Origin: an uncultured Muribaculaceae bacterium | GTDB lineage: Bacteria; Bacteroidota; Bacteroidia; Bacteroidales; Muribaculaceae | Assembly (NCBI GenBank): GCA_964562375.1 | Contig: CAZLSW010000001.1 | Span: forward strand, 32,871 to 96,870 | Length of the DNA stretch: 64,000 nt | Reading direction: 5' to 3' | In this document: positions 1 to 64,000 of the stretch, piece after piece | How the letters are laid out: each line of letters starts with the position of its first letter | Numbering within the stretch: position 1 is the first letter of the stretch | Program-made: the position numbers and the translations under genes | The notes under the pieces: generated by a model | The model's database searches: none | What the model saw: the letters and a program-made list of their open reading frames with translations, nothing else | What the model was told of the DNA's origin: nothing

Positions 1-368
1 AACCATGTCAACATCGAACGCGTGGCGTAGTCCTTGTCGGCCTCAGCCATGGCGTAGAGGTTGTTGATCATGGCGGTCACCTTCTTCTCGTGGGCGAGGG
101 TAGCCTCGAAAGCGGCTAGGATGGAGGGCCACTCGGTGTCGACGGCGGCGATGGGAGCCAAAATCACGCGGCCACCGCGCGAGTTGACATAGTTCATGAG
201 GATTTCGGCGTGGGCCTGCTCCTCCTTGAACTGCACCTTGAACCAGTTGGCGATGCCACTCAAGCCTTTCGATTCCATGTCCATACCCATGGAAAGATAG
301 AGATATGCCGACCACAACTCGGCGTTAATCTGCTCATTCAGAGCCTTTTCCAAATCTTTGCTAAGCAT
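1..368 (-). CDS. Ferritin (non-heme), 3'-truncated by the window edge
   Basis: Hand translation from the ATG at 366-368 gives MLSKDLEKALNEQINAELWSAYLYLSMGMDMESKGL...EEQAHAEILMNYVNSRGG with no in-frame stop to position 3. Not in the ORF track because it runs off the window. Confidence 0.85.
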   Translation of the reverse strand, partial: MLSKDLEKALNEQINAELWSAYLYLSMGMDMESKGLSGIANWFKVQFKEEQAHAEILMNYVNSRGGRVILAPIAAVDTEWPSILAAFEATLAHEKKVTAMINNLYAMAEADKDYATRSMLTW

Positions 369-560
369 ATTTGTTACAAGTTTTAGCGGTTACACAATAG
401 TTGAATCTCGCTGGAGAACCCACTCGAAATCGAGGGGATTAACCGAGTGCAAACTTACCACTTTTTTTCGACAAATCGGCCCTTTAGCGCGGGTTTTTAA
501 AAATATTTATTGTAGTTTGGAAAAAACTTGCTACCTTTACACTTTGAAACGCCACTTGCC

Positions 561-1199
561 ATGGAAACAACCGACGGTTACATAGCAATCACGAAGGAGG
601 AGCTTGCTCCCCTGCCCATTGTGGCCTACCCCGGACGCATCACCGTAGTTGACAATCCGAGGGAGGCCAGGAAGGCGTTGGCGTTTTTGCGCGACGCCCG
701 TCGCGTAGGCTTTGACACGGAGACTCGCCCGTCGTTCCGCAAGGGGCATGTCAACACGGTGGCCCTGATCCAAATCTCCACGGCCGACCATTGTTTCCTT
801 TTCCGGCTGAAGAAGCTGGGCTTCCACGAGGAGCTGCGCGACTTCCTGGAGGACGAGACGGTGGAGAAAATCGGGCTCTCGCTGCGCGACGATTTCCTGG
901 TGCTGCACAAGATCAGCGAATTCGAGCCCCGCGGCTTTGTCGACCTGCAGGACTTCGTGAAGGGGTTCTCGATTCACGACGCGTCGCTCCAGAAGATTTA
1001 CGCCATCCTCTTCGGGGCGCGCATCTCCAAGAGCCAGCGGCTGAGCAACTGGGAGGCCGACACGCTCACCGAGTCGCAACAACGCTACGCGTCGATCGAC
1101 GCCTGGGCGTGCCTGCGCATCTACAACCACCTGAGAAGCGGCAATTTCGAACCCAATCAATCACCATATTGGAAAACCGTGGAGCGGCAAGGGGCCTAG
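561..1199 (+). CDS. 3'-5' exonuclease domain protein (DEDDy, RNase D/WRN-like)
   Basis: VGFDTETRP (ExoI), LSLRDDFLVL (ExoII) and YASIDAWA (ExoIII Y-x3-D) motifs. Start placed at METTDGY (ATG 561); the ORF is open from 528. Confidence 0.8.
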   Translation: METTDGYIAITKEELAPLPIVAYPGRITVVDNPREARKALAFLRDARRVGFDTETRPSFRKGHVNTVALIQISTADHCFLFRLKKLGFHEELRDFLEDETVEKIGLSLRDDFLVLHKISEFEPRGFVDLQDFVKGFSIHDASLQKIYAILFGARISKSQRLSNWEADTLTESQQRYASIDAWACLRIYNHLRSGNFEPNQSPYWKTVERQGA

Positions 1200-1247
1200 G
1201 CTCCCCCACCCCACCCCACCCTCAACCTTAATGACCAACAAAGACAC

Positions 1248-1442
1248 ATGAAACGATCTACCCTAATTCCCTCGCTGCTCGTCCTCTACCTAGGAGTGAT
1301 GAGCTGGATTGGATATCCCTCCTACGCGTCGGGAGAGTACTCAGCCTTGTACTATTTCGGCATCATCGGGGCCACCCTTTGCGTAATCGCCCTGCTGGCC
1401 TACCATATGCGACGCCGCGAGCGCGACCGCTCCAAAAATTAA
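1248..1442 (+). CDS. Small hypothetical membrane protein (two hydrophobic segments, basic tail)
   Basis: 64-aa ORF with an ATG start, two hydrophobic stretches and an RRRERDRSKN tail. No recognisable family. Confidence 0.35.
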   Translation: MKRSTLIPSLLVLYLGVMSWIGYPSYASGEYSALYYFGIIGATLCVIALLAYHMRRRERDRSKN

Positions 1443-1450
1443 CCCCCTCT

Positions 1451-1485
1451 TACTCTTTACTCTTTACTCTTTACTTTTTACTCTT
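1451..1485. repeat. Heptanucleotide tandem repeat (TACTCTT)x5 upstream of nagB
   Basis: Five direct consecutive 7-nt units, one variant TACTTTT, lying 30 nt upstream of the nagB ATG. Confidence 0.9.
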
Positions 1486-1514
1486 TAAGAACAATCAATA
1501 TAAAACATAAATCT

Positions 1515-2315
1515 ATGAGACTAATCATCCAACCCGATTATGAGCGCATGTCGCGCTGGGCAGCCCGATACGTTGCCGACCGCATCAACCAAGCCAAACC
1601 CACAGCCGAGCATCCTTTCGTGCTGGGACTTCCCACCGGCGGCTCCCCGCTGGGCATGTACCGCGAGCTTATCCTCCTGCACAAGAACGGTGAATTGTCG
1701 TTCAAGAACGTCGTCACATTCAACATGGACGAATACCGCGGCATCCCACAGGGACACCCCCAGAGCTACCACTCGTTCATGTGGACCAACTTCTTCAACC
1801 AGATCGACATCCCCGTAGAGAACGTCAACATCCTCGACGGCAACGCCCCCGTGCCCGAGGACGAGTGCGCCCGCTTCGAGGCAAAGATCGCCGCCATGGG
1901 TGGTATCGACCTGTTCGTGGGAGGCGTAGGTCCCGACGGACATATCGCTTTCAACGAGCCGGGCTCGTCGCTCACGTCGCGCACGCGCATGATGCGCCTC
2001 ACCACCGACACCATTTTGGCCAATTCTCGCTTCTTTGAGGGCGATAAGGACAAGGTGCCCACCACGGCGCTCACCGTGGGCGTAGGGACAATCATGGACG
2101 CCAAGAGCGTGATGCTGCTTGTCAACGGCCAGCACAAGGCCCGTGCGCTGAAACACGGCGTGGAGCTGGGCGTAAGCCAGATGTGGACCATCTCGGCGTT
2201 GCAACTTCACCCCAACGCGCTGATCGTATGCGACGACGACGCATGCTCTGAGCTCATGCTCGGCACCTACCGCTACTTCAAAGACGTTGAGCGCGACAAC
2301 CTCGACAACTACTAA
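1515..2315 (+). CDS. nagB: Glucosamine-6-phosphate deaminase
   Basis: 266 aa with GLPTGGSP and [14 protein letters not shown] motifs and the typical NagB length. Confidence 0.95.
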
Positions 2316-2329
2316 AGCTTTTAAAGTTT

Positions 2330-2480
2330 ATAGTTCAAGTTTCGCAAGTTATCCAAGAAACCACTAATTAACACTAATATTCACTAATTCAGCGATTAAA
2401 CTTATATTAATTAAGCTTTGCTGCGCAAAGAATTAACACGAATTTCCATAATGAAACGCTATCAACATTAGTGTAAATTA
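2330..2480 (+). repeat. AT-rich 3'-flank repeat element, copy A
   Basis: The 32-nt core AAGTTTCGCAAGTTATCCAAGAAACCACTAAT (2337-2368) recurs as an exact reverse complement at 23004-23035. The AATTAACACTAAT and GAATTTCCATAA..AACGCTATC blocks recur at 18560-18715. Confidence 0.75.
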
Positions 2481-2546
2481 TAAGGGAGTTAGTTCTTTAA
2501 TATTACTAGAATCGTAGTTAACTTATTGGTGTTCAAAAGATTGTAT

Positions 2547-2583
2547 AAAACCCGCCATCGGGGGTGACCGATGGCGGGTTTTA
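2547..2583. terminator. Bidirectional rho-independent terminator between convergent nagB and the FKBP gene
   Basis: Perfect 12-bp stem ACCCGCCATCGG / CCGATGGCGGGT with a 6-nt loop, flanked by an A-run on one side and a T-run on the other. Confidence 0.8.
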
Positions 2584-2676
2584 CTGTTGCGGATCTTGGC
2601 GTTGGCCGTCCAAGAGCGGCACCCTTAAGGCTGCGCGAACGCTTTCGATGGCCGGCCTGGAGGTGCCCCTATGGGT

Positions 2677-3591
2677 TTATTTTGCGGGCTCGGGGTTGAT
2701 GTCGAGCACCTCTACGTCGAAGACGAGCGTCGAGCAGGGACCGATGCCGGCCTGGGGAATGCCGTCAACGCCGTAGGCGAGGTCGGAGGGGATGTACAGG
2801 GTAGCCTTGCCGCCCTTTCCAAGAAGCATCAAGCCCTCGGTGAAGCCCGGAACGAAGTTGGAGGCAGGGAGAGTGATTCCCTCGTCGGATGATTTGTCAA
2901 ACTCGGTGCCGTCGACCAATTTGCCGGTGTATTTGATTTTCACGCGGTCGCTCTTCTGCACCTTGTCGCCAGTGCCTTCGTTCTCTACCTTGTAGGAGAG
3001 GCCGGTCTCGGAGGTTTGGATAGCGGGATCGGCAGCCTTGGCATCTTTGATGTACTTCTCACCAACGTTCTTGTTGGCGATGGCCTCGGCGGAATTGGCT
3101 TTCTCCTCCTGGGCTTTCTGCATTTGGATCTGCTGGATGCGCATGTTCAATTGCTGGAACTCGCTGTTGGCCTTGGATGCCTGAGCCTGGTCGACGCTGT
3201 CGGCGAGGAAAGCTTTCTCAAATTCCTTGAGGAAGGTGTTGATGTCGACTTGGGCGATCGACTGGTTTTGGCGCTGGGCGAAGTTCCAAGCGTTCAAGCC
3301 CACGTTGAAGCCGATCACGAAGCTTTGGTTGGTGGTATCGGTAGTGATGGCTGCCTTGAAGCCGCGCATGAAGTCGGCTTTGTTGAACTTGGCGCGATCG
3401 GCCGAGTCCTGACGCTCAACGAATTGTTTCCACTGCTGGGCGATTTCGTAGCCCATGGATTCGCCACCGAGGATGGAGATAGAATCAGAGAGAGCCTTGT
3501 CGGCGTTAGGGTTGGCCTTCTGAGAGCCACCGCAAGAGGCCATGGAGATGACCAAAGCGGCAGAAGCAAGGCCGAGAATGATTTTTTTCAT
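2677..3591 (-). CDS. FKBP-type peptidyl-prolyl cis-trans isomerase (FkpA-like lipoprotein)
   Basis: Signal and lipobox LVISMASCGG, a helical N-domain and a C-terminal FKBP domain (GKLVDGTEFDKS, LYIPSDLAYG). Confidence 0.9.
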   Translation of the reverse strand: MKKIILGLASAALVISMASCGGSQKANPNADKALSDSISILGGESMGYEIAQQWKQFVERQDSADRAKFNKADFMRGFKAAITTDTTNQSFVIGFNVGLNAWNFAQRQNQSIAQVDINTFLKEFEKAFLADSVDQAQASKANSEFQQLNMRIQQIQMQKAQEEKANSAEAIANKNVGEKYIKDAKAADPAIQTSETGLSYKVENEGTGDKVQKSDRVKIKYTGKLVDGTEFDKSSDEGITLPASNFVPGFTEGLMLLGKGGKATLYIPSDLAYGVDGIPQAGIGPCSTLVFDVEVLDINPEPAK

Positions 3592-3693
3592 TGCTTTATT
3601 AATTATTAATAGATTGATTGGTTGAAAGTTATAGTTGAAGGGAAAACTCCTTTCATCCTTTATTCCTTTAAAAATTACAGGATTAAAGGAGGT

Positions 3694-3715
3694 GTCGGGC
3701 CGGGGGCGGCCCGAC
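3694..3715. repeat. Single REP-like palindrome (variant) between the two FKBP genes
   Basis: GTCGGGCCG-GGGG-CGGCCCGAC followed by TTCCT, same family as the clustered elements, located 22 nt after the stop of the upstream FKBP gene. Confidence 0.8.
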
Positions 3716-3736
3716 TTCCTTCCTCTTGGGGAATAT

Positions 3737-4363
3737 TTACTTGGGGTTAACCTTGAGGAGCTCCACGTCGAAGATAAGGGTGGCGTTGGGCGGGATAGCG
3801 CCGGGTGCTCCCTGAGGGCCGTAAGCGAGGTTGGAGGGGATGAACAGGCGCCACTTTGAGCCTTCGTTCATGAGTTGAAGGGCCTCAACCCACCCGGGGA
3901 TAACCTGGGTGACACCAAAGGTGGCCGGGATACCGCGGTCGACCGAGGAGTCGAATACTGTGCCGTCGATCAACTTGCCGGTGTAATGAACCTCCACCTT
4001 GTCAGTGGCTGTAGGCTTGGGGCCTTCGCCTTGGGTAATCACCTCGTACTGCAGACCGCTGGGAGTGGTCAACACGTCGACACGCTTGCCGTTCTCGGCG
4101 AGGAACTCCTCACCGGCTTTCTTGTTGACCTCGGCCATGCGAGCGGCCTCGGCTTCTTGTTCCTTTTGCATCTTCTCGAAGAAGGCTTGAATCTCTTTCT
4201 TGGCCTCGTCGTAGCTCATCTTGGGAGCCGAGCCGTAGAAAACAGCGGCCACGCCGTCGGCGAAGTCTTGGATGTTGATTTCCTTGATTCCCGAAGCACG
4301 GAAATTGTTGCCCATGGAAAGGCCCAGGGCATAAGAGATACGGTCGAGGGAATTGGTTTCCAT
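3737..4363 (-). CDS. FKBP-type peptidyl-prolyl cis-trans isomerase
   Basis: 208 aa with YTGKLIDGTVFDSS and LFIPSNLAYG motifs. Confidence 0.9.
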   Translation of the reverse strand: METNSLDRISYALGLSMGNNFRASGIKEINIQDFADGVAAVFYGSAPKMSYDEAKKEIQAFFEKMQKEQEAEAARMAEVNKKAGEEFLAENGKRVDVLTTPSGLQYEVITQGEGPKPTATDKVEVHYTGKLIDGTVFDSSVDRGIPATFGVTQVIPGWVEALQLMNEGSKWRLFIPSNLAYGPQGAPGAIPPNATLIFDVELLKVNPK

Positions 4364-4483
4364 AATCGTTGAGTTTTAAGATTAATAGATTCGCGCCGCG
4401 AAGTTAAGCAAAATGCGGGCAAAAAATTAACAATTTTCTTTAAATTATGGTTCATGGCGTGCAACCTTAGCACCGCATTAGCT

Positions 4484-4503
4484 CCCCGCGGTAACCCGCG
4501 GGG
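4484..4503. repeat. GC hairpin CCCCGCGG-TAAC-CCGCGGGG downstream of vsr (CCGCGG-type palindrome family)
   Basis: Perfect 8-bp stem 63 nt after the vsr stop. Related CCGCGG-centred palindromes lie at 30961-30997, 49997-50032 and 53405-53442. Confidence 0.7.
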
Positions 4504-4565
4504 CACGCAACCGCTATGGAGGATCCTTTCATCCTTTCCTCCTTTAAGGGGTGGATAAGAGAGGA

Positions 4566-5060
4566 TTAGAGGGGGTCCTCGGCGGCGATGGTGAGGGGGA
4601 GGTCGTCGGGAGGGAAAGAGTAGGGGGATGGGGCCACTGGCTGGGAGCGGAAAGCCTCGAGGGTGGCGGCCAGGCGCTCCAGGGTAGCATGGCGTTGTGG
4701 TTTGGCCAGCTCACATTCCCAGATGGTAATCACATTCCATCCCATTTGTCTCAACTTTTGCGCTACCTCTTGATCCCGCTGGCGATTGCGCTCTATTTTG
4801 GCAAGCCAAAAAACGGAATTGGTTTTTGGAAGTCGAAAACAACTTCCATCATGGCCGTGCCAGAAACAACCATGGATAAAAATGACTGTTTTTATGCCTG
4901 GAAAGACAATGTCGGGACGGCCTGGTAGATCTGCCCGATAAAGGCGGTAACGGAATCCTCGTGTCCACAGGAATTGACGCACGAGTCGCTCGGGGCGCGT
5001 GTCGCGGGAGCGTACAGCGCTCATGCACCGATGTCGTTGCTCGGGTGTCATCTTGTCCAT
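4566..5060 (-). CDS. vsr: Very short patch repair endonuclease
   Basis: RSRDTRPE and GRPDIVFPGIKTVIFIHGCFWHGH motifs; 164 aa. Confidence 0.9.
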   Translation of the reverse strand: MDKMTPEQRHRCMSAVRSRDTRPERLVRQFLWTRGFRYRLYRADLPGRPDIVFPGIKTVIFIHGCFWHGHDGSCFRLPKTNSVFWLAKIERNRQRDQEVAQKLRQMGWNVITIWECELAKPQRHATLERLAATLEAFRSQPVAPSPYSFPPDDLPLTIAAEDPL

Positions 5061-5139
5061 GTAATAATAACGCTTTTAGGGGAATTTATATTTTATTTTT
5101 CTTACTGTCCCGCCGACACGATGTGACTTCCTTTCTGGA

Positions 5140-5481
5140 TGTTGATAACCATGTTGATAAGTGTTGATAATTGGATGAGGGATTTTTATAGATTGTATTT
5201 GGAGGGAAAGGAAAGTTGTATATACCTGAAAGTAAATTAAGCCTCCAAAAAAGATAGCGTAATGTTATAAGCGCGGAATAGACGCAGAAAATGGAAGTTA
5301 TCAATACCAAGTGTGGGGAAAATTTATTAACTTCGCGAGTTGTAAACATGGTGTTAATAAGTAATTGATTTCATTGTGTTTCAATGCGATTGGATGTTGA
5401 TAACCTGATAATAAAGCCAATCTTGATATTTATAACTTAAAATGCAAGAAAAAGAGGAAAAAGTTATAGAGGTTATCAACA
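5140..5481. promoter_or_regulatory. Cluster of DnaA-box-like 9-mers (TGTTGATAA / TTATCAACA) in an AT-rich 480-bp intergenic region; candidate oriC or DnaA-regulated region
   Basis: Boxes at 5140-5148, 5152-5160, 5162-5170, 5395-5403 and 5473-5481, with variants at 5298-5306 and 5352-5360. Each of the five exact copies is one mismatch from TTATCCACA. The region 5061-5543 is visibly far more AT-rich than its flanks. Confidence 0.45.
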
Positions 5482-5543
5482 CCCCATATAAATCATCATA
5501 AAGAAAGTTTTTTTGAAAAAAAATTTTTTTAAAAGAAAATATA

Positions 5544-6500
5544 ATGACTGTTGACAAACACCCGGAAAGGGATGCCGAAAAACTCAAAGAAGAGATAAAG
5601 CTACTGAAAGAGGAGCGCGGCGCGGTGATCCTGGGTCATTATTACACCGAAGGCGACGTGCAGGACGTGGCCGACTTCATCGGCGACTCGCTTGCCTTGG
5701 CTCAAGTGGCCAAGACCCTGGAGGCCCCAGTGGTGGTGATGTGCGGCGTTCACTTCATGGGGGAGACGGTGAAAATACTGTGCCCCGAGAAGACGGTGCT
5801 CGTTCCCGACTTGGCAGCCGGTTGCTCCCTTGCCGACAGTTGCCCGGCCGATGAGTTTGAGGCTTTCATCAAGGAGCATCCCGGCCACACAGTAATTTCC
5901 TATGTCAACACAACAGCCGGCGTGAAGGCCTTGACCGATATTGTGGTGACGTCGTCCAACGCCAAGAAGGTGGTGGATTCGTTACCCAAGGATGAAAAGA
6001 TAATCTTCGGTCCCGACCGCAATCTGGGTGATTACATCAACCGTTGCACGGGACGAAACATGGTGATATGGAACGGTGCATGCCACGTGCATGAGCAATT
6101 CTCGGTGGAAAAACTTGTGGAGCTTAAAAAGCAGCATCCCCAAGCCAAGGTTTTGGCCCATCCCGAGTGCAAGAAACCCATCCTGTTGCTCGCCGACAAG
6201 GTAGGATCCACCGCCGCTTTGCTCAACTTTGCCAAAGAGAGCGAAGCCAAGGAATTTATAGTGGTTACCGAGAGCGGCATCCTTCACCAGATGCGCAAGG
6301 ATTGCCCCGACAAGGTGTTCATTCCGGCTCCTCCCGAGGACAGCACCTGCGCTTGCAACAATTGCTCGTATATGAAACTCAACACCCTCGAGAAGATAAG
6401 CGACTGTTTGCGCGACCTTAAGCCTCAAATCGAGGTGGATGAGGCTATTATCGACCGTGCCCGCAAGCCAATCGAACGCATGCTGGAGATTAGTAAATAG
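5544..6500 (+). CDS. nadA: Quinolinate synthase
   Basis: 318 aa with ILGHYY and VHFMGE motifs and a cysteine cluster CACNNCSYM. Confidence 0.92.
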   Translation: MTVDKHPERDAEKLKEEIKLLKEERGAVILGHYYTEGDVQDVADFIGDSLALAQVAKTLEAPVVVMCGVHFMGETVKILCPEKTVLVPDLAAGCSLADSCPADEFEAFIKEHPGHTVISYVNTTAGVKALTDIVVTSSNAKKVVDSLPKDEKIIFGPDRNLGDYINRCTGRNMVIWNGACHVHEQFSVEKLVELKKQHPQAKVLAHPECKKPILLLADKVGSTAALLNFAKESEAKEFIVVTESGILHQMRKDCPDKVFIPAPPEDSTCACNNCSYMKLNTLEKISDCLRDLKPQIEVDEAIIDRARKPIERMLEISK

Positions 6501-6520
6501 TGGTGAGTTGTAAGTACTGT

Positions 6521-6590
6521 CGTGCACTCGTTTATTTGTTTATTCGTGCATTCGACATAATCCATAAACTAGAAACTAGAAACTAGAAAC
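6521..6590 (+). repeat. Modular leader array upstream of leuS: 8-mers (CGTGCACT-type) then (AACTAGA)x3
   Basis: CGTGCACT CGTTTATT TGTTTATT CGTGCATT, then AACTAGA x3, ending 12 nt before the leuS ATG. Confidence 0.85.
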
Positions 6591-6601
6591 TTTCAACCCG
6601 A

Positions 6602-9373
6602 ATGGAATACAATCATAAAGATATTGAAAGCCGGTGGCAAAACCGGTGGAGAGAAGATTGCACCTACCAGGTGTCCATTGACAAAAATCGTCCCAAATTT
6701 TATGTGCTCGACATGTTTCCTTACCCCTCGGGAGCCGGATTGCATGTTGGTCATCCCCTGGGATATATAGCAAGCGATATCTACTCGCGTTACAAGCGCC
6801 TGCAAGGCTTCAACGTGCTTCATCCCATGGGATACGACGCTTATGGTCTTCCCGCCGAGCAATACGCCATCCAGACGGGTCAACATCCCGAGAAAACCAC
6901 CATTGATAATATCAACCGTTACCGCGAGCAGCTCGACAAGATAGGTTTCTGCTATGACTGGAGCCGCGAGATAAAGACTTGTGACCCTGAGTATTATAAA
7001 TGGACACAGTGGGCCTTCATCGAGATGTTTGGCCACTATTACGACACTGCCAAAAGCAAAGCTATGCCTATTGCCGACCTCATCGCTCATTTTGAAAAGA
7101 ATGGCACCGAGGGGTTGACAGCCGCCGGCAGCAAGGAACTGAGTTTCACTGCCGATGAGTGGAAGGCGATGAGCGAAAAACAGAAGAGCGACACGCTGAT
7201 GAACTGGCGCATCGCCTATCTGGGCAACACGATGGTCAACTGGTGTCCAAAATTAGGCACGGTATTGGCCAACGATGAGGTAAGCGAGGGAGTGTCAATC
7301 AGAGGTGGCTATCCAGTGGAGCAGAAACTGATGTACCAGTGGTGCTTGCGCGTGTCGGCTTACGCCCAAAGGCTGCTCGACGGACTGGAGAAAATCGACT
7401 GGACCGACTCGTTGAAGGAGACCCAGCGCAATTGGATTGGCCGTAGCGAGGGTGCCGAGATGCGTTTCAAAATCGACAATAGCGACGTGGAGATGGAGAT
7501 CTTCACCACCCGCGCCGACACCGTATTTGGTGTAACATTCATGGTACTGGCTCCCGAAAGCACCTACGTCGACTTGATAACAACTCCGGAGCAACGCAAG
7601 GCAGTAGATGATTATATAGCTTCAATCAAGCACAAAACCGAGCGCGAGCGCATGATTGAAAAGCGAGTGAGCGGAGTGTTCACCGGTGCTTATGCCATCA
7701 ATCCATTGACTGGAAAGAAAATACCCGTATGGGTAAGCGACTATGTGCTCGCCGGTTACGGTACGGGCGCCATTATGGCCGTACCCGCCCACGACTCCCG
7801 CGACTGGGCGTTCGCCAAGCATTTCGACCTGCCTATTATCCCATTGATCGAGGGTGCCGACGTGTCGGAGGGCTCTTTCGACGCCAAGGAGGGCAAGATG
7901 ATCAACTCCTCCAACGGTGATTTCTCCCTCAACGGCCTCGAGGTCAAGCAAGCTATCGCAGCAACCAAGAAATATATAGAGGAGAAGGGCATCGGCAAGG
8001 TAAAGGTCAACTACCGTCTGCGCGACGCCATCTTCAGCCGCCAGCGCTACTGGGGCGAGCCATTCCCGGTATATTATAAAGATGGAGTGCCTCACATGAT
8101 GTCGCTCGAGGATCTCCCTCTGCTCCTTCCCGAGGTAGACAAATATCTCCCCACCGAGACGGGCGAGCCGCCCCTGGGCCGCGCCAAAAACTGGAAAACC
8201 CGCGAAGGCTATCCCATCGAGTTGAACACCATGCCAGGATTCGCTGGATCGTCGGCCTACTATCTGCGCTACATGGACCCTCGCAACAACGACGCTTTGG
8301 TATCCCAGGAGGCTGATGAGTATTGGCGCAACGTCGACCTCTACATAGGCGGCACCGAGCACGCCACGGGTCACCTAATCTACAGCCGATTCTGGAACAA
8401 ATTCCTCTACGACTTGGGTAAAGTAGTTGAGGATGAGCCGTTTAAAAAACTCATAAACCAGGGCATGATTCAGGGACGAAGCAACTTCGTATACCGAATC
8501 AAGGACACCAACACCTTCGTGTCATGCGGGCTGAAAGACCAATACGACACCACCCCTATCCACGTCGACGTCAATATCGTGAGCAACGACGTCCTCGACT
8601 TGGAGCGTTTCAAGGGTTGGCGACCCGAATTTGCCACCGCCGAATTCATCCTTGAGGATGGCAAATACATATGCGGCTGGGCCGTGGAGAAGATGTCGAA
8701 ATCGATGTTCAACGTGGTCAACCCCGACGACATCGTGGAGCGTTACGGTGCCGACACCCTACGCCTCTACGAAATGTTCCTCGGCCCGTTGGAGCAAAGC
8801 AAGCCTTGGGACACCAACGGCATCGACGGCGTTAACCGCTTTATCAAGAAACTTTGGGCCCTCTTCTACAAGGGTGGCCAGTGGCTGGTAACCGACGACG
8901 AGCCGTCCAAGGAATCGTTGAAATCGCTCCACAAGTTGATCAAGAAAGTTACCCAGGACATCGAGACATTCAGCTACAACACCTCGATAGCTGCCTTCAT
9001 GATATGTGTCAACGAGTTGACGCAACAAAAGTGCCACTCACGCCAAGTGCTTGAGCCACTGTTGATTCTGTTGGCGCCATTCGCTCCCCACGTTACAGAG
9101 GAGTTGTGGCACGCTTTGGGCCACGATACCACCATCTGCGACGCCCAATGGCCCGTGCACGACGAGGAATACCTGAAAGAAAACGAGGTGAACCTTGGCG
9201 TGTCGTTCAACGGCAAGGCCCGCTTCACCATCACCGTTCCTGCCGACCTCGACGCCGACTCTATCCAAAAACTCGCTCTGGAGCACGAAAGCGCCCAGAA
9301 ATGGCTCGAGGGCAAGACCGTCCGCAAGGTGATTGTGGTACCCGGTAAGATAGTTAATGTGGTAGTAGGATAA
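6602..9373 (+). CDS. leuS: Leucine--tRNA ligase
   Basis: 923 aa with HVGHPLGY (HIGH) and [10 protein letters not shown] (KMSKS) motifs. Confidence 0.97.
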
Positions 9374-9427
9374 TAAATTAGGCATTTTTACGTTATACAA
9401 TTGCCTAAGAATATTTTGGAAAAAGTA

Positions 9428-10009
9428 ATGAGCCGCAAAAAGATAGTAATGGCGACCAACAACGCCCACAAGTTGCAGGAAGCGAGGGAGATCCTTGCCG
9501 ACGGCGATTGGGAAGTTGTGTCGTTGAGCGATCTTGGCTGCCACGAGGATATACCTGAAACAGGCGCGACCTTGGAGGAAAACGCGTTGCAGAAAGCGCA
9601 ATGGGTTGCCCAAAGGTATGGCGTCGACTGTTTTGCCGACGATACTGGCTTGGAGGTATATAGCCTTGGTGGAGAGCCTGGAGTGCGTTCGGCTCGTTAT
9701 GCCGGTGAAGGTCACGACTCCCAGGCCAACATGAAGAAACTTTTGGAGCGCCTTGAGGGCAGTGGCGACCGCCGCGCCAGGTTCCGCACAGTCATCGCCT
9801 TGATACGTGGTGGGCAGGTGCAACAAATGGACGGCGTGGTGGAAGGCACTATTCGCCTCGAGCCATGCGGCCAAGGCGGATTCGGCTACGATCCCATCTT
9901 CCAGCCTGAGAATAAGGAAGTTACTTTTGCCGAAATGAGTGCCGAGGACAAAAACTCGATCAGTCACCGCGGTCGCGCGATGGCCAAATTAAAAGCGATT
10001 TTGCAATAA
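9428..10009 (+). CDS. rdgB: Non-canonical purine NTP pyrophosphatase (dITP/XTP pyrophosphatase)
   Basis: ATNNAHKLQE, FGYDPIF and SHRGRA motifs. Start placed at MSRKKIVMATNN; the ORF is open from 9401. Confidence 0.9.
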   Translation: MSRKKIVMATNNAHKLQEAREILADGDWEVVSLSDLGCHEDIPETGATLEENALQKAQWVAQRYGVDCFADDTGLEVYSLGGEPGVRSARYAGEGHDSQANMKKLLERLEGSGDRRARFRTVIALIRGGQVQQMDGVVEGTIRLEPCGQGGFGYDPIFQPENKEVTFAEMSAEDKNSISHRGRAMAKLKAILQ

Positions 10010-10032
10010 CATTCAGCATATACCCAATCTCT

Positions 10033-12513
10033 ATGATAAAGAAAATCCTCCTCTTATTATGTGCGGTCGTGCCCACGCTGGCGTCGGCCCAGGTGGCCAT
10101 GGGCTCATGGAAAATTCATCAGTCCTACATCCGTCCTAAAGCCTACGATACGGGAAATATATCTTCTAATCCGTTCTATGGTTACCAAATGCAGGAAACC
10201 CCTACTAAAGTGTACACTATTACTGAGACGGGTCGCACCCTTTTCTCCTATGACAAAGAAACCCAAGAGGTGTATAGCTATACACGTGCCAACTTATTGA
10301 ATGACAATTCAATAAATGGTATTTGGTACAACCAAAAGGAGAAATATTTATTGATTGCTTATGACAATGCCAATATTGACCTTTTGTACGAGGATGGCAA
10401 GGTCTACAATCTCCCTGATATCAAAAATGCGGTCATGACAATTACTAAAGGTATAAACGATGTGGCCTTTGGTGACAAACGCATCTACTTGGCTACCACT
10501 TTCGGTATTGTGGAGATTGACGATCAAAACCACTTTGTGGTGCAGTCGGGTAATTATAGCCAGAGTGTGGCATCGATTGCGTCGGTGGGAGATTACCTTG
10601 TAGCCACCAGTAACAACGTCTTGCGTTTTATTAAAAAGAGCGATAAGATAAATTCCTGGGACAATTTTACATCTCTAGGCAGTTTCTATGGCAACAACTT
10701 TATCGGTATTAGCGACACCAAGATGTTATGTCGTAGTACCTACGGAAGTGGCAATTACACCGCAAGATTGATGGATTTCGATTTTGACAATGCTACCTTC
10801 ACTTATAAATGGGTGATTGGTGCTGTTGATATTGACTATATTTACCCCATGTTTAACGGCAATTATTGGGTTAGACAAGCCAATTTCACCACCACTAGCT
10901 ACGAAATTACCCCGGAGGGCACATACACAACAATCACGCTTCCCGACGTATCCACTCAGTCCTACACTGTTACTTTTACTGTGCAGGGTGCCAAGAGTAT
11001 ATGGTACGGGACTAATGATGGCATTACCGAATATAATTGTAGTGGTGATTCTCCCGTAATAGCTACCAATACAATTCGTCCTAGTTATCTTAATAGCGTG
11101 AAGTCTACCCGATTGAAATTCGGCAACTCCAACGCTCTTTACATTGCCGGCCTCGGAGTATCCGCCTGGTGGAACGTCGCCTATTGGAATTATCAGGCCC
11201 TGTCGCGTATCCACGAGGATGGCACTATCGAGGATCTTAACTGCTACAAAACCCAGTCGCACAATCACAGCCACTGGGATCCGGCCCAAGCTTGCGGTAA
11301 TACCACCGATATTTGGGACGTTTACGACATGACCGAGGACCCTGAGGACCCTGATATTTACTACGTCAGCAACCGTTGGGACGGCATCTACAAAATTGGC
11401 AAAAACGCCAATGGCGAGTGGGAGTCGTTGATCAACTACTCCGTTGGCAACTCCAACTTCAAAGTCGTAGGCAACTGGGGTGTGCCTGTCGATGTTGTGG
11501 CTTTTGACAAAAACAACAACCTCTGGGCCGTTTTGTGCCAAAACGGCAGCAACAATCTCCACATGCTTCCCGCCGAAAAGCGCAAGCTTTCCACTGTCAG
11601 CGCTTCCGACTGGGTGACCATAGACATCCCTGGGATGAACGTCGACAACGACGGTTGTATCCTCATGTGCAAGCACTCCAACTTCATATTTATCACCGAC
11701 AGCTCCTGGAATGGCCGCTTGCTCGCTTACGACCACAAGGGCACTACCGACACCTCCGACGACGAGTTTTACCTCTGGGGCGATTTCCTTGACCAAGATG
11801 GTAAGACATTCACCAACAACTACTTGTATTGCGTAGCCGAGGACAATGACGGCAAGATTTGGATCGGCACTTATAGCGGCGTATTTGAGATTTCCAACCC
11901 CTCAGACGCCTTGAACCCCAACGCCTCTTTCACCCGCATCAAGGTACCTCGTAACGATGGTTCAGGATATGCCGACTACCTATGTGACAGCCAGGCTGTT
12001 ACCTCTATCGCTGTCGATGGAGCCAACCGCAAGTGGGTGGGTACCGAGACTTCTGGCCTCTATCTTGTGAGCCCCTCCGGCGATGAGATTTTGGAGAACT
12101 TTACCTCCGACAACTCCGACCTCCCCGACAACCTCATTTACTCCATCGCTTGCTCGCCATACAACAACTCAGTGTGGATCTCCACCAAGTATGGTTTGGC
12201 CGAGTATAGCTCCGATTCCTCACCCGCTGCCGACAACTTTAACGACGTTTACGCATATCCCAACCCTGTGCGCCCCGGCTACACCGGCTGGATCGTCATC
12301 AAGGGCTTGATGGATGGCTCACGCGTCAAGATTGCCGACGCCGCCGGTAACGTATTCCTCGACACCACCAGCACTGGCGGCATGGTCGCCTGGGACGGCT
12401 GCAACGCCTCCGGGCAACGCGTCCGCACTGGTGTTTACTACGTCTTCGCATCGGTTTCGGGTGAAGGTGTCTCCACTGAAGGCGCTGTTACCAAAATCTT
12501 GGTAGTCAACTAA
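10033..12513 (+). CDS. Beta-propeller surface protein with T9SS C-terminal sorting domain (PorZ-like)
   Basis: Signal peptide, repeated propeller-like segments (WIGTYSGVFEI, WVGTETSGLYLV, VWISTKYGLAEY) and a C-terminal VYAYPNPV...YYVFASV...KILVVN tail typical of T9SS CTDs. Confidence 0.6.
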   Translation: MIKKILLLLCAVVPTLASAQVAMGSWKIHQSYIRPKAYDTGNISSNPFYGYQMQETPTKVYTITETGRTLFSYDKETQEVYSYTRANLLNDNSINGIWYNQKEKYLLIAYDNANIDLLYEDGKVYNLPDIKNAVMTITKGINDVAFGDKRIYLATTFGIVEIDDQNHFVVQSGNYSQSVASIASVGDYLVATSNNVLRFIKKSDKINSWDNFTSLGSFYGNNFIGISDTKMLCRSTYGSGNYTARLMDFDFDNATFTYKWVIGAVDIDYIYPMFNGNYWVRQANFTTTSYEITPEGTYTTITLPDVSTQSYTVTFTVQGAKSIWYGTNDGITEYNCSGDSPVIATNTIRPSYLNSVKSTRLKFGNSNALYIAGLGVSAWWNVAYWNYQALSRIHEDGTIEDLNCYKTQSHNHSHWDPAQACGNTTDIWDVYDMTEDPEDPDIYYVSNRWDGIYKIGKNANGEWESLINYSVGNSNFKVVGNWGVPVDVVAFDKNNNLWAVLCQNGSNNLHMLPAEKRKLSTVSASDWVTIDIPGMNVDNDGCILMCKHSNFIFITDSSWNGRLLAYDHKGTTDTSDDEFYLWGDFLDQDGKTFTNNYLYCVAEDNDGKIWIGTYSGVFEISNPSDALNPNASFTRIKVPRNDGSGYADYLCDSQAVTSIAVDGANRKWVGTETSGLYLVSPSGDEILENFTSDNSDLPDNLIYSIACSPYNNSVWISTKYGLAEYSSDSSPAADNFNDVYAYPNPVRPGYTGWIVIKGLMDGSRVKIADAAGNVFLDTTSTGGMVAWDGCNASGQRVRTGVYYVFASVSGEGVSTEGAVTKILVVN

Positions 12514-12515
12514 TC

Positions 12516-13043
12516 ATGAAGCCCGACCTGAAATACAGCGACGACACTGACAAAGCCTACGGACTCGCCGGCATGGCCATCGCAATGGTGGCCATGGACG
12601 GCGAGCGCCTGTTGGAAAGCATGTCGTTGGACGCACAACCCGGCGAATCGGTGAGATTCACCCCCGATTTCTATTTCTCGGGCAATCCTCGCTTGTCGGC
12701 CCGAATCGCCTGGTATGAGATTTTAAAGCACTTTCAGCTCTCTACCGGCATGATTATCGGCAACGTCATGTGCCGTTCCTACGTGGGTAAACGCACCTCG
12801 GTTGCCGACAACGTTAGGCAAGGGCTATACGAATGTGTGGCCCAGGAAGGACACGACTCCTGTTCCCTCGATGACGACGAAATCCAGCAACTCTTTTCCA
12901 AAAGTTATAACGAAATGCACCGCATGTTTATCCACTCTGGTGTGCAGGCGGTCGCCAGGGAATTTGCTACCACCATTGAGCGGGTGCGTGAAATGTCGCG
13001 TGGCGATGTCATCGACCAGCTCCGAATGCTATCGATGTTGTAG
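12516..13043 (+). CDS. Hypothetical protein, probably co-transcribed with the PorZ-like gene
   Basis: 175-aa ORF with host-like codon usage that starts 3 nt after the upstream stop. No family recognised. Confidence 0.5.
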   Translation: MKPDLKYSDDTDKAYGLAGMAIAMVAMDGERLLESMSLDAQPGESVRFTPDFYFSGNPRLSARIAWYEILKHFQLSTGMIIGNVMCRSYVGKRTSVADNVRQGLYECVAQEGHDSCSLDDDEIQQLFSKSYNEMHRMFIHSGVQAVAREFATTIERVREMSRGDVIDQLRMLSML

Positions 13044-13183
13044 TGGTTAATGGTTAATGGTTAGTGGTTAGTGATTAGTGATTAAGTATGATAGTAAATA
13101 AGCTGAAAAGCCATTAAAAAATCAACTAACAACTAACAACTAACAACTAACAACTAACAACTAACAACTAACAACTAACAACT
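13041..13183. repeat. Two opposed heptamer arrays between convergent genes: (GGTTAAT/GGTTAGT/GATTAGT) and (AACTAAC)x8
   Basis: 13041-13086 carries GTTAATG/GTTAGTG-type units. 13123-13183 carries about 8.5 copies of AACTAAC. The arrays are partly complementary and the right one runs into the last codons of the WbqC-like ORF. Confidence 0.85.
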
Positions 13184-13790
13184 GCGCAAGATAGATCTGT
13201 GCCTCAGGGCCAAGGTTAAAGATAAGATCCAGGATAGAGAGCCCGGGAATAAACCCGAGGCTCTCTTGTCGTATTTGGTGGTAAGGGAGAGCCTCGCGAT
13301 CGGAGGCTTCGTGATCGGGTCGATTTAAGTCGATATTATCCGAGGCTTCTGAATTAATTCTCTGAGAGATCGTATCGAGGTCGAGAATGGCTGCCACGGC
13401 GTTTGCGGCGGCTTCTGAGAGCCTCGCTACCGTCGGGTAGATGTCGGGTGTGTCCCGACTGAAAAAGGGCGTCAGACGCGAAATATAGAACTCAAAGTAG
13501 GGAGTGCGCCCGTAAGCCGATTCCAGGGCAGTCATATGTTTGTCCCACCACTCTCCATGTCGCGAGATGCGCACGTCGTCCCAAGTGGGGCAAGTGGAGA
13601 AGTCGGGCTTCTCGATGGGCACCGTCAAGGCGATTTTACCGCGTGTATCGGCTATTTCAAAGCGATGGGTACCCTTGTTTCGCTTGTCGTAGCGCAACGC
13701 TTTATCGATCGTCCAGGAGCCATGAGAGGCCGCCTGGGCAAAATAGTAAGGCCCGGGAAAGAGTAGGGGAGGCAGGGTGATGCTCGCCAT
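13161..13790 (-). CDS. WbqC family protein
   Basis: Resembles the WbqC layout (…YFAQAASH…YDKRNKGTHRFEI…LTVPIEKP…ISRHGEWWDKHMTALESAYGRTPYFEFY). Start at MASITLPP (ATG 13790), abutting the lepB stop. Confidence 0.65.
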   Translation of the reverse strand: MASITLPPLLFPGPYYFAQAASHGSWTIDKALRYDKRNKGTHRFEIADTRGKIALTVPIEKPDFSTCPTWDDVRISRHGEWWDKHMTALESAYGRTPYFEFYISRLTPFFSRDTPDIYPTVARLSEAAANAVAAILDLDTISQRINSEASDNIDLNRPDHEASDREALPYHQIRQESLGFIPGLSILDLIFNLGPEAQIYLAQLLVVSC

Positions 13791-13791
13791 T

Positions 13792-15252
13792 TTAGTTCTT
13801 GTCGGGATTGGCATCCTTGAGGATACGATTCCAGCGGATGCCGCCGTCCAGGATGCCGTGATCCTTGTCAAAGGAGATAAGGACGCGCCACGGGGTACCC
13901 ACGACGTGGTCTTCAGGAACGAATCCCCAATAGCGCGAGTCGAGCGAGTTGTCGCGGTTGTCGCCCATCATGAAATAGTAGTCCATTCGGAACTGGTAGT
14001 GGGTCTGCGGCTCGCCGTTGATATACACGGTGTTACCCTCAAGATGGGCATCAGGGTTGTTCTCGTAGACGCGTATGCAACGCTCATAGATTGGCCAGGA
14101 TACAGAATCAAGCTTCAGTTTCACCCCTTTTTTGGGTATCCACAGGCCGTTGCTGCCGCCGTAATTGGAGCGAGTCCAGTTGGCCGACTGGCTCTCGGGG
14201 AACAGGAATTCACCCACGGGCGACGGCATTTGGAACACGAGATTGATCTGATGGTCGTTTTCGAGCGATTTTACCATCTGTTGCGTCAAGGGAAGCAAGT
14301 AGATTGGATTCATCACTCCCGTGCGTCCTACGGTGAAGCCAAGGCTCTCCATGGCCTCGTAATCCGATTCTTGGGGACGGTACCAAGCTCGGGTGTAATC
14401 GTCTCTGCTCACACCAAGTTCCTCCCAATACTCCTCCGTGAGCGGCTGACCGTTGGTTTGGACAAAGTAATTGAACTGGGCACTCTCGGGCATCGCCTGG
14501 GCCTCCCCGTTGATGTGGATTACGCCGTCGACGATGGAGATACGCTCGCCGGGTAGACCCACGCAACGCTTCACATAGTTCTCGCGACGGTCGACGGGGC
14601 GGTATATCACCTCGCCGAGTTCATCGGAATGGAGGGCGAGATTCTCCCGGCCGTACATCTTCACCAGCGTGTAATAATCAGGGTTGGATACCTTGGAGAA
14701 TACGGTGTCGCCAGCGGGGAAGTTGAACACCACAATGTCGCCCGACTCCACCGAGCGCTGCCCTTTCAAGCGGTGATAACCGGTGGACGGCGAGTCGAGG
14801 TAGCTTTTGCAGTTAAGGATAGGCAACGTGTTGTGTACCAATGGGAAATGAACGATCGTCATTGGCACGCGGGGTCCGTATACCGTCTTGTTGACGAATA
14901 GGAAGTCGCCTGTGAGCAACGTTTTCTCCAGCGATGAGGAGGGTATTTGATAGTTTTGGCCCAGAAAAGCGAACACAAAATACACCAGAATCAAAGCGTA
15001 GACGATGGCGTCGACCCAGCTCATAAGAGTTTTAACGGCCTTGTTTTTCGACTTTTTCCACCATGTGAAAGGGATGTAACCCGTGATGTAAATGTCGAAA
15101 AGCAAGAACAGGCCCAGAGCGAGCCAGGGATTGCCCATCCATATCACCCACAGGATGAAAATCACGGCAACCAGGGAGAAGCGCACCCATCGGGTGGCTT
15201 TGATTCCCGACGTGCGTGCTTTGAGCGAGGCTTTGATGCGGTCAGTGTTCAT
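13792..15252 (-). CDS. lepB: Signal peptidase I
   Basis: 486 aa with an N-terminal TM region, a catalytic Ser region IPSSSLEKTL and the GDNRDNSLDSRYWGFVP box. Confidence 0.92.
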   Translation of the reverse strand: MNTDRIKASLKARTSGIKATRWVRFSLVAVIFILWVIWMGNPWLALGLFLLFDIYITGYIPFTWWKKSKNKAVKTLMSWVDAIVYALILVYFVFAFLGQNYQIPSSSLEKTLLTGDFLFVNKTVYGPRVPMTIVHFPLVHNTLPILNCKSYLDSPSTGYHRLKGQRSVESGDIVVFNFPAGDTVFSKVSNPDYYTLVKMYGRENLALHSDELGEVIYRPVDRRENYVKRCVGLPGERISIVDGVIHINGEAQAMPESAQFNYFVQTNGQPLTEEYWEELGVSRDDYTRAWYRPQESDYEAMESLGFTVGRTGVMNPIYLLPLTQQMVKSLENDHQINLVFQMPSPVGEFLFPESQSANWTRSNYGGSNGLWIPKKGVKLKLDSVSWPIYERCIRVYENNPDAHLEGNTVYINGEPQTHYQFRMDYYFMMGDNRDNSLDSRYWGFVPEDHVVGTPWRVLISFDKDHGILDGGIRWNRILKDANPDKN

Positions 15253-15267
15253 TTTATGGAGATGGGG

Positions 15268-16002
15268 CTATTTTGACAAGATTTCGGAAAGCATATCTTG
15301 GACATCGTAGAATCCCTTGCGGCCTTGGAGCCACTCGGCGGCCATCACGGCGCCCAGAGCGAAACCGTCGCGCGACTTGGCCCGGTGCTCGATGGTGATG
15401 GTGTCCACAGGGCTATCCCAGGCGATGATATGGGTCCCGGGAACCTCCCCCTCGCGCTCGTGGGCTATGCCCAGGTGAGGTGCGGTTTGATCGGGGAGTT
15501 CGTTCCAGTCCTTATAGCGTGAATTGTTGGCTAAAATGCCTTCAGCCAAGGTAATAGCCGTGCCACTGGGATGGTCGAGCTTGTGGATGTGATGTATCTC
15601 CTTCATTGAGGCGTTGTACTGGTCGAAATGGTCCATGAGCTTGGCCAACTCGGCGTTAACCTTGAAGAACAGGTTGACACCGATGCTGTAATTGGAGCTC
15701 CACATAAAGCCCACGCCCTTGTCCTTGGCCAATTCTTTAGCTTCAGGCAGGGCGTCGGCCCAACCCGTTGACCCTGAGACTGTGGGGATGCCGCGGGAAA
15801 TCGCTTTGCGGCAATTGTCGGCCGCAGTGTGCGGTGTCGAGAATTCGATGATGGCATCCGAGGAGAGTAGGGCAGGCGAGTCCCAGTCCTGGGGATTGTC
15901 AACGTCAATCACACACGCTATTTCGTGGCCGCGCTCACGAGCGATGCGCTCAATCGCGTGGCCCATTTTTCCGTAACCTACGATGGAGATTTTCATTTTC
16001 AT
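15268..16002 (-). CDS. dapB: 4-hydroxy-tetrahydrodipicolinate reductase
   Basis: IVGYGKMGH NAD(P) fold and EIHHIHKLDHPSGTA motif. Start at MKMKISIV (ATG 16002, alternative 15996); the ORF is open to 16059. Confidence 0.92.
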   Translation of the reverse strand: MKMKISIVGYGKMGHAIERIARERGHEIACVIDVDNPQDWDSPALLSSDAIIEFSTPHTAADNCRKAISRGIPTVSGSTGWADALPEAKELAKDKGVGFMWSSNYSIGVNLFFKVNAELAKLMDHFDQYNASMKEIHHIHKLDHPSGTAITLAEGILANNSRYKDWNELPDQTAPHLGIAHEREGEVPGTHIIAWDSPVDTITIEHRAKSRDGFALGAVMAAEWLQGRKGFYDVQDMLSEILSK

Positions 16003-16081
16003 CAATTTATTAGACGCGAAGGTACAAAAAAAGTTGCAATCCTTTGGTGAAAATGACATATACCACGGCTCACCTCAACGG

Positions 16082-16089
16082 TAACTTTG
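16082..16089 (+). promoter_or_regulatory. Bacteroidetes-type -7 promoter box TAACTTTG
   Basis: Exact match to TAnnTTTG 14 nt upstream of the ATG at 16103. No clear -33 TTTG at standard spacing. Confidence 0.4.
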
Positions 16090-16102
16090 CGGAAAAAACT
16101 TT

Positions 16103-16648
16103 ATGGTAATCTCAATTTCACAATCTGAAATGCTGGTTCTGTGGCGCCAACTGCGCTATAATGAGCCTATTAGAAACGACGCCGCGGTAACCCGTGTGGA
16201 TGGTGTCGACCGCGACCGTCTCCACCAAGTGGAAATGCGCAACTGGTACCTCAATCTCCTGGCTACTGGTCATTTACGCTACCTGAAAATTAGCGATATC
16301 GCCACCCAGGTCGCCGTAACCGACATGGGCGACGGCACGGGTAGAGTGCTGTTGCCTGAGAAGTGTGTACGTCCACTGTGTGTTACCTTGGACGGCTGGG
16401 ATCGCTGCGCTCGGGTGGTGGAGCCCGATTCCCTAGAGGCTGAGATGCAGCTCAATGAATTCAGCCGGGGTAGAACGGTTGAGCCGGTGGCCGTGCATTA
16501 TCCGGGTCAACTGAGGCTATACTCCCTGGTCGATGGAGTAACGCCCAAGATCACATCCCTGCGCTGCGTCATGGAGCCCTCCGACGGCGTCTACGAGCTC
16601 GACGACAGCGCCCTATTAACCATTAACCCTTTAACCATTAACCATTAA
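16103..16648 (+). CDS. Hypothetical protein, first gene of the portal-like cluster
   Basis: 181-aa ORF ending 5 nt before the portal-like gene. The last codons are encoded by a (TTAACCA)n repeat. No family recognised. Confidence 0.5.
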   Translation: MVISISQSEMLVLWRQLRYNEPIRNDAAVTRVDGVDRDRLHQVEMRNWYLNLLATGHLRYLKISDIATQVAVTDMGDGTGRVLLPEKCVRPLCVTLDGWDRCARVVEPDSLEAEMQLNEFSRGRTVEPVAVHYPGQLRLYSLVDGVTPKITSLRCVMEPSDGVYELDDSALLTINPLTINH

Positions 16649-16652
16649 ACAA

Positions 16653-18032
16653 ATGGAAACCACTGAAAAAATTATCTCCCTTGAGGTCCTCGCCGCCTCC
16701 CGACGTGCCTGGAACCGCATGGCCAACATCCGCCAAAACCGCTCCCGTTTCAAGGATTTCACCTACGGCAAACAATGGGGCGACAAAGAGAAAACACCTG
16801 AGGGTATCACCCTCACCGAAGAGCAACTCACTATCAATCAAGGTGCTCGTCCCCAAACCAACAACCTCATCCGTCAGATGGTGAAGACCATCATTGGTCG
16901 ATATCGCCAGCAACAGGCCGAGCGACAAATCCAGCACGGCCTCAAGGGCCTTTATCGCCGAAATATGCTCCCCGAACTCGATTCCCGGCTCCTCGAGGAA
17001 TTCCTAATCTCGGGTTGCGCTATCCAACGTATAAGCACCGAAACCACCATGAAAGGCCGCGGCCCATGGGTGGAGAACGTAAATCCCAACACATTCTTTG
17101 TCAACGACTTCCGCGATCCTCGCGGCTGGGACGTGGAGCTTCTTGGCATGGTGCATGATTGGAGCCTACGTGAGGTGATCATGCGCTTCGGCCACGGCGA
17201 CCCCGACCGTATAGAGCGCCTTCGCGAGGTATACAGCATTGTCCGAGGAGAGTCGTTCCTCAATGGCGATTTTCTTGGCGGTCCTACCGACCGCTGCCGG
17301 GTAATCGAGGCTTGGACCCTTGAGAGTCATGGACTTATCGAAGTCCACGACCCCGTGAGAGGCGTCTATGAGGTGTTGGACGCCGCCTGCATCGATGATG
17401 TCAACGCTCAAAACGGCCAGCGACGCCGTAAAGGTATCCCCGAGCGTCGCGTGCGCCAGTGCATATCCACATTCTGGCGTTGCCGTTACATGTCGCCCAC
17501 AGGCGAGTTATTGCACAGTTATATCGCTGAGCAGCACCCATTTGTATTCAAGTTTTACCCCCTCACCGACGGCGAGGTACATTCCTTTGTCGAGGATATT
17601 ATCCATCAGCAAAAGCACGTCAACCGCATCATCACAATGGTCGATCAAGTGATGCGCACTTCAGCCAAGGGCGCTCTCCTTTATCCCGTGCAGTGCCTCA
17701 CAAAGGGTACCTCAATCAAGGACATTTCTAAGGTGTGGAGCGCACCCGACGCCGTCATTCCCTACAACGCTTCCAGCCTCGGCGAACCCCACCAGATCAC
17801 GACCTCCTCCGGCGACATTGGAGCCTACAACCTTTTGAATCTCGAGCTCCAACTCTTGCAGGATGTCTCTGGCGTTGGCGACGCCCTGTTGGGCAAAAAT
17901 ATCTCGGCCGCCAAGGGCGAAGGGGTATACGAGGCTCAGGTGAGAAACGCCACAATCGCCATCTCCGACCTTCTCGAAACATTCCAATCTCTCGTTGAAC
18001 AACGTGATCAAAAGTTGTTAAAATTGCAATAA
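16653..18032 (+). CDS. Phage portal-like protein
   Basis: The N-terminal RQNRSRFKDFTYGKQWGD...TEEQL...QGARPQTNNLI resembles the Y-x-G-x-QW opening of portal proteins. The C-terminal LELQLLQDVSGVGDALLGKN...AQVRNATIA resembles the portal stem and helix region. Recognition is by eye only. Confidence 0.5.
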   Translation: METTEKIISLEVLAASRRAWNRMANIRQNRSRFKDFTYGKQWGDKEKTPEGITLTEEQLTINQGARPQTNNLIRQMVKTIIGRYRQQQAERQIQHGLKGLYRRNMLPELDSRLLEEFLISGCAIQRISTETTMKGRGPWVENVNPNTFFVNDFRDPRGWDVELLGMVHDWSLREVIMRFGHGDPDRIERLREVYSIVRGESFLNGDFLGGPTDRCRVIEAWTLESHGLIEVHDPVRGVYEVLDAACIDDVNAQNGQRRRKGIPERRVRQCISTFWRCRYMSPTGELLHSYIAEQHPFVFKFYPLTDGEVHSFVEDIIHQQKHVNRIITMVDQVMRTSAKGALLYPVQCLTKGTSIKDISKVWSAPDAVIPYNASSLGEPHQITTSSGDIGAYNLLNLELQLLQDVSGVGDALLGKNISAAKGEGVYEAQVRNATIAISDLLETFQSLVEQRDQKLLKLQ

Positions 18033-18081
18033 TAGCAAAAATAATTGTAAGCTGTGCAATGAAATTGCCCATGCCGACTTG

Positions 18082-18089
18082 TAAATTTG
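18082..18089 (+). promoter_or_regulatory. Bacteroidetes-type -7 promoter box TAAATTTG
   Basis: Exact TAnnTTTG 31 nt upstream of the ATG at 18120. It overlaps the TTG that opens the ORF-track ORF at 18087, arguing for the later start. Confidence 0.45.
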
Positions 18090-18119
18090 TCAAAAATTCT
18101 AAGATATACATCTAAAACT

Positions 18120-18566
18120 ATGACAACTCGAAACACACAATCAATCTTGCGTCAGCGACGCGATCGCCACTTGGTTTTGGCGATCCGTCGCGTGATTCAG
18201 GAGGCTCACCACCGCGGCGAAATGCCCCTGATGAGCGAGGTCGCCGCAAGGGCCGTTAAGCAAGCCGCCCCCGGCTATTACGTGGAATATTCCACAGCTC
18301 AGCAGATGATGTACCGCAGCGTCGACCACTCACGGCTGTCGCCCCTCCATCAGGTAATGTGGCAAGAGATACGGCAAAAAGCCCAAGGGCGTATCGACAA
18401 TGGTCAAGCACCATCCATGGCTCGCGCCGTCGAAGAGGTCCTGCTTTTGGAGCCTGCCTCCCGTTACTTCATTACCCCCCAGCACGCCCAGCGCATCTAC
18501 CAGCGCCACCGCCACCGCAGGAAGGAAGGCGGTTCGACCTCCTCCCTCCAATATTCCTCTCGTTAG
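18120..18566 (+). CDS. Hypothetical basic protein in the portal-like cluster
   Basis: 148 aa from the ATG at 18120, Arg/His-rich, with its own -7 box. No family recognised. Confidence 0.45.
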   Translation: MTTRNTQSILRQRRDRHLVLAIRRVIQEAHHRGEMPLMSEVAARAVKQAAPGYYVEYSTAQQMMYRSVDHSRLSPLHQVMWQEIRQKAQGRIDNGQAPSMARAVEEVLLLEPASRYFITPQHAQRIYQRHRHRRKEGGSTSSLQYSSR

Positions 18567-18715
18567 TTCAACTTTCTCAAGTGTTGAAACCACGAATTAA
18601 CACTAATGAACACCAACAAATTAACAGGGTTTCTAATAAATTTTAGAGAGCTAACGCTCTTTAATTAACACTAATGCAGATAGCGTTGCGTTATGGAAAT
18701 TCGTGTTGATACTTC
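18560..18715 (+). repeat. AT-rich 3'-flank repeat element, copy B
   Basis: Shares TAGTTCAA.TTT..CAAGT...GAAACCAC.AATTAACACTAAT with copy A in direct orientation. The sub-block CACTAATG..GATAGCGTT.C.TTATGGAAATTCGTGTT is inverted relative to copy A. Confidence 0.7.
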
Positions 18716-18762
18716 TCCCAGCCCGGTCACGTCCCCTCCTTAATCCTTAATCCTTTATTTAT

Positions 18763-19164
18763 ATGACAGTTATCTCTTTATCCACTGTGGAAAAAACCAT
18801 CTACGCCCTGGCTGCATTGCGCAGCCACTACTCCCGCCGTCGTTCCGAGACGGTGCCCCTGTTGACCCGCGACCACGGGCCGGCCCTCCGACTGCTGGCC
18901 GTCGACGCTGTGGCCGACATCGCCCAGCGCATCGGCATCGAAGCCACCTACGACGGCGACGACCAGGTGACACTCCAGCTCGACTCTGACGACCTCACCG
19001 TTGTCCGGCTTATCCACCATGCCGCGGCTATGCTCACCCTCTCCACGGCCAATGTGGGCTACGACCCGGAGGCCGTCGACGACTACGCCGACAAGGCTGA
19101 GGGACTCATCGCCCAGCTTCCCCAGCCTAGCCTCACCATAGAGCGCAAGCTCCCCTACATGTAA
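18763..19164 (+). CDS. Hypothetical small helical protein (size and position compatible with a head-tail connector or adaptor)
   Basis: 133-aa ORF with an ATG start, followed by a perfect 18-bp hairpin. The functional guess rests only on context and size. Confidence 0.4.
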   Translation: MTVISLSTVEKTIYALAALRSHYSRRRSETVPLLTRDHGPALRLLAVDAVADIAQRIGIEATYDGDDQVTLQLDSDDLTVVRLIHHAAAMLTLSTANVGYDPEAVDDYADKAEGLIAQLPQPSLTIERKLPYM

Positions 19165-19166
19165 GA

Positions 19167-19208
19167 AAATCGTAATAACGTTATCACTCAATAACGTTAT
19201 TACGATTT
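19167..19208 (+). terminator. Perfect 18-bp stem-loop closing the portal-like cluster
   Basis: AAATCGTAATAACGTTAT / ATAACGTTATTACGATTT with a 6-nt loop, starting 3 nt after the stop at 19164. Confidence 0.6.
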
Positions 19209-19465
19209 CGTAATCAAATGATTACAATGGTTATTCACAAGGCGAGGGCAGTTATTATGCCAGCCAGAAGCGCCAGGCGCGCCAAGCGGGATATCCACCG
19301 AATGTGGCGGTCGCGGCGAGCGAAGCTGTCTTTGATATCGGTTACAATCGGTAGCATAGTTGTGTAAGCAAAGAAAGGGTTAATAAACTAAGTGAACATC
19401 ATTTTCCTTTATAACAATCAACTATGCCTTTTTGGCTCGCCAAAACCGCAAAAAAAGCGTTAAAG

Positions 19466-19566
19466 CAGGAGGTCCCGCCGTGTCGGCGGGACAGTTAGAC
19501 AAGAAGTCCCGCCGTGTCGGTGGGACAATAATTCTCTCGGGCCGACACGGCCCGACATCCTACTTG
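19466..19566. repeat. REP-like palindrome cluster (3 copies) downstream of asnS
   Basis: GTCCCGCCGTGTCGGCGGGAC, GTCCCGCCGTGTCGGTGGGAC and the inverted GGGCCGACACGGCCCGAC, with AGGA(A/G)GT / ACAG flanks. Confidence 0.9.
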
Positions 19567-19568
19567 CT

Positions 19569-20957
19569 TTAGAATTCGGCGTTCTTCGGCGTACGCGGGA
19601 ATGGGATCACGTCGCGGATATTGGTCATGCCCGTCACGAAAAGCACCAGACGCTCGAAACCAAGACCGAAACCGGCGTGAGGCACCGTGCCGAAACGGCG
19701 AGTATCGAGATACCACCACATGTCCTTCATCGGGATGTTCAGCTCCTCGATGCGGGCCATGAGCTTGTCGTAATTCTCCTCGCGTTCCGAGCCACCGATG
19801 ATCTCCCCGATGTTGGGGAACAGCACGTCCATGGCGCGCACGGTCTTGCCGTCCTCGTTCTGCTTCATGTAGAAAGCCTTGATCTCCTTGGGATAATCGG
19901 TGAGGATCACCGGGGTCTTGAAATGCTCCTCCACCAGGTAGCGCTCGTGCTCGCTCTGCAGGTCGGCGCCCCAGTAGACGGGGAACTCAAATTTCTTTCC
20001 CGATTTCTCCAAGATTTCCACGCCCTCGGTGTAGGTAAGGCGCTTGAATGGCTTGGCCAGTACCCCCTCCAAGCGCGCGATCAGCTCGGGGTCGTACATT
20101 TTCTGCAGGAACTCGATGTCGTCGCGGCAGTTGTCAAGGGCGTAACGGATGCAGTATTTCACGAACTCCTCGGCCAGGTCCATGTTGTCGGTGATGTCGT
20201 AGAAGGCCATCTCAGGCTCAATCATCCAGAACTCGGCCAAGTGGCGCGGGGTATTGGAATTCTCGGCGCGGAAGGTGGGGCCGAAGGTGTAAATCTCGCC
20301 GATCGCGGTGGCTCCAAGCTCGCCCTCCAGTTGGCCCGACACGGTCAATGCCGTGGGCTTGCCGAAGAAGTCCTGCGAGTAATCCACGGCACCCTCCTCG
20401 GTTTTGGGCAACTCATTAAGGGGTAAGGTGGTAACCTGGAACATCGCGCCGGCGCCCTCGCAGTCGCTTGCCGTGATCAACGGCGTGTTGAGGTAGTAGA
20501 AACCTTTATCCTGGAAGAACTTGTGGATGGCGTAGGCCAAAGCCGAGCGCACGCGCAGGACGGCCCCGAACGTGTTGGTGCGGGGACGCAAGTGGGCAAT
20601 CTCGCGCAGGAACTCCAGGGAGTGTCCTTTCTTCTGCAGCGGATAAGCCTCGGGATCGGCTGTGCCGTACACCTCAAGCTCGGTAGCTTGGATCTCGGTG
20701 GCCTGGCCCTTGCCCATCGATTCCACGAGGTCGCCCACGACGTGGATCGAGGCCCCGGTGGTGATAGGCTTAAGCTGCTCCTCGGTGAAGCGGTCGAGGG
20801 GGAACACGATCTGGATATTGTTGATCGTGGAGCCGTCGTTCAGTGCCACAAACTGCACGTTTTTGTTGCCGCGGCGGGTGCGCACCCACCCTTTGACGCT
20901 CACTTTCTCGCCCACTTTATCCTTGGTGAGAATATCCTTGATTTTGCTTCTTTTCAT
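19569..20957 (-). CDS. asnS: Asparagine--tRNA ligase
   Basis: Class II motifs [21 protein letters not shown] and GFGLGFERL. Start at [10 protein letters not shown] (ATG 20957). Confidence 0.95.
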
Positions 20958-20974
20958 TGTGATTGATTTATTAA

Positions 20975-21062
20975 TGCACTCGTGCACTCATGCATTCGTT
21001 TACTCGTTTACTCGAAAGCTCGAAGGCTCGAATGCACGAATGAACGAATACACGAATGCACG
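20975..21062. repeat. Array of eleven 8-nt units (TGCACTCG / TTTACTCG / AATGCACG types) in the asnS leader
   Basis: Strict 8-nt periodicity. The left and right halves contain mutually complementary words (TGCATTCG vs CGAATGCA), giving an imperfect long palindrome. Confidence 0.85.
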
Positions 21063-21088
21063 AGGGATCGAAATTACGATTTTTGAGA

Positions 21089-22627
21089 TTATTCGAAGGA
21101 GCCCATTTTGAGGAAGTTAACCTCTTCCTGGGTGAGGTAACGCCAGCGGCCGCGGGGGAGGTTTTTCTTGGTCAGGCCCGCGAAGTACACGCGGTCGAGC
21201 TTGGTCACGTGGTAACCCAGCGACTCGAAGATACGGCGAACGACGCGATTGCGGCCCGAGTGGATCTCGATGCCCGCCTGGTTGCGGTCGGTCTCGGTGG
21301 CGTAGGAGATGGCGTCGGCGTGGATGGGGCCGTCGTCAAGCTCGATGCCGTCGGCGATACGCTGCATATCCTCCTCGGCGATGTCCTTGTCACACCATAC
21401 GTGGTAGATTTTCTTCTTCACGTATTTGGGGTGGGTGAGCTTGGAGGCCAGGTCACCGTCGTTGGTCAACAGCAGCACGCCGGTGGTGTTGCGGTCCAAG
21501 CGACCCACGGGGTAGATACGCTCGTTGCATGCGCCCTTCACCAGGTCCATAACCGTGGTGCGGCCGTTGGGGTCGTCGCTCGTGGTGACGCAATCCTTCG
21601 GTTTGTTAAGCAGGATGTAGCATTTGCTCTCCAGAGCCACCACCTTCTCATCGTATTCAACGACATCCGAGTGGGAGATCTTGGTACCCAGCTCGGTAAC
21701 AACGTTGCCGTTGACCTTCACCAAGCCCTGCTGGATGAACTCGTCGGCCTCGCGGCGCGAGCAGATACCGGCGTTGGCCATGAACTTGTTCAGACGAATC
21801 TGCTCATTGGGATCGGGTATCGGCATTTCGTACTCGATACGCTTGGGGCGCGGAGTGAAGCTCTTGCCGCGTGAGGGCATGAACCCTTGCTGACCCTGCT
21901 GGCGACGGTTGTTGTACCCGCCTTGCTGACGGTTGTTGTAGCCGCCCTGGCGGTTATTGTAACCACCCTGGCGGTTGTTGTTGTAGCCACCCTGACGGTT
22001 GTTGTTGTAGCCACCCTGGCGGTTGTTGTTGTAGCCGCCCTGACGGTTGTATCCGCCCTGTTGGCGATTCTGGCCTTGGTGACCGGGGTTGTTGTAACCG
22101 CCTTGGCGATTGTTGTATCCGCCCTGGCGATTGTTGTTGTAACCGCCTTGGCGGTTGTTATTGTATCCACCCTGCTGGCGAGGCTGGTAGCCGCCGGCGT
22201 TGGGACGCGGCTGGTAGCCTGTGTTGGGGCGGGGCTGGTAGCCTTGGGTTGGGGTAGCGCCGGCTGCGCCCTCGGCGGTCTCGCCTTCCTTGGCCTCGCC
22301 CTGGGGGGCGGCGGAGGGGGTACCGTAGGTGTTGGGACGCGGCTGATAGCCACCACCTTGGTAGTTATTGTTATAGCGATTGTAGCCCCCCTGCTGGCGA
22401 TTTTGGTAGCCTCCAGCGTTGTTGTAGCGGTTTTGGTAACCACCCTGTTGGCGTGGCTGATAGGGGCGCGGCTGGTAGGGGCGGTCGCCCGTGGGGGCGG
22501 CGTCGCTGTTGTGATCGTTCATTGAGCTGTAGCTCGACTTTTCATAGCGTGAGCCTTCGTGATCGTCGGCCACCGCACGGCTCTCGCCGATTCTGGGTCG
22601 TTTCCCTTTTTTGTCGTTACTTTCCAT
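21089..22627 (-). CDS. Pseudouridine synthase (RluB/RsuA family) with a roughly 250-aa N-terminal Gly/Tyr/Asn/Gln/Arg repeat region
   Basis: C-terminal half has an S4 domain (IRLNKFMANAGICSRREADEFI) and the catalytic VGRLDRNTTGVLLLTNDG. The N-terminal half is NRQGGYNN-type repeats. Confidence 0.88.
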   Translation of the reverse strand: MESNDKKGKRPRIGESRAVADDHEGSRYEKSSYSSMNDHNSDAAPTGDRPYQPRPYQPRQQGGYQNRYNNAGGYQNRQQGGYNRYNNNYQGGGYQPRPNTYGTPSAAPQGEAKEGETAEGAAGATPTQGYQPRPNTGYQPRPNAGGYQPRQQGGYNNNRQGGYNNNRQGGYNNRQGGYNNPGHQGQNRQQGGYNRQGGYNNNRQGGYNNNRQGGYNNNRQGGYNNRQGGYNNRQQGGYNNRRQQGQQGFMPSRGKSFTPRPKRIEYEMPIPDPNEQIRLNKFMANAGICSRREADEFIQQGLVKVNGNVVTELGTKISHSDVVEYDEKVVALESKCYILLNKPKDCVTTSDDPNGRTTVMDLVKGACNERIYPVGRLDRNTTGVLLLTNDGDLASKLTHPKYVKKKIYHVWCDKDIAEEDMQRIADGIELDDGPIHADAISYATETDRNQAGIEIHSGRNRVVRRIFESLGYHVTKLDRVYFAGLTKKNLPRGRWRYLTQEEVNFLKMGSFE

Positions 22628-23003
22628 GATTTTTCCTTAGAGGATTTTAAAGTTGATTTTGTTGTGGACATTTTGCGGCATGTGCCTCTCGGCTTTGGTT
22701 TCTGGCCGCTCTGAGGGATTTGTTTGCTCCCTTAAATGTTGTTGATGGTTTTGATTAGTTGATTATGTTTTTACCTTATTAAATAAATGTTTTGTTGAAA
22801 TGCTTTGTTCAGAAAAATACCGGTTTTAGCGGATAAAAATGATTGGTTATCTCGAAAACTAATGTGTAAACTGGCTTTTGTCGATAACTTGCGAAGGGCT
22901 TGCGGCGGGCCCACAAGCCCTTCTGCGGGGCAAAGTTATAAAATTTTCCTCAATTACGAAAAAATTAAGGAAACTTTGTAGTAGTTAGTAGTTTTTAGTA
23001 ATC

Positions 23004-23035
23004 CATTAGTGGTTTCTTGGATAACTTGCGAAACT
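23004..23035 (-). repeat. AT-rich 3'-flank repeat element, copy C (core only)
   Basis: Exact reverse complement of 2337-2368, lying just 3' of the glucosaminidase-domain gene in the same relative orientation as copy A to nagB. Confidence 0.85.
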
Positions 23036-23102
23036 TCAATATCATGATTGTGAAAACTCGCCTTCAGCGTTTCCTGAGGAGATGAGCACTCAAGGGGGAG
23101 GA

Positions 23103-23690
23103 TTAGCGGGAGGATTTGATTCGGGCGTGGAGGTCGAGGATCTGCTTGCCGTACTGGGGGTTTTGGGCCCAGCGGCCCGAGAGGTCCTTCCATTTCGGGG
23201 CCGAGCCGCGCTTTACCAGGGAGAAGCGTGGGTCGACCAGCTTCTCCTTGCGCGGCAGGTCCTTGTTGCAGCAGTAGGCGTAGAGGTGCTGGATGTGGGC
23301 ACGCACGCCGTCCTCCACGGTGTCGAAACCGGCGCCTGTTTGGCCGTTTTTCACTACTCCGAGGCCACAATAATTGTGATGCTCGGGCTTCACGGCCGAG
23401 CCTTGGTAACGAAACCATCCCGTCTCGATAATGGCTTGACAGAGCGCTATATCGCCGCGCAGGCCGTATTTCTTGCCGATTTTAATGTAGGCCTCGGCGA
23501 TCGCCGGGTCGAAGTCGGGGTTGCGCTGCTGGATATACGCCGTAAGTTCCGAGGCTTTAAGCTCCGATTTCCCCTCGATCTTTTGGGCCAGGCATAGGGT
23601 AGGGGAGAGCAGCATTATCACCAGTATCAAGCTCCTCAGGAGGATGGAAGCCGGGGCGACCCGGCCCCGACAAAATAAGGTTTCTCTCAT
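23103..23690 (-). CDS. Glucosaminidase-domain (mannosyl-glycoprotein endo-beta-N-acetylglucosaminidase-like) protein with signal peptide
   Basis: LCQAIIETGWF...NYCGLG motifs. Start at MRETLF (ATG 23690), giving an ATGA overlap with the AraC stop; the ORF is open to 23840. Confidence 0.75.
   Translation of the reverse strand: MRETLFCRGRVAPASILLRSLILVIMLLSPTLCLAQKIEGKSELKASELTAYIQQRNPDFDPAIAEAYIKIGKKYGLRGDIALCQAIIETGWFRYQGSAVKPEHHNYCGLGVVKNGQTGAGFDTVEDGVRAHIQHLYAYCCNKDLPRKEKLVDPRFSLVKRGSAPKWKDLSGRWAQNPQYGKQILDLHARIKSSR
23644..23673. repeat. Second palindromic element family (ATGGAAGCCGG..CGACCCGGCCCCGACAA), copy inside the 5' end of a CDS
   Basis: Near-identical copy at 33599-33630. Here it encodes residues CRGRVAPAS of the predicted signal-peptide n-region. 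Confidence 0.75.
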
Positions 23691-24598
23691 GACTGCTGGT
23701 ACTGGGTGGGCGACATGCCCGTGAGGTGCTTGAAGTATTTCCCGAACGACGATTGGTTGGTGAAATTCAGCTCGTAGGCGATCTGCTGCACGTTTTTGCC
23801 TGAGAATTTCAGCAGATTCTTGGCCTCGAGAATGACGCACTGGTCGATCCAGGCAGTAGCGCTTTTACCGGTTACCTCCTTGATAATGAGCGAGAGATAT
23901 TTGGGGGAGATGAATAGCTTGTCGGCGTAGAAGCCTACCGATCGCTCCTCGCGGAAATGGTTTTTCACCAGGGCCATAAACTGGTTGACATAGCTCAGGC
24001 GACGCGTGGCGGGGCGCTCGTTTTCGGTGTCCTCCTCGCGGCGGTGGCTGAATTCCAGAATCTGGTAGAAGAGGGCCGACATGAGGTTGCGGGCGATGCT
24101 GCGGATATAGATATCCTCGTGGTTCTCGACGGTGTTGGAGTGCATCAACTCCATTATTTTGTTGAGGATGTTGAATTCCCCGTCGGTCAATTGTATCGAG
24201 AGCCTTTCCGGCGATTTGAATTGGGTGTTGGAGGCGGCCCAGGTGTTGAGGTCGATAGGAATAGTGTGCATGAAATCGTGATTGAGGGCGAGCAGTTGCA
24301 CGTCGATTTCCGCGTCCTCGCAGTCCTCGATGTTGACAATCGACATCGGGGGGATGAACATGATCATGTTTTTGCTCAACACATGGCGGTTGAGATTGAC
24401 GTCGATCACCATTTTGCCGCTGTGGCACAGGAGGAAAGTGAGTCCTTCGAATCGCAGGGATCGCATGGGGAATGAGGGACGTTCGCCGTTGACCAGGGGT
24501 GAGATATGGGCGTACACGTAGTCGCTGTCGTGCCGCGAGAAAGCGCTGGCCACGCGTTCCAGTTCAAATAATTGCTCTATATGCAGATGCTTTTCCAT
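23687..24598 (-). CDS. AraC family transcriptional regulator
   Basis: 303 aa with an N-terminal cupin-like domain and a C-terminal double HTH (ISPKYLSLIIKEVTGKSATAWI...FTNQSSFGKYFKHLTGMSP). Confidence 0.9.
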   Translation of the reverse strand: MEKHLHIEQLFELERVASAFSRHDSDYVYAHISPLVNGERPSFPMRSLRFEGLTFLLCHSGKMVIDVNLNRHVLSKNMIMFIPPMSIVNIEDCEDAEIDVQLLALNHDFMHTIPIDLNTWAASNTQFKSPERLSIQLTDGEFNILNKIMELMHSNTVENHEDIYIRSIARNLMSALFYQILEFSHRREEDTENERPATRRLSYVNQFMALVKNHFREERSVGFYADKLFISPKYLSLIIKEVTGKSATAWIDQCVILEAKNLLKFSGKNVQQIAYELNFTNQSSFGKYFKHLTGMSPTQYQQS

Positions 24599-24717
24599 TG
24601 TCGACCTGATACTTGTATTACGCCGCGAAAATAGGCAAAATATTCCAACATTTCACCTATTCACCCGTATAATAAGCCATTTGGGACAATAAATTGGACA
24701 TGCACGCCACTTGGTGC

Positions 24718-25383
24718 TTATAGCTCGAAAGTGCGTTGGTCGACCAGGTTGCTGTTGGCTACATGCACTGTGACACCCTCGCAGGTATCAAAGGAGAAGA
24801 TTTCGGAGGCGTCAAACGCGGCGTAGTATTGGCGGTCGTAGGTGGCTGTGTGGCCTATCGGTAGCTCGTGGACCAGGTATAGGTCGGGGTAGGGGGATGA
24901 TAGGGTGGACTCGTCGGCGAGCATGAAGAATCGGCGAGGGTTGTCGTCGTACGGCAGGCGGCAACGTACGATGATTTTGTCGCCCGCGCGCCATATCGCC
25001 ATCAGGTACACCTCGTCCTTGTCCCATGTGAGATACTTTCCGATTTGGTCGACCTGTACCTGTGAGTTGTTGATTTGGGAGTAGGTTATGGTCTTAACTT
25101 GTTGAGGATTACCCTCTTGAAGCACTTGATAACCAAGGAAGAAGCAGTCGCCAGCGACAATGACCGTGGCATCGAATTTTGTAGCGGTGGTCATGTACAC
25201 TGGCTCGGAGTCACCGTGTTTCAGCACCATTGAGGAGCCGGTGTCGCTCGAGGCCTCCAGCTCCACGATATTGTATAGGGTAGGGGTCTGCTCCCCGGGA
25301 TCACCCTCCTGGCAACCCGTCAAGAAGCCAAGCAGCAGCCCGCTTGCCACCAATCTTCTCATCAGCTTTATTACCTTCTCCAT
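24718..25383 (-). CDS. Hypothetical lipoprotein
   Basis: Signal and lipobox LLLGFLTGCQE; 221 aa, beta-rich. Family uncertain, possibly NigD-like. Confidence 0.55.
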   Translation of the reverse strand: MEKVIKLMRRLVASGLLLGFLTGCQEGDPGEQTPTLYNIVELEASSDTGSSMVLKHGDSEPVYMTTATKFDATVIVAGDCFFLGYQVLQEGNPQQVKTITYSQINNSQVQVDQIGKYLTWDKDEVYLMAIWRAGDKIIVRCRLPYDDNPRRFFMLADESTLSSPYPDLYLVHELPIGHTATYDRQYYAAFDASEIFSFDTCEGVTVHVANSNLVDQRTFEL

Positions 25384-25391
25384 CCGTCGTA

Positions 25392-25504
25392 CTTCTTCAC
25401 TTAATCCTTTACTCCTTTCCTCCTTTAAAGATTTAACGCCTTAAAGATTTAAAACTAGAAACTAGAAACTAGAAACTAGAAACTAGAAACTAGAAACTAG
25501 AAAC
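25392..25504. repeat. CCTTT-word block followed by (AACTAGA)x7
   Basis: TAATCCTTTACTCCTTTCCTCCTTTAAAG, then AACTAGA x7 (25453-25504), ending 2 nt before the stop of the ABC ATPase gene. Confidence 0.9.
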
Positions 25505-25506
25505 TC

Positions 25507-26163
25507 TTAACCCCCCTCCATCCTTCCATCCCGCAGCCTGATAATCAGGTCGCTATCCTCGGCGAGCGACATGTCGTGGGTGACGATGACAAACGTTTGT
25601 CCCAGGTCGCGCCGCAAGTCGAAGAACAGCCGGTGAAGCTCCTCGCGGTTGTGTGAGTCAAGGCTACCTGAAGGCTCGTCAGCCAGCACGACTCGTGGCG
25701 AATTGACCAGGGCGCGGGCCACTGCCGCGCGTTGGCATTCACCCCCGGACAGTTGCGCGGGTCGATGTTCCATGCGATCTCCAAGTCCAAGATAATCAAT
25801 CAGTTCCTTGGCGTGTTTTTCGGCTTTAGAACGCGGCTCGCCGCCGATCAAGGCTGGCATCATCACGTTCTCAAGGAGAGTGAATTCCGGCAACAGTTGG
25901 TGAAACTGGAAGACAAAACCCACGTTGCGGTTGCGCCATCGGGCCAGGGCATTACCCTTGAGCCGCAGCACATCCTCGCCGTCAAATTGGACGGTGCCCG
26001 AGTCGGGTCGATCCAACGTGCCAAGTATCTGAAGCATAGTGGTTTTGCCGGCCCCACTGGGGCCGACGATAGAGCATACCATGCCCCGGGGGATGTCGAT
26101 GGTGACGCCATCCAACACCCTCAGGGCACCGTAACTCTTCTGAATATTCTGAGCCTTAATCAC
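25507..26163 (-). CDS. ABC transporter ATP-binding protein (LolD/MacB-ATPase-like)
   Basis: Walker [10 protein letters not shown], signature LSGGECQR and Walker [10 protein letters not shown]. There is no ATG between the slyD overlap and Walker A. A GTG at 26163 gives (M)[11 protein letters not shown] and overlaps the slyD stop (GTGATTAA). Confidence 0.85.
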
Positions 26164-26779
26164 CGCAGCAGTCGGCTCCAAGGTGACCGTGGCTGTGGCC
26201 GCAACCGCAGGCGTCGTCGCCGCAGTGGTGGTGCTCGTCGCAGTCGCAACCGTCGGCGCAATCCTCGTGGTGACAACCGCAGCCGCAACCATGCACGGGC
26301 TGCAATTCCTCGGGAGTGGCGTCGCGCACGGCGAGGATTTCACCCTTGAAGCGTACGTCTTTGTCGGCCAACGGGTGGTTGAAGTCCATCTTTACGGTGT
26401 CGGGACCTACCTCCACGACCACGCCGTTGATACGGAATCCGTCGGAGGTCATCATGGGCACGATGGCACCCGGGGTGATGTTCTCCTCGTCAAATTTTCC
26501 GTCGATCTTGAAGATATCCTTCTCGAGGACGGCCACTTGCTCGGGGTCGTGGGTACCGAAGGCTTCCTTGGCCTCGACTTTCACATCGAATTTGCCGCCC
26601 TTTTCGAGGCCCAAGATGGCTTCTTCCAAGGGACGGATCATGCCTTGGGTGACGCCGTAGATGATTTTCTCGGGATCCTCAATGTCGGTTTGGTGGACGA
26701 GGATCTCGGTGCCGTCGGGCTTTACTTCGTAGAGGTCGTATCCGAGCTCCACGTATTTTCCAGGTTCAATCTTTTCCAT
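26156..26779 (-). CDS. slyD: FKBP-type peptidyl-prolyl isomerase SlyD with Cys/His-rich metal-binding tail
   Basis: FKBP plus insert-in-flap layout and a C-terminal [37 protein letters not shown] tail. Confidence 0.85.
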
Positions 26780-26787
26780 TTTTTATA

Positions 26788-26925
26788 TAGTTTTTAGTTT
26801 TTAGTTTTTAGTTTTTAGTTTCTAGTTTCTAGTTTTAAAGCATTAAAGCATTAAAGCTTTAAAGGAGTAAAGGAGGAAAGGATCCATTTATAAGCCCCCG
26901 CTTCGGGGGTTTGGGGGCCGCTTTA
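26788..26925. repeat. Composite repeat: (TAGTTTT)x4-(TAGTTTC)x2, (AAAGCATT)x2, (AAAGGAGN)x3, then GC hairpin AAGCCCCCG-CTTC-GGGGG
   Basis: Read directly from the sequence. The AAAGGAGG...GGAT...TTATAAGCCCCCG.TTCGGGGG..TGGGGGCCG part recurs at 55030-55105. Confidence 0.9.
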
Positions 26926-26940
26926 ATAACGGCAAAGCCG

Positions 26941-29562
26941 TTATGACTGTTTTCCTGTTATGATAGTTTTGATTTCGTTAAGCTTATTAAGGGCGGCGAT
27001 GGGTGAGAGGGCGTTGATGTCGAGGCCGAGAATCTCGTCGCGCACCTGCTCGAGCACGGGGTCGTCCAATTGGAAGAACGACATCTGCACGCCCTCCTCG
27101 GTTTGTGGCGCCAAGGTCGACGGCACCGGGCGATCGCCTCCCGGGGCCGATTCCTCAAGTTGCTTCAACACCTTGGTGGCGCGGTCCACTATCCACCGTG
27201 GCATGCCCGCCAGCTTGGCCACATGGATACCAAACGAGTGCTCCGAGCCTCCCGGGGCAAGTTTACGCAGGAACACGACCTTGCCGTCAATCTCTTTAAC
27301 CGACACGTTGAAATTTTTCACGCGCGTGAGGGAGCGTTCCATCTCGTTCAATTCGTGGTAGTGGGTCGCGAAAAGGGTTTTGGGATGGTCTTGACAGGAG
27401 TTGTGGAGGTACTCGACGATGGCCCAGGCGATGGAGATGCCGTCGTAGGTGGAGGTGCCGCGGCCAAGTTCGTCGAAGATAATCAACGAGCGGGCGCTCA
27501 TGTTGTTGAGTATCGAGGCCGCCTCGGTCATTTCCACCATAAAGGTCGACTCGCCCAGCGAGATATTGTCGGTGGCCCCCACGCGGGTGAACACCTTGTC
27601 GACCACGCCGATATGGGCGCTCGCTGCGGCCACAAAACAGCCCATTTGGGCCATTATAACGTTGAGGGCCGTCTGGCGCAGCAATGCTGATTTACCCGAC
27701 ATGTTTGGGCCGGTAATCATCATAATCTGCGTGGAGTTGTTGTCCAAGGTGACGGAATTGGAGATGTAAGGCTCGCCCGGGGGTAGCTGTTTTTCGATTA
27801 CGGGGTGACGCGCGTCGACCAGCTCCAGCTTGAGAGAATCGTCGACCACGGGGCGGTTGTAGCGGTTCTCCAAAGCTGCAACGGTGAACGACGTCAGGCA
27901 GTCCAATTGGGCCAGGAGGTGGGCGTCGCGCAGGATTTTTGCCACCCAGTCGCCAAGGTCGGTGACGAGCTGGTTGAACAGCCTCGACTCGATTTGCTCG
28001 ATGCGCTCTTGGGCGCCGAGGATTTTCTCCTCGTATTCCTTCAATTCTTGGGTGATGTAGCGCTCGGCGTTGACCAGGGTTTGCTTTCTTATCCAGTCGG
28101 CAGGCACCTTGCTCTTGTGGGTGTTGGTCACCTCTATATAATAACCGAAGACGTTGTTGAAACCGATCTTCAAGCTTGGGATACCCGTTGCGGCCACCTC
28201 GCGCGCCTGGATGTTTAATAGGTAGTCCTTGCCTTGCGAGGAGATCAGTCGCAGTTCGTCCAATTCCGAGTCGACGCCGTCGGCGATCACACGGCCTTTG
28301 CCCCAGATACTGGGTGCGTCGGGCACGATCTCGCGGTCGATACGCTCGCTCATTGCCTTGCACGGGTCGAGTTGCTCGCCCATGGCTCGCAGGGAGGTTT
28401 GCGCGGTGGCCATGCATCGCGTCTTTATCGGCTCGATCGACTGTAGGGCCACTTTCAATTGCACCACGTCGCGGGGCGACACGCGTCCCACGGCCACCTT
28501 GGAGATCAGTCGTTCCAAGTCGCCCATACGCTCCAGTTGCTCGCGGATGTCGTCGCGGGCGTCGGGGTCCTTCATGAAGTGCTCCACGACGTCCAAGCGG
28601 GCGTTGATTTCCTTGGGGTCGCGCAGGGGGAATTGCATCCAACGGCGCAACAGGCGGGCACCCATCGGGCTCACGGTTTTGTCGATCACTTGGAGCAGCG
28701 ATCGCCCTTCGTCGGTCATCGGCCGGAGCAATTCAAGGTTGCGTACGGTGAATTTGTCGAGCCTTACGTATTGCTCCTCCTCGATGCGCGAGAGGGTGGT
28801 GATATGGCTCGTGCGGGTGTGCTTGGTGAGGTCAAGATAGTAGAGGATGGCGCCCGAGGCCACGATCGCCGCCGGCATTCCGCTCACGCCGAATCCTTTC
28901 AGGGTTGTCGTCTCAAATTGCTTGAGCAGGCGCTCCATGCCGTTGGTGCCGGTGAACACCCAATCCTCCAGCGGCGTCACGCTCTTAGGGGCCGAAGGCA
29001 GATTTTGAATGGCGAAAGCGCGCTTTTCGTTCTCGACGAGAAGCTCCTTGGGGGCGAAGCTGCCAAGCAATTTGTCCACTTTCTCCAGAGTGCCCTCGGC
29101 GCACAGGAATTCGCCTGTGGAGATGTCGAGCAGGGCCAGTCCGACGGCTTGTTTGTCGATGTGGACAGCGGCCACGAAGTTGTTCTCGCGGTGGTCGAGG
29201 ATATTGTCGTTGATCGAAACGCCAGGAGTGACCAGCTCGGTGATTCCTCGCTTGACCAATTTTTTGGCCAATTTCGGGTCCTCCAACTGCTCGCAGATAG
29301 CCACGCGCTTTCCGGCTCTCACGAGCTTGGGCAGATACGTGTCGAGGGCGTGGTGGGGGAATCCGGCCAGCTCCACAAATTGCGCGGCTCCGTTGGCGCG
29401 GCGGGTAAGGGTGATACCCAAAATCTCGGAGGCTGTGATCGCGTCCTCCGAGAACGTTTCGTAAAAGTCGCCCACACGAAACAGAAGCACCGCGTCGGGG
29501 TGCTTGCGCTTCATCTCCACATATTGCCGCATCAGCGGGGTTTCTACTATCTTGTTTGCCAT
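26941..29562 (-). CDS. mutS: DNA mismatch repair protein MutS
   Basis: 873 aa with GPNMSGKSA Walker A and [13 protein letters not shown]. Confidence 0.97.
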
Positions 29563-29591
29563 GGCAACTGCAAATTTACAACAAATTTCCG

Positions 29592-29599
29592 TATCTTTG
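29592..29599 (+). promoter_or_regulatory. -7 promoter box TATCTTTG
   Basis: Exact TAnnTTTG 49 nt upstream of the ATG at 29648. Confidence 0.45.
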
Positions 29600-29647
29600 C
29601 GAAAATTATCACCACTGGCCGCTTTTGCGGCTTATCACACGTAAGCA

Positions 29648-30880
29648 ATGGTTCTGAATTATATATGGGTGGCGTTTTTCCTGGTGGCCGCGCTGGTGGC
29701 TATCGGAAAGACCATCTTTTGCGGCGACTATCAGGTGTGGAGCGACATCATGAGCGCATCGTTCACCTCGGCGGGCAACGCTTTTGAAATAGCTCTCGGC
29801 CTTACCGGCATCCTCTCCCTTTGGCTCGGACTGATGAAAATCGGCGAGCGGGGTGGGGTAGTGGAGTTCCTCGGCCGCGCCATCTCGCCCTTGTTCTCAC
29901 GGTTGTTTCCGGGAGTGCCCAAGGGTCACCCCGCTATGGGCTCGATTTTCATGAATGTCTCGGCCAACATGCTCGGCCTCGACAACGCCGCCACGCCGAT
30001 GGGTCTTAAGGCTATGCAGGAGTTGCAAAGCCTCAACAAAGAAAAGGACACCGCTACCGACGCGATGATCATGTTCCTTATCTTGAACGCCTCGGGCCTG
30101 TGCTTCATACCCATTTCTATAATGATGTATCGTGCGCAGGCGGGAGCCGCCAATCCCACCGACGTGTTCCTCCCCATCTTGCTCGCCACGTTCATCGCCA
30201 CGTTCGTGGGAATCATCACCCTTTGCATCAAGCAGCGCATCCGGTTGATGGATCCCGTGCTGCTGTCGTGGCTAGGCGGGATGGCGCTGATCATCCTCGG
30301 TATCGTGTGGTTTTTCTCGGCATTGCCCCAGGAGGCCGTGCAGGTCTACTCGGGTTTTATCGCCAATTTCCTCCTATTGGGCGTGATTGTCGCTTTCCTT
30401 GTTGCCGGGTTGTTCAAGAAGATTAATATGTACAACACCTTTATCGAGGGGGCCAAGGAGGGATTCAAGACGGCCGTGATGATTATCCCTTACTTGGTGG
30501 CAATCTTGGTGGCCATCGGCATGTTCCGCGCCTCGGGGGCTATGGACGTTATCACCGACGGCTTGGAGGCGTTCGTCACATGGCTGGGAATCGACGCGCA
30601 ATGGGTAGCCGCGTTGCCCACGGCATTAATGAAGCCGTTGAGCGGCTCAGGGTCACGCGGCATGATGGTGGACTTGATGAACACCTACGGCGCCGACGCG
30701 TTCGTGTCGCGCGTCTCTGCGGCCATCCAGGGATCGACCGACACGATGTTCTATGTGCTCGCTGTCTATTTTGGATCGGTGGGCGTTACCAAGACGCGCT
30801 ACGCTGTCCCCTACGCGTTGCTGGCCGATGTCACCGGCTCCATCGCCGGCATCATCGCCGCCTACATTTTCTTCGGATAA
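29648..30880 (+). CDS. Nucleoside-recognition (Gate) domain membrane protein, fused SpmA/SpmB-like
   Basis: 410-aa polytopic membrane protein with two Gate-like halves. Family assigned by resemblance. Confidence 0.6.
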   Translation: MVLNYIWVAFFLVAALVAIGKTIFCGDYQVWSDIMSASFTSAGNAFEIALGLTGILSLWLGLMKIGERGGVVEFLGRAISPLFSRLFPGVPKGHPAMGSIFMNVSANMLGLDNAATPMGLKAMQELQSLNKEKDTATDAMIMFLILNASGLCFIPISIMMYRAQAGAANPTDVFLPILLATFIATFVGIITLCIKQRIRLMDPVLLSWLGGMALIILGIVWFFSALPQEAVQVYSGFIANFLLLGVIVAFLVAGLFKKINMYNTFIEGAKEGFKTAVMIIPYLVAILVAIGMFRASGAMDVITDGLEAFVTWLGIDAQWVAALPTALMKPLSGSGSRGMMVDLMNTYGADAFVSRVSAAIQGSTDTMFYVLAVYFGSVGVTKTRYAVPYALLADVTGSIAGIIAAYIFFG

Positions 30881-30960
30881 AAAATCCCTTAAGATTTTAA
30901 AATTAGATTTGTATCATTCGTAGTCAATCTTGGATAGGGTAGGGGAGAGGCTCCCTGCGA

Positions 30961-30997
30961 CAAGCCACGGTGCCCCGCGGCCGAGCCGCGGTGGTTC
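30961..30997. repeat. CCGCGG-type palindromic element (CAAGCCAC.GTGCCCCGCGG...CCGCGGTGGT)
   Basis: Same element as 49997-50032 and 53405-53442. Stem CCACGGTGCCCCGCGG / CCGCGGTGG. Confidence 0.8.
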
Positions 30998-31171
30998 CTA
31001 ATACCCCAAAATCCTCGCGAAAATCACGACCTCCTTCCCGTAAAAATTGAAATTTTAAAATCTCGCAAGCCATTAACGAACATTAAAGCGTTGTAAATTA
31101 ATTCATTAAGTTAAAAATCCTCGCTTACCGAAATCCCTCAAAAAAATCGCTGACGGCTCAAAAATCCTCAA

Positions 31172-31203
31172 TTTGCATTTTTCAAGCCGTTTTATTAACT
31201 TTG
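31172..31203 (+). promoter_or_regulatory. Bacteroidetes sigma-A-type promoter (-33 TTTG, -7 TAACTTTG) for ybeY-mnmG
   Basis: TTTG at 31172-31175 and TAACTTTG at 31196-31203 with 20-nt spacing, 20 nt upstream of the ybeY ATG. Confidence 0.6.
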
Positions 31204-31222
31204 TGGGTTATTTTGCATAATT

Positions 31223-31675
31223 ATGGCTCGATTTCAATGGCTCGCCGACGGGGTCAAGCTCCCGGAGCTCGACTACCCTCTGTTAGAAAAATGGATTGAC
31301 ACAGTGGTTGCGTCATTTCAACGCATCACTGGCCCCGTCACATATATTTTCTGCGACGACCCGAAAATCCTCCGAGTAAATCTCGAGTTCCTCCAGCACG
31401 ATTACTTCACCGACATTATCACCTTCGACTATTGCCGGGGCGCGCTCGTGCGTGGCGACATCTTCATCTCCCTCGACACCGTTGCCAGCAACGCCAAGCA
31501 GGTTGGCGCCCCTTACGACCAGGAATTGCGCCGCGTGATAATCCACGGTATACTCCACCTTTGCGGGATAGATGATAAAGGTCCTGGTGAACGCGAGATT
31601 ATGGAAGCCCACGAGAATCGTGCCTTGGCAATGCTTGATAATCTCGAAAAAACTACGGAAAGCGATGAAATTTAA
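31223..31675 (+). CDS. ybeY: rRNA maturation RNase YbeY
   Basis: HGILHLCGIDD metal-binding motif; 150 aa. Confidence 0.9.
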   Translation: MARFQWLADGVKLPELDYPLLEKWIDTVVASFQRITGPVTYIFCDDPKILRVNLEFLQHDYFTDIITFDYCRGALVRGDIFISLDTVASNAKQVGAPYDQELRRVIIHGILHLCGIDDKGPGEREIMEAHENRALAMLDNLEKTTESDEI

Positions 31676-33542
31676 TTACGATGTGATAGTGGTAGGCGCC
31701 GGGCATGCCGGTTGCGAGGCGGCAATGGCGGCTTCGCGGCTCGGCGCGTCAACGCTGTTGATCACTATCGACATGAACAAAATCGCCCAGATGAGCTGCA
31801 ACCCAGCCGTCGGGGGCATCGCCAAAGGCCAGATCGTGCGGGAAATCGACGCCATGGGTGGCCATATGGGAATCATCACCGACCGATCGGCGATACAGTT
31901 CCGTATGCTCAACCGCTCGAAAGGTCCGGCAATGTGGAGTCCGCGTTCGCAGTGCGACCGTATGAAATTCTCACTCCTTTGGCGACACACGCTCGAAAAC
32001 GCCCCTAACTTGTACATGTGGCAGGACAACGTCACCTCGCTGCTCATCGAGGATGGCAAGCTCGCGGGAGTAAAAACCGCCCTCGGTGTTGAGTTTCGCT
32101 CAAAGGCAGTTGTGCTTACCGCCGGCACTTTCCTCAACGGATTGATGCACGTGGGGCGCGCCCAGGTGAAAGGTGGCCGCGTGGCCGAGCCAGCTTCGCA
32201 CGGCATCACCGAACAGTTGCGCGACCTGGGTTTCGCCACCGACCGAATGAAGACCGGCACGCCTGTGCGCATCGACGCACGCTCGGTCGACTGGTCGCTC
32301 ACTACCGAGCAACTCGGCGACAACGATTTCCATAAATTCTCCTACCTCCCCGAGGTGCGACGTGAGTTGCGACAACTCCCATGCGCTATCGTATACACCA
32401 ACGAGCGCACCCACGATGTGCTGCGCGCAGGATTGCCCGACTCTCCTCTTTACAACGGCCAAATCCAGAGCATCGGTCCGCGCTACTGTCCCAGTATCGA
32501 AACAAAGATCGTCACCTTCGCCGACAAAACCGAGCATCAGCTCTTCCTCGAGCCGGAAGGCGAGGATACCCAAGAATACTACCTCAACGGCTTCTCATCG
32601 TCGCTTCCCCTGAAAGTGCAGATTGAAGCCTTGCAGACAATCCCCGCGCTGCGCGACGTACACATTTACCGTCCGGGTTACGCCATCGAATACGACTTCT
32701 TCGACCCGACCCAACTCTACCACACACTCGAAACCAAACTCCTCCCGGGACTCTTTTTCGCCGGTCAGGTCAACGGTACCACGGGATACGAAGAAGCCGC
32801 GGGCCAAGGCCTGGTGGCAGGTGCCAACGCCGCTTTGAAGGTGCAGGGTAGGGGGGAGTTCACCCTCTCCCGCGACGAAAGCTACATTGGAGTGCTTATC
32901 GACGACCTCGTCACCAAGGGGGTCGACGAGCCTTACCGAATGTTCACCTCACGCGCTGAGTACCGCATACTCCTACGCCAGGACGACGCCGCCATGCGCC
33001 TCACCCCAAAAGCCTACGCCGTCGGTCTGGTTGACGAGCGTCGCTACCAACTTACCGAACGCAAGCGCGCCCTGCGCGACTCCCTAATAGAATTTGCTCG
33101 CCGCTACTCAATCAAGGCGGCGCTGATCAACCCCGCGCTTGAGCAACTTGGCACCGCGCCCCTCACCCAAGGCACGCGCCTCTACGATCTGCTCCTGCGT
33201 CCTCAGTTATCCATCCCCGCGCTTGTCCCCCTTATCGACGCCCTCCGCCGCCGCGTGGAGGAGATTCCCAATGACCTGCGCGACGAAGTGGTGGAGTGCG
33301 CCGAAATCCTCATCAAGTACCAAGGTTACATCGACCGCGAGGCTCAAATCGCCCAAAAGCTGCGACGCCTCGAGGAGGTGAAACTCGGCGACCGTTTCGA
33401 CTACTCCACCATCCACCAGCTCTCCACCGAGGCCCGACAAAAGCTCGCGAAAATCCAGCCCGCGACCGTCGGACAAGCCTCCCGAATCCCCGGCATTTCC
33501 CCCAGCGACATAAACATCCTTCTGTTGCTGTTGGGACGCTAA
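31665..33542 (+). CDS. mnmG: tRNA uridine 5-carboxymethylaminomethyl modification enzyme MnmG (GidA)
   Basis: MKFNYDVIVVGAGHAGCEAA FAD fold; 625 aa. The ATG at 31665 overlaps the ybeY end; the ORF is open from 31572. Confidence 0.96.
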   Translation: MKFNYDVIVVGAGHAGCEAAMAASRLGASTLLITIDMNKIAQMSCNPAVGGIAKGQIVREIDAMGGHMGIITDRSAIQFRMLNRSKGPAMWSPRSQCDRMKFSLLWRHTLENAPNLYMWQDNVTSLLIEDGKLAGVKTALGVEFRSKAVVLTAGTFLNGLMHVGRAQVKGGRVAEPASHGITEQLRDLGFATDRMKTGTPVRIDARSVDWSLTTEQLGDNDFHKFSYLPEVRRELRQLPCAIVYTNERTHDVLRAGLPDSPLYNGQIQSIGPRYCPSIETKIVTFADKTEHQLFLEPEGEDTQEYYLNGFSSSLPLKVQIEALQTIPALRDVHIYRPGYAIEYDFFDPTQLYHTLETKLLPGLFFAGQVNGTTGYEEAAGQGLVAGANAALKVQGRGEFTLSRDESYIGVLIDDLVTKGVDEPYRMFTSRAEYRILLRQDDAAMRLTPKAYAVGLVDERRYQLTERKRALRDSLIEFARRYSIKAALINPALEQLGTAPLTQGTRLYDLLLRPQLSIPALVPLIDALRRRVEEIPNDLRDEVVECAEILIKYQGYIDREAQIAQKLRRLEEVKLGDRFDYSTIHQLSTEARQKLAKIQPATVGQASRIPGISPSDINILLLLLGR

Positions 33543-33632
33543 ATAGGAAGTCCCGCCAGCACGGCAGGACAGTAAAACAGGTCTCCTACAATAGGAGAAT
33601 GGAAGCCGGCTCGACCCGGCCCCGACAATAAA
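33543..33632. repeat. REP-like variant (GTCCCGCCAGCACGGCAGGAC) plus a second-family element directly after the mnmG stop
   Basis: The TAA stop of mnmG is followed by ATAGGAAGTCCCGCC.... ATGGAAGCCGGCTCGACCCGGCCCCGACAA matches 23644-23673. Confidence 0.8.
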
Positions 33633-33634
33633 AT

Positions 33635-33650
33635 TGTTTCACGTGAAACA
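33635..33650. promoter_or_regulatory. parS: parS centromere-like site
   Basis: TGTTTCACGTGAAACA is a perfect 16-bp palindrome identical to the canonical ParB-binding parS consensus. parAB is 22 kb away in this window. Confidence 0.8.
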
Positions 33651-33706
33651 TTCATAACTCCAAGAAAATCAATTAACAAATATTTACCCCCCCTCTCCTC
33701 GACTGT

Positions 33707-33827
33707 CGTTTACTCGTTCATTCGTTTACTCGTTCATTCGTTAATTCGTATACTCGTGTACTCGTGTACTCGTTCACTCGAAAACCAAAAACCAAAAACC
33801 AAAAACTAGAAACTAGAAACTAGAAAC
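33707..33827 (+). repeat. Modular leader array upstream of apt: nine 8-mers (CGTTTACT/CGTTCATT/CGTGTACT), (AAAACCA)x3, (AACTAGA)x3
   Basis: Read directly. Same 8-mer-then-7-mer order as upstream of leuS and the acyl-CoA synthetase gene. Ends 16 nt before the apt ATG. Confidence 0.9.
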
Positions 33828-33842
33828 TTTAAAACTAAAATA

Positions 33843-34361
33843 ATGGAATACATTAAGAAAAAAATCCGCGACGTCCTCGATTTCCCCCAGAAGGGAATCG
33901 TCTTCAAGGACCTTACCACGGCGTTCAAGGATCCCCGCGCACTCCACATCATCGGCTGGGATCTCTCCCAACTCTACCGCGACAAAGGCGTAACCAAGGT
34001 TGTAGGAATCGAAAGCCGCGGCTTTATCGGCGGCTCCATCCTCGCCTTCGAATTAGGCGCCGGTTTCGTCCCCTGCCGCAAACCCGGCAAACTCCCCGCC
34101 GATACCATCTCGGCCTCCTATGACAAAGAATACGGCAAGGACGTAATTGAGATTCACCGCGACGCTATCACCGAGGACGACATCGTAGTCCTCCACGACG
34201 ACGTGCTCGCAACCGGTGGCACTATGGCAGCCGCCTACGACCTCGTATCGCAGCTCCATCCCAAGAAAATCTACATCAATTTCATCATCGAATTGACCGC
34301 CCTCAACGGCCGCTCAGTGCTCCCCCCCGACGCCGAAGTTACCTCCCTTATCCAGTATTAA
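33843..34361 (+). CDS. apt: Adenine phosphoribosyltransferase
   Basis: 172 aa with PRPP-binding VLHDDVLATGGT. Confidence 0.93.
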   Translation: MEYIKKKIRDVLDFPQKGIVFKDLTTAFKDPRALHIIGWDLSQLYRDKGVTKVVGIESRGFIGGSILAFELGAGFVPCRKPGKLPADTISASYDKEYGKDVIEIHRDAITEDDIVVLHDDVLATGGTMAAAYDLVSQLHPKKIYINFIIELTALNGRSVLPPDAEVTSLIQY

Positions 34362-34364
34362 CAA

Positions 34365-34389
34365 AGAGGGCGCCGCACGGCGTCCTCTT
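34365..34389 (+). terminator. Stem-loop after apt
   Basis: AGAGGGCGCC-GCAC-GGCGTCCTCT (one mismatch) followed by TTT, 4 nt after the stop. Confidence 0.55.
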
Positions 34390-34482
34390 TAGGCGGACCG
34401 TCGTTCGACGGTCATATAAATTTATCACGCGGATTCATATCGATAACAAATCGATTAAAATCCGCGTGATAAGTTTTTATAG

Positions 34483-34586
34483 CTGTCGGGCCGACACGGC
34501 CCGACCTCCTTCCTAAGCTAAGTAGGAGGTCCCGCCGTGTCGGCGGGACTGTTTTTCTGTCGGGCCGACACGGCCCGACTTCCTGT
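34483..34586. repeat. REP-like palindrome cluster (3 copies, alternating orientation)
   Basis: CTGTCGGGCCGACACGGCCCGACCTCCT, AGGAGGTCCCGCCGTGTCGGCGGGACTG and CTGTCGGGCCGACACGGCCCGACTTCCT. Confidence 0.92.
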
Positions 34587-34597
34587 CTAACCCTAGG

Positions 34598-36157
34598 CTA
34601 TTTCTTCAGCTTCTTCACGCTGCCGTCGGTGTAGCGAACGATGTTTACACCCGGCTGCACACCGTCGCGCAAGCGTCCCTGCAAGTCGTAAACAGCCTCT
34701 ATCTCGGCTTCGTCAAGCGACACATTCTCCACGCCCGTCGGGGTGGGGTGGCTAAACTCCATCGGCACGGTATAAAGCGTCAAAGGAAGCCCTAAAAAAT
34801 CGGCTGAGGCATTAAACAGCTCGTTGGAGAGCGAAGCATAGAGTGTGACCTTCTTGTCGCCATCGGTGTCGTAGACGTTGAAAATCTGATCGGAGATATT
34901 GAATTTCTTGTCAAGATCGGTTTGCTCAAACGCCCCGTAGGTGGCCTCATAGGCCGTGCTGTTGGCCTCCTTATAGTCCTTGAACGAAATGTAGAAACCC
35001 GAGTCGAGCTTCACGCCCTCGCGTGCCGTGTCGGTGCCAAACGGCGAGGGTGCATACCACGGCCCATAAGGATAATCCTCCACAGTGCCCAGGGTTGTAG
35101 AGTCATACACATAGAAACCGTTAAGCGTAGTCGGATAAGTTGTCCCGCTGAACGTTACAGGCTGCATATACTCGCTCAAATCCACGTAGAGTTCGTTGTA
35201 CGGCACCGTGATCTTGCGTTGCATGCAAGTGATGAAATAAAATGGGTAGATGCCATTAGTAGCCAAGACGGTTGGGCGCGTTTCCGACCATTTGATTGTG
35301 TGGAAAGCCAATTGATTTCCTTCAACAATGTAAAATGTGACATCCACATTGTTAGACAGGTCGATCGATTTAAGCTCAGCAAATTCGGCCATAAATTGTT
35401 GCAACCCCGTGGCTCCGCTCAAGTCCACTTTCTCAATCAATGTTTCCGAGATGTTAATGTCGTGCATCTTGGTGCAATTGGCCACGTCCAGTTCCTTGAT
35501 ATCATTTTGGCTCACTATAAGTTGCGTGAGCTCGGTGAGCATGCTCACGTCAAGTCTGGTCAGTTTGTTCTCGTTGCAAATCAATGAATAGATTTGGGGG
35601 CATTTGCTCACGTCGAGCGACTCTAAAAGATTGTTGCCGACATCAATCTGTCGCAGTTTTGTGCACTGGGAGAGGTCCAATTCTTTCAGCTTATTATATT
35701 GCAGAAAAAGGCTGACCAACTCAGTGTTCTTAGTCAGGTCAAGCGTCTCGATAGCTTGCTGGAATTTCAGGGTTAACGAGGTAAGCGCCGGGTCGCCTGT
35801 AACGTCAATAGCGGTGATTGGGTTGCTGTCGGGGAGAGTCTCGCCTCCCGACTCAACATCACATTTCTTGGTGAATGAGGTCACGCCCACTCCGTCCTCG
35901 GCGGTAATTACCCACGTCTCGTCGGCCGTCTCCGGGGTAATTGTGACTTCGGTGGCCGTGCCGGAACCGATGGTTACTGTGGTGCCCGAGTCGGCACCCT
36001 GCTTCTTTACCGTGACTTCGCCCGTGCCGTTAAGGGCGATTTTAGTAGACGATGTGGTGGAGAGTGTGAATGAAATCAAGGTGTTTTCTTCGCCGTGGGC
36101 CATAAGGCTGGCGGCCGCTAAAATACCCGAAAAAGCCATGATCTTCAACGCTTTCAT
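34598..36157 (-). CDS. Leucine-rich-repeat surface protein (BspA-like) with probable T9SS C-terminal domain
   Basis: Signal peptide, about 8 LRR units (L..LD(L/V)S.C..L..L) and a C-terminal ...VYDLQGRL...VNIVRYTDGSVKKLKK beta-sandwich-like tail. Confidence 0.7.
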   Translation of the reverse strand: MKALKIMAFSGILAAASLMAHGEENTLISFTLSTTSSTKIALNGTGEVTVKKQGADSGTTVTIGSGTATEVTITPETADETWVITAEDGVGVTSFTKKCDVESGGETLPDSNPITAIDVTGDPALTSLTLKFQQAIETLDLTKNTELVSLFLQYNKLKELDLSQCTKLRQIDVGNNLLESLDVSKCPQIYSLICNENKLTRLDVSMLTELTQLIVSQNDIKELDVANCTKMHDINISETLIEKVDLSGATGLQQFMAEFAELKSIDLSNNVDVTFYIVEGNQLAFHTIKWSETRPTVLATNGIYPFYFITCMQRKITVPYNELYVDLSEYMQPVTFSGTTYPTTLNGFYVYDSTTLGTVEDYPYGPWYAPSPFGTDTAREGVKLDSGFYISFKDYKEANSTAYEATYGAFEQTDLDKKFNISDQIFNVYDTDGDKKVTLYASLSNELFNASADFLGLPLTLYTVPMEFSHPTPTGVENVSLDEAEIEAVYDLQGRLRDGVQPGVNIVRYTDGSVKKLKK

Positions 36158-36357
36158 AGAATGAATCGTTTTAGTAGGATGAATTATGTGTGTCTAAAAA
36201 TTTACTTCCTTGTTTGTCCCGCAAAAATATATATTAATTTACCCCCCCATTTAAATTTAACACTCATTAACTCTTCCCTCCATCAAGGAGCGTGGGCTTC
36301 CCCCCGATAGCGCACTCCCTTGCTCCTTATTATCTGAATGCAATTCACCGAATTTGC

Positions 36358-36396
36358 AAAAAAATAATCGCTCGCAGGCTATTGCCTGCAAGCGAT
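36358..36396 (-). terminator. Rho-independent terminator downstream of tRNA-Pro
   Basis: Minus-strand stem ATCGCTTGCAGGC-AATA-GCCTGCGAGCGAT followed by TTATTTTTTT. Confidence 0.8.
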
Positions 36397-36412
36397 CACT
36401 GCTTCATTTAAG

Positions 36413-36488
36413 TCGGGGTGACTAGATTCGAACTAGCGACCACACGCCCCCCAGACGCGTACTCTAAACCTGGCTGAGCTACACCCCG
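36413..36488 (-). tRNA. tRNA-Pro (anticodon GGG)
   Basis: Hand-folded cloverleaf of 76 nt: acceptor CGGGGTG/CACCCCG, D-arm GCTC..GAGT, anticodon stem CGCGT/GCGTG with loop CTGGGGG, T-arm GCTAG-TTCGAAT-CTAGT. No encoded CCA. Confidence 0.85.
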
Positions 36489-36717
36489 ATTCGGTTTTAA
36501 AGCGGTGCAAAGGTAAGGCTATTTTCGTTCACAGCCAAGAAAACCACCCCCAATTAACCTTATTTAACGTCAAACCACTTTTTGGCAACCACTCACCGTT
36601 TAGGGATTTTAACCACGAAAGGACACAAACGGGACACAAACAGTGTTTTGTGTTTTTTGTGTTCTTTTGTGGTCGATACCCTTTTGTGGTCGATACCCTT
36701 TTGTGGTTACTAAGCCT

Positions 36718-37836
36718 TTAGTGGTAGGCGTTGAGGATGCTGGCGATGGCGCGGGCGTCGTCGGGGGTGGTGCAGCGGGTGATGGGCAGGGAGAGGCATT
36801 GGTCGGCTATTTGCTCGGCGAGGGGAAGGGAAAGACCGTTGTAACGGGCGTAGCAGGGCTGCAGGTGGGGAGGGGTGGGGTAGTTGATGTCGGTACCCAC
36901 GCCATGGGCGGTGAGGTATTGGCGCAGGCGGTCGCGCTCGTGGGTGAGGATGACGTATTGGTGCCACACCATCTCGTCGGTGTCGACGAAGAGGGGCTTG
37001 CGCACGGCCGTGTGGCGGATCTCTTGGTCGTATATGCGGGCAATCTCGCGGCGATAACCATTCTCGGCGGCAGTGTGGGGGAGCTTGACGTTGATGCATG
37101 CTGCCTGTATGGGGTCGAGGCGGCAGTTGAAGCCCTCGTATTCGTTGTGGTAGCGTTGAAAGGAGCCATAGTTGGCCAGAGCGCGAACGGTGCGGGCGAT
37201 GGCTGTGTCGTTGGTCGTGACGCAGCCGGCGTCGCCCAGGGCCCCGATGTTTTTGGTGGGATAGAAGGAGAACCCGGCGGCGTGGCCCAGGCTTCCAGCG
37301 ACTGTGGTGCCGTTGATTCCGGGGATGGGTGACACGGCGCCAATGGCCTGGGCGACATCCTCGACGACGACCAAGCGGTCGGCGAGGGCGTTGTAACGCT
37401 CGTCCCACGCGACGCGGCCGTAAAGGTGGACAACCAGGAGGCTGCGCACCGCGGGGTCGGCGGCGGCCTCCAAAACGCGCTCAGGATCGATGTTGAGCGT
37501 GTCGAGGCGGGGCTCGACAAAAACTGGTTCCAGTCCAGCGTCGGTGACAGCCAAAACCGACGCGATGTAGGTATTGGCCGGAACAAGCACCTTGTCGCCG
37601 GGCTTGAGGCGCCCATGTTCGATGAGGGAGCGGAAAATCAATCGCAGCGCGTCAAGACCATTGCTTACGCCAACGCAGTGGCGCGTCTGGGCCATCTGTG
37701 CCATATTATCCTCAAGTCGCTGACACACAGGGCCTCCAACGTACCATCCCGAGGTGACAACACGCTGGGTGGCGCGCTGTAGCTCTTCCATATAAGGGGC
37801 ATTAACGGTGGCGAGATTGAGGAAAGGATACCGCAT
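36718..37836 (-). CDS. DegT/DnrJ/EryC1 family sugar aminotransferase (FdtB/WecE-like)
   Basis: 372 aa with the PLP-lysine region FSFYPTKNIGALGDAG. Confidence 0.88.
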   Translation of the reverse strand: MRYPFLNLATVNAPYMEELQRATQRVVTSGWYVGGPVCQRLEDNMAQMAQTRHCVGVSNGLDALRLIFRSLIEHGRLKPGDKVLVPANTYIASVLAVTDAGLEPVFVEPRLDTLNIDPERVLEAAADPAVRSLLVVHLYGRVAWDERYNALADRLVVVEDVAQAIGAVSPIPGINGTTVAGSLGHAAGFSFYPTKNIGALGDAGCVTTNDTAIARTVRALANYGSFQRYHNEYEGFNCRLDPIQAACINVKLPHTAAENGYRREIARIYDQEIRHTAVRKPLFVDTDEMVWHQYVILTHERDRLRQYLTAHGVGTDINYPTPPHLQPCYARYNGLSLPLAEQIADQCLSLPITRCTTPDDARAIASILNAYH

Positions 37837-37839
37837 AGG

Positions 37840-38283
37840 TCAATCGTTTCGTTTGGACGATGTAAGTTGCTGAAAATCGGAAAATTGACGCACGTAATCG
37901 CTTTCACGGTACTCGCTGGATGTGAGCACCAGGCATACGCTGCCCGAGGAGAAGTCGTCGATTTCGCGCCAGATTCCCGGCGGGATGTACAGGCCCTCAT
38001 AGGGCCGCGAGAGGAGGAATCGGCGAGAGTCGACGCCGTCGGTGAGGGTGACGGAGAAGCACCCCGCGACGGCAATGATCATCTGATGGTCCTCATGGTG
38101 GGAATGACCTCCTCGCTGAGAGCCGACGGGCACGTCGTATAGGTAGAACACGCGACGAATAGCGAACGGGAGGTCGTCGCCGTTCTCGGCAACGGTGAGC
38201 GAGCCCAGGGCGTGTCGATGCCGCGGAAGAGTGATCATTCGGCACTGGTCAAGGCTGGATGTGGCGTGGCTATTGGTGTCCAT
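37840..38283 (-). CDS. WxcM/FdtA-like sugar 3,4-ketoisomerase cupin, second copy
   Basis: LPFAIRRVFYLYDVPVGSQRGGHSHH...GLYIPPGIWREIDDFS. Start uncertain, with candidates at 38238, 38283 and 38307. Confidence 0.7.
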   Translation of the reverse strand: MDTNSHATSSLDQCRMITLPRHRHALGSLTVAENGDDLPFAIRRVFYLYDVPVGSQRGGHSHHEDHQMIIAVAGCFSVTLTDGVDSRRFLLSRPYEGLYIPPGIWREIDDFSSGSVCLVLTSSEYRESDYVRQFSDFQQLTSSKRND

Positions 38284-38293
38284 GGCGGTGTGG

Positions 38294-38695
38294 CTATTCG
38301 GCTCCATTGAAGTGGTCAAAGAGTTGGAAATCACGTATATAGTCATCCTCGTCGTAGAGGGTGGAGGCGAGAACCATGGCAACCGAGTTGGTGGCGAAGT
38401 CGTCGATCACGCGCCAGTGCAAAGGTGGCACGTGCAGGGCTTGCCAAGGGTGACTGAGGCGGAACTGCTTGGTCTCGCCGCCGGCTGTCACCTCTACTGT
38501 GAAACTGCCGCTGAGAGCCACAATCAGCTCATGTGTCGTGTAATAGGCATGTCCCACACGGCTCTCGCCGGCAGGGACGTCGTACACCCAATAGCACCTG
38601 GCGATCTCGAACGGACATGCCTGGGGATACTGGATGAACGAGAGGTTGCCGCGGGGATCGCTAACCTTCGGAATTTCAATTAGTTTGGCTTCCAT
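38294..38695 (-). CDS. WxcM/FdtA-like sugar 3,4-ketoisomerase cupin, first copy
   Basis: KVSDPRGNLSFIQ...PFEIARCYWVYDVPAGESRVGHAY...ALHVPPLHWRVIDDFS. Its ATG overlaps the upstream stop (TAATG). Confidence 0.8.
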   Translation of the reverse strand: MEAKLIEIPKVSDPRGNLSFIQYPQACPFEIARCYWVYDVPAGESRVGHAYYTTHELIVALSGSFTVEVTAGGETKQFRLSHPWQALHVPPLHWRVIDDFATNSVAMVLASTLYDEDDYIRDFQLFDHFNGAE

Positions 38696-40362
38696 TAGGC
38701 GTTGTAAAGGTACCGCTTGATCGATTTCTTGGGGGTCTTCTCAAATTCCTGGGCGATGAGCTGAATCTTCTGGATCTGCTCGTAAGGGGCGACAAGTTTG
38801 TTGAGATCCTTGCGCACTTGCTCCATCAGTTCGGGGAGGGCTTGGGGCGAGAGGCCTTCGGCGTCGACCGCCTCGAAGTCGGGGTAAACCAGCGCCGTCA
38901 AGCCCTTGCCGCGCTCTACCACGAGGCTCTCGGCCACGTAGGGCATGTTGTTGAGCTTGGCCTCGATCTCCTCGGGATAGATGTTTTGTCCGCTTGCCGA
39001 GAGGATCATGGTCTTGTAACGTCCGCGGATATAGATAGTGCCGTCGTCGTCGACGGTGCCCATGTCGCCCGTGTGGAGCCAGCCGTCTTCGTCGAGCACG
39101 GCCTCGGTGGCGGCGGGGTTTTTGTAGTAGCCCTTCATCACATTCTGCCCCTTGACGCAAATCTCGCCAGGGATGGTTTTGGGATTGCTGCTCAACACTT
39201 TAACCTCCATAATGGGGAGGATTCGACCGGCCGAACCGCAGATGAACTGTCGCCAAGGGGTATAGCTGATCAGTGGACCACACTCGGTCATGCCGTAACC
39301 CACGGTGAACGGGAATTTGATGGTGTGCAGGAAGTCCTCCACCTCGCGGTTGAGCGGCGCGCCGCCTACGATCACCTCCTCAAACTCACCGCCGAACGCC
39401 GCAACAAGTTTGCGGCGTATCTGGGCGTAAATCGCTGAGTCCAAGAATGGTATGGCGAGCGCCCAGCGCATTGGCCGCTTGATGAGCATTGGCACAATCT
39501 GCTTGCGGTAAACCTTTTCAAGAATCAGCGGCACGCAAATCACCAGGTTCGGCTTCACCTGGGCCAAGGCCCCCAGCAAAAGTTTGGGACTGGGAACTCT
39601 CCCGAAGAGGGTGACATGGGTGCCGACCGCCAAGGGCACCAGCATGTCGAAAGCGCAACCGTAGGCGTGAGCCAGCGGGAGGAACGACAAGCAGTGGGAG
39701 CCTTGATAATGGAGTCGGGAACGAATGCCGAAGACAACGTTACCGGTGAGGTTGCCGTAGGTGAGCATAACGCCCTTTGAGAAACCGGTGGTGCCGGATG
39801 TGTAGTTGAGCACCGCGGTTTGGTCGGCCGGCGCCGGGGGATAGTTGACGTCCTGGCGACGGAAATCGTGCGGATAACGGCGACGGAATTGCCGGGTGAG
39901 GTTTTTGACAACCTTGGAAATAGACACCTCGTTGTCGTCGCGCTCGGCCAGCACGCGACGCGTTTCGAGAGAAACGGCGGCCTTGATCTGGGGCATGCGC
40001 TCAAACTCCAACGTTTCGAAAATCGACTCGGAGACGAACAACATAACGGCGTCCGAGTGGTTGACGATATGCTGCGTGTCGGTGGGGTTGAAGTCCTGGA
40101 GTATCGGCACGATCACGGCCCCGTAGGTGATGGCCGAGATGAACACCGACACCCAGGTGATGTTGTTCTTGCCCACGAGGGCGATTTTGTCGCCGGGGTG
40201 TATTCCACTTTGCTCGTAGAAAAGGTGTAGGCGTGCCACACGACGCGCGAATTCGCCGTAGGTCAAGGATTCGTTGTTGCCATATTCCGAGAGGGCGGGG
40301 AGGGTCCAGTTGTCGCGGAAACTCTCGGCGTAGATATGGTTAAGGTCGTCGTTGTAATTCAT
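38695..40362 (-). CDS. AMP-dependent synthetase/ligase (long-chain acyl-CoA synthetase-like)
   Basis: YTSGTTGFSKGV, GYGMTE and GWLHTGDMG motifs. Start at MNYNDDL (ATG 40362). Confidence 0.88.
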   Translation of the reverse strand: MNYNDDLNHIYAESFRDNWTLPALSEYGNNESLTYGEFARRVARLHLFYEQSGIHPGDKIALVGKNNITWVSVFISAITYGAVIVPILQDFNPTDTQHIVNHSDAVMLFVSESIFETLEFERMPQIKAAVSLETRRVLAERDDNEVSISKVVKNLTRQFRRRYPHDFRRQDVNYPPAPADQTAVLNYTSGTTGFSKGVMLTYGNLTGNVVFGIRSRLHYQGSHCLSFLPLAHAYGCAFDMLVPLAVGTHVTLFGRVPSPKLLLGALAQVKPNLVICVPLILEKVYRKQIVPMLIKRPMRWALAIPFLDSAIYAQIRRKLVAAFGGEFEEVIVGGAPLNREVEDFLHTIKFPFTVGYGMTECGPLISYTPWRQFICGSAGRILPIMEVKVLSSNPKTIPGEICVKGQNVMKGYYKNPAATEAVLDEDGWLHTGDMGTVDDDGTIYIRGRYKTMILSASGQNIYPEEIEAKLNNMPYVAESLVVERGKGLTALVYPDFEAVDAEGLSPQALPELMEQVRKDLNKLVAPYEQIQKIQLIAQEFEKTPKKSIKRYLYNA

Positions 40363-40452
40363 AAATGGTTGCGTTAAGGGCCACACGAGCCGTAAATTAC
40401 CGCAAAATAACTAAAATTTTGGAGAAGAAGCAAGAAATACCCCCCGGAAAAT

Positions 40453-40640
40453 TAAGTAGGACGTCAAGTAGGAAGTCGGGCCGTGTCGGCCCGACAGATC
40501 AGAAAGGAAGTCGGGCCGTGCCGCCCCGACAGATTAGAAAGGAAGTCGGGCCGTGTCGGCCCGACAAATTAGAAAGGAGGTCGGGCCGACACGGCCCGAC
40601 AACCAATTCCGTCCCGCCGACACGGCGGGACATCCTATTT
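40453..40640. repeat. REP-like palindrome cluster (5 copies, about 35-nt period)
   Basis: Three forward copies of AGGAAGTCGGGCCGTG(T/C)CGGCCCGACA spaced by ATCAGAA/ATTAGAA, then two inverted copies (…GCCGACACGGC…). Confidence 0.95.
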
Positions 40641-40727
40641 AGCGGGGGCCAATCTCCTATTTACCATTGTCATTTTTCCACAAAAATCATTTTATTTCAA
40701 GAAAAATGTAAAATTATTTTGGTAATT

Positions 40728-40758
40728 TAAAGCAAAGTGCTATCTTTGCGCCGTGTTT
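40728..40758 (+). promoter_or_regulatory. Bacteroidetes promoter (-33 TTTG, -7 TATCTTTG) for the ammonium transporter
   Basis: TTTG at 40728-40731 and TATCTTTG at 40751-40758 with 19-nt spacing, 47 nt upstream of the ATG at 40805. Confidence 0.6.
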
Positions 40759-40804
40759 CAATGACTCAATTACACGTAGTACTTATTTTTAATTTATAGC
40801 CCCT

Positions 40805-42247
40805 ATGGTTACAATTGCAGGTAAAAGGTTCAAAAAGCGCTGGATTATATTGTTTCTGGCGGCACTGGGCATCAGTGTTTTAGGTTTGTGCGTGAGTCCC
40901 GACGAGGGAAAATGGGACATGGCCAACGATAATCTGTACGCCAACATCGCCTGGATGATCACGGCCACGATTTTCGTGTTGATGATGACCCCGGGATTGT
41001 CGTTCTTCTACGGCGGAATGGTAAGGGCCAAGAACGTGATTTCCACCATGTTGCAGAGCTTTATCGTGATGGGTGTGGTGAGTGTGATTTGGATTGTTTT
41101 TGGCTTTGGACTGTCGTTTGGCGATGATATTTGGCACGTCATCGGCAATCCATGCGATTTCTTCATGTTTGAGAAAGTGGGAGTGGCGAATGTGACGGCT
41201 GCCGAGAGCGAGCGTGTGGCAACGTTGAGCCAGATCGACTTGGCGACGACCACGATTCCCTTGGCGTTGTTCGCTCTGTTCCAGATGAAATTCGCCATTA
41301 TTACGCCAAGCTTGATCACCGGCTCGTTTGCCGAGCGCGTGCGTTTCTCGGGCTATCTGGTGTTTATGATATTGTGGGTGGTGATTGTATATTGTCCTTT
41401 GGCCCATTGCACATGGCATCCCGAGGGGTTGTTTGCCAAGATGCACGTTCACGACTTCGCCGGTGGCATTGTGGTGCACGCGGCCTCGGGTATAGCGGCG
41501 TTGGCGGGTGCTATCTTCTTGGGACGGCGCGCCGACGTGAGCGACTCCAAACCGGCCAACGTGCCGTTCGTGCTTTTGGGCGCCGCTCTGCTGTGGCTGG
41601 GATGGTTCGGTTTCAACGGTGGTAGCTCCCTCGCTGCCGACGGAATCGCAATCTCGGCTTTCTTGAACACCAATACTGCGGCTGCCACGGCAATGGTCAC
41701 CTGGGTGGTATTTGATGCCCTACGTGGCCACAAACCCTCGGCGATGGGAGCCGCTATCGGCGCTGTTGTAGGCTTGGTGGCAATCACTCCCTGCGCCGGC
41801 TGGGTAACGGTGGGGCAGAGCGTGTTTATCGCTTTTGTGATCACGATATGCTGCAACTTGGCTGTGACGTGGAAGAACGCCCGCCACACGTTTGACGACG
41901 CTCTCGACGTGTTCCCCACACACGGCTTGGGAGGCATCCTCGGCACCGTGCTCACCGGTATTTTCGCCTACGATTTCTTTGCTCGCGAGGATCCCGAGAT
42001 GATCTCACGCACGGAATTTTTCTGGGCCCACATATTGGTACTGGTAATAGTGTTTGTGTACACGTTCGGCGTTAGCTACGGGCTTTATTGGCTCACCAAC
42101 AAGATGATACCGATGCGCGTGTCGCGTCGCAGCGAGATGATTGGCTTGGACAAGAGCCAGCACGACGAGGAATACGGCACCGAGGTGACGACCGAGTTGG
42201 CCGAGGACACCATCTCGGATAGCGACTGGTATCAATCAATGGAATAG
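40805..42247 (+). CDS. amt: Ammonium transporter
   Basis: 480-aa polytopic protein with DFAGGIVVHAASGIAALAGAI and WFGFNGGS motifs. Confidence 0.92.
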   Translation: MVTIAGKRFKKRWIILFLAALGISVLGLCVSPDEGKWDMANDNLYANIAWMITATIFVLMMTPGLSFFYGGMVRAKNVISTMLQSFIVMGVVSVIWIVFGFGLSFGDDIWHVIGNPCDFFMFEKVGVANVTAAESERVATLSQIDLATTTIPLALFALFQMKFAIITPSLITGSFAERVRFSGYLVFMILWVVIVYCPLAHCTWHPEGLFAKMHVHDFAGGIVVHAASGIAALAGAIFLGRRADVSDSKPANVPFVLLGAALLWLGWFGFNGGSSLAADGIAISAFLNTNTAAATAMVTWVVFDALRGHKPSAMGAAIGAVVGLVAITPCAGWVTVGQSVFIAFVITICCNLAVTWKNARHTFDDALDVFPTHGLGGILGTVLTGIFAYDFFAREDPEMISRTEFFWAHILVLVIVFVYTFGVSYGLYWLTNKMIPMRVSRRSEMIGLDKSQHDEEYGTEVTTELAEDTISDSDWYQSME

Positions 42248-43330
42248 TTAACAACTCTTTGGCTCACCCCTATACTGGTAGTGGTTGCGTAGTGATTCGA
42301 AGGCTTGCGGCCGGGCTTTTAGCTCGGCCGTATCCTTTCGGGGGTCGTAGCTGGCCAAAAGCGCCTCCACGCTCACAGTATCGGCCACAGGTGGTAGTTT
42401 AGGCAGGAAGTCGGGCCGTGTCGGCCCGACAGAAAGAAAGTCCCGCCGTGTCGGCCCGACAGAAAGGAAGTCCCGCCGTGTCGGCCCGACAGAAAGGAAG
42501 TGCTCCCTCACGGCGGCGACGGCTATCAGGGTAGCCCGTTGCTTGCCTTCCAGGGAGTAACCGGCTATATGCGGCGTGGCGATCTCGGCAAGCGACAATA
42601 ACCCGGGACTGATGTTAGGCTCTCCCTCCCAGCAGTCAATCGCGGCGCCAGTAATTTGGCCGCTCCGCAACGCCTCAACCAGTGCAGGCGTATCGACCAC
42701 TGGGCCGCGAGCCGCATTGAAAATCAGCGGTTTTTGCTCGCACTTGCCGAAGAAATCGGCATCGGCCATATGGAATGTTCGATCCTCGCCTTCGCGGGTG
42801 AGAGGCGTGTGGAAAGTTATCACGTTGGCTTCGCGAGCGATCTCGTCGAGCGTCACGAAACCCTCAGCGCCCTCCTCGCGAGCTCTTGGCGGGTCGCAGA
42901 GTAGCACCTTGATTCCCAATCCCTTGGCCCATCTTTGGACAATCTTGCCCACATGGCCCACGCCAACTATTCCCAAAACTGTGCCCTCGAGTGGGCGCAT
43001 GGCCATCAGCGACGTGAGCACCCACTGGGCCACGCCCGGAGCGTTGCAGCCAGGGGCGTTCCTCACCTCAATTCCACGCGACGCGCAATAGGGGAGGTCG
43101 ATATGGTCGGTGCCGATAGTCGCGGTCGCAATCATCTGGCAACGAGAGTGTTCCAGCAAGTTGGCGTTGCATTTCGTGCGTGTGCGGGTAACCAGCGCAT
43201 CGACGTCGCGCATCGCCTCCGGCGTGATTTCCTCGGCGGGGAGATACCTCACCTGGCCAAGGTCCTCAAGCATTCCTTGGATGAACGGGATGTTGGCCTC
43301 GACCACGATGTTTAAGCCGTGAGATTCCAT
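42248..43330 (-). CDS. pdxB: D-isomer-specific 2-hydroxyacid dehydrogenase, erythronate-4-phosphate dehydrogenase (PdxB)-like, carrying three in-frame repeat insertions
   Basis: GIVGVGHVGK NAD fold and ATPHIAGYS. Start at MESHGLNIVV (ATG 43330). FLSVGPTRRD x3 is encoded by REP-like copies. Confidence 0.75.
   Translation of the reverse strand: MESHGLNIVVEANIPFIQGMLEDLGQVRYLPAEEITPEAMRDVDALVTRTRTKCNANLLEHSRCQMIATATIGTDHIDLPYCASRGIEVRNAPGCNAPGVAQWVLTSLMAMRPLEGTVLGIVGVGHVGKIVQRWAKGLGIKVLLCDPPRAREEGAEGFVTLDEIAREANVITFHTPLTREGEDRTFHMADADFFGKCEQKPLIFNAARGPVVDTPALVEALRSGQITGAAIDCWEGEPNISPGLLSLAEIATPHIAGYSLEGKQRATLIAVAAVREHFLSVGPTRRDFLSVGPTRRDFLSVGPTRPDFLPKLPPVADTVSVEALLASYDPRKDTAELKARPQAFESLRNHYQYRGEPKSC
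42401..42500. repeat. Three tandem REP-like copies (30-nt period) inside the pdxB-like CDS
   Basis: Cores at 42410-42430, 42440-42460 and 42470-42490. The 30-nt period equals 10 codons and reads through as (F)LSVGPTR(R/P)D. Confidence 0.95.
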
Positions 43331-44292
43331 AGGTAAAGTGCTGAGTAAACGATGATTATCGTGAGTATGGGAATTGCCGAAGCACGGGTGCGGTGGGTGG
43401 CGAACAGGTGCCCGGCTTGGTAGGCCACTGCGCAATTGAGAAGCGGCACGTAAATGTAGGCCTGATAGAAGTCAAACACTGCCAGCAGGGCGGCTCCAAT
43501 CATCAGCACGGTCATGAATCCGTTGCAGGCGCGCGTGCGGGAATTATAGGAAAGGAAGCGGATGAAATTGCCCATCAAGCAAGTGATACCCAGCAGGATA
43601 GTCACGCCGATTGTGGCCACCAGTGGCACGATTTCGCCTGTGTTTAATTGGCTGAAGAAGTTGGTGAACGTGGGCAACGTGAAGTTACGGTAATCAATTA
43701 GACCGAATCCAATCAGAATCCACGCCGGGGTAATCATGCCCAGTAGCGCTGCCACGAAGGTGCGCCACGATAGCACGCGCATCTGCGCGCATCCAATCAA
43801 CGCGAGCGGTATTAAACCGATTGCCGCGTATTGCGTCATCGCCGTCAGGGCGATCAGGAAAAACGCCAAGAACACGCTGCGTGACTGTCCAGGCTGCCCA
43901 TAAACGTCGAACAGTATCGCCGCCACCACAATGGCCAGCAGAGCCAACAGAGTGCCTCCGTAGAAGCCCTCCATGAGGTCGGGAGTGGCCGCCTGGAGAA
44001 TCAGGAACAAGCCGGGGCCGAGCATCGACATGCCTCGCAACAGGTTGTAGGCGCGGTTGAGGTAAACCATCAGCAGAGCTATGGCCACGTTTACGGCGAA
44101 ATTAACCCCCAGCGAGATCCACCCCGCCGGAAGCCATTGGTTAGGCGACATCAACCCAAGGCCACGATTGACGTGCACGGCTTGCGCGGGATAGTTCTCG
44201 GCGGCGAACCATACGGCGGCCAAGGCCACCAGCATCAACACCGCGGCCCCAGCCCTATCGTGAAAAAACCTCGTCAGCGCCCCCTTCATCAT
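43312..44292 (-). CDS. Polytopic membrane protein of unknown function
   Basis: 326 aa with about 9 hydrophobic segments. Overlaps the pdxB-like start and the toxin stop. Confidence 0.6.
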   Translation of the reverse strand: MMKGALTRFFHDRAGAAVLMLVALAAVWFAAENYPAQAVHVNRGLGLMSPNQWLPAGWISLGVNFAVNVAIALLMVYLNRAYNLLRGMSMLGPGLFLILQAATPDLMEGFYGGTLLALLAIVVAAILFDVYGQPGQSRSVFLAFFLIALTAMTQYAAIGLIPLALIGCAQMRVLSWRTFVAALLGMITPAWILIGFGLIDYRNFTLPTFTNFFSQLNTGEIVPLVATIGVTILLGITCLMGNFIRFLSYNSRTRACNGFMTVLMIGAALLAVFDFYQAYIYVPLLNCAVAYQAGHLFATHRTRASAIPILTIIIVYSALYLWNLTA

Positions 44293-44564
44293 TTATCTTC
44301 GTAATGGCCGTAAACCGTAATCACCAACACCTGTACCGTTTCGTCGTATACACGGTACACCAAGCGATGTTTTCTCGAAAGTCGACGCGACCAAGTAGGT
44401 TCGTTAAAATTGCGCAATTGCTCTATTTGACCGGTTCCAGTATAAGGATGTTCCCTTAATTCCAACAGCAATGCGTTAAGTTTCTTGGCGACAGTCGGTT
44501 CATTCCGTTGCAATAGGCGTTGCCCTTGCATAGCTCGTTTTGAGAGTACAATTTTATAACTCAT
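44289..44564 (-). CDS. yoeB: Type II toxin, YoeB/Txe family
   Basis: 91 aa with WSRRLSRKHRLVYRV...VLVITVYGHYEDK, typical of YoeB. Overlaps the upstream antitoxin by 11 nt. Confidence 0.8.
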   Translation of the reverse strand: MSYKIVLSKRAMQGQRLLQRNEPTVAKKLNALLLELREHPYTGTGQIEQLRNFNEPTWSRRLSRKHRLVYRVYDETVQVLVITVYGHYEDK

Positions 44565-44826
44565 CCTCAGCTACTCGATTAAAGAAATCTTCCGGGGACT
44601 CATCTTCTCTCATCTCATACACCTCACCACGATTAGCTTCCTCAATTGCAGAATTAACCATGGCGTAGAATTGCTCCTCGGTCATCAACGAGTCGTCCTC
44701 GGAAACCGGGGTGATTTTGAAGGAACCCTCGGAGCGCGTTTTGAGAACAACATCCTGGCCCTCTTTCACCATTCTTAGATATTTGCCTTGGTTGGCGCGA
44801 AATTCGCGCGTACTGATGATAATCAT
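44554..44826 (-). CDS. Type II antitoxin (Phd/YefM-like)
   Basis: 90 aa with an N-terminal MIIISTREFRANQGKYLRMVKEGQDVVL, typical of Phd/YefM antitoxins, and an acidic C-terminus. Confidence 0.7.
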   Translation of the reverse strand: MIIISTREFRANQGKYLRMVKEGQDVVLKTRSEGSFKITPVSEDDSLMTEEQFYAMVNSAIEEANRGEVYEMREDESPEDFFNRVAEDEL

Positions 44827-44862
44827 GACTTTCCTATTTTTGGCGTAAAGATAACGAAAATA

Positions 44863-44903
44863 TTTTTGGTATCCAAATTGGAAACCATTTTGGATACCAA
44901 AAA
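44863..44903. promoter_or_regulatory. 15-bp inverted repeat TTTTTGGTATCCAAA / TTTGGATACCAAAAA: purD terminator and/or toxin-antitoxin operator
   Basis: Perfect arms separated by 11 nt, located between the purD stop (44908) and the antitoxin start (44826). Confidence 0.55.
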
Positions 44904-44907
44904 GTTC

Positions 44908-46179
44908 TTATTTCATCAGATCTTGGCCAATATCGCGACGGTAGTAGGCGCCGTCGAAGGCGATGCGGGAGATGGAATCGTAGCTCTTGCGCAAGGCCGA
45001 GGGGATGTCGTCGCCAAGCGACGATACGGCCAACACGCGACCACCCGAGGTCAACAGTCGGTCGCCGTCACGCTTAGTGCCGGCGTGGAACACGGTGGAA
45101 TCCTCAGTCTCCTCCAAGCCTGTGATTTCCAGTCCCTTGGGATAGGAGCCAGGATAACCTTTTGAGGTCATGATCACGGTAACAGCAGTCGCGGGGTTCT
45201 CCTCGAGCATCAGTTGGCTCAGGGTGCCCTCCGCGGCGCCTTTCATCAGCTCAACCAGGTCGGAAGCCACTCGCAGCATCACCACCTCGGTCTCAGGGTC
45301 GCCCATGCGCACGTTGTACTCAATCACCATCGGCTCGCCGGCGACGTTGATCAGCCCCAGGAAGATGAATCCGCGATAGGTGATTCCCTCGTCGATAAGC
45401 CCCTTGACGGTGGGACGGATAATGCGCTCGTCGACCTTGGCCATAAACTCGCCATCGGCGAATGGCACGGGGCTTACGGCTCCCATACCGCCCGTGTTGG
45501 GGCCGGTATCGCCCTCGCCCACGCGCTTGTAATCCTTGGCCACGGGGAGCACGCGGTAGCCGCCGTTGCCGTCGGTGAGCACGAACACCGAGCACTCGAT
45601 GCCGCTCAGGAACTCCTCGATCACCACCGTTGCCGACGACTTGCCGAACATGCCGTCGAGCATCTCACGGAGCGACTTCTTGGCCTCGTCCAAGTCGTTG
45701 ATAATCAGCACGCCCTTACCTGCAGCCAGTCCGTCGGCTTTAAGCACGTAGGGTGCTTGCAATGACTCGAGGAACCGGTAGCCGTCATCGATGGTTTCAG
45801 CCGTGAACGATCGGTAGCGAGCCGTGGGGATGCCGTGGCTCTCCATGAACCGCTTGGCGAAATCCTTGGAGCCCTCGAGCTGGGCACCCTCCTTTGAAGG
45901 GCCAACAACCAGCACCTCCGGGCGATTGTCGCGCATCCAGTCCCAGATGCCTGCCACCAGCGGATCCTCGTTGCCCACGACCACCATGTCGATTTCTTTG
46001 TCGTCGACCACCTGGGTCACTGCCTCGAAATCGAGAGGCGACACGGCAACGTTGGTGCCGTATTGACCTGTGCCGCCGTTGCCGGGGGCGATATAAAGAT
46101 TGTCGGTGAGGGGGGATTGGGCGATTTTCCATGCGAGGGCCGATTCGCGGCCTCCCGAGCCAAGCAGTAGTATATTCAT
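44908..46179 (-). CDS. purD: Phosphoribosylamine--glycine ligase
   Basis: MNILLLGSGGRESALAWK with an ATP-grasp core. Start at ATG 46179; the ORF is open to 46239. Confidence 0.95.
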   Translation of the reverse strand: MNILLLGSGGRESALAWKIAQSPLTDNLYIAPGNGGTGQYGTNVAVSPLDFEAVTQVVDDKEIDMVVVGNEDPLVAGIWDWMRDNRPEVLVVGPSKEGAQLEGSKDFAKRFMESHGIPTARYRSFTAETIDDGYRFLESLQAPYVLKADGLAAGKGVLIINDLDEAKKSLREMLDGMFGKSSATVVIEEFLSGIECSVFVLTDGNGGYRVLPVAKDYKRVGEGDTGPNTGGMGAVSPVPFADGEFMAKVDERIIRPTVKGLIDEGITYRGFIFLGLINVAGEPMVIEYNVRMGDPETEVVMLRVASDLVELMKGAAEGTLSQLMLEENPATAVTVIMTSKGYPGSYPKGLEITGLEETEDSTVFHAGTKRDGDRLLTSGGRVLAVSSLGDDIPSALRKSYDSISRIAFDGAYYRRDIGQDLMK

Positions 46180-46240
46180 AACGCGATAATTTTCCCGCAA
46201 AGTTACAACATTTTCTCTAAATAGCGAGTTTACCCTCAAT

Positions 46241-46405
46241 CAAGTAGGAAGTCGGGCCGTGCCGGCCCGACAGATAGAAAGGACGTCGGGCCGTGTCGGC
46301 CCGACAGATCAGAAAGGAAGTCGGGCCGTGCCGGCCCGACAGAAAACGTGTCCCGCCGGCACGGCGGGACATCCTACTTATAAAAGGGGACATCCTACTT
46401 ATAAA
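46241..46405. repeat. REP-like palindrome cluster (4 copies) plus a duplicated flank (GGACATCCTACTTATAAAAG x2)
   Basis: Three forward GTCGGGCCGTG(C/T)CGGCCCGAC copies and one GTCCCGCCGGCACGGCGGGAC. Confidence 0.95.
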
Positions 46406-46466
46406 AGCGAGAGGAATCCCCCGCATGCGGGAAATTCCTCTCGTAAATGGGTGGTAAAGTGGAAGG

Positions 46467-47465
46467 TTACTCAGCCTTGCCAGCCGAACCAAGCACGTTC
46501 TCGATTTTGTGCTTGTAGAGCTTCTCCATCTCGTCGCGAGCCGGGCCCAGATACTTGCGGGGGTCAAACTCACCGGGCTTCTCGTCGAACACCTTGCGAA
46601 CGGCGGCGGTCATGGCCAGACGCGAGTCGCTGTCGATGTTGATCTTGCATACGGCGCTCTTGGCGGCCTTGCGGAGCTCCTCCTCGGGGATACCGATGGC
46701 ATCAGGCAACTTGCCACCGTGCTTGTTGATCATGTCAACATACTCCTGGGGAACCGAGCTGGAGCCGTGGAGAACGATGGGGAAACCGGGGAGCTTCTCC
46801 ATTACGGCGTCGAGCACGTCGAATGCCAATGGCGGGGGAACCAGCTTGCCCTCGGCGTTGCGAGTGCACTGCTCGGGGGTGAACTTGTAGGCGCCGTGGC
46901 TGGTGCCGATGGAGATGGCCAACGAGTCGCAACCAGTGCGGGTAGCGAAGTCGATTACCTCCTCAGGGTCGGTGTAGGTGTGGTGGTCGGCCGATACCTC
47001 GTCCTCTACGCCGGCGAGCACGCCCAGCTCACCCTCAACCGTTACGTCAAACTGGTGGGCGTAGTCAACCACTTTCTTGGTCAGGGCCACGTTCTCCTCG
47101 TAGGGCAGGTGGCTACCGTCGATCATCACCGACGAGAAACCGTTGTCGATGCACGATTTGCACAGCTCGAAGGAATCGCCGTGGTCCAAGTGAAGCACAA
47201 TTTGGGGATGCTCCCAGCCGAGCTCCTTGGCGTAGGCAACAGCGCCCTGAGCCATATAGCGCAGAAGGGTGGCGTTGGCATAGTTGCGTGCGCCCTTCGA
47301 TACCTGGAGGATTACAGGCGATTTCTCCTCGGCTGATGCCTTGATGATGGCCTGTAGCTGCTCCATGTTGTTGAAGTTGAAGGCGGGGATGGCATATCCT
47401 CCCTTGATGGCTTTGGCGAACATCTCACGGGTGTTGACCAAACCTAAGTCTTTGTAGCTTACCAT
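46467..47465 (-). CDS. fba: Class II fructose-bisphosphate aldolase
   Basis: AIPAFNFNN, LHLDHG and MIDGSH motifs. Start at MVSYKDLGL (ATG 47465). Confidence 0.95.
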   Translation of the reverse strand: MVSYKDLGLVNTREMFAKAIKGGYAIPAFNFNNMEQLQAIIKASAEEKSPVILQVSKGARNYANATLLRYMAQGAVAYAKELGWEHPQIVLHLDHGDSFELCKSCIDNGFSSVMIDGSHLPYEENVALTKKVVDYAHQFDVTVEGELGVLAGVEDEVSADHHTYTDPEEVIDFATRTGCDSLAISIGTSHGAYKFTPEQCTRNAEGKLVPPPLAFDVLDAVMEKLPGFPIVLHGSSSVPQEYVDMINKHGGKLPDAIGIPEEELRKAAKSAVCKINIDSDSRLAMTAAVRKVFDEKPGEFDPRKYLGPARDEMEKLYKHKIENVLGSAGKAE

Positions 47466-47512
47466 TTGAAACTTATTTATTGGTGAATTTCTGAAATTGC
47501 TATTTCCGAGCG

Positions 47513-47520
47513 CAAATTTA
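47513..47520 (-). promoter_or_regulatory. -7 promoter box TAAATTTG for fba
   Basis: Exact TAnnTTTG on the minus strand 48 nt upstream of the fba ATG. Confidence 0.45.
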
Positions 47521-47592
47521 CTGATTTTTTCTCTCGCGGTGAAATTTTTGGCATAAAAACCGTATCTTCGCGTTATAAAAACCAATCATATT

Positions 47593-48150
47593 ATGGATGA
47601 TCATTTGCAGCAGGTAGCATCGCGCCTGCGTGGCCTGCGCGACGCTTTGGAACTTTCTATCGACGACGTGGCCCGCGCCGCCAACGTCGAGCCGTCTACT
47701 GTCGAGGAATACGAAAGCGGCTCCCGAGACATCCCCGTGAGCTTCCTCCACCGCCTCGCTGCCGCCTACGGCGTGGAGTTGACCGCTTTGCTCTTTGGAG
47801 AGGAGCCCAAAATGGCCTCTTATTTCGTCACCCGAGCCGGAAAAGGCGTCAAGGCCGAGCGCACCAAGGTGTACTCCTACCAGGACATCGCCGCCGGTTT
47901 CGCCCATCGCAAGCTTGCCCCATTCATTGTCACCGTCGAGCCGAAAAAGGGCCAAGGCGACGTCCATCTGAACACTCACCAGGGTCACGAGTTCAACTAC
48001 GTCCTCGAGGGCGAGATGGAAATCACCATCGGCTCCAAGAAGATCAAGCTCTCCCCGGGCGACTCTATCATGTTTGACGCCTCGCGTCCCCACGGTATGC
48101 TTACCCTGGGCGACCAGCCCGTGCGTTTCCTCGCCATCATCACCAATTAA
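47593..48150 (+). CDS. XRE-family HTH regulator with C-terminal cupin domain
   Basis: N-terminal HTH (LRGLRDALELSIDDVARAANVEPSTVEEYESG) and C-terminal cupin (HQGHEFNYVLEGEMEI...GDSIMFDASRPH). Confidence 0.85.
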   Translation: MDDHLQQVASRLRGLRDALELSIDDVARAANVEPSTVEEYESGSRDIPVSFLHRLAAAYGVELTALLFGEEPKMASYFVTRAGKGVKAERTKVYSYQDIAAGFAHRKLAPFIVTVEPKKGQGDVHLNTHQGHEFNYVLEGEMEITIGSKKIKLSPGDSIMFDASRPHGMLTLGDQPVRFLAIITN

Positions 48151-48174
48151 TCCTCACCTCGTTTCCTCGATAGT

Positions 48175-48252
48175 CGTGCACTCGTGTATTCGTGCATTCG
48201 TGCATTCGAAAAATCACCCCTCTTTCTGAAAACTGAAAACTGAAAACTGAAA
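48175..48252 (+). repeat. Modular leader array: 8-mers (CGTGCACT CGTGTATT CGTGCATT CGTGCATT) then (CTGAAAA)x4
   Basis: Read directly. Ends 11 nt before the ATG at 48263. Confidence 0.9.
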
Positions 48253-48262
48253 GCTCCCTTAT

Positions 48263-49927
48263 ATGCTCGAAAGATTCCTCGATAAAACCCAATTCTCCTC
48301 CTACGACGACTTCATGGAGAATTTCCATGTCAACGTCCCGGAAAATTTCAATTTCGGCTACGACGTGGTCGACGCCTGGGCCGCTGAAGACCCCACGCGC
48401 CCGGCCCTGTTGTGGACCAACGAGGCTGGCGAGGAGCGCCGATTCACCTTCGCCGACCTCAAGCGCGACTCCGACGCCACCGCATCGTTCTTTCAGGAGC
48501 TGGGCATAGGCCGCGGCGACCGCGTGATGCTCATTCTCAAGCGCCACTACCCATTCTGGTGGGCCATCACCGCCCTCCACAAGTTAGGTGCGGTCGTCAT
48601 CCCCGCCACCCACCTGTTGACCGAAAAAGATATCATCTACCGCTGCGAGCGAGCCGATATCAAGGCGATTGTGGCCTCCGGCGACCCCATCGTCACCGGC
48701 CATATCGACAAGGCCCTTCCACAATGCCCTTCGGTAAAGTACAGGATTTCAACCGGTCCGCTGGTCCCCGAGGGCTGGCTCGACTTCAACACTGGCGTGG
48801 AATTGGCCCCCGAGTTCAAGCGTCCCGAGCATCCCAACACCAACGACGACATCTCGCTGCTCTACTTCACCTCCGGCACCACCGGCGAGCCCAAAATGGT
48901 GGCCCACGATTTCACCTACCCCTTGGGCCACATAATCACAGCCTCCTACTGGCACAACCTCCATCCCGGATCGCTGCATCTCACCCTGGCCGACACCGGT
49001 TGGGGTAAGGCCGTATGGGGGAAACTTTATGGCCAATGGATCGCTGGCGCCGAGGTCTTTGTCTACGACTTCGAGAAATTCGAGCCAGTGGATGTCCTGG
49101 AGATGATCCACAAGTACAAAATCACCTCCTTCTGCGCCCCTCCCACGGTGTTCCGCTTCCTCATTCGCGAGGACCTCACGAAATACGACATATCATCCCT
49201 GAAATATTGCACCATCGCCGGCGAGGCCCTCAACCCCTCGGTCTACGAGCAGTGGCTTAAATTGACGGGAATCAAACTTATGGAGGGCTTTGGCCAGACC
49301 GAGACCACCCTCACCATCGCCACTTATCCCTGGCTCGAGCCAAAGCCCGGCTCCATGGGCAAGAAAGGACCGGAATACGACATCGACCTCCTCACCCCCG
49401 ACGGCCGCTGGGCCGAGGACGGCGAGCAGGGAGAAATCGTGGTTAAGCTCCCCAAGGACGGCCACAAGCCCCTGGGATTGTTCAAGGAGTACCTGCGCGA
49501 CCCGCAGCTCACCGCTGAGGCCATCAACAATGGCGTCTATCACACGGGCGACGTGGCTTGGAGAGACGAGGATGGGTACTACTGGTTCGTTGGGCGCACC
49601 GACGACGTTATCAAGTCGTCAGGCTATCGTATTGGCCCGTTCGAGGTCGAGTCGGCCCTCATGACCCATCCCGCCGTGGTGGAGTGCGCCATCACCGGCG
49701 TCCCCGACGACATCCGCGGCCAGGTGGTGAAAGCCACTATCGTCCTCGCCAAGGACTACGTGGAACGCGCCAAGACCGAGGGTGAAAAGCTCATCAAGGA
49801 GATACAGAACCACGTAAAGCGCGTCACGGCCCCCTATAAATATCCCCGAATCATCGAATTCGTCAAAGAGCTCCCCAAAACCATCAGCGGCAAAATACGC
49901 CGTGTGGAAATCCGCGACAAAAAATAG
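48263..49927 (+). CDS. AMP-binding acyl-CoA synthetase (medium-chain/acetyl-CoA-synthetase-like)
   Basis: YFTSGTTGEPKMV, GFGQTE, YHTGDVAWRDEDGYYWFVGRTDDVIK and a terminal SGKIRR. Confidence 0.9.
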   Translation: MLERFLDKTQFSSYDDFMENFHVNVPENFNFGYDVVDAWAAEDPTRPALLWTNEAGEERRFTFADLKRDSDATASFFQELGIGRGDRVMLILKRHYPFWWAITALHKLGAVVIPATHLLTEKDIIYRCERADIKAIVASGDPIVTGHIDKALPQCPSVKYRISTGPLVPEGWLDFNTGVELAPEFKRPEHPNTNDDISLLYFTSGTTGEPKMVAHDFTYPLGHIITASYWHNLHPGSLHLTLADTGWGKAVWGKLYGQWIAGAEVFVYDFEKFEPVDVLEMIHKYKITSFCAPPTVFRFLIREDLTKYDISSLKYCTIAGEALNPSVYEQWLKLTGIKLMEGFGQTETTLTIATYPWLEPKPGSMGKKGPEYDIDLLTPDGRWAEDGEQGEIVVKLPKDGHKPLGLFKEYLRDPQLTAEAINNGVYHTGDVAWRDEDGYYWFVGRTDDVIKSSGYRIGPFEVESALMTHPAVVECAITGVPDDIRGQVVKATIVLAKDYVERAKTEGEKLIKEIQNHVKRVTAPYKYPRIIEFVKELPKTISGKIRRVEIRDKK

Positions 49928-49934
49928 CAGTACG

Positions 49935-50035
49935 ATCAAGCCACCGTGCCCCGCGGTCAGAAAGGAAGCCGGGCCGTGTCGGCCCGGCAGTATAAACAAG
50001 CCACCGTGCCCCGCGGTTTGCCGCGGTGGTCTTCC
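49935..50035. repeat. Nested composite: CCGCGG-type element interrupted by a REP-like copy, then a complete CCGCGG-type element
   Basis: CAAGCCACCGTGCCCCGCGG | TCAGAAAGGAAGCCGGGCCGTGTCGGCCCGGCAGTATAAA | CAAGCCACCGTGCCCCGCGGTTTGCCGCGGTGGTC. Confidence 0.85.
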
Positions 50036-50083
50036 CCCCAGTTCGATTTCCCTCGATTTCCCCCGATTTCAGTCGAAAAAATT

Positions 50084-51199
50084 ATGAAATATTCCCGCCT
50101 AGCCGTCAAAATCGGCTCCAACGTCCTCTCCCGCCCCGACGGCACCCTCGACATCACCCGAATGAGCGCCCTGGTCGACCAAGTGGCCGAGCTGCGTCGC
50201 ATGGGTCTCGACATCGTCATGATCTCATCGGGAGCAGTCGCCGCCGGCCGCTCCGAGCTCAGAAAGGATGTCGGGCCGTGTCGGCCCGACAGAGACACGC
50301 CAAAACCCCTCGACTCCGTCTCCCAGCGACAGCTCTTCTCAGCCGTCGGCCAAGCCAAATTAATCAACCGCTACTACGAGCTCTTCCGCGACCACGGCCT
50401 ATCCTGCGGCCAGGTCCTCACCACCAAAGAAAACTTCTCCACCCGCCGCCATTACCTCAACCAAAAGCACTGCATGGAGGTAATGCTCGCCGCTGGCGTC
50501 ATTCCTATCGTCAACGAAAACGACACCGTGTCGCTCACCGAACTGATGTTCACCGACAACGACGAGCTCTCGGGCCTGATCGCCGCCATGATGGGCATGG
50601 ACGTTTTGGTGATCCTAAGCAATATAGATGGTGTATACGACGGCGATCCCGCCGACCCGGAGTCGCGTCTTATCACCGACGTGGCTCCGGTTGACGACCC
50701 CACGCGCTACGTGCAAGCGGCCAAATCCTCGCTCGGCCGCGGGGGGATGGGCACCAAGATGCGCATCGCCCGCAAGGTGGCCTCCGAGGGCCTCGATGTG
50801 ATTATCGCCAACGGCAAACGCCCCAACATCCTCATCGACCTTATCTCGCGTGACGACACCCCCTGCACCGTCTTCCACGCCGCTGCCGTCGAGCCCTCGA
50901 GCGTTAAGAAATGGATTGCCCACAGCGAGGGATTCGCCAAGGGTGAGGTGCATGTCAACCAAGGCGCTGCCGACGCGCTCCTCTCAGGCACCGGCGCCAG
51001 CCTTTTGGCTGTAGGAGTTACCCGCATTGTGGGCGATTGGGAAAAGGACGACGTCGTGAAAGTAATCGCCCCCGATGGCCGCCAGATCGCCCTCGGCCGA
51101 GTCAGCTACTCCTCGTCCACTACTGCCAAGGTAATGGGCCGCACAGGCCAGCGCCCAGTAATCCACAGCGATTACCTCTACCTCGAAGGCTGCCCTTAA
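50084..51199 (+). CDS. proB: Glutamate 5-kinase (with PUA domain), carrying one in-frame repeat insertion
   Basis: VKIGSNVL, SSGAVAAG, AVGQAKL and a C-terminal PUA domain. Start at MKYSRLAV (ATG 50084). Confidence 0.92.
   Translation: MKYSRLAVKIGSNVLSRPDGTLDITRMSALVDQVAELRRMGLDIVMISSGAVAAGRSELRKDVGPCRPDRDTPKPLDSVSQRQLFSAVGQAKLINRYYELFRDHGLSCGQVLTTKENFSTRRHYLNQKHCMEVMLAAGVIPIVNENDTVSLTELMFTDNDELSGLIAAMMGMDVLVILSNIDGVYDGDPADPESRLITDVAPVDDPTRYVQAAKSSLGRGGMGTKMRIARKVASEGLDVIIANGKRPNILIDLISRDDTPCTVFHAAAVEPSSVKKWIAHSEGFAKGEVHVNQGAADALLSGTGASLLAVGVTRIVGDWEKDDVVKVIAPDGRQIALGRVSYSSSTTAKVMGRTGQRPVIHSDYLYLEGCP
50261..50295. repeat. REP-like copy inside the proB CDS
   Basis: AGAAAGGATGTCGGGCCGTGTCGGCCCGACAGAG, read through as RKDVGPCRPDR between SSGAVAAGRSEL and the AVGQ region. 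Confidence 0.95.
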
Positions 51200-51227
51200 T
51201 GCTTTAAAGGTTTAATGATTTAAATCC

Positions 51228-52412
51228 TTATAGCTTTAAGGCTTTAAGGCTGAGGCGATCCACCAGCGTCGCCAGCGCGCAATCCCCCGTGACGTTACAC
51301 GCCGTCCCGAAATTATCCATCGCGATATACAACGCGATCATCAACGCATTCATCTCCTCGGTAAAGCCAAGGATTGACGACAAGATGCCCAATGAAGCCA
51401 TAATCGCGCCGCCTGGGATACCCGGCGCGGCCACAATCGCTATACCCAGCATCGCGGCCAGTTGCAGGAACATCCCCGCGTCGTAGGGCACGCCCTGGTA
51501 AATCATCAACGCCAGCGCGCACGCCACGATTTTCAGTGCCGAGCCGCTCATGTGGATTGTCGCGCATAGGGGGATAACAAAACCCGCCACGCTCTCGTTG
51601 ACACCCGTCTTGATTGTCTGCTTCAGCGTCACTGGTATCGTGGCGGCTGAGCTCTGCGTGCCCAGCGCGGTCATATACGCCGGAAGCATCGTGCGCAGCA
51701 TCTTCAGCGGATTCCGCTTGGCGGCCGCTCCCGCGATGCTGTATTGCAGCAACAAGATGCCGATATGAAGCACGAAAATCACCGCGATCACCTTCACGAA
51801 CGTCTGCAGGATCGCTCCCACCTGCCCCTCCATGGTCATCGTAAGGAAGATTCCGAAGATGTACACCGGCAGCAACGGGATTATCACGCCGCGGATGGTC
51901 AAGTCGATGATGTCGCGAAATTGTCGGGCCGCTTTGCTCAGACCGTCAGCGTGGGTGTAAGCTATGCCGATGCCCACGGTGAACGACAGCACAAGCGCGG
52001 TCATCACCCCCATCGGCGCCGGTATCTCCACCGTGAACCACGGCTTAGAAAGGATGTCGGGCCGTGTCGGTCCGACAGTATAGGCCCCCTCAGGTGAAAT
52101 GATATCCGGGAAAATCGCCGCGCCGGTAAAATATGAAATCGCGCCCGCGAGGAACGTCGCCGAATAGGCAAGCACCACGGTTGTTAGCAGCATCTTGCCG
52201 GCACCGCGCCCGATGTCGCCGATTGCCGGCGTGACAAAGCCGATGATAATCAGCGGAATAAGGAACCCCAGGAACTGGCCGAAAATACCGTTGAATGTGG
52301 CGCACAGAGCCGCCAACCACCCCGGCGCCACCATTCCCGCGCCTATTCCCAGCGCGATAGCTATTATAATGCGGGGAAGCAACCCCATCTTGGTTAACGC
52401 TTTGAAACTCAT
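51228..52412 (-). CDS. Sodium:dicarboxylate/amino-acid symporter family transporter (SstT-like), carrying one in-frame repeat insertion
   Basis: Polytopic protein with PLCATIHMSGSAL and AAPGIPGGAIMA motifs. Start at MSFKALTK (ATG 52412); the longer ORF to 52493 only translates repeat DNA. Confidence 0.85.
   Translation of the reverse strand: MSFKALTKMGLLPRIIIAIALGIGAGMVAPGWLAALCATFNGIFGQFLGFLIPLIIIGFVTPAIGDIGRGAGKMLLTTVVLAYSATFLAGAISYFTGAAIFPDIISPEGAYTVGPTRPDILSKPWFTVEIPAPMGVMTALVLSFTVGIGIAYTHADGLSKAARQFRDIIDLTIRGVIIPLLPVYIFGIFLTMTMEGQVGAILQTFVKVIAVIFVLHIGILLLQYSIAGAAAKRNPLKMLRTMLPAYMTALGTQSSAATIPVTLKQTIKTGVNESVAGFVIPLCATIHMSGSALKIVACALALMIYQGVPYDAGMFLQLAAMLGIAIVAAPGIPGGAIMASLGILSSILGFTEEMNALMIALYIAMDNFGTACNVTGDCALATLVDRLSLKALKL
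52047..52080. repeat. REP-like copy inside the transporter CDS
   Basis: AGAAAGGATGTCGGGCCGTGTCGGTCCGACAGTA, read through on the minus strand as TVGPTRPDILS. Confidence 0.95.
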
Positions 52413-52450
52413 ATTCCTAAAACGCAGAAATCCCCCGCTTATTGCCTTAG

Positions 52451-52562
52451 CTAAGTAAGTAGGAAGTCCCGCCGTGCCGGCGGGACAGCTCAAGTAGGAA
52501 GTCCCGCCGTGCCGGCGGGACAGTTTTCTCTGGCGGGCCGTGCCGGCCCGCCTTCCTTTCTA
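52451..52562. repeat. REP-like palindrome cluster (3 copies) upstream of the transporter
   Basis: Two AAGTAGGAAGTCCCGCCGTGCCGGCGGGACAG copies and one GGCGGGCCGTGCCGGCCCGCC variant. Confidence 0.92.
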
Positions 52563-52690
52563 AATGAGGGATACCCCTTGTAACAATCCTGTAACAAAAA
52601 ATCTCAAAATTTAATCATCAGTTATTCAATTATTTATCCTTAAAAATCCCTATCTCTTAAAATTTTTAACAAAAAATATTTGTAAAATTA

Positions 52691-52719
52691 TTTGCACAGA
52701 AAAATATTTTGTATATTTG
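52691..52719 (+). promoter_or_regulatory. Candidate promoter (-33 TTTG, -7 TATATTTG) for the ECF sigma factor
   Basis: TATATTTG at 52712-52719 and TTTG at 52691-52694. The 17-nt spacing is slightly short. 78 nt upstream of the ATG. Confidence 0.45.
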
Positions 52720-52796
52720 AGACGTGAAACGGAAAAATCGACTATTTACCCTATCGCGCTATTTACTAATTTCTATTCATCTAAAACTTCACTACT

Positions 52797-53300
52797 ATGG
52801 GCTCCTCTAAATTCCAATCCAATCTCATGAAGCTGCAAAGCAATATGCTCAACTTCGCTTATATGCTTACCGCCAACCGCGACGACGCTTACGACCTCCT
52901 CCAGGACACCACCCTCAAAGCTCTCGACAACGAAGAGAAGTACATCGACAACACCAACTTCAAAGGCTGGGTGTTCACCATCATGCGCAACATCTTCATC
53001 AACAATTACCGCCGCGTGGCCCGCGCAGCCACTGTTGTCGACTCCACCGAAAACCTCTACCACCTGAATCTCTCCCAGGATTCAGGCTTGGAAACTCCCG
53101 AAGGCGCCTTTGGCGCCAAGGAGATCACTCAATACCTGAGCGAGTTTCCCGACGAATATCGCGTTCCTTTCTCGATGCACGTCGCCGGCTACAAGTACAA
53201 CGAGATCGCCGAGAAGATGAACCTCCCCCTTGGCACCGTCAAGAGCCGCATCTTCTTCGCCCGCCAGCGCCTCCAGAAGCGTTTCGCCGATTACCGCTAA
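52797..53300 (+). CDS. RNA polymerase sigma-70 factor, ECF subfamily
   Basis: Region 2 (DLLQDTTLKAL...GWVFTIMRNIFINNYRR) and region 4 (YNEIAEKMNLPLGTVKSRIFFARQRL). No adjacent anti-sigma gene. Confidence 0.9.
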   Translation: MGSSKFQSNLMKLQSNMLNFAYMLTANRDDAYDLLQDTTLKALDNEEKYIDNTNFKGWVFTIMRNIFINNYRRVARAATVVDSTENLYHLNLSQDSGLETPEGAFGAKEITQYLSEFPDEYRVPFSMHVAGYKYNEIAEKMNLPLGTVKSRIFFARQRLQKRFADYR

Positions 53301-53445
53301 GTAGGAGGTCCCGCCGTGCCGGCGCCCCAGCTTAAGTAGGAAGTCCCGCCGTGCCGGCGCCCCAGCTTAAGTAGGAAGCTGGGCCGTGTCGGCCCAGCAG
53401 TATCAACAAGCCACTGTGCCCCGCGGTTTGCCGCGGTGGTCTCCT
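53298..53445. repeat. REP-like cluster (3 copies) plus a CCGCGG-type element, starting on the sigma-factor stop codon
   Basis: TAAGTAGGAGGTCCCGCCGTGCCGGCGCCCCAGC x2, then AGGAAGCTGGGCCGTGTCGGCCCAGCAG and CAAGCCACTGTGCCCCGCGGTTTGCCGCGGTGGTC. Confidence 0.92.
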
Positions 53446-53482
53446 GAAAAAGCCCCCATAGTTACTTAAATACGCAATTGAA

Positions 53483-53510
53483 AGGGCCGTCCCCGGCTGG
53501 GGACGGCCCT
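53483..53510 (-). terminator. Stem-loop downstream of the capsid-like gene
   Basis: AGGGCCGTCCCC-GGCT-GGGGACGGCCCT, a perfect 12-bp stem, followed on the minus strand by TTTCAATT. Confidence 0.6.
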
Positions 53511-53553
53511 CAATCATGCGTCAGCCCTGGGAGGGGACGGCCTTAATCACCTG

Positions 53554-54975
53554 CTACTGCTCTTCCTCGGCGGCTGCCAGGGCTGCTTCCTCTTCCTTGG
53601 TGAGCCACTTCACGCGCACGTGGGTCTCAGGGTAGCGGAGAACCATGCAAGAGGCCTCGGTGATGACGATCGCGTCGGTGTTGCGCTGGCCCGAGGTGCG
53701 CAGGTCCAGTTTCTCCGTCTGGAAGGGAATGTGGCAGTACTTGGTCACATACTCAGGGTCGAGAATCAATCCGTCGCGCTCGTGGCCGCACTGGTCGAAC
53801 GTCTCGCAAGGCAACACGTAGAGGGAGCCGAATTTGCTCACGATCTCGTTGAAGTCGATGCCCCACTTGGTCACGCGTTCCTGGGAATTCACCAGGCGAT
53901 TGAACGTTAGGCAGTTGATCTCCTCCACAAGTTTCGACCCCGCAATCAAGATCTTGCGCGTCGATCCGTTGTTCTTGGTGAACGCCTTGTAGCACAGCGC
54001 CACCAGGTCCTTCTCTTTGAAGGTCGACGGCATATTGTGGTCGCGGCCGGCCTGGTTCCAGATTCCGCCGGTGAGGTAAATCTCCCCCTTGGTGGGGTCG
54101 TTGACCTTGGCCTTGGTGCCGAACAGGAAGTTCTTCTCCATGCCCAGGCGCATGTCGTAGATGGCTACCTCCTCCTGGTCGCTGAGGGTCCAGCCTACCT
54201 CTTTGTTGGCCAGTTTCATAAGCGTCGACTGCTCGATCTGGGCCTTGAAGATTTGGCAGTAGTTGTCGGCCTTGGTGGGTACCGCCTCGAAGGAGGTCGT
54301 CTGCACGTCAAGCTCGCCGGCAGCGCGGCCCATGCGGATGAGTTTGGTCCCCTTGTCCATTGCGGGAACCACGGCCACGCCTGAGGTGTCGAAGTTGTTT
54401 ACCGAGATCACGTTGACCGTCTTGGTTTGAGTGCGCGAAACCACATAGAGCACGAGGGGCTGTTGGCTCGAGGCCGTAATGGAGGGCACGAGAATCGTCT
54501 CCGAGGCCTCAAACATGTTCTCCTTGGCTACCGTCAGGGTGAGAGGAGAGTTGGTCGAGCTCCCTTCGGTGGACTTCGCTAGCTCGGTTTCAGTCTCCTT
54601 GGTGTCCACCGAGTAGTACTGCACAGTCATTGAGTCGGCGGCGCGGCTGCCGGTGCAGCGAGTAATCTGGTCAACCGGGGTGGCCATGGGACGGATCTTG
54701 GTGATGCGGTTGTCGATCTCGCTACGCAAGAGGCCCGGGGCTACCTCCTCGGTGACCGAGGTGGTGAGGGGGCCGTCGGTGACGTGGGTCCCTCCCGCGG
54801 TACCCGCTACAACAGCCGCCGAAGCGTAGATCATGTCTCCGTCGCCGCCCAAGGCGAGCCAAAGGGCCACTGTGGCAATCGCCACGAGAAGGGTTACTAC
54901 GCCGTTGTCGCTTTTCACCCACTGGATCATCTGGTCAATCATGCCAGAAAGATTCTTCACATTGAAATTTTTCAT
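53554..54975 (-). CDS. HK97-fold major-capsid-like protein (SU10/DUF5309-type resemblance)
   Basis: 473 aa. ...EIDNRITKIRPMATPVDQI... resembles the N-terminal isP.dTPf signature. Also LSDQEEVAIYDMRLGMEKNFLFG and a C-terminal NTDAIVITEASCMVLRYPE. Recognition is by eye only. Confidence 0.55.
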   Translation of the reverse strand: MKNFNVKNLSGMIDQMIQWVKSDNGVVTLLVAIATVALWLALGGDGDMIYASAAVVAGTAGGTHVTDGPLTTSVTEEVAPGLLRSEIDNRITKIRPMATPVDQITRCTGSRAADSMTVQYYSVDTKETETELAKSTEGSSTNSPLTLTVAKENMFEASETILVPSITASSQQPLVLYVVSRTQTKTVNVISVNNFDTSGVAVVPAMDKGTKLIRMGRAAGELDVQTTSFEAVPTKADNYCQIFKAQIEQSTLMKLANKEVGWTLSDQEEVAIYDMRLGMEKNFLFGTKAKVNDPTKGEIYLTGGIWNQAGRDHNMPSTFKEKDLVALCYKAFTKNNGSTRKILIAGSKLVEEINCLTFNRLVNSQERVTKWGIDFNEIVSKFGSLYVLPCETFDQCGHERDGLILDPEYVTKYCHIPFQTEKLDLRTSGQRNTDAIVITEASCMVLRYPETHVRVKWLTKEEEAALAAAEEEQ

Positions 54976-55112
54976 AAAAGTTGAATGTTGAAAGTTGAAT
55001 GTTGAAAGGTTTCTAGTTCCTAGTTTTTAGTTAATGGGGTAATTTTAAAGGAGGAAAGGATAAAAGGGGCTATTATAAGCCCCCGTTTCGGGGGGGTGGG
55101 GGCCGATTCGGC

Positions 55113-55442
55113 TTAGTCCCAGATGGAGCGTCGGATGTGATTGAGGATCAGGGCCTTGGCCGACTGCGTGGGAGCTTCCAGCTCGCGAGGCCGCGACATC
55201 AGCTCCTCAATGCGTTCATTACGGCCCTTAAGATAACCGCGGCGCTCAGCCGCAGCAAGAACCTCTTCAAGATCCACTCGAGTGACCTCCGGCCTGGGCC
55301 CTTGCGACGCCACTGGCTCGGCTGAGGTGGCACCCTCTTCATTGTGCCCCGTGCACTCTTCACTGAGCCCTGTGCGCTCTTCGTTGTGCCCTGTGCACTC
55401 TTCATTGTGCACTTCCTGGTTGATGGTTTCATTTTCTTCCAT
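55113..55442 (-). CDS. Small acidic/helical protein upstream of the capsid-like gene (scaffold-like position)
   Basis: 109 aa. N-terminus built from 4 x 21-nt repeats (HNEECTG/HNEERTG/LSEECTG/HNEEGAT) and a helical charged C-half (LEEVLAAAERRGYLKGRNERIEELM). Confidence 0.45.
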   Translation of the reverse strand: MEENETINQEVHNEECTGHNEERTGLSEECTGHNEEGATSAEPVASQGPRPEVTRVDLEEVLAAAERRGYLKGRNERIEELMSRPRELEAPTQSAKALILNHIRRSIWD

Positions 55443-55653
55443 AGCATTATTGGTTTTTGGTGGTTAAGAATTACGGTACAAAATTACCCCCGGCTATGGG
55501 CCGAGGGTATGTCATTTTCACCAAAAGCATATTTTTTTTCATGTTATCGACAATTTTGGGCAGTTATCAACACGGGAGGCGGTTTTTGCTTTTTAGTTTT
55601 TGGTATTTGACGGAAATGATGTTACTTTGCATTGTGCAAAATTATAATTGCTT

Positions 55654-56427
55654 ATGGGTAAAATAATTGCAATAGCCAATCAGAAAGGCGGAGTAGGAAA
55701 AACCACCACCACCATCAACTTGGGAGCCTCCCTCGCGGCCGCCGGCCAAAAAGTGCTTATTATCGACGCCGACCCCCAGGCCAACGCCACATCGGGATAC
55801 GGTATCGACCCAAAATCGATGACCTCATCCATTTACGAGTGCCTGGTGGACAACTACCCCCTGCAAGGCTCCCAAGTGAAGACGTGTGTCGAGGGCCTCG
55901 ACCTTATCGGCTCCCGTATCGACCTCGCTGGCGCCGAGCTTGAACTGATCAACAAATCCGACCGCGAGCGCGTGCTTCAACACCTACTGGAGCCTATCGC
56001 TCCACAATACGACTATATCCTCATCGACTGCTCCCCGTCGCTGGGCTTGATAACTGTGAACGCGTTGACAGCCGCGCAGTCGGTAATAATCCCGGTCCAG
56101 GCCGAGTATTTCGCCCTCGAGGGAATCTCCAAGTTGTTGAACACTATACGCATCATCAAGTCGCGACTCAACCCCCATCTCGAGATTGAGGGATTCCTCT
56201 TGACAATGTACGACGCGCGCCTGCGCTTGGCCAACCAGATTTACGAGGAGCTGAAGGGACATTTCGGGCAGATGGTGTTTGACACCGTCATCCCGCGCAA
56301 CATCCGCCTAAGCGAGGCCCCGAGCCACGGCCTGCCGGCGCTCCTCTACGACCCCGAGAGCCGCGGAGCCACATCCCACGTGATGCTCGCCAAAGAAATC
56401 ATCTCCAAGAACTCCAAGAATAAATAA
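55654..56427 (+). CDS. parA: Chromosome partitioning ATPase ParA (Soj)
   Basis: Deviant Walker [15 protein letters not shown] at 55654; the ORF-track start at 55648 is a TTG. Confidence 0.95.
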
Positions 56428-56428
56428 T

Positions 56429-57307
56429 ATGGCATTGAAACGCAACGCATTAGGGCGAGGCCTTGACTCGCTAATACCAATGGACGACGTGCCCGCCGCC
56501 GGCACGACGGCTATAAACACCGTGCCACTAAGCCAAATCTCGCCCAATCCCGATCAACCTCGCCAGACATTCGCCCAGGATGCTCTGGACGACTTGACGC
56601 GCTCGATCACAACGTATGGCGTGCTTCAGCCCATTTCCCTGAGGCAAGTTGGCCCCTCAAGCTACCAGATAATCGCTGGTGAGCGTCGCTATCGTGCCGC
56701 TTTGGCCGCAGGTCTGCGCGAGATCCCCGCATATATACGCGACGCCAACGAGCAAGAGCTCACCGAGATGGCTCTAATCGAGAACATCCAGCGCGAGGAT
56801 CTCAACCCCATCGAAATCGCCCTTACCTACAACAAGCTCATCGACCAATATCACCTCACCCAGGAGCAGCTTTCGGAACGCATCGGCAAAAGTCGAGCTG
56901 TGATCGCCAACGCGTTGCGCATGCTTCGCCTGCACGCTGATGTGCAATTGGCCCTGAGCGAGAGGCGATTGACCGAGGGACATGCCCGCGCTATTCTAAG
57001 GTTGGACGACCACCAGATGCAGAATAAACTGTTCCATCGTATCCTGGCCGAGGACCTGAGCGTGCGCCGCGCCGAAGAGCTTGCCAAAGAGATGCTCGAG
57101 GGGGTGGAAATAACCCCCAAGAAACCCACGCTAAAACGCGAAAAAAACCGCCTTTTCGACGAATTGAAGCAAAACCTCTCCGCCCGCTTTTCCGCTCCCG
57201 TCCAGCTCCATTGCGACGCCAACGGAAAAGGCCGCATTACCTTCTCCTTCCGCGACCAAGAGCAGCTCACCCGCCTGATCGCCCTCTTCGACCAAATCCA
57301 AGGCTAA
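56429..57307 (+). CDS. parB: Chromosome partitioning protein ParB (Spo0J)
   Basis: GERRYRAA box and an HTH region; 292 aa. Starts 2 nt after parA. Confidence 0.95.
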   Translation: MALKRNALGRGLDSLIPMDDVPAAGTTAINTVPLSQISPNPDQPRQTFAQDALDDLTRSITTYGVLQPISLRQVGPSSYQIIAGERRYRAALAAGLREIPAYIRDANEQELTEMALIENIQREDLNPIEIALTYNKLIDQYHLTQEQLSERIGKSRAVIANALRMLRLHADVQLALSERRLTEGHARAILRLDDHQMQNKLFHRILAEDLSVRRAEELAKEMLEGVEITPKKPTLKREKNRLFDELKQNLSARFSAPVQLHCDANGKGRITFSFRDQEQLTRLIALFDQIQG

Positions 57308-57358
57308 GTAGGAAGTCCCGCCGTTAAGTAGGAAGTCCCGCCGTGCCGGCGGGACAGC
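57305..57358. repeat. REP-like copies (one truncated, one full) starting on the parB stop codon
   Basis: TAAGTAGGAAGTCCCGCCGT | TAAGTAGGAAGTCCCGCCGTGCCGGCGGGACAG. Confidence 0.92.
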
Positions 57359-57370
57359 TCCTCCCCTCGG

Positions 57371-57500
57371 GCTCGACTTCCCTCGATTTAAGTCGATTTA
57401 AATCGATTTAAGTCGAAAGAAATCGAGAGAAATCGAGAGAAATCGAAAGAAATCGAGAGAAGTCGAAAGAAATCGAAAAAAATCGATATAAATCCGCGTG
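57371..57500. repeat. Thirteen-unit 10-nt tandem array (AAATCGAGAG / AAATCGAAAG / AAGTCGATTT types)
   Basis: Strict 10-nt period with a phased A-tract and TCGA in each unit, between convergent parB and the beta-helix lipoprotein gene. Confidence 0.92.
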
Positions 57501-57511
57501 GAAAAAGCCCA

Positions 57512-58900
57512 CTATTCATAGGCCCCTATCGCCCCGGCGCGTGCCGTCCCGTAGCGGTCGTAGGCCGCCGCCGGTAGCGTCAACGACGCGTCGGCCGCTC
57601 CCCGCGCCGGTGAATCCTCCTTCAACCGATAGTCGAAGTAATAATCCTCCCGCACGGTATAGTACAGCGGGTCGGTGTCCCACAGGCAGTTGATGAAATT
57701 ATCGTCATCCGCCCCGGCTGATTTCAGCACGCAGCGCCGCATCAACACCGTCGAGCCCTCCAGGTCGCCGTGCGACAGGTCCGTCCCGTTGCCGTAAACG
57801 ATGGTGTTGTCGATGTTGGCCTTCAGGTAGGGGAGTCCCGAGGAGTCGTCATCCTCGCTCGTCACGTGGGCAAGCTGTAACGAAGGCCCCCCAAGTGCGG
57901 TGAACAGGTAGTAATTGGCTATGGTACAATGATTTAATGTCAACTCGCCGCCACGTACATACATTACGCCCAGCGAAGCGTCCGAGAACTCGCACCCGAT
58001 TGCGGTGACACCCGTGTGGGCCGCTTGAAACACATAGCTCCCCGAGTTGTGAAGCTGGCAATTGAGCATATACAGCTCAGGGGCGTTCATCGAGCCCCCC
58101 AGCGAGTCGGCCACCACGCCGTAGCTTGTGTTGCGTATCGACGTGTGGCTCAGCTTGTTCCCTTTCGACGAAGGAGTGAAGAACAATCCCTCCCACTGCG
58201 ACGCCAACAACTCAAACGGTATCGTCGTCACAACGTTCCCCAAGCGGTCGCCCACCATCTCCACCGGCTGCTCGGCCGTGCCGTTCACCTCCAGGGTGCC
58301 GCGCACGATAAATTCAGCCTTGTCGTGGAAATACAGCGTGACGCCGGGATCGACGATCAATTTCGCGCCCTCCTCTACCACGATCGAGTCCCACACCTGG
58401 TAGGGGTACTCGGCCGTCATTCGGGAGTCTTGGGTGATCACCAGCGAGCGTATCGGCTCCACGTCAAAGCCATCGGCGTGCAACACCACCGACCGTGTCA
58501 CTCCCAGGGTAGTGAAATCCAAATGGTCCTCGACGGCGAGGAGCCCCGGCTTGCCGTTCACCGGCGCCGTGGCCTCCACAAACACGTAGATTGAGTCGTT
58601 GGGGCGTATCTCCACGTTGGAGAACGTGCGTCCCGACTGACCGTCCACGTTCAGACGAAACACTCCCGAGGCGTCGTTCCTCAGGGATATCGTATTGATA
58701 TTAATGATTTTGTCGTGACGGTTGTACACCACGAAACGGTGAGTGGGGGTGCCTTGGCCAGTGAAGACGTTACCGAGCTTGAGCGTATCGACCGAGAATG
58801 TCGGCTGGTCGCTCGATGAGGTCGACACGCCGTCCTCGATGCACGAGACAACGCAGATGGGCAGCAGGGCGAGTATAATGATTCTTATAAAATTCTTCAT
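57512..58900 (-). CDS. Lipoprotein with right-handed parallel beta-helix repeats
   Basis: Lipobox LLPICVVSC. The central region has repetitive G/N/S-rich beta-helix-like turns. Start at MKNFIRI (ATG 58900, alternative 58909); the ORF-track start at 58918 is a TTG. Confidence 0.6.
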   Translation of the reverse strand: MKNFIRIIILALLPICVVSCIEDGVSTSSSDQPTFSVDTLKLGNVFTGQGTPTHRFVVYNRHDKIININTISLRNDASGVFRLNVDGQSGRTFSNVEIRPNDSIYVFVEATAPVNGKPGLLAVEDHLDFTTLGVTRSVVLHADGFDVEPIRSLVITQDSRMTAEYPYQVWDSIVVEEGAKLIVDPGVTLYFHDKAEFIVRGTLEVNGTAEQPVEMVGDRLGNVVTTIPFELLASQWEGLFFTPSSKGNKLSHTSIRNTSYGVVADSLGGSMNAPELYMLNCQLHNSGSYVFQAAHTGVTAIGCEFSDASLGVMYVRGGELTLNHCTIANYYLFTALGGPSLQLAHVTSEDDDSSGLPYLKANIDNTIVYGNGTDLSHGDLEGSTVLMRRCVLKSAGADDDNFINCLWDTDPLYYTVREDYYFDYRLKEDSPARGAADASLTLPAAAYDRYGTARAGAIGAYE

Positions 58901-59052
58901 AACAATCATATAACGCAATCCCCCGCCGTTTATTGCCTCCTCATTTGTCTTGAATGGTCAATGCAATCTGGCCAAGAATCGGCCCATATTTTGCTCGGGA
59001 AATAAGGTGGGCATACATGGCGTCCTCCCCTTCTCCTACGATGATGCGTTGG

Positions 59053-59340
59053 TTAAGATAAGCATCCAACCTTTACATCATTAACGTTATCGCAATAGAA
59101 ACATAGCACCGCAAGATCATTATCTCGTAAAAAGGCAGCTAAAGTTTCTGAAATTTTCGATAGGAGGGTGTATTCGATATATTCCGAGCCAGACTCCCTC
59201 ATAAGAGTGACATCATAAAACTCTAATGACAAAGCGGTGGGGTCGGATGTGAAGGATGATAACACTGTTTCGTGGTAACGAGAAAGGGCGACTCGTAATT
59301 GGTCGCCCTTATCGTTTTTTATAATGAACGAAATTTCCAT
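59053..59340 (-). CDS. Hypothetical protein in an AT-rich islet
   Basis: 95-aa ORF, clearly more AT-rich than its neighbours. No family recognised. Confidence 0.4.
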   Translation of the reverse strand: MEISFIIKNDKGDQLRVALSRYHETVLSSFTSDPTALSLEFYDVTLMRESGSEYIEYTLLSKISETLAAFLRDNDLAVLCFYCDNVNDVKVGCLS

Positions 59341-59474
59341 TATACCTTAATCTCGAAAGTACATGTGTCCTTGGCAGCCAATTTCTTTGGCTGCTCATGC
59401 TTGCGTTTTTCCCAATTCTTAAAGAATTGAACTGCTTCAGCACTGGGGTGAGATATAATAATATCTTGCGTCAT
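59340..59474 (-). CDS. Hypothetical 44-aa ORF overlapping the start of the 95-aa ORF (TAATG)
   Basis: Hand translation gives MTQDIIISHPSAEAVQFFKNWEKRKHEQPKKLAAKDTCTFEIKV. It is below the ORF-track length cut-off. Confidence 0.3.
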   Translation of the reverse strand: MTQDIIISHPSAEAVQFFKNWEKRKHEQPKKLAAKDTCTFEIKV

Positions 59475-59561
59475 AATCGGGTATTCTTAGCCTTGCAAAA
59501 TTAAATATAAAACAAGAGAATATCAAACTCGAGTCGCCAAAAAGAGGTAATTTAACCATTT

Positions 59562-61229
59562 TTAATAGTGGAAGGAGGAGCCGCCCAGGAATTCACGCAG
59601 GAGCGACGTGGGAGGTATCATTTTGTCGGGAATCTGCTGGAAGTACCCCAGGAAGGTGATCAGGCGCGAGGCCTCTCCGTACTCGGGGATGTCCCTCGGC
59701 ACGTGCTTGAGAATCTCCTCCCCGTACTCCTTCATGACGCCCAGCTCGAAAAGCAGCGAGGAGTTGAACGTTGCGTTGGCGTTCTCTTGATACGGGAAAA
59801 TCCACCGCTCCTCGCCGCGGCGCACCGACGGCCAGCGCTTGATGGTGTCCTCGGCGGTCACGCCGCGGTACTTGTAGTCGCGGATTATGCGGCGTAGCAG
59901 GCGGTTGTCGGTCGTCGGCACCCAGTTGTGGTCGTCAATCGACAACGTCGTGAGAGCCGACACGTAGATTCGGTACTTCATGCGCTCCTCGATGTGGGAC
60001 GTGAGCTCGGGATTCAACCCGTGGATACCCTCGATCAACAGCACCGAGCCCTCCTCCAATTTCACCTTCTCGCCGCGGAACTCGCGTTTCCCCAGCTCGA
60101 AATTATAATAAGGGAGCTCCACCTCCTGTCCTTGCAACAGCGCGTTGAGGTCGTTGTTGAAACGGTCGAGATCCAGAGCGTAGAGGCTCTCGAAGTCGTA
60201 GTCGCCGTTCTCCTCGCGGGGTGTGTGCTCCCGGTCGAGGAAATAGTTGTCGAGCGAAATCATCTGGGGACGCAACAGGTTGCACACCAGCTGCACGGCC
60301 AGACGCTTGGTGGTGGTGGTTTTGCCCGACGACGACGGACCGGCGATCAACACGAAGCGAGCCCCGCCCTCGCGGTATCGCGCCGCGATATCGTCGGCGA
60401 TCGAGCCGATTTTCTTGTCGTGCATCGCCTCGGCCACGTTAATCAGAAGGTTGGCGCGACGATCGATGACGGCCTCGTTCAACTCCCCCACGTTTTTCAC
60501 CCCCACAACCTCGTTGAACAGCAGGTGCTCGGTGAACGCGTGGTACATCTTCTCCTGCGTTATCGGCTGTTGTGGCACATCGGGATTCGTCGGGTCCTGG
60601 CCCATCAGCAGCATTCCCTCCTTGTAGGGGATAAGGTCGAAGACCCGCAGCAATCCGGTGGATGGAGCCAACACGCCGTAATAGCTGTCGCAAAGGCCGT
60701 CGAGACGGTAGTATATCGTGTAGAGCTCGCGGGTGGTTTGGAGCAGTTTCACTTTGTCCATCAACCCTTGGCGCTCAAAAATCGGAATCACGTCCTTGGT
60801 CAAGCGCTCCTTGCGCTCAAAGGGGATGTCGCGCTCCACCAGGCGTATCATCTCGTCGCGCAGCGAGGCTACCACCTCGGGGGTCACCTCTTGTCCGTGG
60901 AGGCAAGCGTAGTAGCCGCGGGATATGGAATGCTCAATGCGCAGTGTAGCCTGTGGGTAGAGCGTGTTTACGGCCTTGTAGAGCATCATGCACAGCGAGC
61001 GGATGTAGGCGCGGCTCCCCGAGGCCGAGGTGGTGGTGAGAAATTCCACCTGCTTGGGGGCGAACACGGGATATTGCAAGTCCTCTGTCTTGTTGTTGAC
61101 GCGTGCGCATATTGGGCGGAAAGGGATATAGCCCCCCAGGCGCTCCAGGATCTCACTCAGGGTCTCGCCCCCGGTAATCGGCACATATTGCTCGATATTC
61201 TTGCAGTAGATTTTCAGTTGGTTGCTCAT
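59562..61229 (-). CDS. Uridine kinase-family nucleoside kinase with N-terminal TGS-like extension
   Basis: 555 aa with the P-loop IAGPSSSGKTTT in the C-terminal half. Confidence 0.75.
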   Translation of the reverse strand: MSNQLKIYCKNIEQYVPITGGETLSEILERLGGYIPFRPICARVNNKTEDLQYPVFAPKQVEFLTTTSASGSRAYIRSLCMMLYKAVNTLYPQATLRIEHSISRGYYACLHGQEVTPEVVASLRDEMIRLVERDIPFERKERLTKDVIPIFERQGLMDKVKLLQTTRELYTIYYRLDGLCDSYYGVLAPSTGLLRVFDLIPYKEGMLLMGQDPTNPDVPQQPITQEKMYHAFTEHLLFNEVVGVKNVGELNEAVIDRRANLLINVAEAMHDKKIGSIADDIAARYREGGARFVLIAGPSSSGKTTTTKRLAVQLVCNLLRPQMISLDNYFLDREHTPREENGDYDFESLYALDLDRFNNDLNALLQGQEVELPYYNFELGKREFRGEKVKLEEGSVLLIEGIHGLNPELTSHIEERMKYRIYVSALTTLSIDDHNWVPTTDNRLLRRIIRDYKYRGVTAEDTIKRWPSVRRGEERWIFPYQENANATFNSSLLFELGVMKEYGEEILKHVPRDIPEYGEASRLITFLGYFQQIPDKMIPPTSLLREFLGGSSFHY

Positions 61230-61453
61230 AGTTGTAAGTTGAAAACGCTAGCTCTCAGGCTCGAAATGGCCCTTGGACGCCCGTTGTAAGTTGAAACGAT
61301 ATCCCTCAAGAGGGCTACGCCGCTTCAAAATTAATGATTTTTTGGGAAAATTTGTTCACTTGCACCCAAAAATACCAGCATTGACAGCCTGCGGCAGCAA
61401 AATAACCGCCGCAGGCTCAACGAGGGGCTTGCGGCGGAATCTCTTGGTAATTG

Positions 61454-61495
61454 GCTAAACGCTAAACGCTAAATGCTAAATGCTAAACGCTAAAC
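61454..61495. repeat. Heptanucleotide tandem repeat (GCTAAAY)x6
   Basis: Six consecutive units ending 6 nt before the stop of the ferritin-like gene. Confidence 0.92.
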
Positions 61496-61500
61496 GCTTC

Positions 61501-62013
61501 CTACTTTCCTTGGAAATACTTGCGGGCCGTGTCGATGTCGTCGATAAAGTCCTGCATATCCTGTTCGTGGTCGGCCTCCTCGGCCAGAATCTTCTTGGCC
61601 AGGTCGCAGGTCACGAAATCCTTGCCCTCAGTGAGCTCGGCAATCTCCTGGTAACGGCGCATGGCGCACTCCTCGGCCGCGCGAATCACCTTGACGAAAT
61701 ACTCCGAGGTGAACTCCGTGGGGGTGTCGTACACGCAGCGAGCGTGTGTGAGCCAATCCTGAGGGGTCAACACTGGCACGCCCTCCAGCTCGATGATACG
61801 GTCGATTACCCACCCGGCGTGCTTGAGCTCTGCGTCGGCGTGTTTCTCAAACTCTTTCTCGATTGATTCCCTCTGGGCGCCTTTCACCATCTTGGCGGCG
61901 GTCCAGTATTGATAATATGCCAGCCACTCCTCGCTCAGGGCGGCGTTCAATTGGTCCAGAACCAACGACACATCGATTTTGCCTTTCAACAAGGCCACAC
62001 TTTCTTTTGCCAT
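61501..62013 (-). CDS. Ferritin-like (Dps-like/DPSL) protein
   Basis: 170-aa four-helix-bundle pattern with di-iron ligand-like EEWLAYYQY, EKHADAELKH and EEADHEQD. Confidence 0.75.
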   Translation of the reverse strand: MAKESVALLKGKIDVSLVLDQLNAALSEEWLAYYQYWTAAKMVKGAQRESIEKEFEKHADAELKHAGWVIDRIIELEGVPVLTPQDWLTHARCVYDTPTEFTSEYFVKVIRAAEECAMRRYQEIAELTEGKDFVTCDLAKKILAEEADHEQDMQDFIDDIDTARKYFQGK

Positions 62014-62069
62014 AGTAGTATTTGTTTTTTAGACTATTCAGTAATTATAGAACACCGAGAGGGGGGATT

Positions 62070-62196
62070 AAGTTTATAGTTTCTTGTTTATAGTTTCTAG
62101 TTTCTAGTTTCTAGTTTCGCTAAATTGAATATTCACCGCTTTTCACCCCTTGAGCTATTAACTAGAAACTAGAAACTAGAAACTAGAAACTATAAA
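62070..62196. repeat. Inverted heptamer arrays (TAGTTTC)n ... (AACTAGA)n in a divergent promoter region
   Basis: The left array 62091-62118 (TAGTTTC x4) is the reverse complement of the right array 62160-62190. A 41-nt spacer separates them. Confidence 0.9.
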
Positions 62197-62324
62197 CCCC
62201 AAAACTTGGCCGCATCGCGAAAAACGCGTATCTTTGGGCCGTGAAAGGGCTAAGGCCGCATGATTGTGTTGAATATAACTCAATTCTACCCTTAAATATA
62301 CCAACATTAAACACGATAACCCGC

Positions 62325-64000
62325 ATGAAACAACATTTACTGCTGGTCCTGGCGCTGGCCGGGAGTACTGCCGCCGCAGCTTCCACCGTGCATGAGCTGC
62401 GTGGCGTTAAATACGATGTCGACACCGTCGCCTATTACAAGGCCGGTCCAGGCATGATGCACACCCGTCTACGCTATCAAAGTCAAGAGACAACTTCCAA
62501 GCACTTCACTGCCAACGTGCTAACCATCGACTTGAACAACTCGCCCAACCTCGAGCTGCGCATGCACCTTGGGTGTGACTCGGTGCACACCTCCGAGAAA
62601 ATGACCCGCGTGGCCAGCCGTCACCAGGACGACAACAACCAATACGTGGCCTGGATCAACGGCGACTTCTTCATCACCTGGGGCTCAACCCCACTGATGC
62701 TCGGCTACCCCAACATGACGGCTTGCCACCAAGGCCAAATGGCCATCTCTGACAACGTCGACCACGACAACCACATCGACGCCTGGATTATGGACTGGAA
62801 CCGCGGTATGTGGTGCGACCAAACTGTCCTCAACAACACCGCTACCCTCCCCTCGGGCCAGGTGTTGTCGCTGTATGGTGTAAACTTCGCCCGACGCGAC
62901 GATGCCCGACGCGACGCCGAGGACGACTCGTCGGACATCGTCCTTTTCAACCAATATCGCGGTCACTATACCCACTCGGCCGCTGGATGGACCGAGGTTG
63001 CCCTCGAGCTGGCCGACGGCGCTGAGTGGAAAATCAACTCACCTGTTACCCTCAAGGTGGTTTCCGCGCCTTCAACGGGTGGCAACATGGCAATCGCTAC
63101 GGGTGGAGCCGTGCTGGCCGCCGGTCCCTCGGTAGGTTCCACCCTCGCCGCCTTGCAACCCGGTGACGAGGTCACCGTCAACATCGGCCTCACCTTGCCC
63201 ACCTTCGACAACCTTGCCCCCGACGTGAAGGAGGTGGTGGGCGGCGACGTCACCCTCCTGCGCAATGGCGAGGCCGTGATGACAGCCAACCGCTTCATCA
63301 ACTCCCGCGACTCGGAATATCCCCGCACGATGATAGGTTACGACCAGAATCGCACCCGCTTCGTGATGTGCACCGTCGATGGCAAAACGGCTCTAAATAC
63401 GGGAGTTAGCTATCCTCAGGGAGCCGAGCTGATGCGTTGCCTGGGATGCTGGGACGCTCTCGACCTCGACGGTGGCGGCTCAACCATGATGTGGCTCCAA
63501 CAGGAAGGCTTCGTCAACACCCCAAGCGACGGCTCGGAGCGCGCCGTTGGCTCGGGCCTATTCGCCGTAATCACCTCGCCCAACGACAACGAGGTGACCG
63601 AAATCAGTTTCTACGACCAGTCGAAGACCATCCCCCAATACGGCTACTACACCCCTAAAGTGTTGGCTTACAACCAGTATGGCCAGTTGATAGATATGGA
63701 GTTTACCGACTATACCCTGTCGGCTCCCGCTGGCACGGTTACAATAAGCGACGACGGTCGCTCGATCATGGCCCCGCAGCCCTGCTCATTTGCCCTCACC
63801 GCCACCTACGGCGACGCCACGGCCACCATCCCCGTCTACGTGGCTCAGGCGAGCGAGATCGCGCTGGGTTACAGCTCGTTGCTCATCGACAACATTCACC
63901 CCGTCACCATCCCCGCCAACGCGGTGGTCGACGGTGACCTGATGCCCCTCGACGCCGCCGCGCTGGCCTGGAACACCACCGACGCCGCTGTGGCCGCTAT
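62325..64000 (+). CDS. Phosphodiester glycosidase family protein (NAGPA/DUF2233-like), secreted, 3'-truncated by the window edge
   Basis: Hand translation from the ATG at 62325 gives signal peptide MKQHLLLVLALAGSTAAAAS and the DALDLDGGGSTMMW motif. Open to the window end, so absent from the ORF track. Confidence 0.75.
   Translation, partial: MKQHLLLVLALAGSTAAAASTVHELRGVKYDVDTVAYYKAGPGMMHTRLRYQSQETTSKHFTANVLTIDLNNSPNLELRMHLGCDSVHTSEKMTRVASRHQDDNNQYVAWINGDFFITWGSTPLMLGYPNMTACHQGQMAISDNVDHDNHIDAWIMDWNRGMWCDQTVLNNTATLPSGQVLSLYGVNFARRDDARRDAEDDSSDIVLFNQYRGHYTHSAAGWTEVALELADGAEWKINSPVTLKVVSAPSTGGNMAIATGGAVLAAGPSVGSTLAALQPGDEVTVNIGLTLPTFDNLAPDVKEVVGGDVTLLRNGEAVMTANRFINSRDSEYPRTMIGYDQNRTRFVMCTVDGKTALNTGVSYPQGAELMRCLGCWDALDLDGGGSTMMWLQQEGFVNTPSDGSERAVGSGLFAVITSPNDNEVTEISFYDQSKTIPQYGYYTPKVLAYNQYGQLIDMEFTDYTLSAPAGTVTISDDGRSIMAPQPCSFALTATYGDATATIPVYVAQASEIALGYSSLLIDNIHPVTIPANAVVDGDLMPLDAAALAWNTTDAAVAA

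Follow-up and report, generated by a model that had tools for sequence, protein, structure and literature searches.

GTAG-tagged REP repeats and their REPtron in the genome of a Muribaculaceae bacterium

Head-head and tail-tail dimers, heterodimers, REP-supplied stop codons, intragenic REPs and REPtrons have already been described for GTAG REPs, which a survey found in Proteobacteria, Cyanobacteria, Chloroflexi and PVC bacteria, whereas Bacteroidetes yielded only CGTC repeats (PMC3733652). The repeat family of an uncultured Muribaculaceae bacterium described here shares with these systems (Di Nocera et al. 2013, PMC3733652; Nunvar 2010; Ton-Hoang 2012) the GC-rich hairpin of 20-40 bp with an unpaired terminal GTAG, dimers of both the head-head and the tail-tail kind, among them obligate heterodimers with unlike stems, the position after ORFs, the stop codon supplied by the tag, occasional in-frame intragenic copies, and a RAYT gene amid the same repeats. 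It differs in that three bases (GAN) stand between GTAG and the stem, that about a third of the units carry non-GTAG tags (GAAAGGA, GGCAGGA), and that head-tail tandem runs, which are under-represented in most described families, are the commonest arrangement of neighbours.

As in the REP/BIME elements of E. coli and their TnpAREP (RayT; PDB 4ER8), two subtypes alternate in inverted orientation (compare the Y and Z types) and the HUH/Tyr enzyme is encoded by a single-copy gene, here on contig C115; among PDB folds, that of 4ER8 matches the C115 protein best. The two enzymes are, however, only ~14% identical, and the C115 protein has an additional N-terminal region of ~90 residues with the motifs LPHW, DSLP and GYGSC; in contrast to E. 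coli REP, the palindromic 9-bp stems are perfect and enclose a 3-nt loop. Pseudomonas REPINs (Bertels & Rainey 2011, PMC3116915) are likewise inverted doublets that can be folded into one long hairpin, with one vertically kept RAYT per family. The doublet found here joins halves of unlike type, so that its stem has two built-in 2x2 mismatches; spacers are 9-10 nt long and highly variable in sequence, and singlets and direct runs occur as often as doublets. Moreover, the C115 RAYT is from a different clade: in its NHIH and YIxNNP motifs it resembles subclass 2.4/group 4, for which the flanking 16-mers were reported to be much less abundant (14 occurrences replicon-wide, vs 57 and 140 for groups 2 and 3; PMC6006769, PMC5581495). 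Rickettsia palindromic elements (RPE), too, are in-frame palindromic repeats in conserved genes, encoding short peptides in loops or linkers, but they are unrelated in sequence, RPE-1 exceeds the present unit in length, they have no known transposase of their own, and in-gene copies here are a minority of about 10-20% of clusters, the family being mostly extragenic. All features of the Muribaculaceae family are already known from REP/RAYT systems; it is an ordinary REP system.

Unit anatomy and copies in the window

The exact core GTC-SS-GCCG-NNN-CGGC-SS-GAC occurs 244 times in the 3.35-Mb genome, compared with 0.003 occurrences expected by chance; read backwards, the same pattern had no match in an exact search of this genome. 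A profile search with the 34-nt unit returned ~412 units, including 29 from the window (the whole 64,000-nt stretch of DNA that was analysed). Units with at most two mismatches number 373 and are grouped in 144 clusters spread over many contigs, 56 of which are single units. As the assembly consists of 155 contigs, copy numbers and array lengths are lower bounds.

The unit of ~34 nt is composed of an unpaired 5' tag, YA(A/G)-(GT/AA/GC)-AGGA-N (commonest form TAAGTAGGAA), a GC-rich 9-bp stem closing a TGY loop, and a terminal AG. A single hairpin has a folding energy of -12.3 kcal/mol. YAAGTAGGA precedes 175 of the 369 oriented units and GAAAGGA another 67, the remainder having other AGGA tags such as GGCAGGA. 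By the consensus of its unit, the family is GTAG-tagged. Cores are spaced by 30-31 nt in inverted pairs and by 34-36 nt in direct repeats, which bears out the 30-36-nt period described earlier.

Within the window, exact search found 20 perfect cores, and 27 when up to 3 mismatches were allowed; together with the 29 profile matches, further copies at 3694 (with a 4-nt loop), 33550 and 52532 agree with the "about 30" copies counted before. All eight clusters listed previously exist, but that at 49.94 kb is a single unit (49968), that at 57.31 kb is a half plus one full unit, and that at 53.30 kb is partly degenerate. The features are as follows (strand given where one is assigned):

3682..3727: single REP unit with 4-nt loop, core GTCGGGCCG-GGGG-CGGCCCGAC at 3694-3715
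5105..5137, minus strand: degenerate single unit (profile E=0.003)
19462..19565: 3-unit cluster between convergent genes (+C, +C', -G'), ending in a heterotypic head-head dimer
33540..33631, plus strand: TAA stop of mnmG (33540-33542), then immediately a 90-nt insert comprising a REP with two G-to-A changes (core 33550-33570) and the remains of another unit
34483..34590: 3-unit cluster (-G, +C, -G) between convergent genes, a tail-tail pair, then a head-head heterodimer
40464..40641: 5-unit cluster in a divergent intergenic region, three direct G-type units (35-nt period), then a G/C head-head heterodimer
42399..42492, plus strand: three units with an exact 30-nt period inside a pdxB-like gene (42248-43435, minus strand), translated as FLSVGPTRRD three times in the interdomain linker
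46240..46380: 4-unit cluster, three direct G-type units, then an inverted C-type unit
49957..49990, plus strand: single unit with compensatory GCC../..GGC stem, within a 155-nt spacer
50259..50292, plus strand: single in-frame unit inside proB, translated as RKDVGPCRPDR
52045..52078, plus strand: single in-frame unit, antisense, in an SDF-family transporter gene (51228-52493), translated as TVGPTRPDILS
52456..52562: 3-unit cluster, two direct C-type units, then an inverted G-type unit (GGC../..GCC), upstream of the transporter's likely start
53298..53398, plus strand: three direct units, the cluster starting with the TAA stop of gene 52797-53300
57305..57357, plus strand: half unit, whose TAA ends gene 56429-57307, and full C-type unit

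Superficially, a palindrome that recurs every 30-36 nt resembles a short CRISPR array. Here, however, the 9-15 nt between cores are conserved (AG tail plus AGGA tag) rather than unique spacers, and units occur in both orientations; Rfam contains no family matching the repeats, its sole match in the window being a tRNA. That CRISPR-like arrays or another known structured RNA gene family account for the repeats is therefore exceedingly improbable. CRISPR, integron attC sites and MITEs with TIR/TSD were dropped on anatomy.

Stem subtypes, doublets and tandem runs

The two versions of the stem differ at stem positions 4-6, where GGG/CCC and CCC/GGG are interchangeable. Genome-wide, 127 exact cores are of the CC/GG and 109 of the GG/CC type, with only 5 non-pairing hybrids, two of which are the window copies at 42440 and 42470. 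These are units 2 and 3 in the pdxB-like gene, both CC/CC hybrids, and the hybrid fold amounts to just -4.4 kcal/mol. Further double-sided changes comprise T-A at stem position 7 (20 units), GCC../..GGC, GGC../..GCC and GCT../..AGC, the last (GCTGGGCCG/CGGCCCAGC) being found in the third unit of the 53.30-kb cluster, where the other two have a degenerate right arm. Mismatches within stems (G-T 34 vs A-C 21; p=0.10) gave no clear signal as to the functional strand.

How the two versions are combined depends on the orientation of neighbouring units. Head-head doublets are heterotypic (G/C) in 64 cases and of the same type in one, whereas direct neighbours are homotypic in 107 cases and mixed in 5. 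The two stem versions are thus propagated partner subtypes, paired in inverted dimers and copied homotypically in tandem, and therefore go back to one or few ancestral stem-swap events. The earlier note had taken the compensatory stems as a sign of selection on the hairpin: the GG/CC swap does leave the stem paired, and there are few hybrids, but two propagated subtypes do not amount to ~30 independent events, and selection on the stem is as likely to reflect recognition by the transposase as a function for the host. The rarer double-sided changes lend the argument some further support.

The head-head doublets at 30-31-nt spacing (n=64) form a single long hairpin (-33.5 kcal/mol) that is interrupted by two 2x2 internal loops. 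Their spacer is A-rich when the G-type unit stands on the left (p=6e-9), so that the polarity G-type unit, A-rich spacer, C-type unit is kept; almost all spacer sequences are unique, and such widely varying spacers fit poorly with simple copying of one master doublet. Tail-tail dimers are present besides.

For the direct tandem runs, the prevailing arrangement, slippage or unequal recombination is a simpler explanation than transposition. Taken to its extreme, the whole family would have grown by local duplication or recombination of a GC-rich palindrome, like a minisatellite and without any transposase. Same-type direct runs with a fixed 34-36-nt period would be expected then, as would broken-arm variants copied in tandem (53308/53343 and 42440/42470) and the duplication of flanking DNA along with the unit at 49968, which lies between 20-nt direct copies of CAAGCCACCGTGCCCCGCGG. 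Nevertheless, the 144 separate clusters on many contigs, more than a third of them single units, and the precise insertion of single units into genes and gene junctions that are conserved otherwise require dispersal beyond the reach of local duplication, which makes this explanation very unlikely.

The RAYT gene and the repeats in related genomes

Although, as the earlier note correctly stated, there is no RAYT gene in the window, the search of the whole genome that it suggested found one on contig C115, between arrays of the same REP. Three genes of the genome match Y1_Tnp, but only that at C115:3662-4282 has REP arrays on its flanks (9 cores on one side, 5 on the other); this gene and its arrays constitute a classic REPtron. 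The other two are IS200-like (YI.NQ..HH) and have no flanking REP. The RAYT gene is single-copy (one match in the genome), and a scan of a collection of genome contigs for loci related to it found no relative. Its GC content is 37%, compared with 54.7% for the genome.

The C115 protein (207 aa) is a HUH/Tyr single-strand-DNA transposase of RAYT type, with the HUH motif MPNHIH, W164, Y185 and N189; asparagine at Y+4 is the state of TnpAREP (PMC6006769). Its tyrosine motif, YLWKNV, deviates from the YIxNNP of its clade. The best NCBIfam match is REP_Tyr_transpos (NF047646), with 54.9 bits compared with 27 for IS200, which is below the curated cut-off of 80 bits of this model, an equivalog derived from proteobacterial RAYTs; Pfam Y1_Tnp scores 42 bits. 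With the predicted structure (pLDDT 83), the top Foldseek match was 4ER8, the E. coli RAYT-REP complex (E=1.5e-5, TM 0.43-0.53). RAYT homologues (40-49% identity) have GC-rich palindromes on their flanks as well, different ones in each case.

Exact cores number 244 in the bacterium's own genome, 5 in the sister species G008 and 0 in 299 other Muribaculaceae genomes; the family is almost confined to one species. In close relatives, the three orthologous sites that were checked (mnmG, 3694 and the proB region) are empty. At 3694, where the unit lies within a 111-nt insert beginning at the stop codon of a minus-strand gene (3737-4363), the sister genome shows no gap. MnmG ends with ...LLLLLGR* in all relatives, and the TAA stop is also present in G008 and G005, with no insert after it in G008. 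Around proB, eight orthologues and E. coli ProB have a gap of 8-11 residues where the insert lies. In the relative L008, the two genes at the 49957..49990 locus overlap (ATGA), and the spacer is absent. The expansion of the family is recent and confined to this species, and the copies of the sister species are relics only.

Taken together, the repeats are very probably the non-autonomous, GTAG-tagged hairpin elements of a REP-RAYT system (REPtron), even though a true GTAG is confined to about half of the units, the rest having GAAAGGA or GGCAGGA, which speaks against this reading. The RAYT is predicted to bind the folded hairpin and its tag on single-stranded DNA, and would cut and rejoin DNA, thereby carrying units or inverted G+C doublets to new sites; local duplication may then expand them into same-type tandem runs. 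Copies would last where they do little harm: immediately after stop codons (a role often taken by the TAA/TAG of the element itself), between convergent genes, or in-frame in protein loops and linkers that tolerate them.

Placement relative to genes and possible roles

Intergenic clusters lie between convergent, unidirectional and divergent genes in 28, 61 and 5 cases, respectively, compared with 18, 59 and 17 expected by length (these genome-wide context counts are approximate, as gene context came from a crude ORF and codon-bias caller, with 83% coding and pdxB missed). Their median distance is 42 nt from the upstream stop and 154 nt from the downstream start; in 44 of 61 cases, units are nearer the stop than the next start. 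Exactly 7 nt separate stop and core in 24 clusters, and 3 nt in 6, and the stop codon of at least 30 genes is a TAA or TAG supplied by the REP unit. With units adjacent to stops, an unpaired GTAG tag and both head-head and tail-tail dimers, the earlier comparison with REP/BIME elements just 3' of genes holds.

In-frame copies are found inside housekeeping genes, including proB, an NfnB/GltD-like gene and the SDF transporter, whose Pfam SDF match (38-413) covers the REP-encoded peptide, and REP-derived peptide cassettes (VGPCRPD, GSPAVPAGQ, MSGRVGPT) recur in housekeeping proteins. Several clusters that seem to lie inside an ORF, at its beginning, probably precede the true start; these were left out of the count of coding insertions.

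The enrichment after stop codons and between convergent genes, and the pairing of stems in 97% of cells, in-gene copies included, would also be expected if the hairpins were mainly regulatory for the host (terminators, stabilisers of mRNA 3' ends or protein-binding sites) and maintained by selection on the host, with the RAYT being incidental; the antisense AGAAAGGA subtype, a hairpin followed by TTCCTTTCT, was indeed flagged by a simple terminator scan. However, the sense 3' flank is AG plus mixed sequence without a T run, so that only this antisense subtype combines the GC-rich hairpin with the T/U run of an intrinsic terminator. Copies also occur in divergent promoter regions and coding sequence, and a cognate REPtron is present. 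As the family is missing from 299 of the 301 family genomes (the exceptions being its own and one sister) and orthologous sites are empty, no conserved host function depends on it. A mainly regulatory role is thus distinctly unlikely, although some copies may secondarily be used by the host.

REP orientation tracks local strand asymmetry (9+/25- vs 20+/4-; p=4e-5), which an expression-linked skew could confound. This bias is stated without direction because the leading-strand sign of the skew gave no clear answer: gene-strand bias and corrected skew were uncorrelated (rho -0.15), and on contig C1 the skew drifts from plus to minus with no switch at the candidate oriC. It is conceivable, if rather doubtful, that the REP-RAYT system of this member of the Bacteroidota is active now, its AT-rich, subclass-2.4-like RAYT perhaps recently acquired, and that it inserts 3' of TAA/TAG-like trinucleotides on one replication strand. 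If true, this would explain the abutment of units on stop codons and the 7-nt spacing, the orientation following local strand asymmetry, and the seeding of the three peptide cassettes.

In this genome, the REP arrays are probably one cause of breaks in the assembly and of ORF calls that are spurious or too long. To our knowledge, REP-RAYT systems have been studied almost entirely in Proteobacteria, and few are described in the group of this bacterium, which belongs to the Muribaculaceae, a dominant gut-bacterial family. With ~400 copies, an identifiable cognate RAYT, a sister species with relics only and empty orthologous sites, the present family is a clean case, and well suited as a natural system in which to ask how populations of REPs arise and grow, what purpose two stem subtypes serve, and how frequently such elements are written into proteins.

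Hairpin units in the window and across the genome

The earlier note had described an abundant family of REP-like hairpins in the window, and both this observation and the REP-type reading hold. The window contains 20 perfect cores (pattern GTC-SS-GCCG-N(2-6)-CGGC-SS-GAC), 27 when up to three mismatches are allowed (≤3), and 29 matches to a 34-nt whole-unit profile. All eight clusters listed at the outset are present, but that at 49.94 kb is a single unit, that at 57.31 kb consists of a half and a full unit, and in that at 53.30 kb the right arm of two copies is degenerate. A census of the source genome (3.35 Mb in 155 contigs, 54.7% GC; the window corresponds to C1:32871-96870) yielded 244 exact cores, compared with 0.003 predicted from base composition; the reversed core pattern gave 0 matches. 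At ≤2 mismatches, 373 units grouped as 144 clusters were found, and nhmmer (E ≤ 0.01) returned 412 matches, corresponding to ∼0.4% of the sequence. REP density in the window is ∼3.7-fold the genome average (29 profile matches per 64 kb versus 412 per 3.35 Mb). Rfam holds no family for the repeats.

The unit is polar, with an unpaired tag 5′ of the stem, a TGY loop, and an AG tail, and the orientations called by tag and by loop agree. Three tags prevail, YAAGTAGGA (172 units), YAGAAAGGA (67), and YAGGCAGGA (66); the commonest, therefore, has GTAG three bases from the stem. Among the exact genome cores, stem positions 4-5 are GG (pairing with CC) in 109 and CC (pairing with GG) in 127. Only 5 of the exact cores are non-pairing hybrids, two of them in the window (at 42440 and 42470). 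The computed fold of the G-type and of the C-type is −12.3 kcal/mol each, that of a hybrid −4.4 kcal/mol. The claim that two stem versions exist and that pairing is kept stood. As inverted pairs join G with C and direct runs are of the same type, the versions are partner subtypes in inverted dimers.

Arrangement of neighbouring REP units
Convergent pairs (tags outside), spacing 30-31 nt: G with C 64, same type 1
Direct neighbours, spacing 34-36 nt: same type 107, mixed 5
Tail-tail pairs, spacing 44 nt: mixed 20 of 20

A doublet folds as a single long hairpin (−33.5 kcal/mol), its stem interrupted by two 2x2 internal loops at the points of difference between the types. The doublet spacers (9-10 nt) are nearly all distinct in sequence, and are A-rich in doublets with the G-type unit at left (241 A versus 129 T, p=6e-9); doublet polarity is therefore conserved. 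The partner subtypes resemble the Y and Z types of E. coli BIMEs, and their inverted dimers the REP heterodimers of PMC3733652. In two head-head doublets of the window (40580 and 52532), one partner carries its loop in the orientation opposite to that of its own tag (ACA beside a plus tag; TGC beside a minus tag), so that the two loops of the doublet are identical instead of complementary. Loop inversion through hairpin processing could account for this.

The RAYT gene and the distribution of the family

The earlier note had stated that the window lacks a RAYT, and it indeed contains no Y1 transposase. The whole genome contains three Pfam Y1_Tnp matches:

C115:3662-4282, RAYT gene, 207 aa, 37% GC
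C7:611-1060 (+), IS200-like Y1 protein, 149 aa
C7:18857-19348 (−), IS200-like Y1 protein, 163 aa

The RAYT gene flanked by the element, for which the earlier note had proposed a search, exists on contig C115; it has 9 REP cores on one side and 5 on the other, and G/C doublets account for most of these (e.g., TTAAGTAGGAGGTCGGGCCGTGCCGGCCCGAC-tgggatgacc-GTCCCGCCGGCACGGCGGGACCTCCTACTTAA). This gene with its two-sided arrays is a REPtron, and it is the only RAYT copy in the genome. The best-scoring NCBIfam family for its product is REP_Tyr_transpos (54.9 bits, under the cut-off of 80), with IS200 at 27 bits. An AlphaFold model (pLDDT 83) best matched PDB entry 4ER8 (E=1.5e-5), the complex of the E. 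coli RAYT with a REP hairpin, followed by IS200/IS605 transposases. The protein carries MPNHIH (the HUH motif), W164, Y185, and N189; Asn at Tyr+4 is characteristic of TnpAREP, and in IS608 this position is Gln (PMC6006769).

The two C7 proteins, with DH(V/M)H and YI.NQ..HH motifs, have transpos_IS200 as their top NCBIfam family and no REP nearby. Both resemble the non-IS 'subclass 1.2' (PMC6006769).

The nearest database relative of the C115 protein is just 49% identical. Relatives in the range of 40-49% identity have GC-rich palindromes on their flanks that differ from one relative to the next, which is the usual REP-RAYT co-variation. Judged by its motifs (NHIH, YIxNNP) and length (∼200 aa), the clade seems to resemble subclass 2.4, reported from Cyanobacteria and Bacteroidetes (PMC6006769). 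The GC content of the gene (37%) is well below that of the genome (54.7%), and its flanking arrays are GC-rich; the gene may be of foreign origin or under a special codon regime.

The sister species G008 contains 5 cores, compared with 244 in the source genome, and none was found in 7 other genomes of the genus or in the 292 other Muribaculaceae genomes sampled. The G008 copies bear the same tags and adjoin decayed copies. The RAYT homologues of G008 are all distant (49% and 44% identity), and one of them is interrupted by a stop codon; in the closest database homologue, which shares its flanks with that of G008, the Tyr motif is missing. The family is thus older than the divergence of the two species, and its expansion, or survival, is confined to the genome with an intact cognate RAYT. 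The 49%-identical homologue of G008 (contig C150) stops short of the Tyr motif, and its flanking hairpin, ATGCCGCTG-CCCT-CAGCGGCAT, occurs just twice in that genome; this locus resembles a REPtron that has died or become dormant.

REP units, gene ends, and gene interiors

That clusters lie 3′ of genes, as initially noted, was supported by gene context, which derives from ORF and codon-bias calls made here and is approximate.

Gene context of the REP clusters (approximate gene calls; expectation from spacer length)
Unidirectional intergenic: 61 clusters, 59 expected
Convergent intergenic: 28 clusters, 18 expected
Divergent intergenic: 5 clusters, 17 expected
Inside ORFs: 34 clusters, no expectation given
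Contig ends: 16 clusters, no expectation given

In unidirectional spacers, REPs lie at a median of 42 nt from the upstream stop and 154 nt from the next start. Stop codon and core lie exactly 7 nt apart in 24 clusters and 3 nt apart in 6, because the tag itself provides the stop, either as its TAA/TAG (−10 to −8) or as the TAG within GTAG. GTAG REPs have been reported to supply stop codons in the same way (PMC3733652). Tag-supplied stops in the window are:

33540-33542, stop of mnmG
53300, end of a gene
57307, end of a gene

Three orthologous sites could be compared with relatives, and all three are empty there. ProB relatives place the source organism in the Muribaculaceae, and G008 is 85-90% identical in DNA over one syntenic contig. 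The MnmG end ...LLLLLGR* is common to all relatives, with the same TAA stop in G008 and G005; directly past it, the window has a 90-nt REP-containing insert and G008 nothing. At 3694, a 111-nt insert lies at the stop of a minus-strand gene, with no gap in G008. Upstream of proB, the genes overlap (ATGA) in the closest relative, L008, whereas in the window a 155-nt spacer separates them and carries a REP between the copies of a 20-nt direct duplication.

Units also lie within genes, in all three frames and both orientations, with stem pairing (97.4%) as good as outside. ProB contains one, translated RKDVGPCRPDR, where 8 orthologues (one of them 89% identical in protein) and E. coli ProB show a gap of 8-11 residues. 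An NfnB/GltD-like gene (C41) has three units, which lengthen the segment from the Fe-S to the FAD domain by ∼25 residues compared with 4ylf_B; three with a 30-nt period occupy the interdomain linker of pdxB, and one falls within the Pfam SDF match of a transporter (51228-52493). By ORF reading, an ABC-F ATPase, a radical-SAM protein (five units), and an Smr-like protein carry further ones, and several arrays lengthen C-termini.

Strand bias, neighbouring repeats, and possible function

Cluster orientation equals the strand of the adjacent gene in 50 of 63 cases. Where gene-strand-corrected local GC skew exceeds +0.02, 9 clusters are plus and 25 minus; below −0.02, 20 are plus and 4 minus (Fisher p=4e-5). 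This is the pattern expected of a replication-coupled single-strand mechanism, but is only a lead, because either sign of the skew could mark the leading strand and expression-linked skew could confound the result. Along contig C1, corrected skew changes gradually, being +0.075 at C1:30 kb and −0.087 at C1:90-100 kb, with no sharp switch at the candidate oriC (window 5.1-5.5 kb).

Other repeats and a further hairpin occur in the window:

49990-50033 and 53396-53442, module CAGTATMAACAAGCCACYGTGCCCCGCGGTTTGCCGCGGTGGTCT with its own hairpin (CCGCGG-TTTG-CCGCGG), after a G-type REP at both places
49968, REP with the first 20 nt of this module duplicated, one copy on each side
50043-50075, shorter TCGATTTCCC repeats upstream of proB
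57370-57490, tandem array of 10-nt units (TCGAAAGAAA / TCGAGAGAAA / TCGATTTAAG) directly past the REP at 57335
46408-46443 (−), 16-bp perfect hairpin followed by CTTTTAT, downstream of the gene at 46467-47585 and beside a REP cluster; a conventional terminator-like site

No T run follows the sense-orientation REP hairpin, and the antisense AGAAAGGA subtype is the sole weakly terminator-like form. A host role is possible for some copies. Each main feature (GTAG tag, heterodimers, donated stops, in-frame copies, and REPtron) has precedent in the REP-RAYT literature (PMC3733652, PMC3116915, PMC6006769). New here are the host clade, the size that the family reaches with a RAYT of this clade, the predominance of direct tandem runs, and how many housekeeping genes carry REPs.

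Follow-up and report, generated by a model that had tools for sequence, protein, structure and literature searches.

Do phage head genes that lie in two places among the housekeeping genes of a Bacteroidales chromosome belong to one system, and what could that system be for? We examined this question in a 64,000-nt stretch of DNA, called the window here, from an uncultured Muribaculaceae bacterium (GCA_964562375.1, contig CAZLSW010000001.1, positions 32,871-96,870, forward strand). An earlier note had described a portal-like gene with three small partners at 16.1-19.2 kb and a capsid-like gene with a scaffold-like ORF at 53.5-55.4 kb. Both descriptions were confirmed: the first gene matches P22_portal and its small neighbors are conserved genes, and the second matches SU10_MCP and adjoins a conserved gene for a 109-aa protein. 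The gap of about 35 kb said to be filled by core genes was verified by gene content. Approximately 35.5 kb of housekeeping genes (an asnS-type synthetase, a pseudouridine synthase, MutS, MnmG, an ammonium transporter, purD, an aldolase, proB and others) separates the capsid locus from the portal locus. The loci are also host-like in composition, as claimed, with a GC content of 0.52-0.59 that falls within the range of the window. The only tRNA gene in the window (Pro) adjoins neither locus. We refer to the capsid locus as module A and to the portal locus as module B. Their features are as follows:

16043..16060, plus strand: module B promoter box TTTGGTGAAAATGACATA, the same 18-mer as in module A
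16082..16089, plus strand: module B -7 element TAACTTTG, unchanged in all aligned relatives
16103..16648, plus strand: putative head-to-tail adaptor, 181 aa, T7 gp11 / SU10 gp11 type (profiles, weak fold match, position)
16653..18032, plus strand: portal protein, 459 aa, P22_portal (PF16510; Pfam and PHROG profiles)
18120..18566, plus strand: candidate small terminase subunit, phrog_27246 (148 aa from ATG 18120; 159 aa from TTG 18087)
18763..19164, plus strand: conserved protein, 133 aa, from a family whose members have 130-160 aa and an aromatic tail at the C-terminus
53481..53510, minus strand: GC-rich hairpin, then TTT, just past the capsid stop
53554..54975, minus strand: major capsid protein, 473 aa, SU10_MCP/DUF5309 (PF17236; Pfam and PHROG profiles)
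55113..55442, minus strand: scaffold-like protein, 109 aa (position and conserved C-terminus)
55479..55486, minus strand: module A -7 element TAATTTTG, of the Bacteroidota TAnnTTTG type
55508..55525, minus strand: module A promoter box TTTGGTGAAAATGACATA, an exact 18-mer kept in the relatives L003 and L006

Module A consists of the scaffold-like gene and the major capsid gene. The capsid protein scored above the curated threshold for Pfam SU10_MCP over the whole domain (residues 85-457, E 4.6e-51, 174.5 bits against a cut-off of 24.1) and matched phrog_26635 (E 3.5e-80). SU10_MCP is described as a family of HK97-fold proteins, and the capsid protein is predicted to share that fold. We found approximately 2795 homologs of it. 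The scaffold-like protein has a variable, repeat-rich N-terminus and a conserved C-terminal module (…RGYLKGRNERIEE…RRSIWD). In L001, a contiguous cassette, the gene that precedes the capsid gene encodes a protein 38% identical to this C-terminus (E 2e-11). The family occurs in 52 loci, and its profile weakly matches phage genes located directly upstream of capsid genes (E 1e-5). We infer from gene position that the 109-aa protein acts as a scaffold. The two -7 elements were read from the sequence, as was the hairpin, for which this is the only source. A generic terminator scan did not call the hairpin, which is a possible terminator of module A.

Module B consists of genes for the putative adaptor, the portal, a protein from the terminase operon of related phages, and the 133-aa protein. 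The three small partners of the earlier note are the first, third and fourth of these. The portal protein exceeded the curated threshold of Pfam P22_portal (E 1.6e-15, 57.1 bits against a cut-off of 26.1) and matched PHROG 156 'portal' (E 2e-30). It covers only positions 5-409 of the 594-position profile, which indicates that the C-terminal part of phage portals is absent; the protein has 459 aa, against 656 aa in phage relatives.

The putative adaptor gene immediately precedes the portal gene, and its product is 44% identical to that of the gene between capsid and portal in L001. This family is present in 77 loci. Its profile aligned with gp45 of the Bacteroides phage BKO1-TP3 (hhalign 94%, E 1.4e-7) and with a 215-aa protein of the IMG/VR phage contig L099 (hhalign 97%, E 3e-11). 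A Foldseek search of the PDB with the AF2 model of the adaptor (pLDDT 61) gave a best E of 6.5e-3, with a probability of 0.97 and a TM of about 0.4. The top 12 matches were all to short-tailed phages (phicrAss001, SU10, Pa223, Carin-1, DEV, GP4 and VP1) and lay in their neck, portal-vertex or tail assemblies, and among these 12 only the SU10 chains could be traced to the adaptor, gp11 (PMC9509320). Searching BFVD gave a best E of 6e-5 and two matches named 'Head to tail adaptor'. The modeled fold is consistent with podovirus adaptors, although the match is weak.

The 148/159-aa protein matched phrog_27246 (E 1.8e-5), and its family is present in 36 loci. It had no Pfam or PDB match, and its AF2 model (pLDDT 47) was unusable. 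Gene position in two phages makes it a candidate small terminase subunit: the L099 homolog lies immediately upstream of the gene for the large terminase (TerL) and overlaps it (E 1e-16), and the BKO1-TP3 homolog, gp49, opens the operon gp49-gp50-gp51, of which gp51 is TerL. Homologs also adjoin TerL in loci L148 and L152. The 133-aa family was found in 34 loci, always as the last gene of the cassette. It had no Pfam, PDB or PHROG match, and its match to BKO1-TP3 gp36 was marginal (E 4.5e-4).

The two modules share a promoter. TTTGGTGAAAATGACATA occurs in the window as an exact 18-mer in two copies only, one at each locus, where such a pair would be expected by chance 0.03 times. Both copies lie 21 nt upstream of a TAAYTTTG box. 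Of 52 cassettes, 51 have such a box in the corresponding position before the scaffold gene. All modules we examined have a matching box, specific to the lineage, that precedes a TAnnTTTG -7 element by about 22 nt and lies in the place expected for a -33 element; the module A box occupies this same position. Loci L013/L014, L076, L065, L067, L108, L110 and L113 show the pattern with different boxes. The motif CA[TA]TATCGCA-N21/22-TAnnTTTG occurs 14 times in 2.85 Mb, in each case directly upstream of a scaffold gene or of the p829 gene described below. In alignments of relatives the promoter elements are conserved and the spacers between them have diverged; upstream of the adaptor gene, for example, the box is kept in L101-L105 with 0-1 mismatch. 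The host-style -7 boxes of the earlier note are therefore real and more specific than claimed. Its proposed link to the adjacent ECF sigma factor was not supported: this adjacency is seen in close relatives only and is not conserved. A common promoter on all modules, of which there are two to three separated ones per genome with matching boxes, makes it possible that a single regulator or sigma factor switches them on jointly.

We compared the window with about 250 related loci. The usual form is a contiguous cassette for the scaffold-like protein, capsid, adaptor and portal, followed by proteins of 140-160 aa and 130-160 aa. This order was seen in approximately 68 of the 80 best-matching species genomes, and no further gene is a conserved neighbor. 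The two-locus state seen here is derived: in this lineage a cluster of 6-8 genes that is otherwise contiguous has split. Relatives about 92% identical in protein sequence have the same split and keep the flanking genes on both sides, dapB/asnS at one locus and parAB/ECF sigma at the other. At least 495 species genomes encode a protein related to the capsid protein, and the genes are conserved over hundreds of Muribaculaceae-type genomes. Taxonomic assignments are unreliable for many MAGs and absent for the metagenome contigs.

The ORFs are intact in about 170 loci, and the genes are under purifying selection. At dS values of 0.5-0.85, dN/dS is 0.087 for the capsid gene, 0.069 for the portal gene, 0.076 for the adaptor gene, 0.22 for the candidate small terminase gene and 0.23 for the 133-aa protein gene, an overall range of 0.07-0.23; neighboring housekeeping genes have values of 0.01-0.08 and the scaffold-like gene 0.51. 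Pairwise distances for capsid and portal are correlated (r = 0.90). No integrase, replication, tail-fiber or lysis gene was found within about 10 kb of the roughly 170 loci. There were no att-like repeats next to any locus examined, in agreement with the earlier note for both loci, and no receptor-binding or nozzle gene was identified in the system.

A third module, outside this window, encodes TerL and a protein of about 820 aa that we call p829. This p829-TerL module is fused upstream of the cassette in eight loci (L037, L051, L060, L067, L073, L108, L110 and L114) and lies 5-7 kb away on the opposite strand in two (L076 and L113). In 16 metagenome loci, each with 5 kb or more of flanking sequence on either side, only host genes surround it. 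TerL has a dN/dS of 0.084 and p829 one of 0.15; p829 had no match in Pfam, PHROGs, PDB or NCBIfam. Both genes belong to the system in other lineages, as a separate or fused module. The earlier statement that neither locus has a terminase in this window was borne out by tblastn of the 64-kb window with phage and cassette TerL, but this absence does not extend to the system. We expect the p829-TerL module of this lineage elsewhere in its genome.

The nearest viral relatives of the capsid, portal, adaptor, terminase-operon protein and TerL are the Bacteroides temperate phages BKO1-TP3, BF1-TP2 and BS-TP4 and contig L099. Within this group identities are 37-47% for the capsid (37-39% for the three Bacteroides phages), 32-36% for the portal and 37-39% for TerL, and the adaptor (gp45, phrog_22135) and terminase-operon protein (gp49, phrog_27246) are shared as well. 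The three Bacteroides phages differ in having complete genomes of 64-68 kb, portals about 200 aa longer and another gene order. BKO1-TP3, the one phage of the three whose gene content we give from the full genome, also has an integrase, a repressor, replication genes, an endolysin and giant tail or ejection proteins. A rough neighbor-joining tree places the phage-like contigs L098-L100 near one of the cassette clades, so a single domestication event is not established.

The two loci are probably modules A and B of one vertically inherited, multi-locus, domesticated podovirus-derived head and packaging system that Muribaculaceae-type Bacteroidales of the gut have long retained. The system joins phage-derived structural and packaging genes, free of replication, integration and excision genes within the surveyed 10 kb, as in a viriform, with vertical inheritance and purifying selection across the host clade. 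The ancestor was probably a single cluster of about 11 kb (p829, TerL, scaffold, capsid, adaptor, portal, terminase-operon protein and 130-160-aa protein) that broke at different points in different lineages, here between the capsid and adaptor genes. A common regulator or sigma factor could co-activate all modules through the special promoter. A procapsid would then form from scaffold and capsid protein on a portal dodecamer, the terminase would load it with DNA, and the adaptor ring would cap or extend the portal vertex. Since replication and excision functions are absent from the system itself, the cargo would come from the host genome. We regard the product, as far as its genes describe it, as a candidate gene-transfer-agent-like particle that may be released and deliver its DNA. 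Circumstantial support comes from the mouse gut, where Muribaculaceae account for about 19% of bacterial DNA in virus-like particles (preprint 10.64898/2026.07.08.737213). We found no description of this system in the literature we searched, in line with the earlier statement that none was known for Bacteroidales.

We weighed this model against others that involve phages more directly. It is rather unlikely that heads filled with host DNA borrow tails, fibers and lysis functions from a helper phage of the BKO1-TP3/L099 type. Complete related phages do exist, the loci hold head, neck and terminase genes with no fiber or lysis gene within 10 kb in about 170 loci, and in T7- and SU10-type phages nozzle and fibers dock onto the adaptor ring (PMC9509320). 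However, p829 itself could be a nozzle or tail protein, hybrid assembly is doubtful because the known phages are only 32-47% identical, and the dedicated promoter may point to control by the host, not to control triggered by a phage. Such borrowing would resemble that of capsid-forming PICIs, except that the element is immobile. A defensive role, in which capsid, shortened portal, adaptor and terminase parts made by the host would join or subvert the assembly and packaging of related invading phages and abort their production, also seems improbable. Phage satellites are known to interfere in this manner, the system is common in a habitat rich in phages, and its portal lacks a C-terminal part of about 135 aa found in phage relatives. 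Yet none of nine proteins tested matched a PADLOC model, and a complete co-evolving set of scaffold, capsid, portal, adaptor and TerL, retained under strong purifying selection, fits self-assembly better than poisoning. Most defense systems are mobile and patchily distributed; this one is syntenic and occurs in nearly all sampled relatives.

The remaining alternatives are very unlikely. The set is phage-derived, fragmented and stripped of genes for tail, lysis, replication and integration, as the remnants of an old prophage without present function would be. A cryptic or decaying prophage is largely refuted by ORFs that are intact and under selection, by loci that are dispersed yet conserved between syntenic flanks with no integrase, and by promoter elements that persist as their spacers diverge, with matching boxes on separated modules. 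These observations support the earlier reading of co-opted head genes fixed in the host. An active satellite, PICI-like island or miniature prophage is just as hard to credit. The gene content resembles that of capsid-forming satellites, and a few cassette contigs (L092-L095) are listed as viral in IMG/VR, but the loci have no adjacent integrase, replication gene or att-like repeat, their ordinary host flanks are conserved between species, and the modules here are 35 kb apart. We rejected assignment to the PICIs or cf-PICIs on the same absence of mobility genes.

Several known systems share parts of this architecture. Encapsulins are bacterial HK97-fold shell proteins of viral origin used by the cell, but they lack portal, adaptor and terminase and take up protein cargo through targeting peptides. 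cf-PICIs have genes for a capsid, portal, connector and small terminase of their own and none for tails; they are mobile and strain-variable, with integrase, replication genes and att sites, whereas the Muribaculaceae system has none of these and consists of dispersed parts with syntenic host flanks. FpGTA I/II of Faecalibacterium comprise an operon of about 10 kb (possible TerS, TerL, portal, scaffold, capsid and proteins like those of short-tailed phages) and a second operon elsewhere, and their particles appear tail-less (PMC12946183). By gene content this is a comparable head and packaging set in a gut anaerobe, though one of the Bacillota, and EM, proteomics and packaging evidence exist for FpGTA, whereas the Muribaculaceae system is known from genes alone. 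RcGTA of Rhodobacter capsulatus and its alphaproteobacterial relatives, compared here by description, resembles a siphovirus and has a complete tail, head spikes, lysis genes and known host regulators, whereas the Muribaculaceae set is of podovirus type (SU10 capsid, P22 portal, T7-like adaptor) without recognizable tail or lysis genes. Both nevertheless consist of phage-derived structural and packaging genes that are fixed in the chromosome at several loci, lack replication and integration genes, and are vertically inherited under purifying selection.

Profile searches and the ORF listing confirmed the portal-like and capsid-like genes that the earlier note had proposed as anchors of two separate phage-head loci. 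The scaffold-like ORF and the capsid gene constitute module A, and the portal gene with its three small neighbors constitutes module B.

16103-16648: small portal neighbor encoding a 181-aa protein (ORF listing)
16653-18032, + strand: P22-type portal, 459 aa (Pfam PF16510, 57.1 bits against a cut-off of 26.1; phrog_156, E 2e-30)
18087-18566: small portal neighbor encoding a 159-aa protein (ORF listing)
18763-19164: small portal neighbor encoding a 133-aa protein (ORF listing)
53554-54975, - strand: SU10-type major capsid protein, 473 aa (PF17236/DUF5309, E 4.6e-51; phrog_26635, E 3.5e-80)
55113-55442, - strand: scaffold-like ORF, 109 aa, upstream of the capsid gene (ORF listing)

Approximately 35.5 kb of ordinary genes lie between the two loci (asnS-type synthetase, pseudouridine synthase, MutS, MnmG, ammonium transporter, purD, aldolase, proB, and others). 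The GC content of both loci is unremarkable, and tblastn with phage and cassette large terminase (TerL) queries gave no match within the 64-kb window. These results agree with earlier claims that core genes part the loci, that their composition is host-like, and that the window lacks a terminase. The single tRNA in the window adjoins neither locus.

We found that each of the two window loci forms half of one conserved cassette. Thousands of proteins were retrieved by homologue searches, and the few that have source names are called Muribaculaceae or Bacteroidales. Capsid and portal hits often lay on contigs of equal length, and these contigs carry a contiguous cassette, in which a small ORF, a capsid gene, a ~178-aa gene, and a portal gene lie on one strand among housekeeping genes. 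A scan of one genome per GTDB species identified a capsid relative in at least 495 genomes. We mapped the six window proteins onto the best 80 of these loci and clustered all flanking ORFs; across the data sets, many of the taxon labels are automatic MAG labels, and metagenome contigs have no label. The canonical order (scaffold-like, capsid, 181-aa, portal, 159-aa, 133-aa) was present in ~68 of the best 80 loci. No other conserved neighbor emerged from the flanking ORFs of these 80 loci, the runner-up being an Ig-domain protein at 21 loci, and no integrase, tail, or lysis families were among them. One MAG, RGIG6431, contains two distinct cassettes (L029 and L089), with 36% of sites differing between the two capsids and 48% between the two portals; either the genome holds two copies or the bin is mixed.

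The break in the window's lineage falls between the capsid gene and the 181-aa gene because the 181-aa protein matches the product of a gene sitting between capsid and portal at another locus, L001 (44% identity). Close relatives of the window carry both halves with identical flanks (capsid 93% and portal 92% identical); in one of them, GCA_965328225.1, the halves are on different contigs. Module B is flanked in the window and these relatives by leuS … signal peptidase and dapB on one side and asnS and rluB on the other, and module A by parB and parA on one side and genes for an ECF sigma factor, an SDF transporter, and proB on the other. The synteny raised in the earlier note thus held for both loci in close relatives, and the adjacency of the ECF sigma gene did not extend beyond them. 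A single 37 kb inversion, from the capsid-adaptor spacer to the dapB side, would give back the canonical order. In the sister clade L013-L015, the two modules share a strand, with module B ~4 kb upstream of module A; since this clade was rearranged differently, at least two events are needed, and an origin by one inversion stays conjecture. A further clade (L040, L058, L078, L087, L088, and L091), together with L049, has scaffold and capsid genes with no module B within 10 kb.

Several other features were observed in these regions. The close relative L101 has a DDE transposase (15935-16909) inserted beside the pseudouridine synthase gene downstream of module B, and this insertion is absent from the window and from the relatives L102 and L103. 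A 468-aa ORF beside parB (window 57512-58918, - strand) has a lipoprotein-like N-terminus and a 465-aa counterpart in the close relative L003; it matched nothing in Pfam or NCBIfam. In the spacer that separates the ECF sigma gene from the capsid gene's 3' end, a 35-bp unit is repeated 2.3-2.7 times (97% match; 53298-53393), with nothing alike elsewhere in the 64-kb window.

We compared the cassette to phage genomes. Only three deposited phages matched, all of them Bacteroides temperate phages (BKO1-TP3, BF1-TP2, and BS-TP4), with capsid identities of 37-39% and portal identities of 32-36%. These phages also bear homologues of the 181-aa putative adaptor, the 159-aa terminase-operon protein, and TerL. 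Their portal is 656 aa long, whereas the cassette portal is ~460-470 aa. Of the nine relatives in IMG/VR, four are short contigs carrying the cassette itself, and L099, which encodes TerL and a tail fibre, is a genuine piece of phage. A rough distance-based tree placed phage-like IMG/VR contigs near one cassette clade. A single domestication event is likely. BKO1-TP3 gp51 (L011 17873-19987, PQ571269.1) is deposited as a 'tail spike protein' and matches large-terminase PHROGs; the 70-aa gp9 (L106 4510-4722) is labelled 'Portal protein', and the real portal is gp54. The 10.1-kb contig L095 (IMGVR_UViG_3300035327_000422) holds two copies of the cassette that form a perfect inverted duplicate (325-3782 and 9782-6325), which is probably an assembly artefact.

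The 181-aa protein matched BKO1-TP3 gp45 (hhalign 94%, E 1.4e-7) and a 215-aa protein of L099 (97%, E 3e-11; phrog_22135), and both phage counterparts lie two genes downstream of the capsid gene. We rejected gp46 as the adaptor counterpart because it did not match. The AF2 model of the 181-aa protein is moderate (pLDDT 61, with ~80 for core residues 63-160), and its 12 best PDB matches all came from short-tailed phages (phicrAss001, SU10 7Z47 chains A/B, Pa223, Carin-1, DEV, GP4, and VP1), within assemblies of the neck, portal vertex, or tail. Among the matched chains, only those of SU10 are tied to an adaptor, gp11 (PMC9509320). The model's BFVD matches were in agreement: the lowest E was 6e-5, and 'Head to tail adaptor' is the name given to two of the entries. 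We read the modeled protein as a putative adaptor ring seated on the portal clip. A word search found only three close adaptor homologues.

The profile of the 159-aa protein (phrog_27246) matched a 140-aa ORF that overlaps the TerL start in L099 (E 1e-16) and BKO1-TP3 gp49, with which the operon gp49-gp50-gp51 begins. This protein holds the classical small-terminase position and is, by gene position, a probable small terminase. A single-sequence AF2 model of its 148-aa form, from an alternative start, was too poor for a fold search (pLDDT 47.5). The family alignment contains two similar motifs, APxYYLxxxYAxRxL and ASRFFISxxYAxxL, followed by a basic C-terminal tail (window 18087-18566), and the motifs suggest a possible internal duplication. 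The 133-aa protein proved unrelated to the phage genes that follow the capsid gene (133 aa in L099; gp46 in BKO1-TP3), and that assignment was rejected.

A third module was found at loci of other lineages. Using tblastn with phage TerL, we located TerL homologues that immediately precede the cassette in L037, L051, L060, L067, L073, and L092-L094; the homologue in L076 is 7 kb away on the other strand. In TerL-bearing loci, TerL (~640 aa) is preceded and overlapped by a gene for a ~820-aa protein, p829; L065 has p829 without TerL. BKO1-TP3 gp34 (882 aa) was rejected as a p829 homologue, having an hmmsearch E of 0.008 but an hhalign probability of 2%. A TerL alignment used as the query against metagenome contigs gave 302 relatives, and we mapped all cassette and TerL profiles onto the best 80 of them. 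Among these 80, L108, L110, and L114 have full 8-gene clusters, L113 has TerL and the cassette on opposite strands, and L148 has the order p829-TerL-159-133. At 16 of the 80 loci p829-TerL is solitary, flanked on either side by 5 kb or more of other DNA, and at 13 TerL is alone. The p829-TerL flanks are host genes (SulP permease, GH5, CHAT-TPR, CHASE2, BspA-LRR, and subtilase). SulP precedes p829 in L037, where the cluster is full, as well as in L112, where the module stands alone; this suggests that the 8-gene cluster is the older state.

The separated modules share a promoter. An exact 18-mer, TTTGGTGAAAATGACATA, lies upstream of both window modules with TAAYTTTG 21 nt downstream, and it has only two copies in 64 kb against 0.03 expected. 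The window-lineage pattern is TTGGKGAAAATGACATA-N21/22-TAAYTTTG. Relatives keep the box and the -7 element, and the spacer between them has diverged. The box differs by lineage, yet it is identical at every module within one genome.

Lineage-specific boxes and the modules or genes that carry them
GGGAGRAAAACGCAGGG: modules A and B, in L013 and L014
GGATTTTTAAGG: p829, TerL, and scaffold, in L076 and L113
GTAACAATTTRTCCTAC: p829 and scaffold, in L067, L108, and L110

The commonest form, CA[TA]TATCGCA-N21/22-TAnnTTTG, occurred 14 times in the 2.85 Mb of sequence examined, 12 of them immediately before a scaffold gene and the other 2 immediately before a p829 gene. A JGI metagenome scan for a third module of the window's lineage gave no match to the window's box and -7 element. 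Generic sigma-70 and terminator scans were uninformative for Bacteroidota promoters. Matching boxes at separated modules point to one putative dedicated regulator or sigma factor, and no other finding argues as strongly as this shared promoter for continued joint function of the separated loci. The ECF sigma factor was dropped as a candidate because it lies beside the capsid gene in close relatives only. The spacer of module A (55485-55509, - strand) has a possible 10-bp hairpin overlapping the -7 box, with no obvious counterpart in module B.

The 109-aa ORF has a conserved C-terminal module that recurs, in other cassettes, in the gene preceding capsid, and its profile weakly matches phage genes in scaffold position. 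Within its N-terminal, fast-evolving part, a 21-nt unit is repeated 3.6 times (55335-55410), and directly upstream of the capsid start codon the 14-nt unit AAAGTTGAATGTTG (+ strand) is repeated 2.3 times (54977-55008); these may be the 'leader repeats' of the earlier note. Between the scaffold-like ORF and the capsid gene (55065-55084, - strand) is a hairpin that resembles a terminator and ends in a T-rich tail; it might set the scaffold:capsid product ratio. Near its N-terminus (residues ~25-45; 54820-54900), the capsid protein carries the hydrophobic stretch GVVTLLVAIATVALWLALG, which resembles a signal sequence or membrane anchor. A similar stretch is present in the BKO1-TP3 capsid protein (L011 14559-16013), and certain cassette capsid proteins, e.g., P0094 and P0109, begin downstream of it. 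The cassette has no protease gene.

We estimated selection by comparing the window to a ~92% relative (dS 0.5-0.85), and L067 to L073 for TerL and p829.

dN/dS of cassette, terminase-module, and neighboring genes
Capsid, window vs relative: 0.087
Portal, window vs relative: 0.069
Adaptor, window vs relative: 0.076
159-aa protein, window vs relative: 0.22
133-aa protein, window vs relative: 0.23
Scaffold-like, window vs relative: 0.51
Neighboring housekeeping genes, window vs relative: 0.01-0.08
TerL, L067 vs L073: 0.084
p829, L067 vs L073: 0.15

Pairwise distances of capsid and portal were correlated (r = 0.90, 2628 pairs). Judged from sequence, the system is chromosomally fixed, spread over several loci, and co-regulated, and a remnant prophage or a mobile satellite is a poorly supported explanation.

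The system comprises scaffold, capsid, portal, adaptor, large terminase, and probable small terminase genes, without replication, integration, fibre, or lysis genes. This predicted gene set fits a gene transfer agent (GTA)-like viriform of podovirus descent. The genes would form particles that would hold DNA cargo, be released, and deliver it. The main rivals take the same genes for a helper-dependent 'tail thief' or for an assembly-interference defence. Sequence and profile searches with the small proteins and p829 gave nothing significant in PDB, Pfam, NCBIfam, or PADLOC. A broader GTA reading, to which we give somewhat less than an even chance, is that Muribaculaceae may possess a family-wide, host-controlled, multi-locus GTA of independent podovirus origin, with its own promoter code, whose particles, made of head and neck, would transfer chromosomal DNA from cell to cell. 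Every piece has retained a matching box that co-evolves, so the regulator, the regulon, and the order of fragmentation are directly testable. Experiments look feasible because the carriers L067 and L076, listed in the mouse gut catalogue without a 'MAG:' title label, are apparently isolates in culture.

The system is a clean natural case of phage domestication, in which the same 6-8 genes are fused or lie in two or three loci by lineage. If the genes build DNA-filled particles, a dominant gut bacterial family would have a built-in, uncounted route of gene exchange, and mouse and human gut virome and 'transductome' data would need re-reading. A mouse preprint puts Muribaculaceae DNA at ~19% of particle-carried bacterial DNA and proposes no mechanism (10.64898/2026.07.08.737213). 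A GTA would be a possible source of the abundant Muribaculaceae DNA in gut virus-like-particle fractions. Full-text literature searches found no description of this system, consistent with the earlier statement that none was known for Bacteroidales. Another study describes GTA-like operons from Oscillospiraceae and Ruminococcaceae (PMC12946183), and the Muribaculaceae system, if the GTA reading is true, would be the first such agent in Bacteroidota.

Follow-up and report, generated by a model that had tools for sequence, protein, structure and literature searches.

The portal gene cluster that lies between dapB and asnS in this Muribaculaceae DNA is half of a split, phage-derived cluster, the rest of which lies 35 kb away. 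Our favored reading, to which we give about an even chance, is that these genes encode a co-regulated phage head and packaging machine that was domesticated long ago and is spread over multiple loci, at least two in the source genome, the dapB–asnS cluster among them; its product would most likely be a particle similar to a gene transfer agent (GTA). An earlier, sequence-only reading had treated 16103-19208 as a bounded unit; this is incorrect. That reading also missed the capsid and scaffold genes 35 kb off, which have the same promoter element, and the fact that the system is no local island but is widespread in chromosomes. The individual observations fared better: the four ORFs are all found where they had been placed, the 459-aa translation contains both of the peptides that were quoted from it (RSRFKDFTYGKQWGD and LQDVSGVGDALLGKN), and the two promoter boxes and the perfect 18-bp hairpin at 19167-19208 are present as described. 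The features of the window (the whole 64-kb stretch of DNA that was analyzed) are as follows:

16043-16060, plus strand: upstream element TTTGGTGAAAATGACATA, 18 nt, lying 21 nt before the −7 box of A-portal
16082-16089, plus strand: −7 box TAACTTTG, Bacteroidetes-type, for A-portal (from sequence)
16103-16648, plus strand: ORF A, 181 aa
16653-18032, plus strand: ORF B, portal, 459 aa
18082-18089, plus strand: −7 box TAAATTTG for the C-D operon (from sequence); upstream element absent
18120-18566, plus strand: ORF C, 148 aa counted from the ATG
18567-18706, no strand: ~140 nt inserted between ORFs C and D, missing from the relative L007 in the alignment
18763-19164, plus strand: ORF D, 133 aa
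19167-19184/19191-19208, plus strand: hairpin with a perfect 18-bp stem and a 6-nt loop, at the end of the C-D unit
53484-53509, minus strand: GC-rich hairpin GGGCCGTCCCCAGCCGGGGACGGCCC followed by TTT, past the stop codon of the major capsid protein (MCP) gene (read from sequence)
53554-54975, minus strand: MCP of the SU10 type (HK97 class), 473 aa (PF17236 and phrog_26635)
55113-55442, minus strand: ORF S, scaffold-like, acidic, 109 aa (from alignment with phage gp10)
55479-55486, minus strand: −7 box TAATTTTG for the S-MCP operon (from sequence)
55508-55525, minus strand: second copy of the upstream element, 21 nt before the S-MCP −7 box

The dapB flank of the cluster carries DapB_N and DapB_C domains, and the other flank, previously called asnS, is a class II tRNA synthetase of the Asn/Asp/Lys type. 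For ORF C, the ORF program lists a TTG start at 18087, which falls within the promoter box. The insertion between C and D contains AATTAACACTAATG twice, as a direct repeat; in relatives these two genes abut or overlap. The region 15800-19700 matched no Rfam family, and the four ORFs of the cluster had no match in NCBIfam.

Assignment of the 459-aa ORF as a portal, first proposed from its sequence, is borne out by Pfam, PHROG and the predicted fold. ORF B matches PF16510 (P22_portal) at 1.6e-15, with 57.1 bits against a gathering cut-off of 26.1, over profile positions 5-409 of 594, and matches the portal family phrog_156 at 2.1e-30, covering 11-455 of 681; annotated Bacteroides phage portals are 32-36% identical to it over 96% of its length. 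When its AF2 model (pLDDT 78) was compared with the PDB using Foldseek, the portals of Pan3, crAss001, P22, Sf6, T7 and SU10 were matched with probability 1.00 and E values of 4e-13 to 1e-7, and the model is predicted to contain the wing, stem helices, clip and tunnel loop of the portal fold. Hence ORF B is a genuine phage-type portal of the P22 type. It is also a truncated one: the model stops after the helix next to the tunnel loop, the protein terminus corresponds to approximately residue 531 in a 657-aa phage portal, and the C-terminal crown or barrel of P22 and related Bacteroides phage portals is missing. The truncation point is common to all chromosomal portals, which form a single clade (76/77). 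Loss of the crown could mean that the portal no longer serves DNA packaging.

The neighboring ORFs had been suggested to be adaptor or connector proteins. This is not established; A and C are homologs of phage genes, and only D is weakly adaptor-like, by fold and without significance. ORF A is a homolog of gp13 of phage BS-TP4, a head-module gene of phrog_22135, the family that the phage members of the ORF A family match. An iterative HMM search collected 107 ORFs of this family, located beside an MCP or portal gene in chromosomal and phage loci, and ORF A found no match in the PDB or Pfam. ORF C is very basic (pI 11.0); its HMM matched 103 ORFs, among them BS-TP4 gp9 (2e-58), whose gene opens the terminase operon of the phage, and ORF C also matches phrog_27246, a PHROG without an assigned function. 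ORF C is thus a candidate DNA-binding protein, either an activator or a small terminase. The 33 homologs of ORF D are all in chromosomal clusters, with none in phage loci, and a joint search for C and D homologs returned 12 proteins, 10 D-like and 2 C-like. The AF2 model of D (pLDDT 84, pTM 0.79) has four helices and a small sheet. It resembles the Sf6 tail adaptor gp7 (5vgt) with a TM score of 0.45-0.51, probability 0.66 and a non-significant E of 0.36, and BFVD entries named “head to tail adaptor” with probability 0.85 and an E of 0.52, again not significant; the PDB search revealed no sequence similarity of D to the solved adaptors P22 gp4 and Sf6 gp7. Results from hhalign were negative when D was compared with phage gp12, A, C and S as proteins of which it might be a diverged copy, and a weak hmmsearch match to gp23 (1.9e-4) was not corroborated by hhalign. 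Profiles of A, C, D and BIG (a gp26-like structural gene found in relatives, hhalign 99.8%) found nothing among PDB sequences.

The second half of the cluster, S and MCP, spans 53554-55442 on the minus strand, 35 kb from the portal. The MCP scores 4.6e-51 against PF17236 and 3.5e-80 against phrog_26635, matches the phage VP1 major capsid protein in the PDB at 4e-7, and is 52-56% identical to the MCPs of contiguous clusters in relatives. Its hydrophobic N-terminal helix was considered as a novelty and set aside because phage MCPs have the same helix. ORF S, invariably directly upstream of the MCP gene in the loci examined, is a shortened protein: of phage gp10 it retains the C-terminal GYLRGRNE...SIWD motif alone, and its N-terminus is new, acidic and of low complexity. 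The hairpin at 53484-53509 is the probable terminator of the MCP unit, judging from its sequence; a consensus terminator scan passed over it because its T run is short. The GC-rich repeats downstream of both loci were excluded from the system because they belong to a REP-like family that spans the window in 26 copies.

A phage-gene scan of the 64 kb agrees with the earlier observation that no recombinase or terminase adjoins the portal cluster. Beyond that cluster and the capsid locus at 53.5-55.5 kb, no further phage genes were found in the window; integrase, replication, tail and lysis homologs were not found in the window or the flanks of the mini-clusters, and tail, receptor-binding and holin genes were not recognized in the window or cluster flanks. 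A ferritin-like match at 61.5 kb and an ABC ATPase match at 25.5 kb proved to be ordinary genes. The window also contains no gene for the large terminase (TerL) or BIG, so that their occurrence in the source genome is assumed from relatives.

It is informative to examine the same genes in those relatives, where six of them can be contiguous in the order S-MCP-A-portal-C-D, with varied housekeeping neighbors and no integrase, tail, lysis or replication genes. The gene set there also includes TerL and the gp26-like gene, nearby or elsewhere in the genome: TerL adjoins the cluster in L018, L019 and L090, lies 5 kb from it in L082 and L028, and stands alone beside ftsZ or recO in L170 and L172, while one metagenome-assembled genome holds both a portal (E7081_01745) and a TerL (E7081_02070). 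The TerL of the system is full-length, with an ATPase domain similar to that of T4 gp17. An M15 peptidase is linked to the cluster in the rumen-type subfamily only. Homologs form over 1,600 portal clusters and over 2,800 TerL clusters. Chromosomes that carry the set, with contiguous or dispersed genes, are very numerous among Muribaculaceae and other Bacteroidales of the gut; the same subset is found again and again, intact, in a very large number of genomes, at 37-50% identity. Synteny is kept relative to L007; across relatives the housekeeping neighbors of the cluster differ. In the comparison with L007, dN/dS is 0.058 for A, 0.070 for the portal, 0.21 for C and 0.23 for D, that is, 0.06-0.23 at a dS of 0.6-0.9.

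The promoter regions tie the dispersed loci together. Enrichment of the TAnnTTTG box in the window is no more than modest (35 found versus 22.8 ± 4.6 expected), so the weight of these boxes rests on their placement before start codons and their conservation in relatives. The 18-nt upstream element, by comparison, occurs at exactly two sites in the window when up to three mismatches are allowed (0.03 expected); it is exact in L007 and has two mismatches in L008, while the spacer diverges. In four lineages (the window, L018/L019, L082 and the E7081 species) the dispersed loci have in common a lineage-specific element that lies a fixed distance upstream of a TAnnTTTG box and nowhere else in those loci, and in L082 it is carried by TerL as well. 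In distant relatives, the box followed by GCGGAAAAA precedes the A, BIG and TerL genes. The C promoters of L018, L019, L082, L028 and L173 have the box without the lineage-specific element. Given the same element at fixed spacing within a genome, the dispersed loci form a regulon. The hairpin after ORF D, unique in the window (0.03 expected) and folding at −24.6 kcal/mol (z = −7.2), is retained as a perfect 18-bp stem in L007 through two compensatory base-pair changes and is the probable terminator of the C-D transcription unit.

The portal, A, C, S and the SU10-type MCP derive from the head and packaging module carried by BS-TP4-type temperate phages of Bacteroides, and the set has lost all lysogeny, replication, lysis and recognizable tail genes. 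Because this head and packaging set is old, conserved and co-regulated, we take it most likely to make capsid particles for the host rather than to be a dead prophage. Several features expected of a GTA can be examined directly. The set has phage structural and packaging genes, and modules for replication, integration or lysogeny are absent from it; it is inherited vertically under purifying selection, as seen in dN/dS and synteny relative to L007 and in the single portal clade; and it occupies several loci with common, dedicated regulation (the shared elements of the window, L018/L019, L082 and E7081). A large terminase in the same genome is seen in relatives, with none in the 64-kb window, and a tail or delivery device and lysis genes are missing from the window and cluster flanks; candidates for delivery or release are the weakly adaptor-like D, the gp26-like BIG and, in one subfamily, the M15 peptidase. 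In our favored reading, the A-portal, S-MCP and BIG/TerL promoters would be turned on by a DNA-binding factor of the system's own; the candidate is protein C, which is basic and evolves fast. Procapsids would then be built by S and MCP upon the crown-less portal ring, TerL would load them with DNA, and D and/or A would close the portal, yielding a GTA-like particle (viriform) that carries host DNA.

It is also worth considering that the host may have kept these head genes in order to interfere with, or parasitize, infecting relatives of BS-TP4. A crown-less portal and a shortened scaffold might, for instance, poison capsid assembly of the invading phage or divert it, or capsids encoded by the host might be fitted with tails of the invader; there is established precedent in capsid-forming satellites, which steal tails and nothing else. 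The genes are 32-37% identical to homologs in a prevalent temperate Bacteroides phage lineage, both portal and scaffold are truncated relative to the phage proteins, and tail genes are absent, all of which fits. Against this, integrase, replication genes and att sites are all lacking; the set, being dispersed and in synteny with housekeeping genes, cannot move as an island; and a decoy would have no need of a complete MCP and an intact TerL under selection. We consider this explanation unlikely. More doubtful still, and in our view improbable, is a capsid-based compartment or export device that handles no DNA, carrying protein or RNA cargo and using the truncated portal as a pore. The lost C-terminal part of the portal, the new acidic, low-complexity N-terminus of S and the N-terminal hydrophobic helix of the MCP could be read in this way, but the hydrophobic N-terminus of the MCP is shared by true phage MCPs, no cargo gene is evident, and a full-length TerL with a T4 gp17-like ATPase domain is conserved and, in L082, shares the promoter element. 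That these are the functionless leftovers of an inert prophage, as phage structural genes without the remainder of a phage might suggest, is highly improbable and already contradicted by dN/dS of 0.06-0.23 at dS 0.6-0.9, by the recurrence of an intact subset in very many genomes at 37-50% identity, by a single portal clade with a shared truncation and by split loci that retain a common promoter element, with none of the relaxed selection, pseudogenes or patchy gene content of degraded prophages.

Returning to the domesticated head and packaging machine, a bolder version is a real possibility, although not one on which we would bet: this would be the first GTA or tailless DNA-packaging viriform of Bacteroidota, with its own activator, and the source of the Muribaculaceae DNA in gut virus-like particles. 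This version entails a multi-locus P22/SU10-type regulon with a crown-less portal, inherited across Muribaculaceae and gut and rumen Bacteroidales, and a fast-evolving activator (candidate C). Virus-like particles from the mouse gut have been reported to contain chromosomal DNA of Duncaniella (Muribaculaceae), uniformly covered and without an assigned mechanism (bioRxiv 10.64898/2026.07.08.737213); such data could be explained by vesicles, and their support for a GTA-like particle is circumstantial. Muribaculaceae and related Bacteroidales are dominant gut bacteria whose routes of gene exchange are poorly understood. Should these genes yield particles that carry DNA, horizontal transfer in the gut would have a major channel that has gone unrecognized, GTAs would gain a new phylum as well as a new phage ancestry, and there would be a genetic handle (MCP, portal, TerL and the promoter element) on the unexplained particle-borne DNA. 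Whatever its function, the set is clearly a phage head module that was domesticated over the long term and has a regulon of its own. Virus-detection tools will label such chromosomal loci viral, as with L089 and L090, which are listed in IMG/VR.

The literature searched contained no description of this cluster or of such a system in Bacteroidota. Several known systems come close to it. The P22 portal gp1 (PF16510) shares with ORF B its sequence family and predicted wing, stem and clip fold; ORF B is shorter by roughly 125-200 C-terminal residues (the crown or barrel). The closest true phages are BS-TP4, BKO1-TP3 and BF1-TP2 (PQ571277, PQ571269 and PQ571263), with ~80 related IMG/VR contigs. 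They have homologs of the portal (gp4), TerL (gp7), C (gp9), S (gp10), MCP (gp11), A (gp13) and BIG (gp26), in a gene order partly like that of the chromosomal set. In contrast to that set, they are 45-65 kb in length, with an integrase, replication genes, a lysin, a DGR and giant structural genes, and their portals (650-693 aa) and scaffold (~260 aa) are shortened in the chromosomal versions. Encapsulins, HK97-fold shells with cargo-targeting peptides and without portal or terminase, were rejected as a match, as both portal and TerL belong to this system. Capsid-forming phage satellites (cf-PICIs) have their own capsid, portal and packaging-specificity genes and likewise lack tails, but each is a discrete island that can excise and that brings an integrase, regulators and replication genes. 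Nothing of this kind is present in the chromosomal set, whose genes are split between distant loci, 35 kb apart in the window. RcGTA of Rhodobacter capsulatus is multi-locus and turned on by a dedicated activator, GafA. Like the Bacteroidales set, it consists of head and packaging genes of phage origin, lacks genes for replication, integration or lysogeny, is inherited vertically under purifying selection, and occupies several chromosomal loci with a dedicated promoter signal in common. It differs in being siphovirus-like and alphaproteobacterial, with a full tail and lysis genes, whereas the Bacteroidales set, known from its genes alone, has a P22/SU10-type head, a truncated portal and no recognized tail or lysis genes. 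FpGTA of Faecalibacterium, reported to be podovirus-like and with experimental evidence for packaging, is a single 10.5-kb operon in Bacillota; FpGTA shares with the Bacteroidales set a gut-commensal host and a set of TerL, portal, scaffold and MCP genes accompanied by hypothetical phage genes (Nat Commun 2026, PMC12946183).

All features of the portal-like cluster that the sequence-only reading had placed at 16103–19208, between dapB and asnS, were recovered, with the four ORFs on one strand:

16103–16648, plus strand: ORF A, 181 aa
16653–18032, plus strand: ORF B, the portal, 459 aa
18120–18566, plus strand: ORF C, 148 aa from its ATG
18763–19164, plus strand: ORF D, 133 aa
16082: Bacteroidetes-type −7 box, TAACTTTG
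18082: Bacteroidetes-type −7 box, TAAATTTG
19167–19208: hairpin with a perfect 18-bp stem

The cluster is flanked by dapB and a class II tRNA synthetase gene of the Asn/Asp/Lys type; signal peptidase, WbqC, PorZ and RluB-like genes, among others, lie farther away. Given the −7 box at 18082, the TTG at 18087 is a false start of C. Because TAnnTTTG is only mildly enriched in the window (35 occurrences vs 22.8 ± 4.6 expected), the weight of the boxes rests on position and conservation. The hairpin is the only such stem in the window and is highly stable (−24.6 kcal/mol, z = −7.2), and its counterpart in the relative L007 is still perfect through two compensatory changes.

Several lines of evidence agree with the earlier identification of the 459-aa protein as a portal. 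Specifically, B scores beyond the gathering threshold of PF16510 (P22_portal), matches PHROG 156 ‘portal protein’ at 2e-30, and shares 32–36% identity, across 96% of its length, with portals annotated in three temperate Bacteroides phages. An AlphaFold model from 38 homologs (pLDDT 78, pTM 0.71) has 97 PDB matches at E <= 0.001 (lowest E 4e-13), of which the best 50 are all phage portals, one in complex with Avs4; the matching portals include those of Pan3, crAss001, P22, Sf6, T7 and SU10. Matches to both family profiles stop about two-thirds along, most short chromosomal portals end near residue 531 of the 657-aa portal of phage BS-TP4 (in an alignment that also took in 86 phage portals of 619–694 aa), and the modeled chain ends directly past the helix after the tunnel loop. 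Together these end points indicate that the portal B lacks the crown/barrel part.

A–D form one half of a larger unit. More than 1,600 portal-family members (clustered at 90% identity), about 430–500 aa long, occur in Muribaculaceae and further Bacteroidales, on contigs reaching 1.24 Mb. Relatives have the order S (small acidic protein)–SU10-type major capsid protein (MCP)–A–portal–C–D, surrounded by housekeeping genes that vary by genome, and no integrase, tail, lysis or replication gene was found at these clusters or their flanks. In the window, S and MCP lie 35 kb from A–D on the opposite strand, beside parA–parB and an ECF sigma gene:

55113–55442, minus strand: S, small acidic protein
53554–54975, minus strand: MCP, PF17236 at 4.6e-51

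The original observation and its portal call are both right; what was flagged is part of a larger and more interesting unit. Comparing the window with all ORFs of 80 related viral contigs, prophage-like loci and the complete BS-TP4 genome yielded no phage-derived gene beyond these, in keeping with the remark that no terminase or recombinase adjoins the cluster.

Some local details of the S–MCP region are worth recording. Between the two genes (55065–55084, minus strand) is a terminator-like hairpin with a T run after it; it could attenuate read-through, setting the S:MCP ratio. The ECF sigma factor gene (52797–53300) is convergent with MCP, and parA–parB (55648–57307) is divergent from the S promoter. 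The MCP N-termini (54840–54975 in the window; also L006 and L093) form a hydrophobic, signal-peptide-like helix, unusual among HK97-class capsid proteins, in chromosomal clusters and related phages alike.

The two halves share a promoter element. Exactly two copies of the 18-mer TTTGGTGAAAATGACATA are present in the window (vs 0.03 expected). One precedes the A–portal operon and the other the S–MCP operon, both with the −7 box 21 nt downstream, and the element is kept in L007 and L008 although the spacer diverges. Other lineages have an equivalent arrangement with different element sequences:

L018/L019: GTAACAATTTRTCCTAC, 20 nt to the box, before BIG (a gp26-like structural gene) and S
L082: CGGATTTTTAAGG, 24 nt to the box, before BIG, S and the large terminase gene TerL
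E7081 species: CAGTTTTGCACTATC, 25 nt to the box, before BIG and S

No further occurrence of these elements was found within those loci, and C–D promoters have the −7 box but never the element. Lineage-specific elements at the promoters of the system point to a system-specific factor that would co-evolve with its site. Protein C (basic, pI 11, fast-evolving) is, by inference only, the candidate; a small-terminase role is the alternative.

Homologs of the cluster genes occur in ~80 IMG/VR contigs and in the isolates BS-TP4, BKO1-TP3 and BF1-TP2 (gp numbers from BS-TP4):

Portal: gp4, 650–693 aa in phages
C: gp9, first gene of the gp9-gp8-gp7 terminase operon
S: gp10, ~260 aa in phages; S retains just the C-terminal GY/E-x-RGRN...IW motif
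MCP: gp11
A: gp13, phrog_22135

For D, homolog, hmmsearch and hhalign comparisons with phage genes gave no convincing counterpart. Its model (pLDDT 84) has four helices and a small sheet, and the best fold matches, Sf6 tail adaptor gp7 and ‘head to tail adaptor’ entries, are non-significant; the adaptor labels proposed for the neighboring ORFs are unproven.

Packaging genes are likewise dispersed. In L018, L019 and L090 BIG (~840 aa) and a 630–650-aa TerL precede the cluster, and in L082 and L028 TerL lies 5 kb downstream. TerL has matches among PHROG terminase-large-subunit families and to the ATPase domain of T4 gp17, and BIG is homologous to gp26, a structural protein of BS-TP4 (hhalign 99.8%, E = 1e-27). 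The TerL family (>2,800 clusters) is present on long chromosomal contigs, alone after ftsA–ftsZ (L170), alone near recO (L172) or with BIG (L171); in the metagenome-assembled genome E7081, portal (locus tag 01745) and TerL (02070) are ~65 genes apart. Neither TerL nor BIG was found in the 64-kb window. Since TerL adjoins the same UDP-glucose dehydrogenase-like and Bac_transf genes in three genomes (L170, L082, L028), it has a conserved chromosomal neighborhood of its own. A rumen-type subfamily (L045, L050, L059, L038, L042, L046, L051; also L032, L069, L084) has the order portal–S–MCP–Peptidase_M15_3, or an M15 peptidase and then the portal, with A, C and D not adjacent; the peptidase (PF08291, 4e-21) is possibly a system-linked lysin.

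Four further loci (L053, L056, L060, L062) have 619-aa portals beside a ferritin gene on very long chromosomal contigs (up to 1.97 Mb), and the first three also match the giant phage gene gp3; the four are possibly prophages or loci partway through domestication. The IMG/VR ‘viral’ contigs L089 (a palindromic artefact of assembly in which the cluster runs into its own reverse complement) and L090 are chromosomal mini-clusters, so virus catalogues include such host loci.

L007 retains the order dapB–A–B–C–D–asnS. Compared with it, dS is 0.55–0.88, and the dN/dS values are 0.058 (A), 0.070 (portal), 0.21 (C) and 0.23 (D), vs 0.035 (dapB) and 0.018 (asnS). In a neighbor-joining tree, 76 of 77 short portals form one clade without any phage portal; identity averages 0.47 among short portals, 0.68 among phage portals and 0.37 between the groups. 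Tree and selection pattern fit a single old domestication with vertical descent thereafter, and the dN/dS values, kept gene order and single clade exclude a decaying remnant.

The surrounding intergenic sequence has features of its own. A ~140-nt insertion between C and D (18567–18706), missing from L007, contains two exact AATTAACACTAATG copies 68 nt apart and several short hairpins, and could be a small mobile insertion. Heptamer repeats (TCCTTAA/TCCTTCA) immediately 5′ of the D start codon number ~3 in the window (18735–18760) vs ~7 in L007 (about 5590–5645); their copy number could tune D expression. From the hairpin to the asnS terminators (19209–19445), identity to L007 is 95% (99% over 19301–19400), vs 80% for the adjoining D coding region. 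This stretch, without a match in Rfam and found only in the window genome and L007, includes a minus-strand 40-aa ORF (19235–19357, MLPIVTDIKDSFARRDRHIRWISRLARLALLAGIITALAL) with a C-terminal hydrophobic helix and 100% identity in L007. REP-like GC-rich palindromes (GTCCCGCCGTGYCGG...; 26 matches vs 0.6 expected) cluster between genes at 19466–19565, 53300–53400 and ~20 other sites, including 3′ of both sub-loci; they are not system-specific and were rejected as a component of it. The RluB-like pseudouridine synthase (21089–22627) has a ~250-aa low-complexity N-terminus of GGYNNNRQ-type repeats.

What the comparisons establish is a phage head and packaging gene set that is domesticated, dispersed and co-regulated. 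Most likely it yields a gene-transfer-agent-like particle: capsids would assemble on the crown-less portal, TerL would fill them with DNA, and D and/or A would close the filled capsid. The weak points of this reading are the truncated portal, the lack of recognized tail or lysis genes, and a window without TerL. Alternative readings are that the set acts against related phages, as a defence or in a satellite-like manner, or that it forms a compartment without DNA handling; an inert remnant is already contradicted. Our literature searches turned up no account of a Bacteroidota system of this kind. In a 2026 preprint, chromosomal DNA of Muribaculaceae (Duncaniella) is reported from virus-like particles of the mouse gut, with the mechanism termed ‘uncharacterized’ (bioRxiv 10.64898/2026.07.08.737213), an observation that does not prove the gene-transfer-agent-like reading but is compatible with it.
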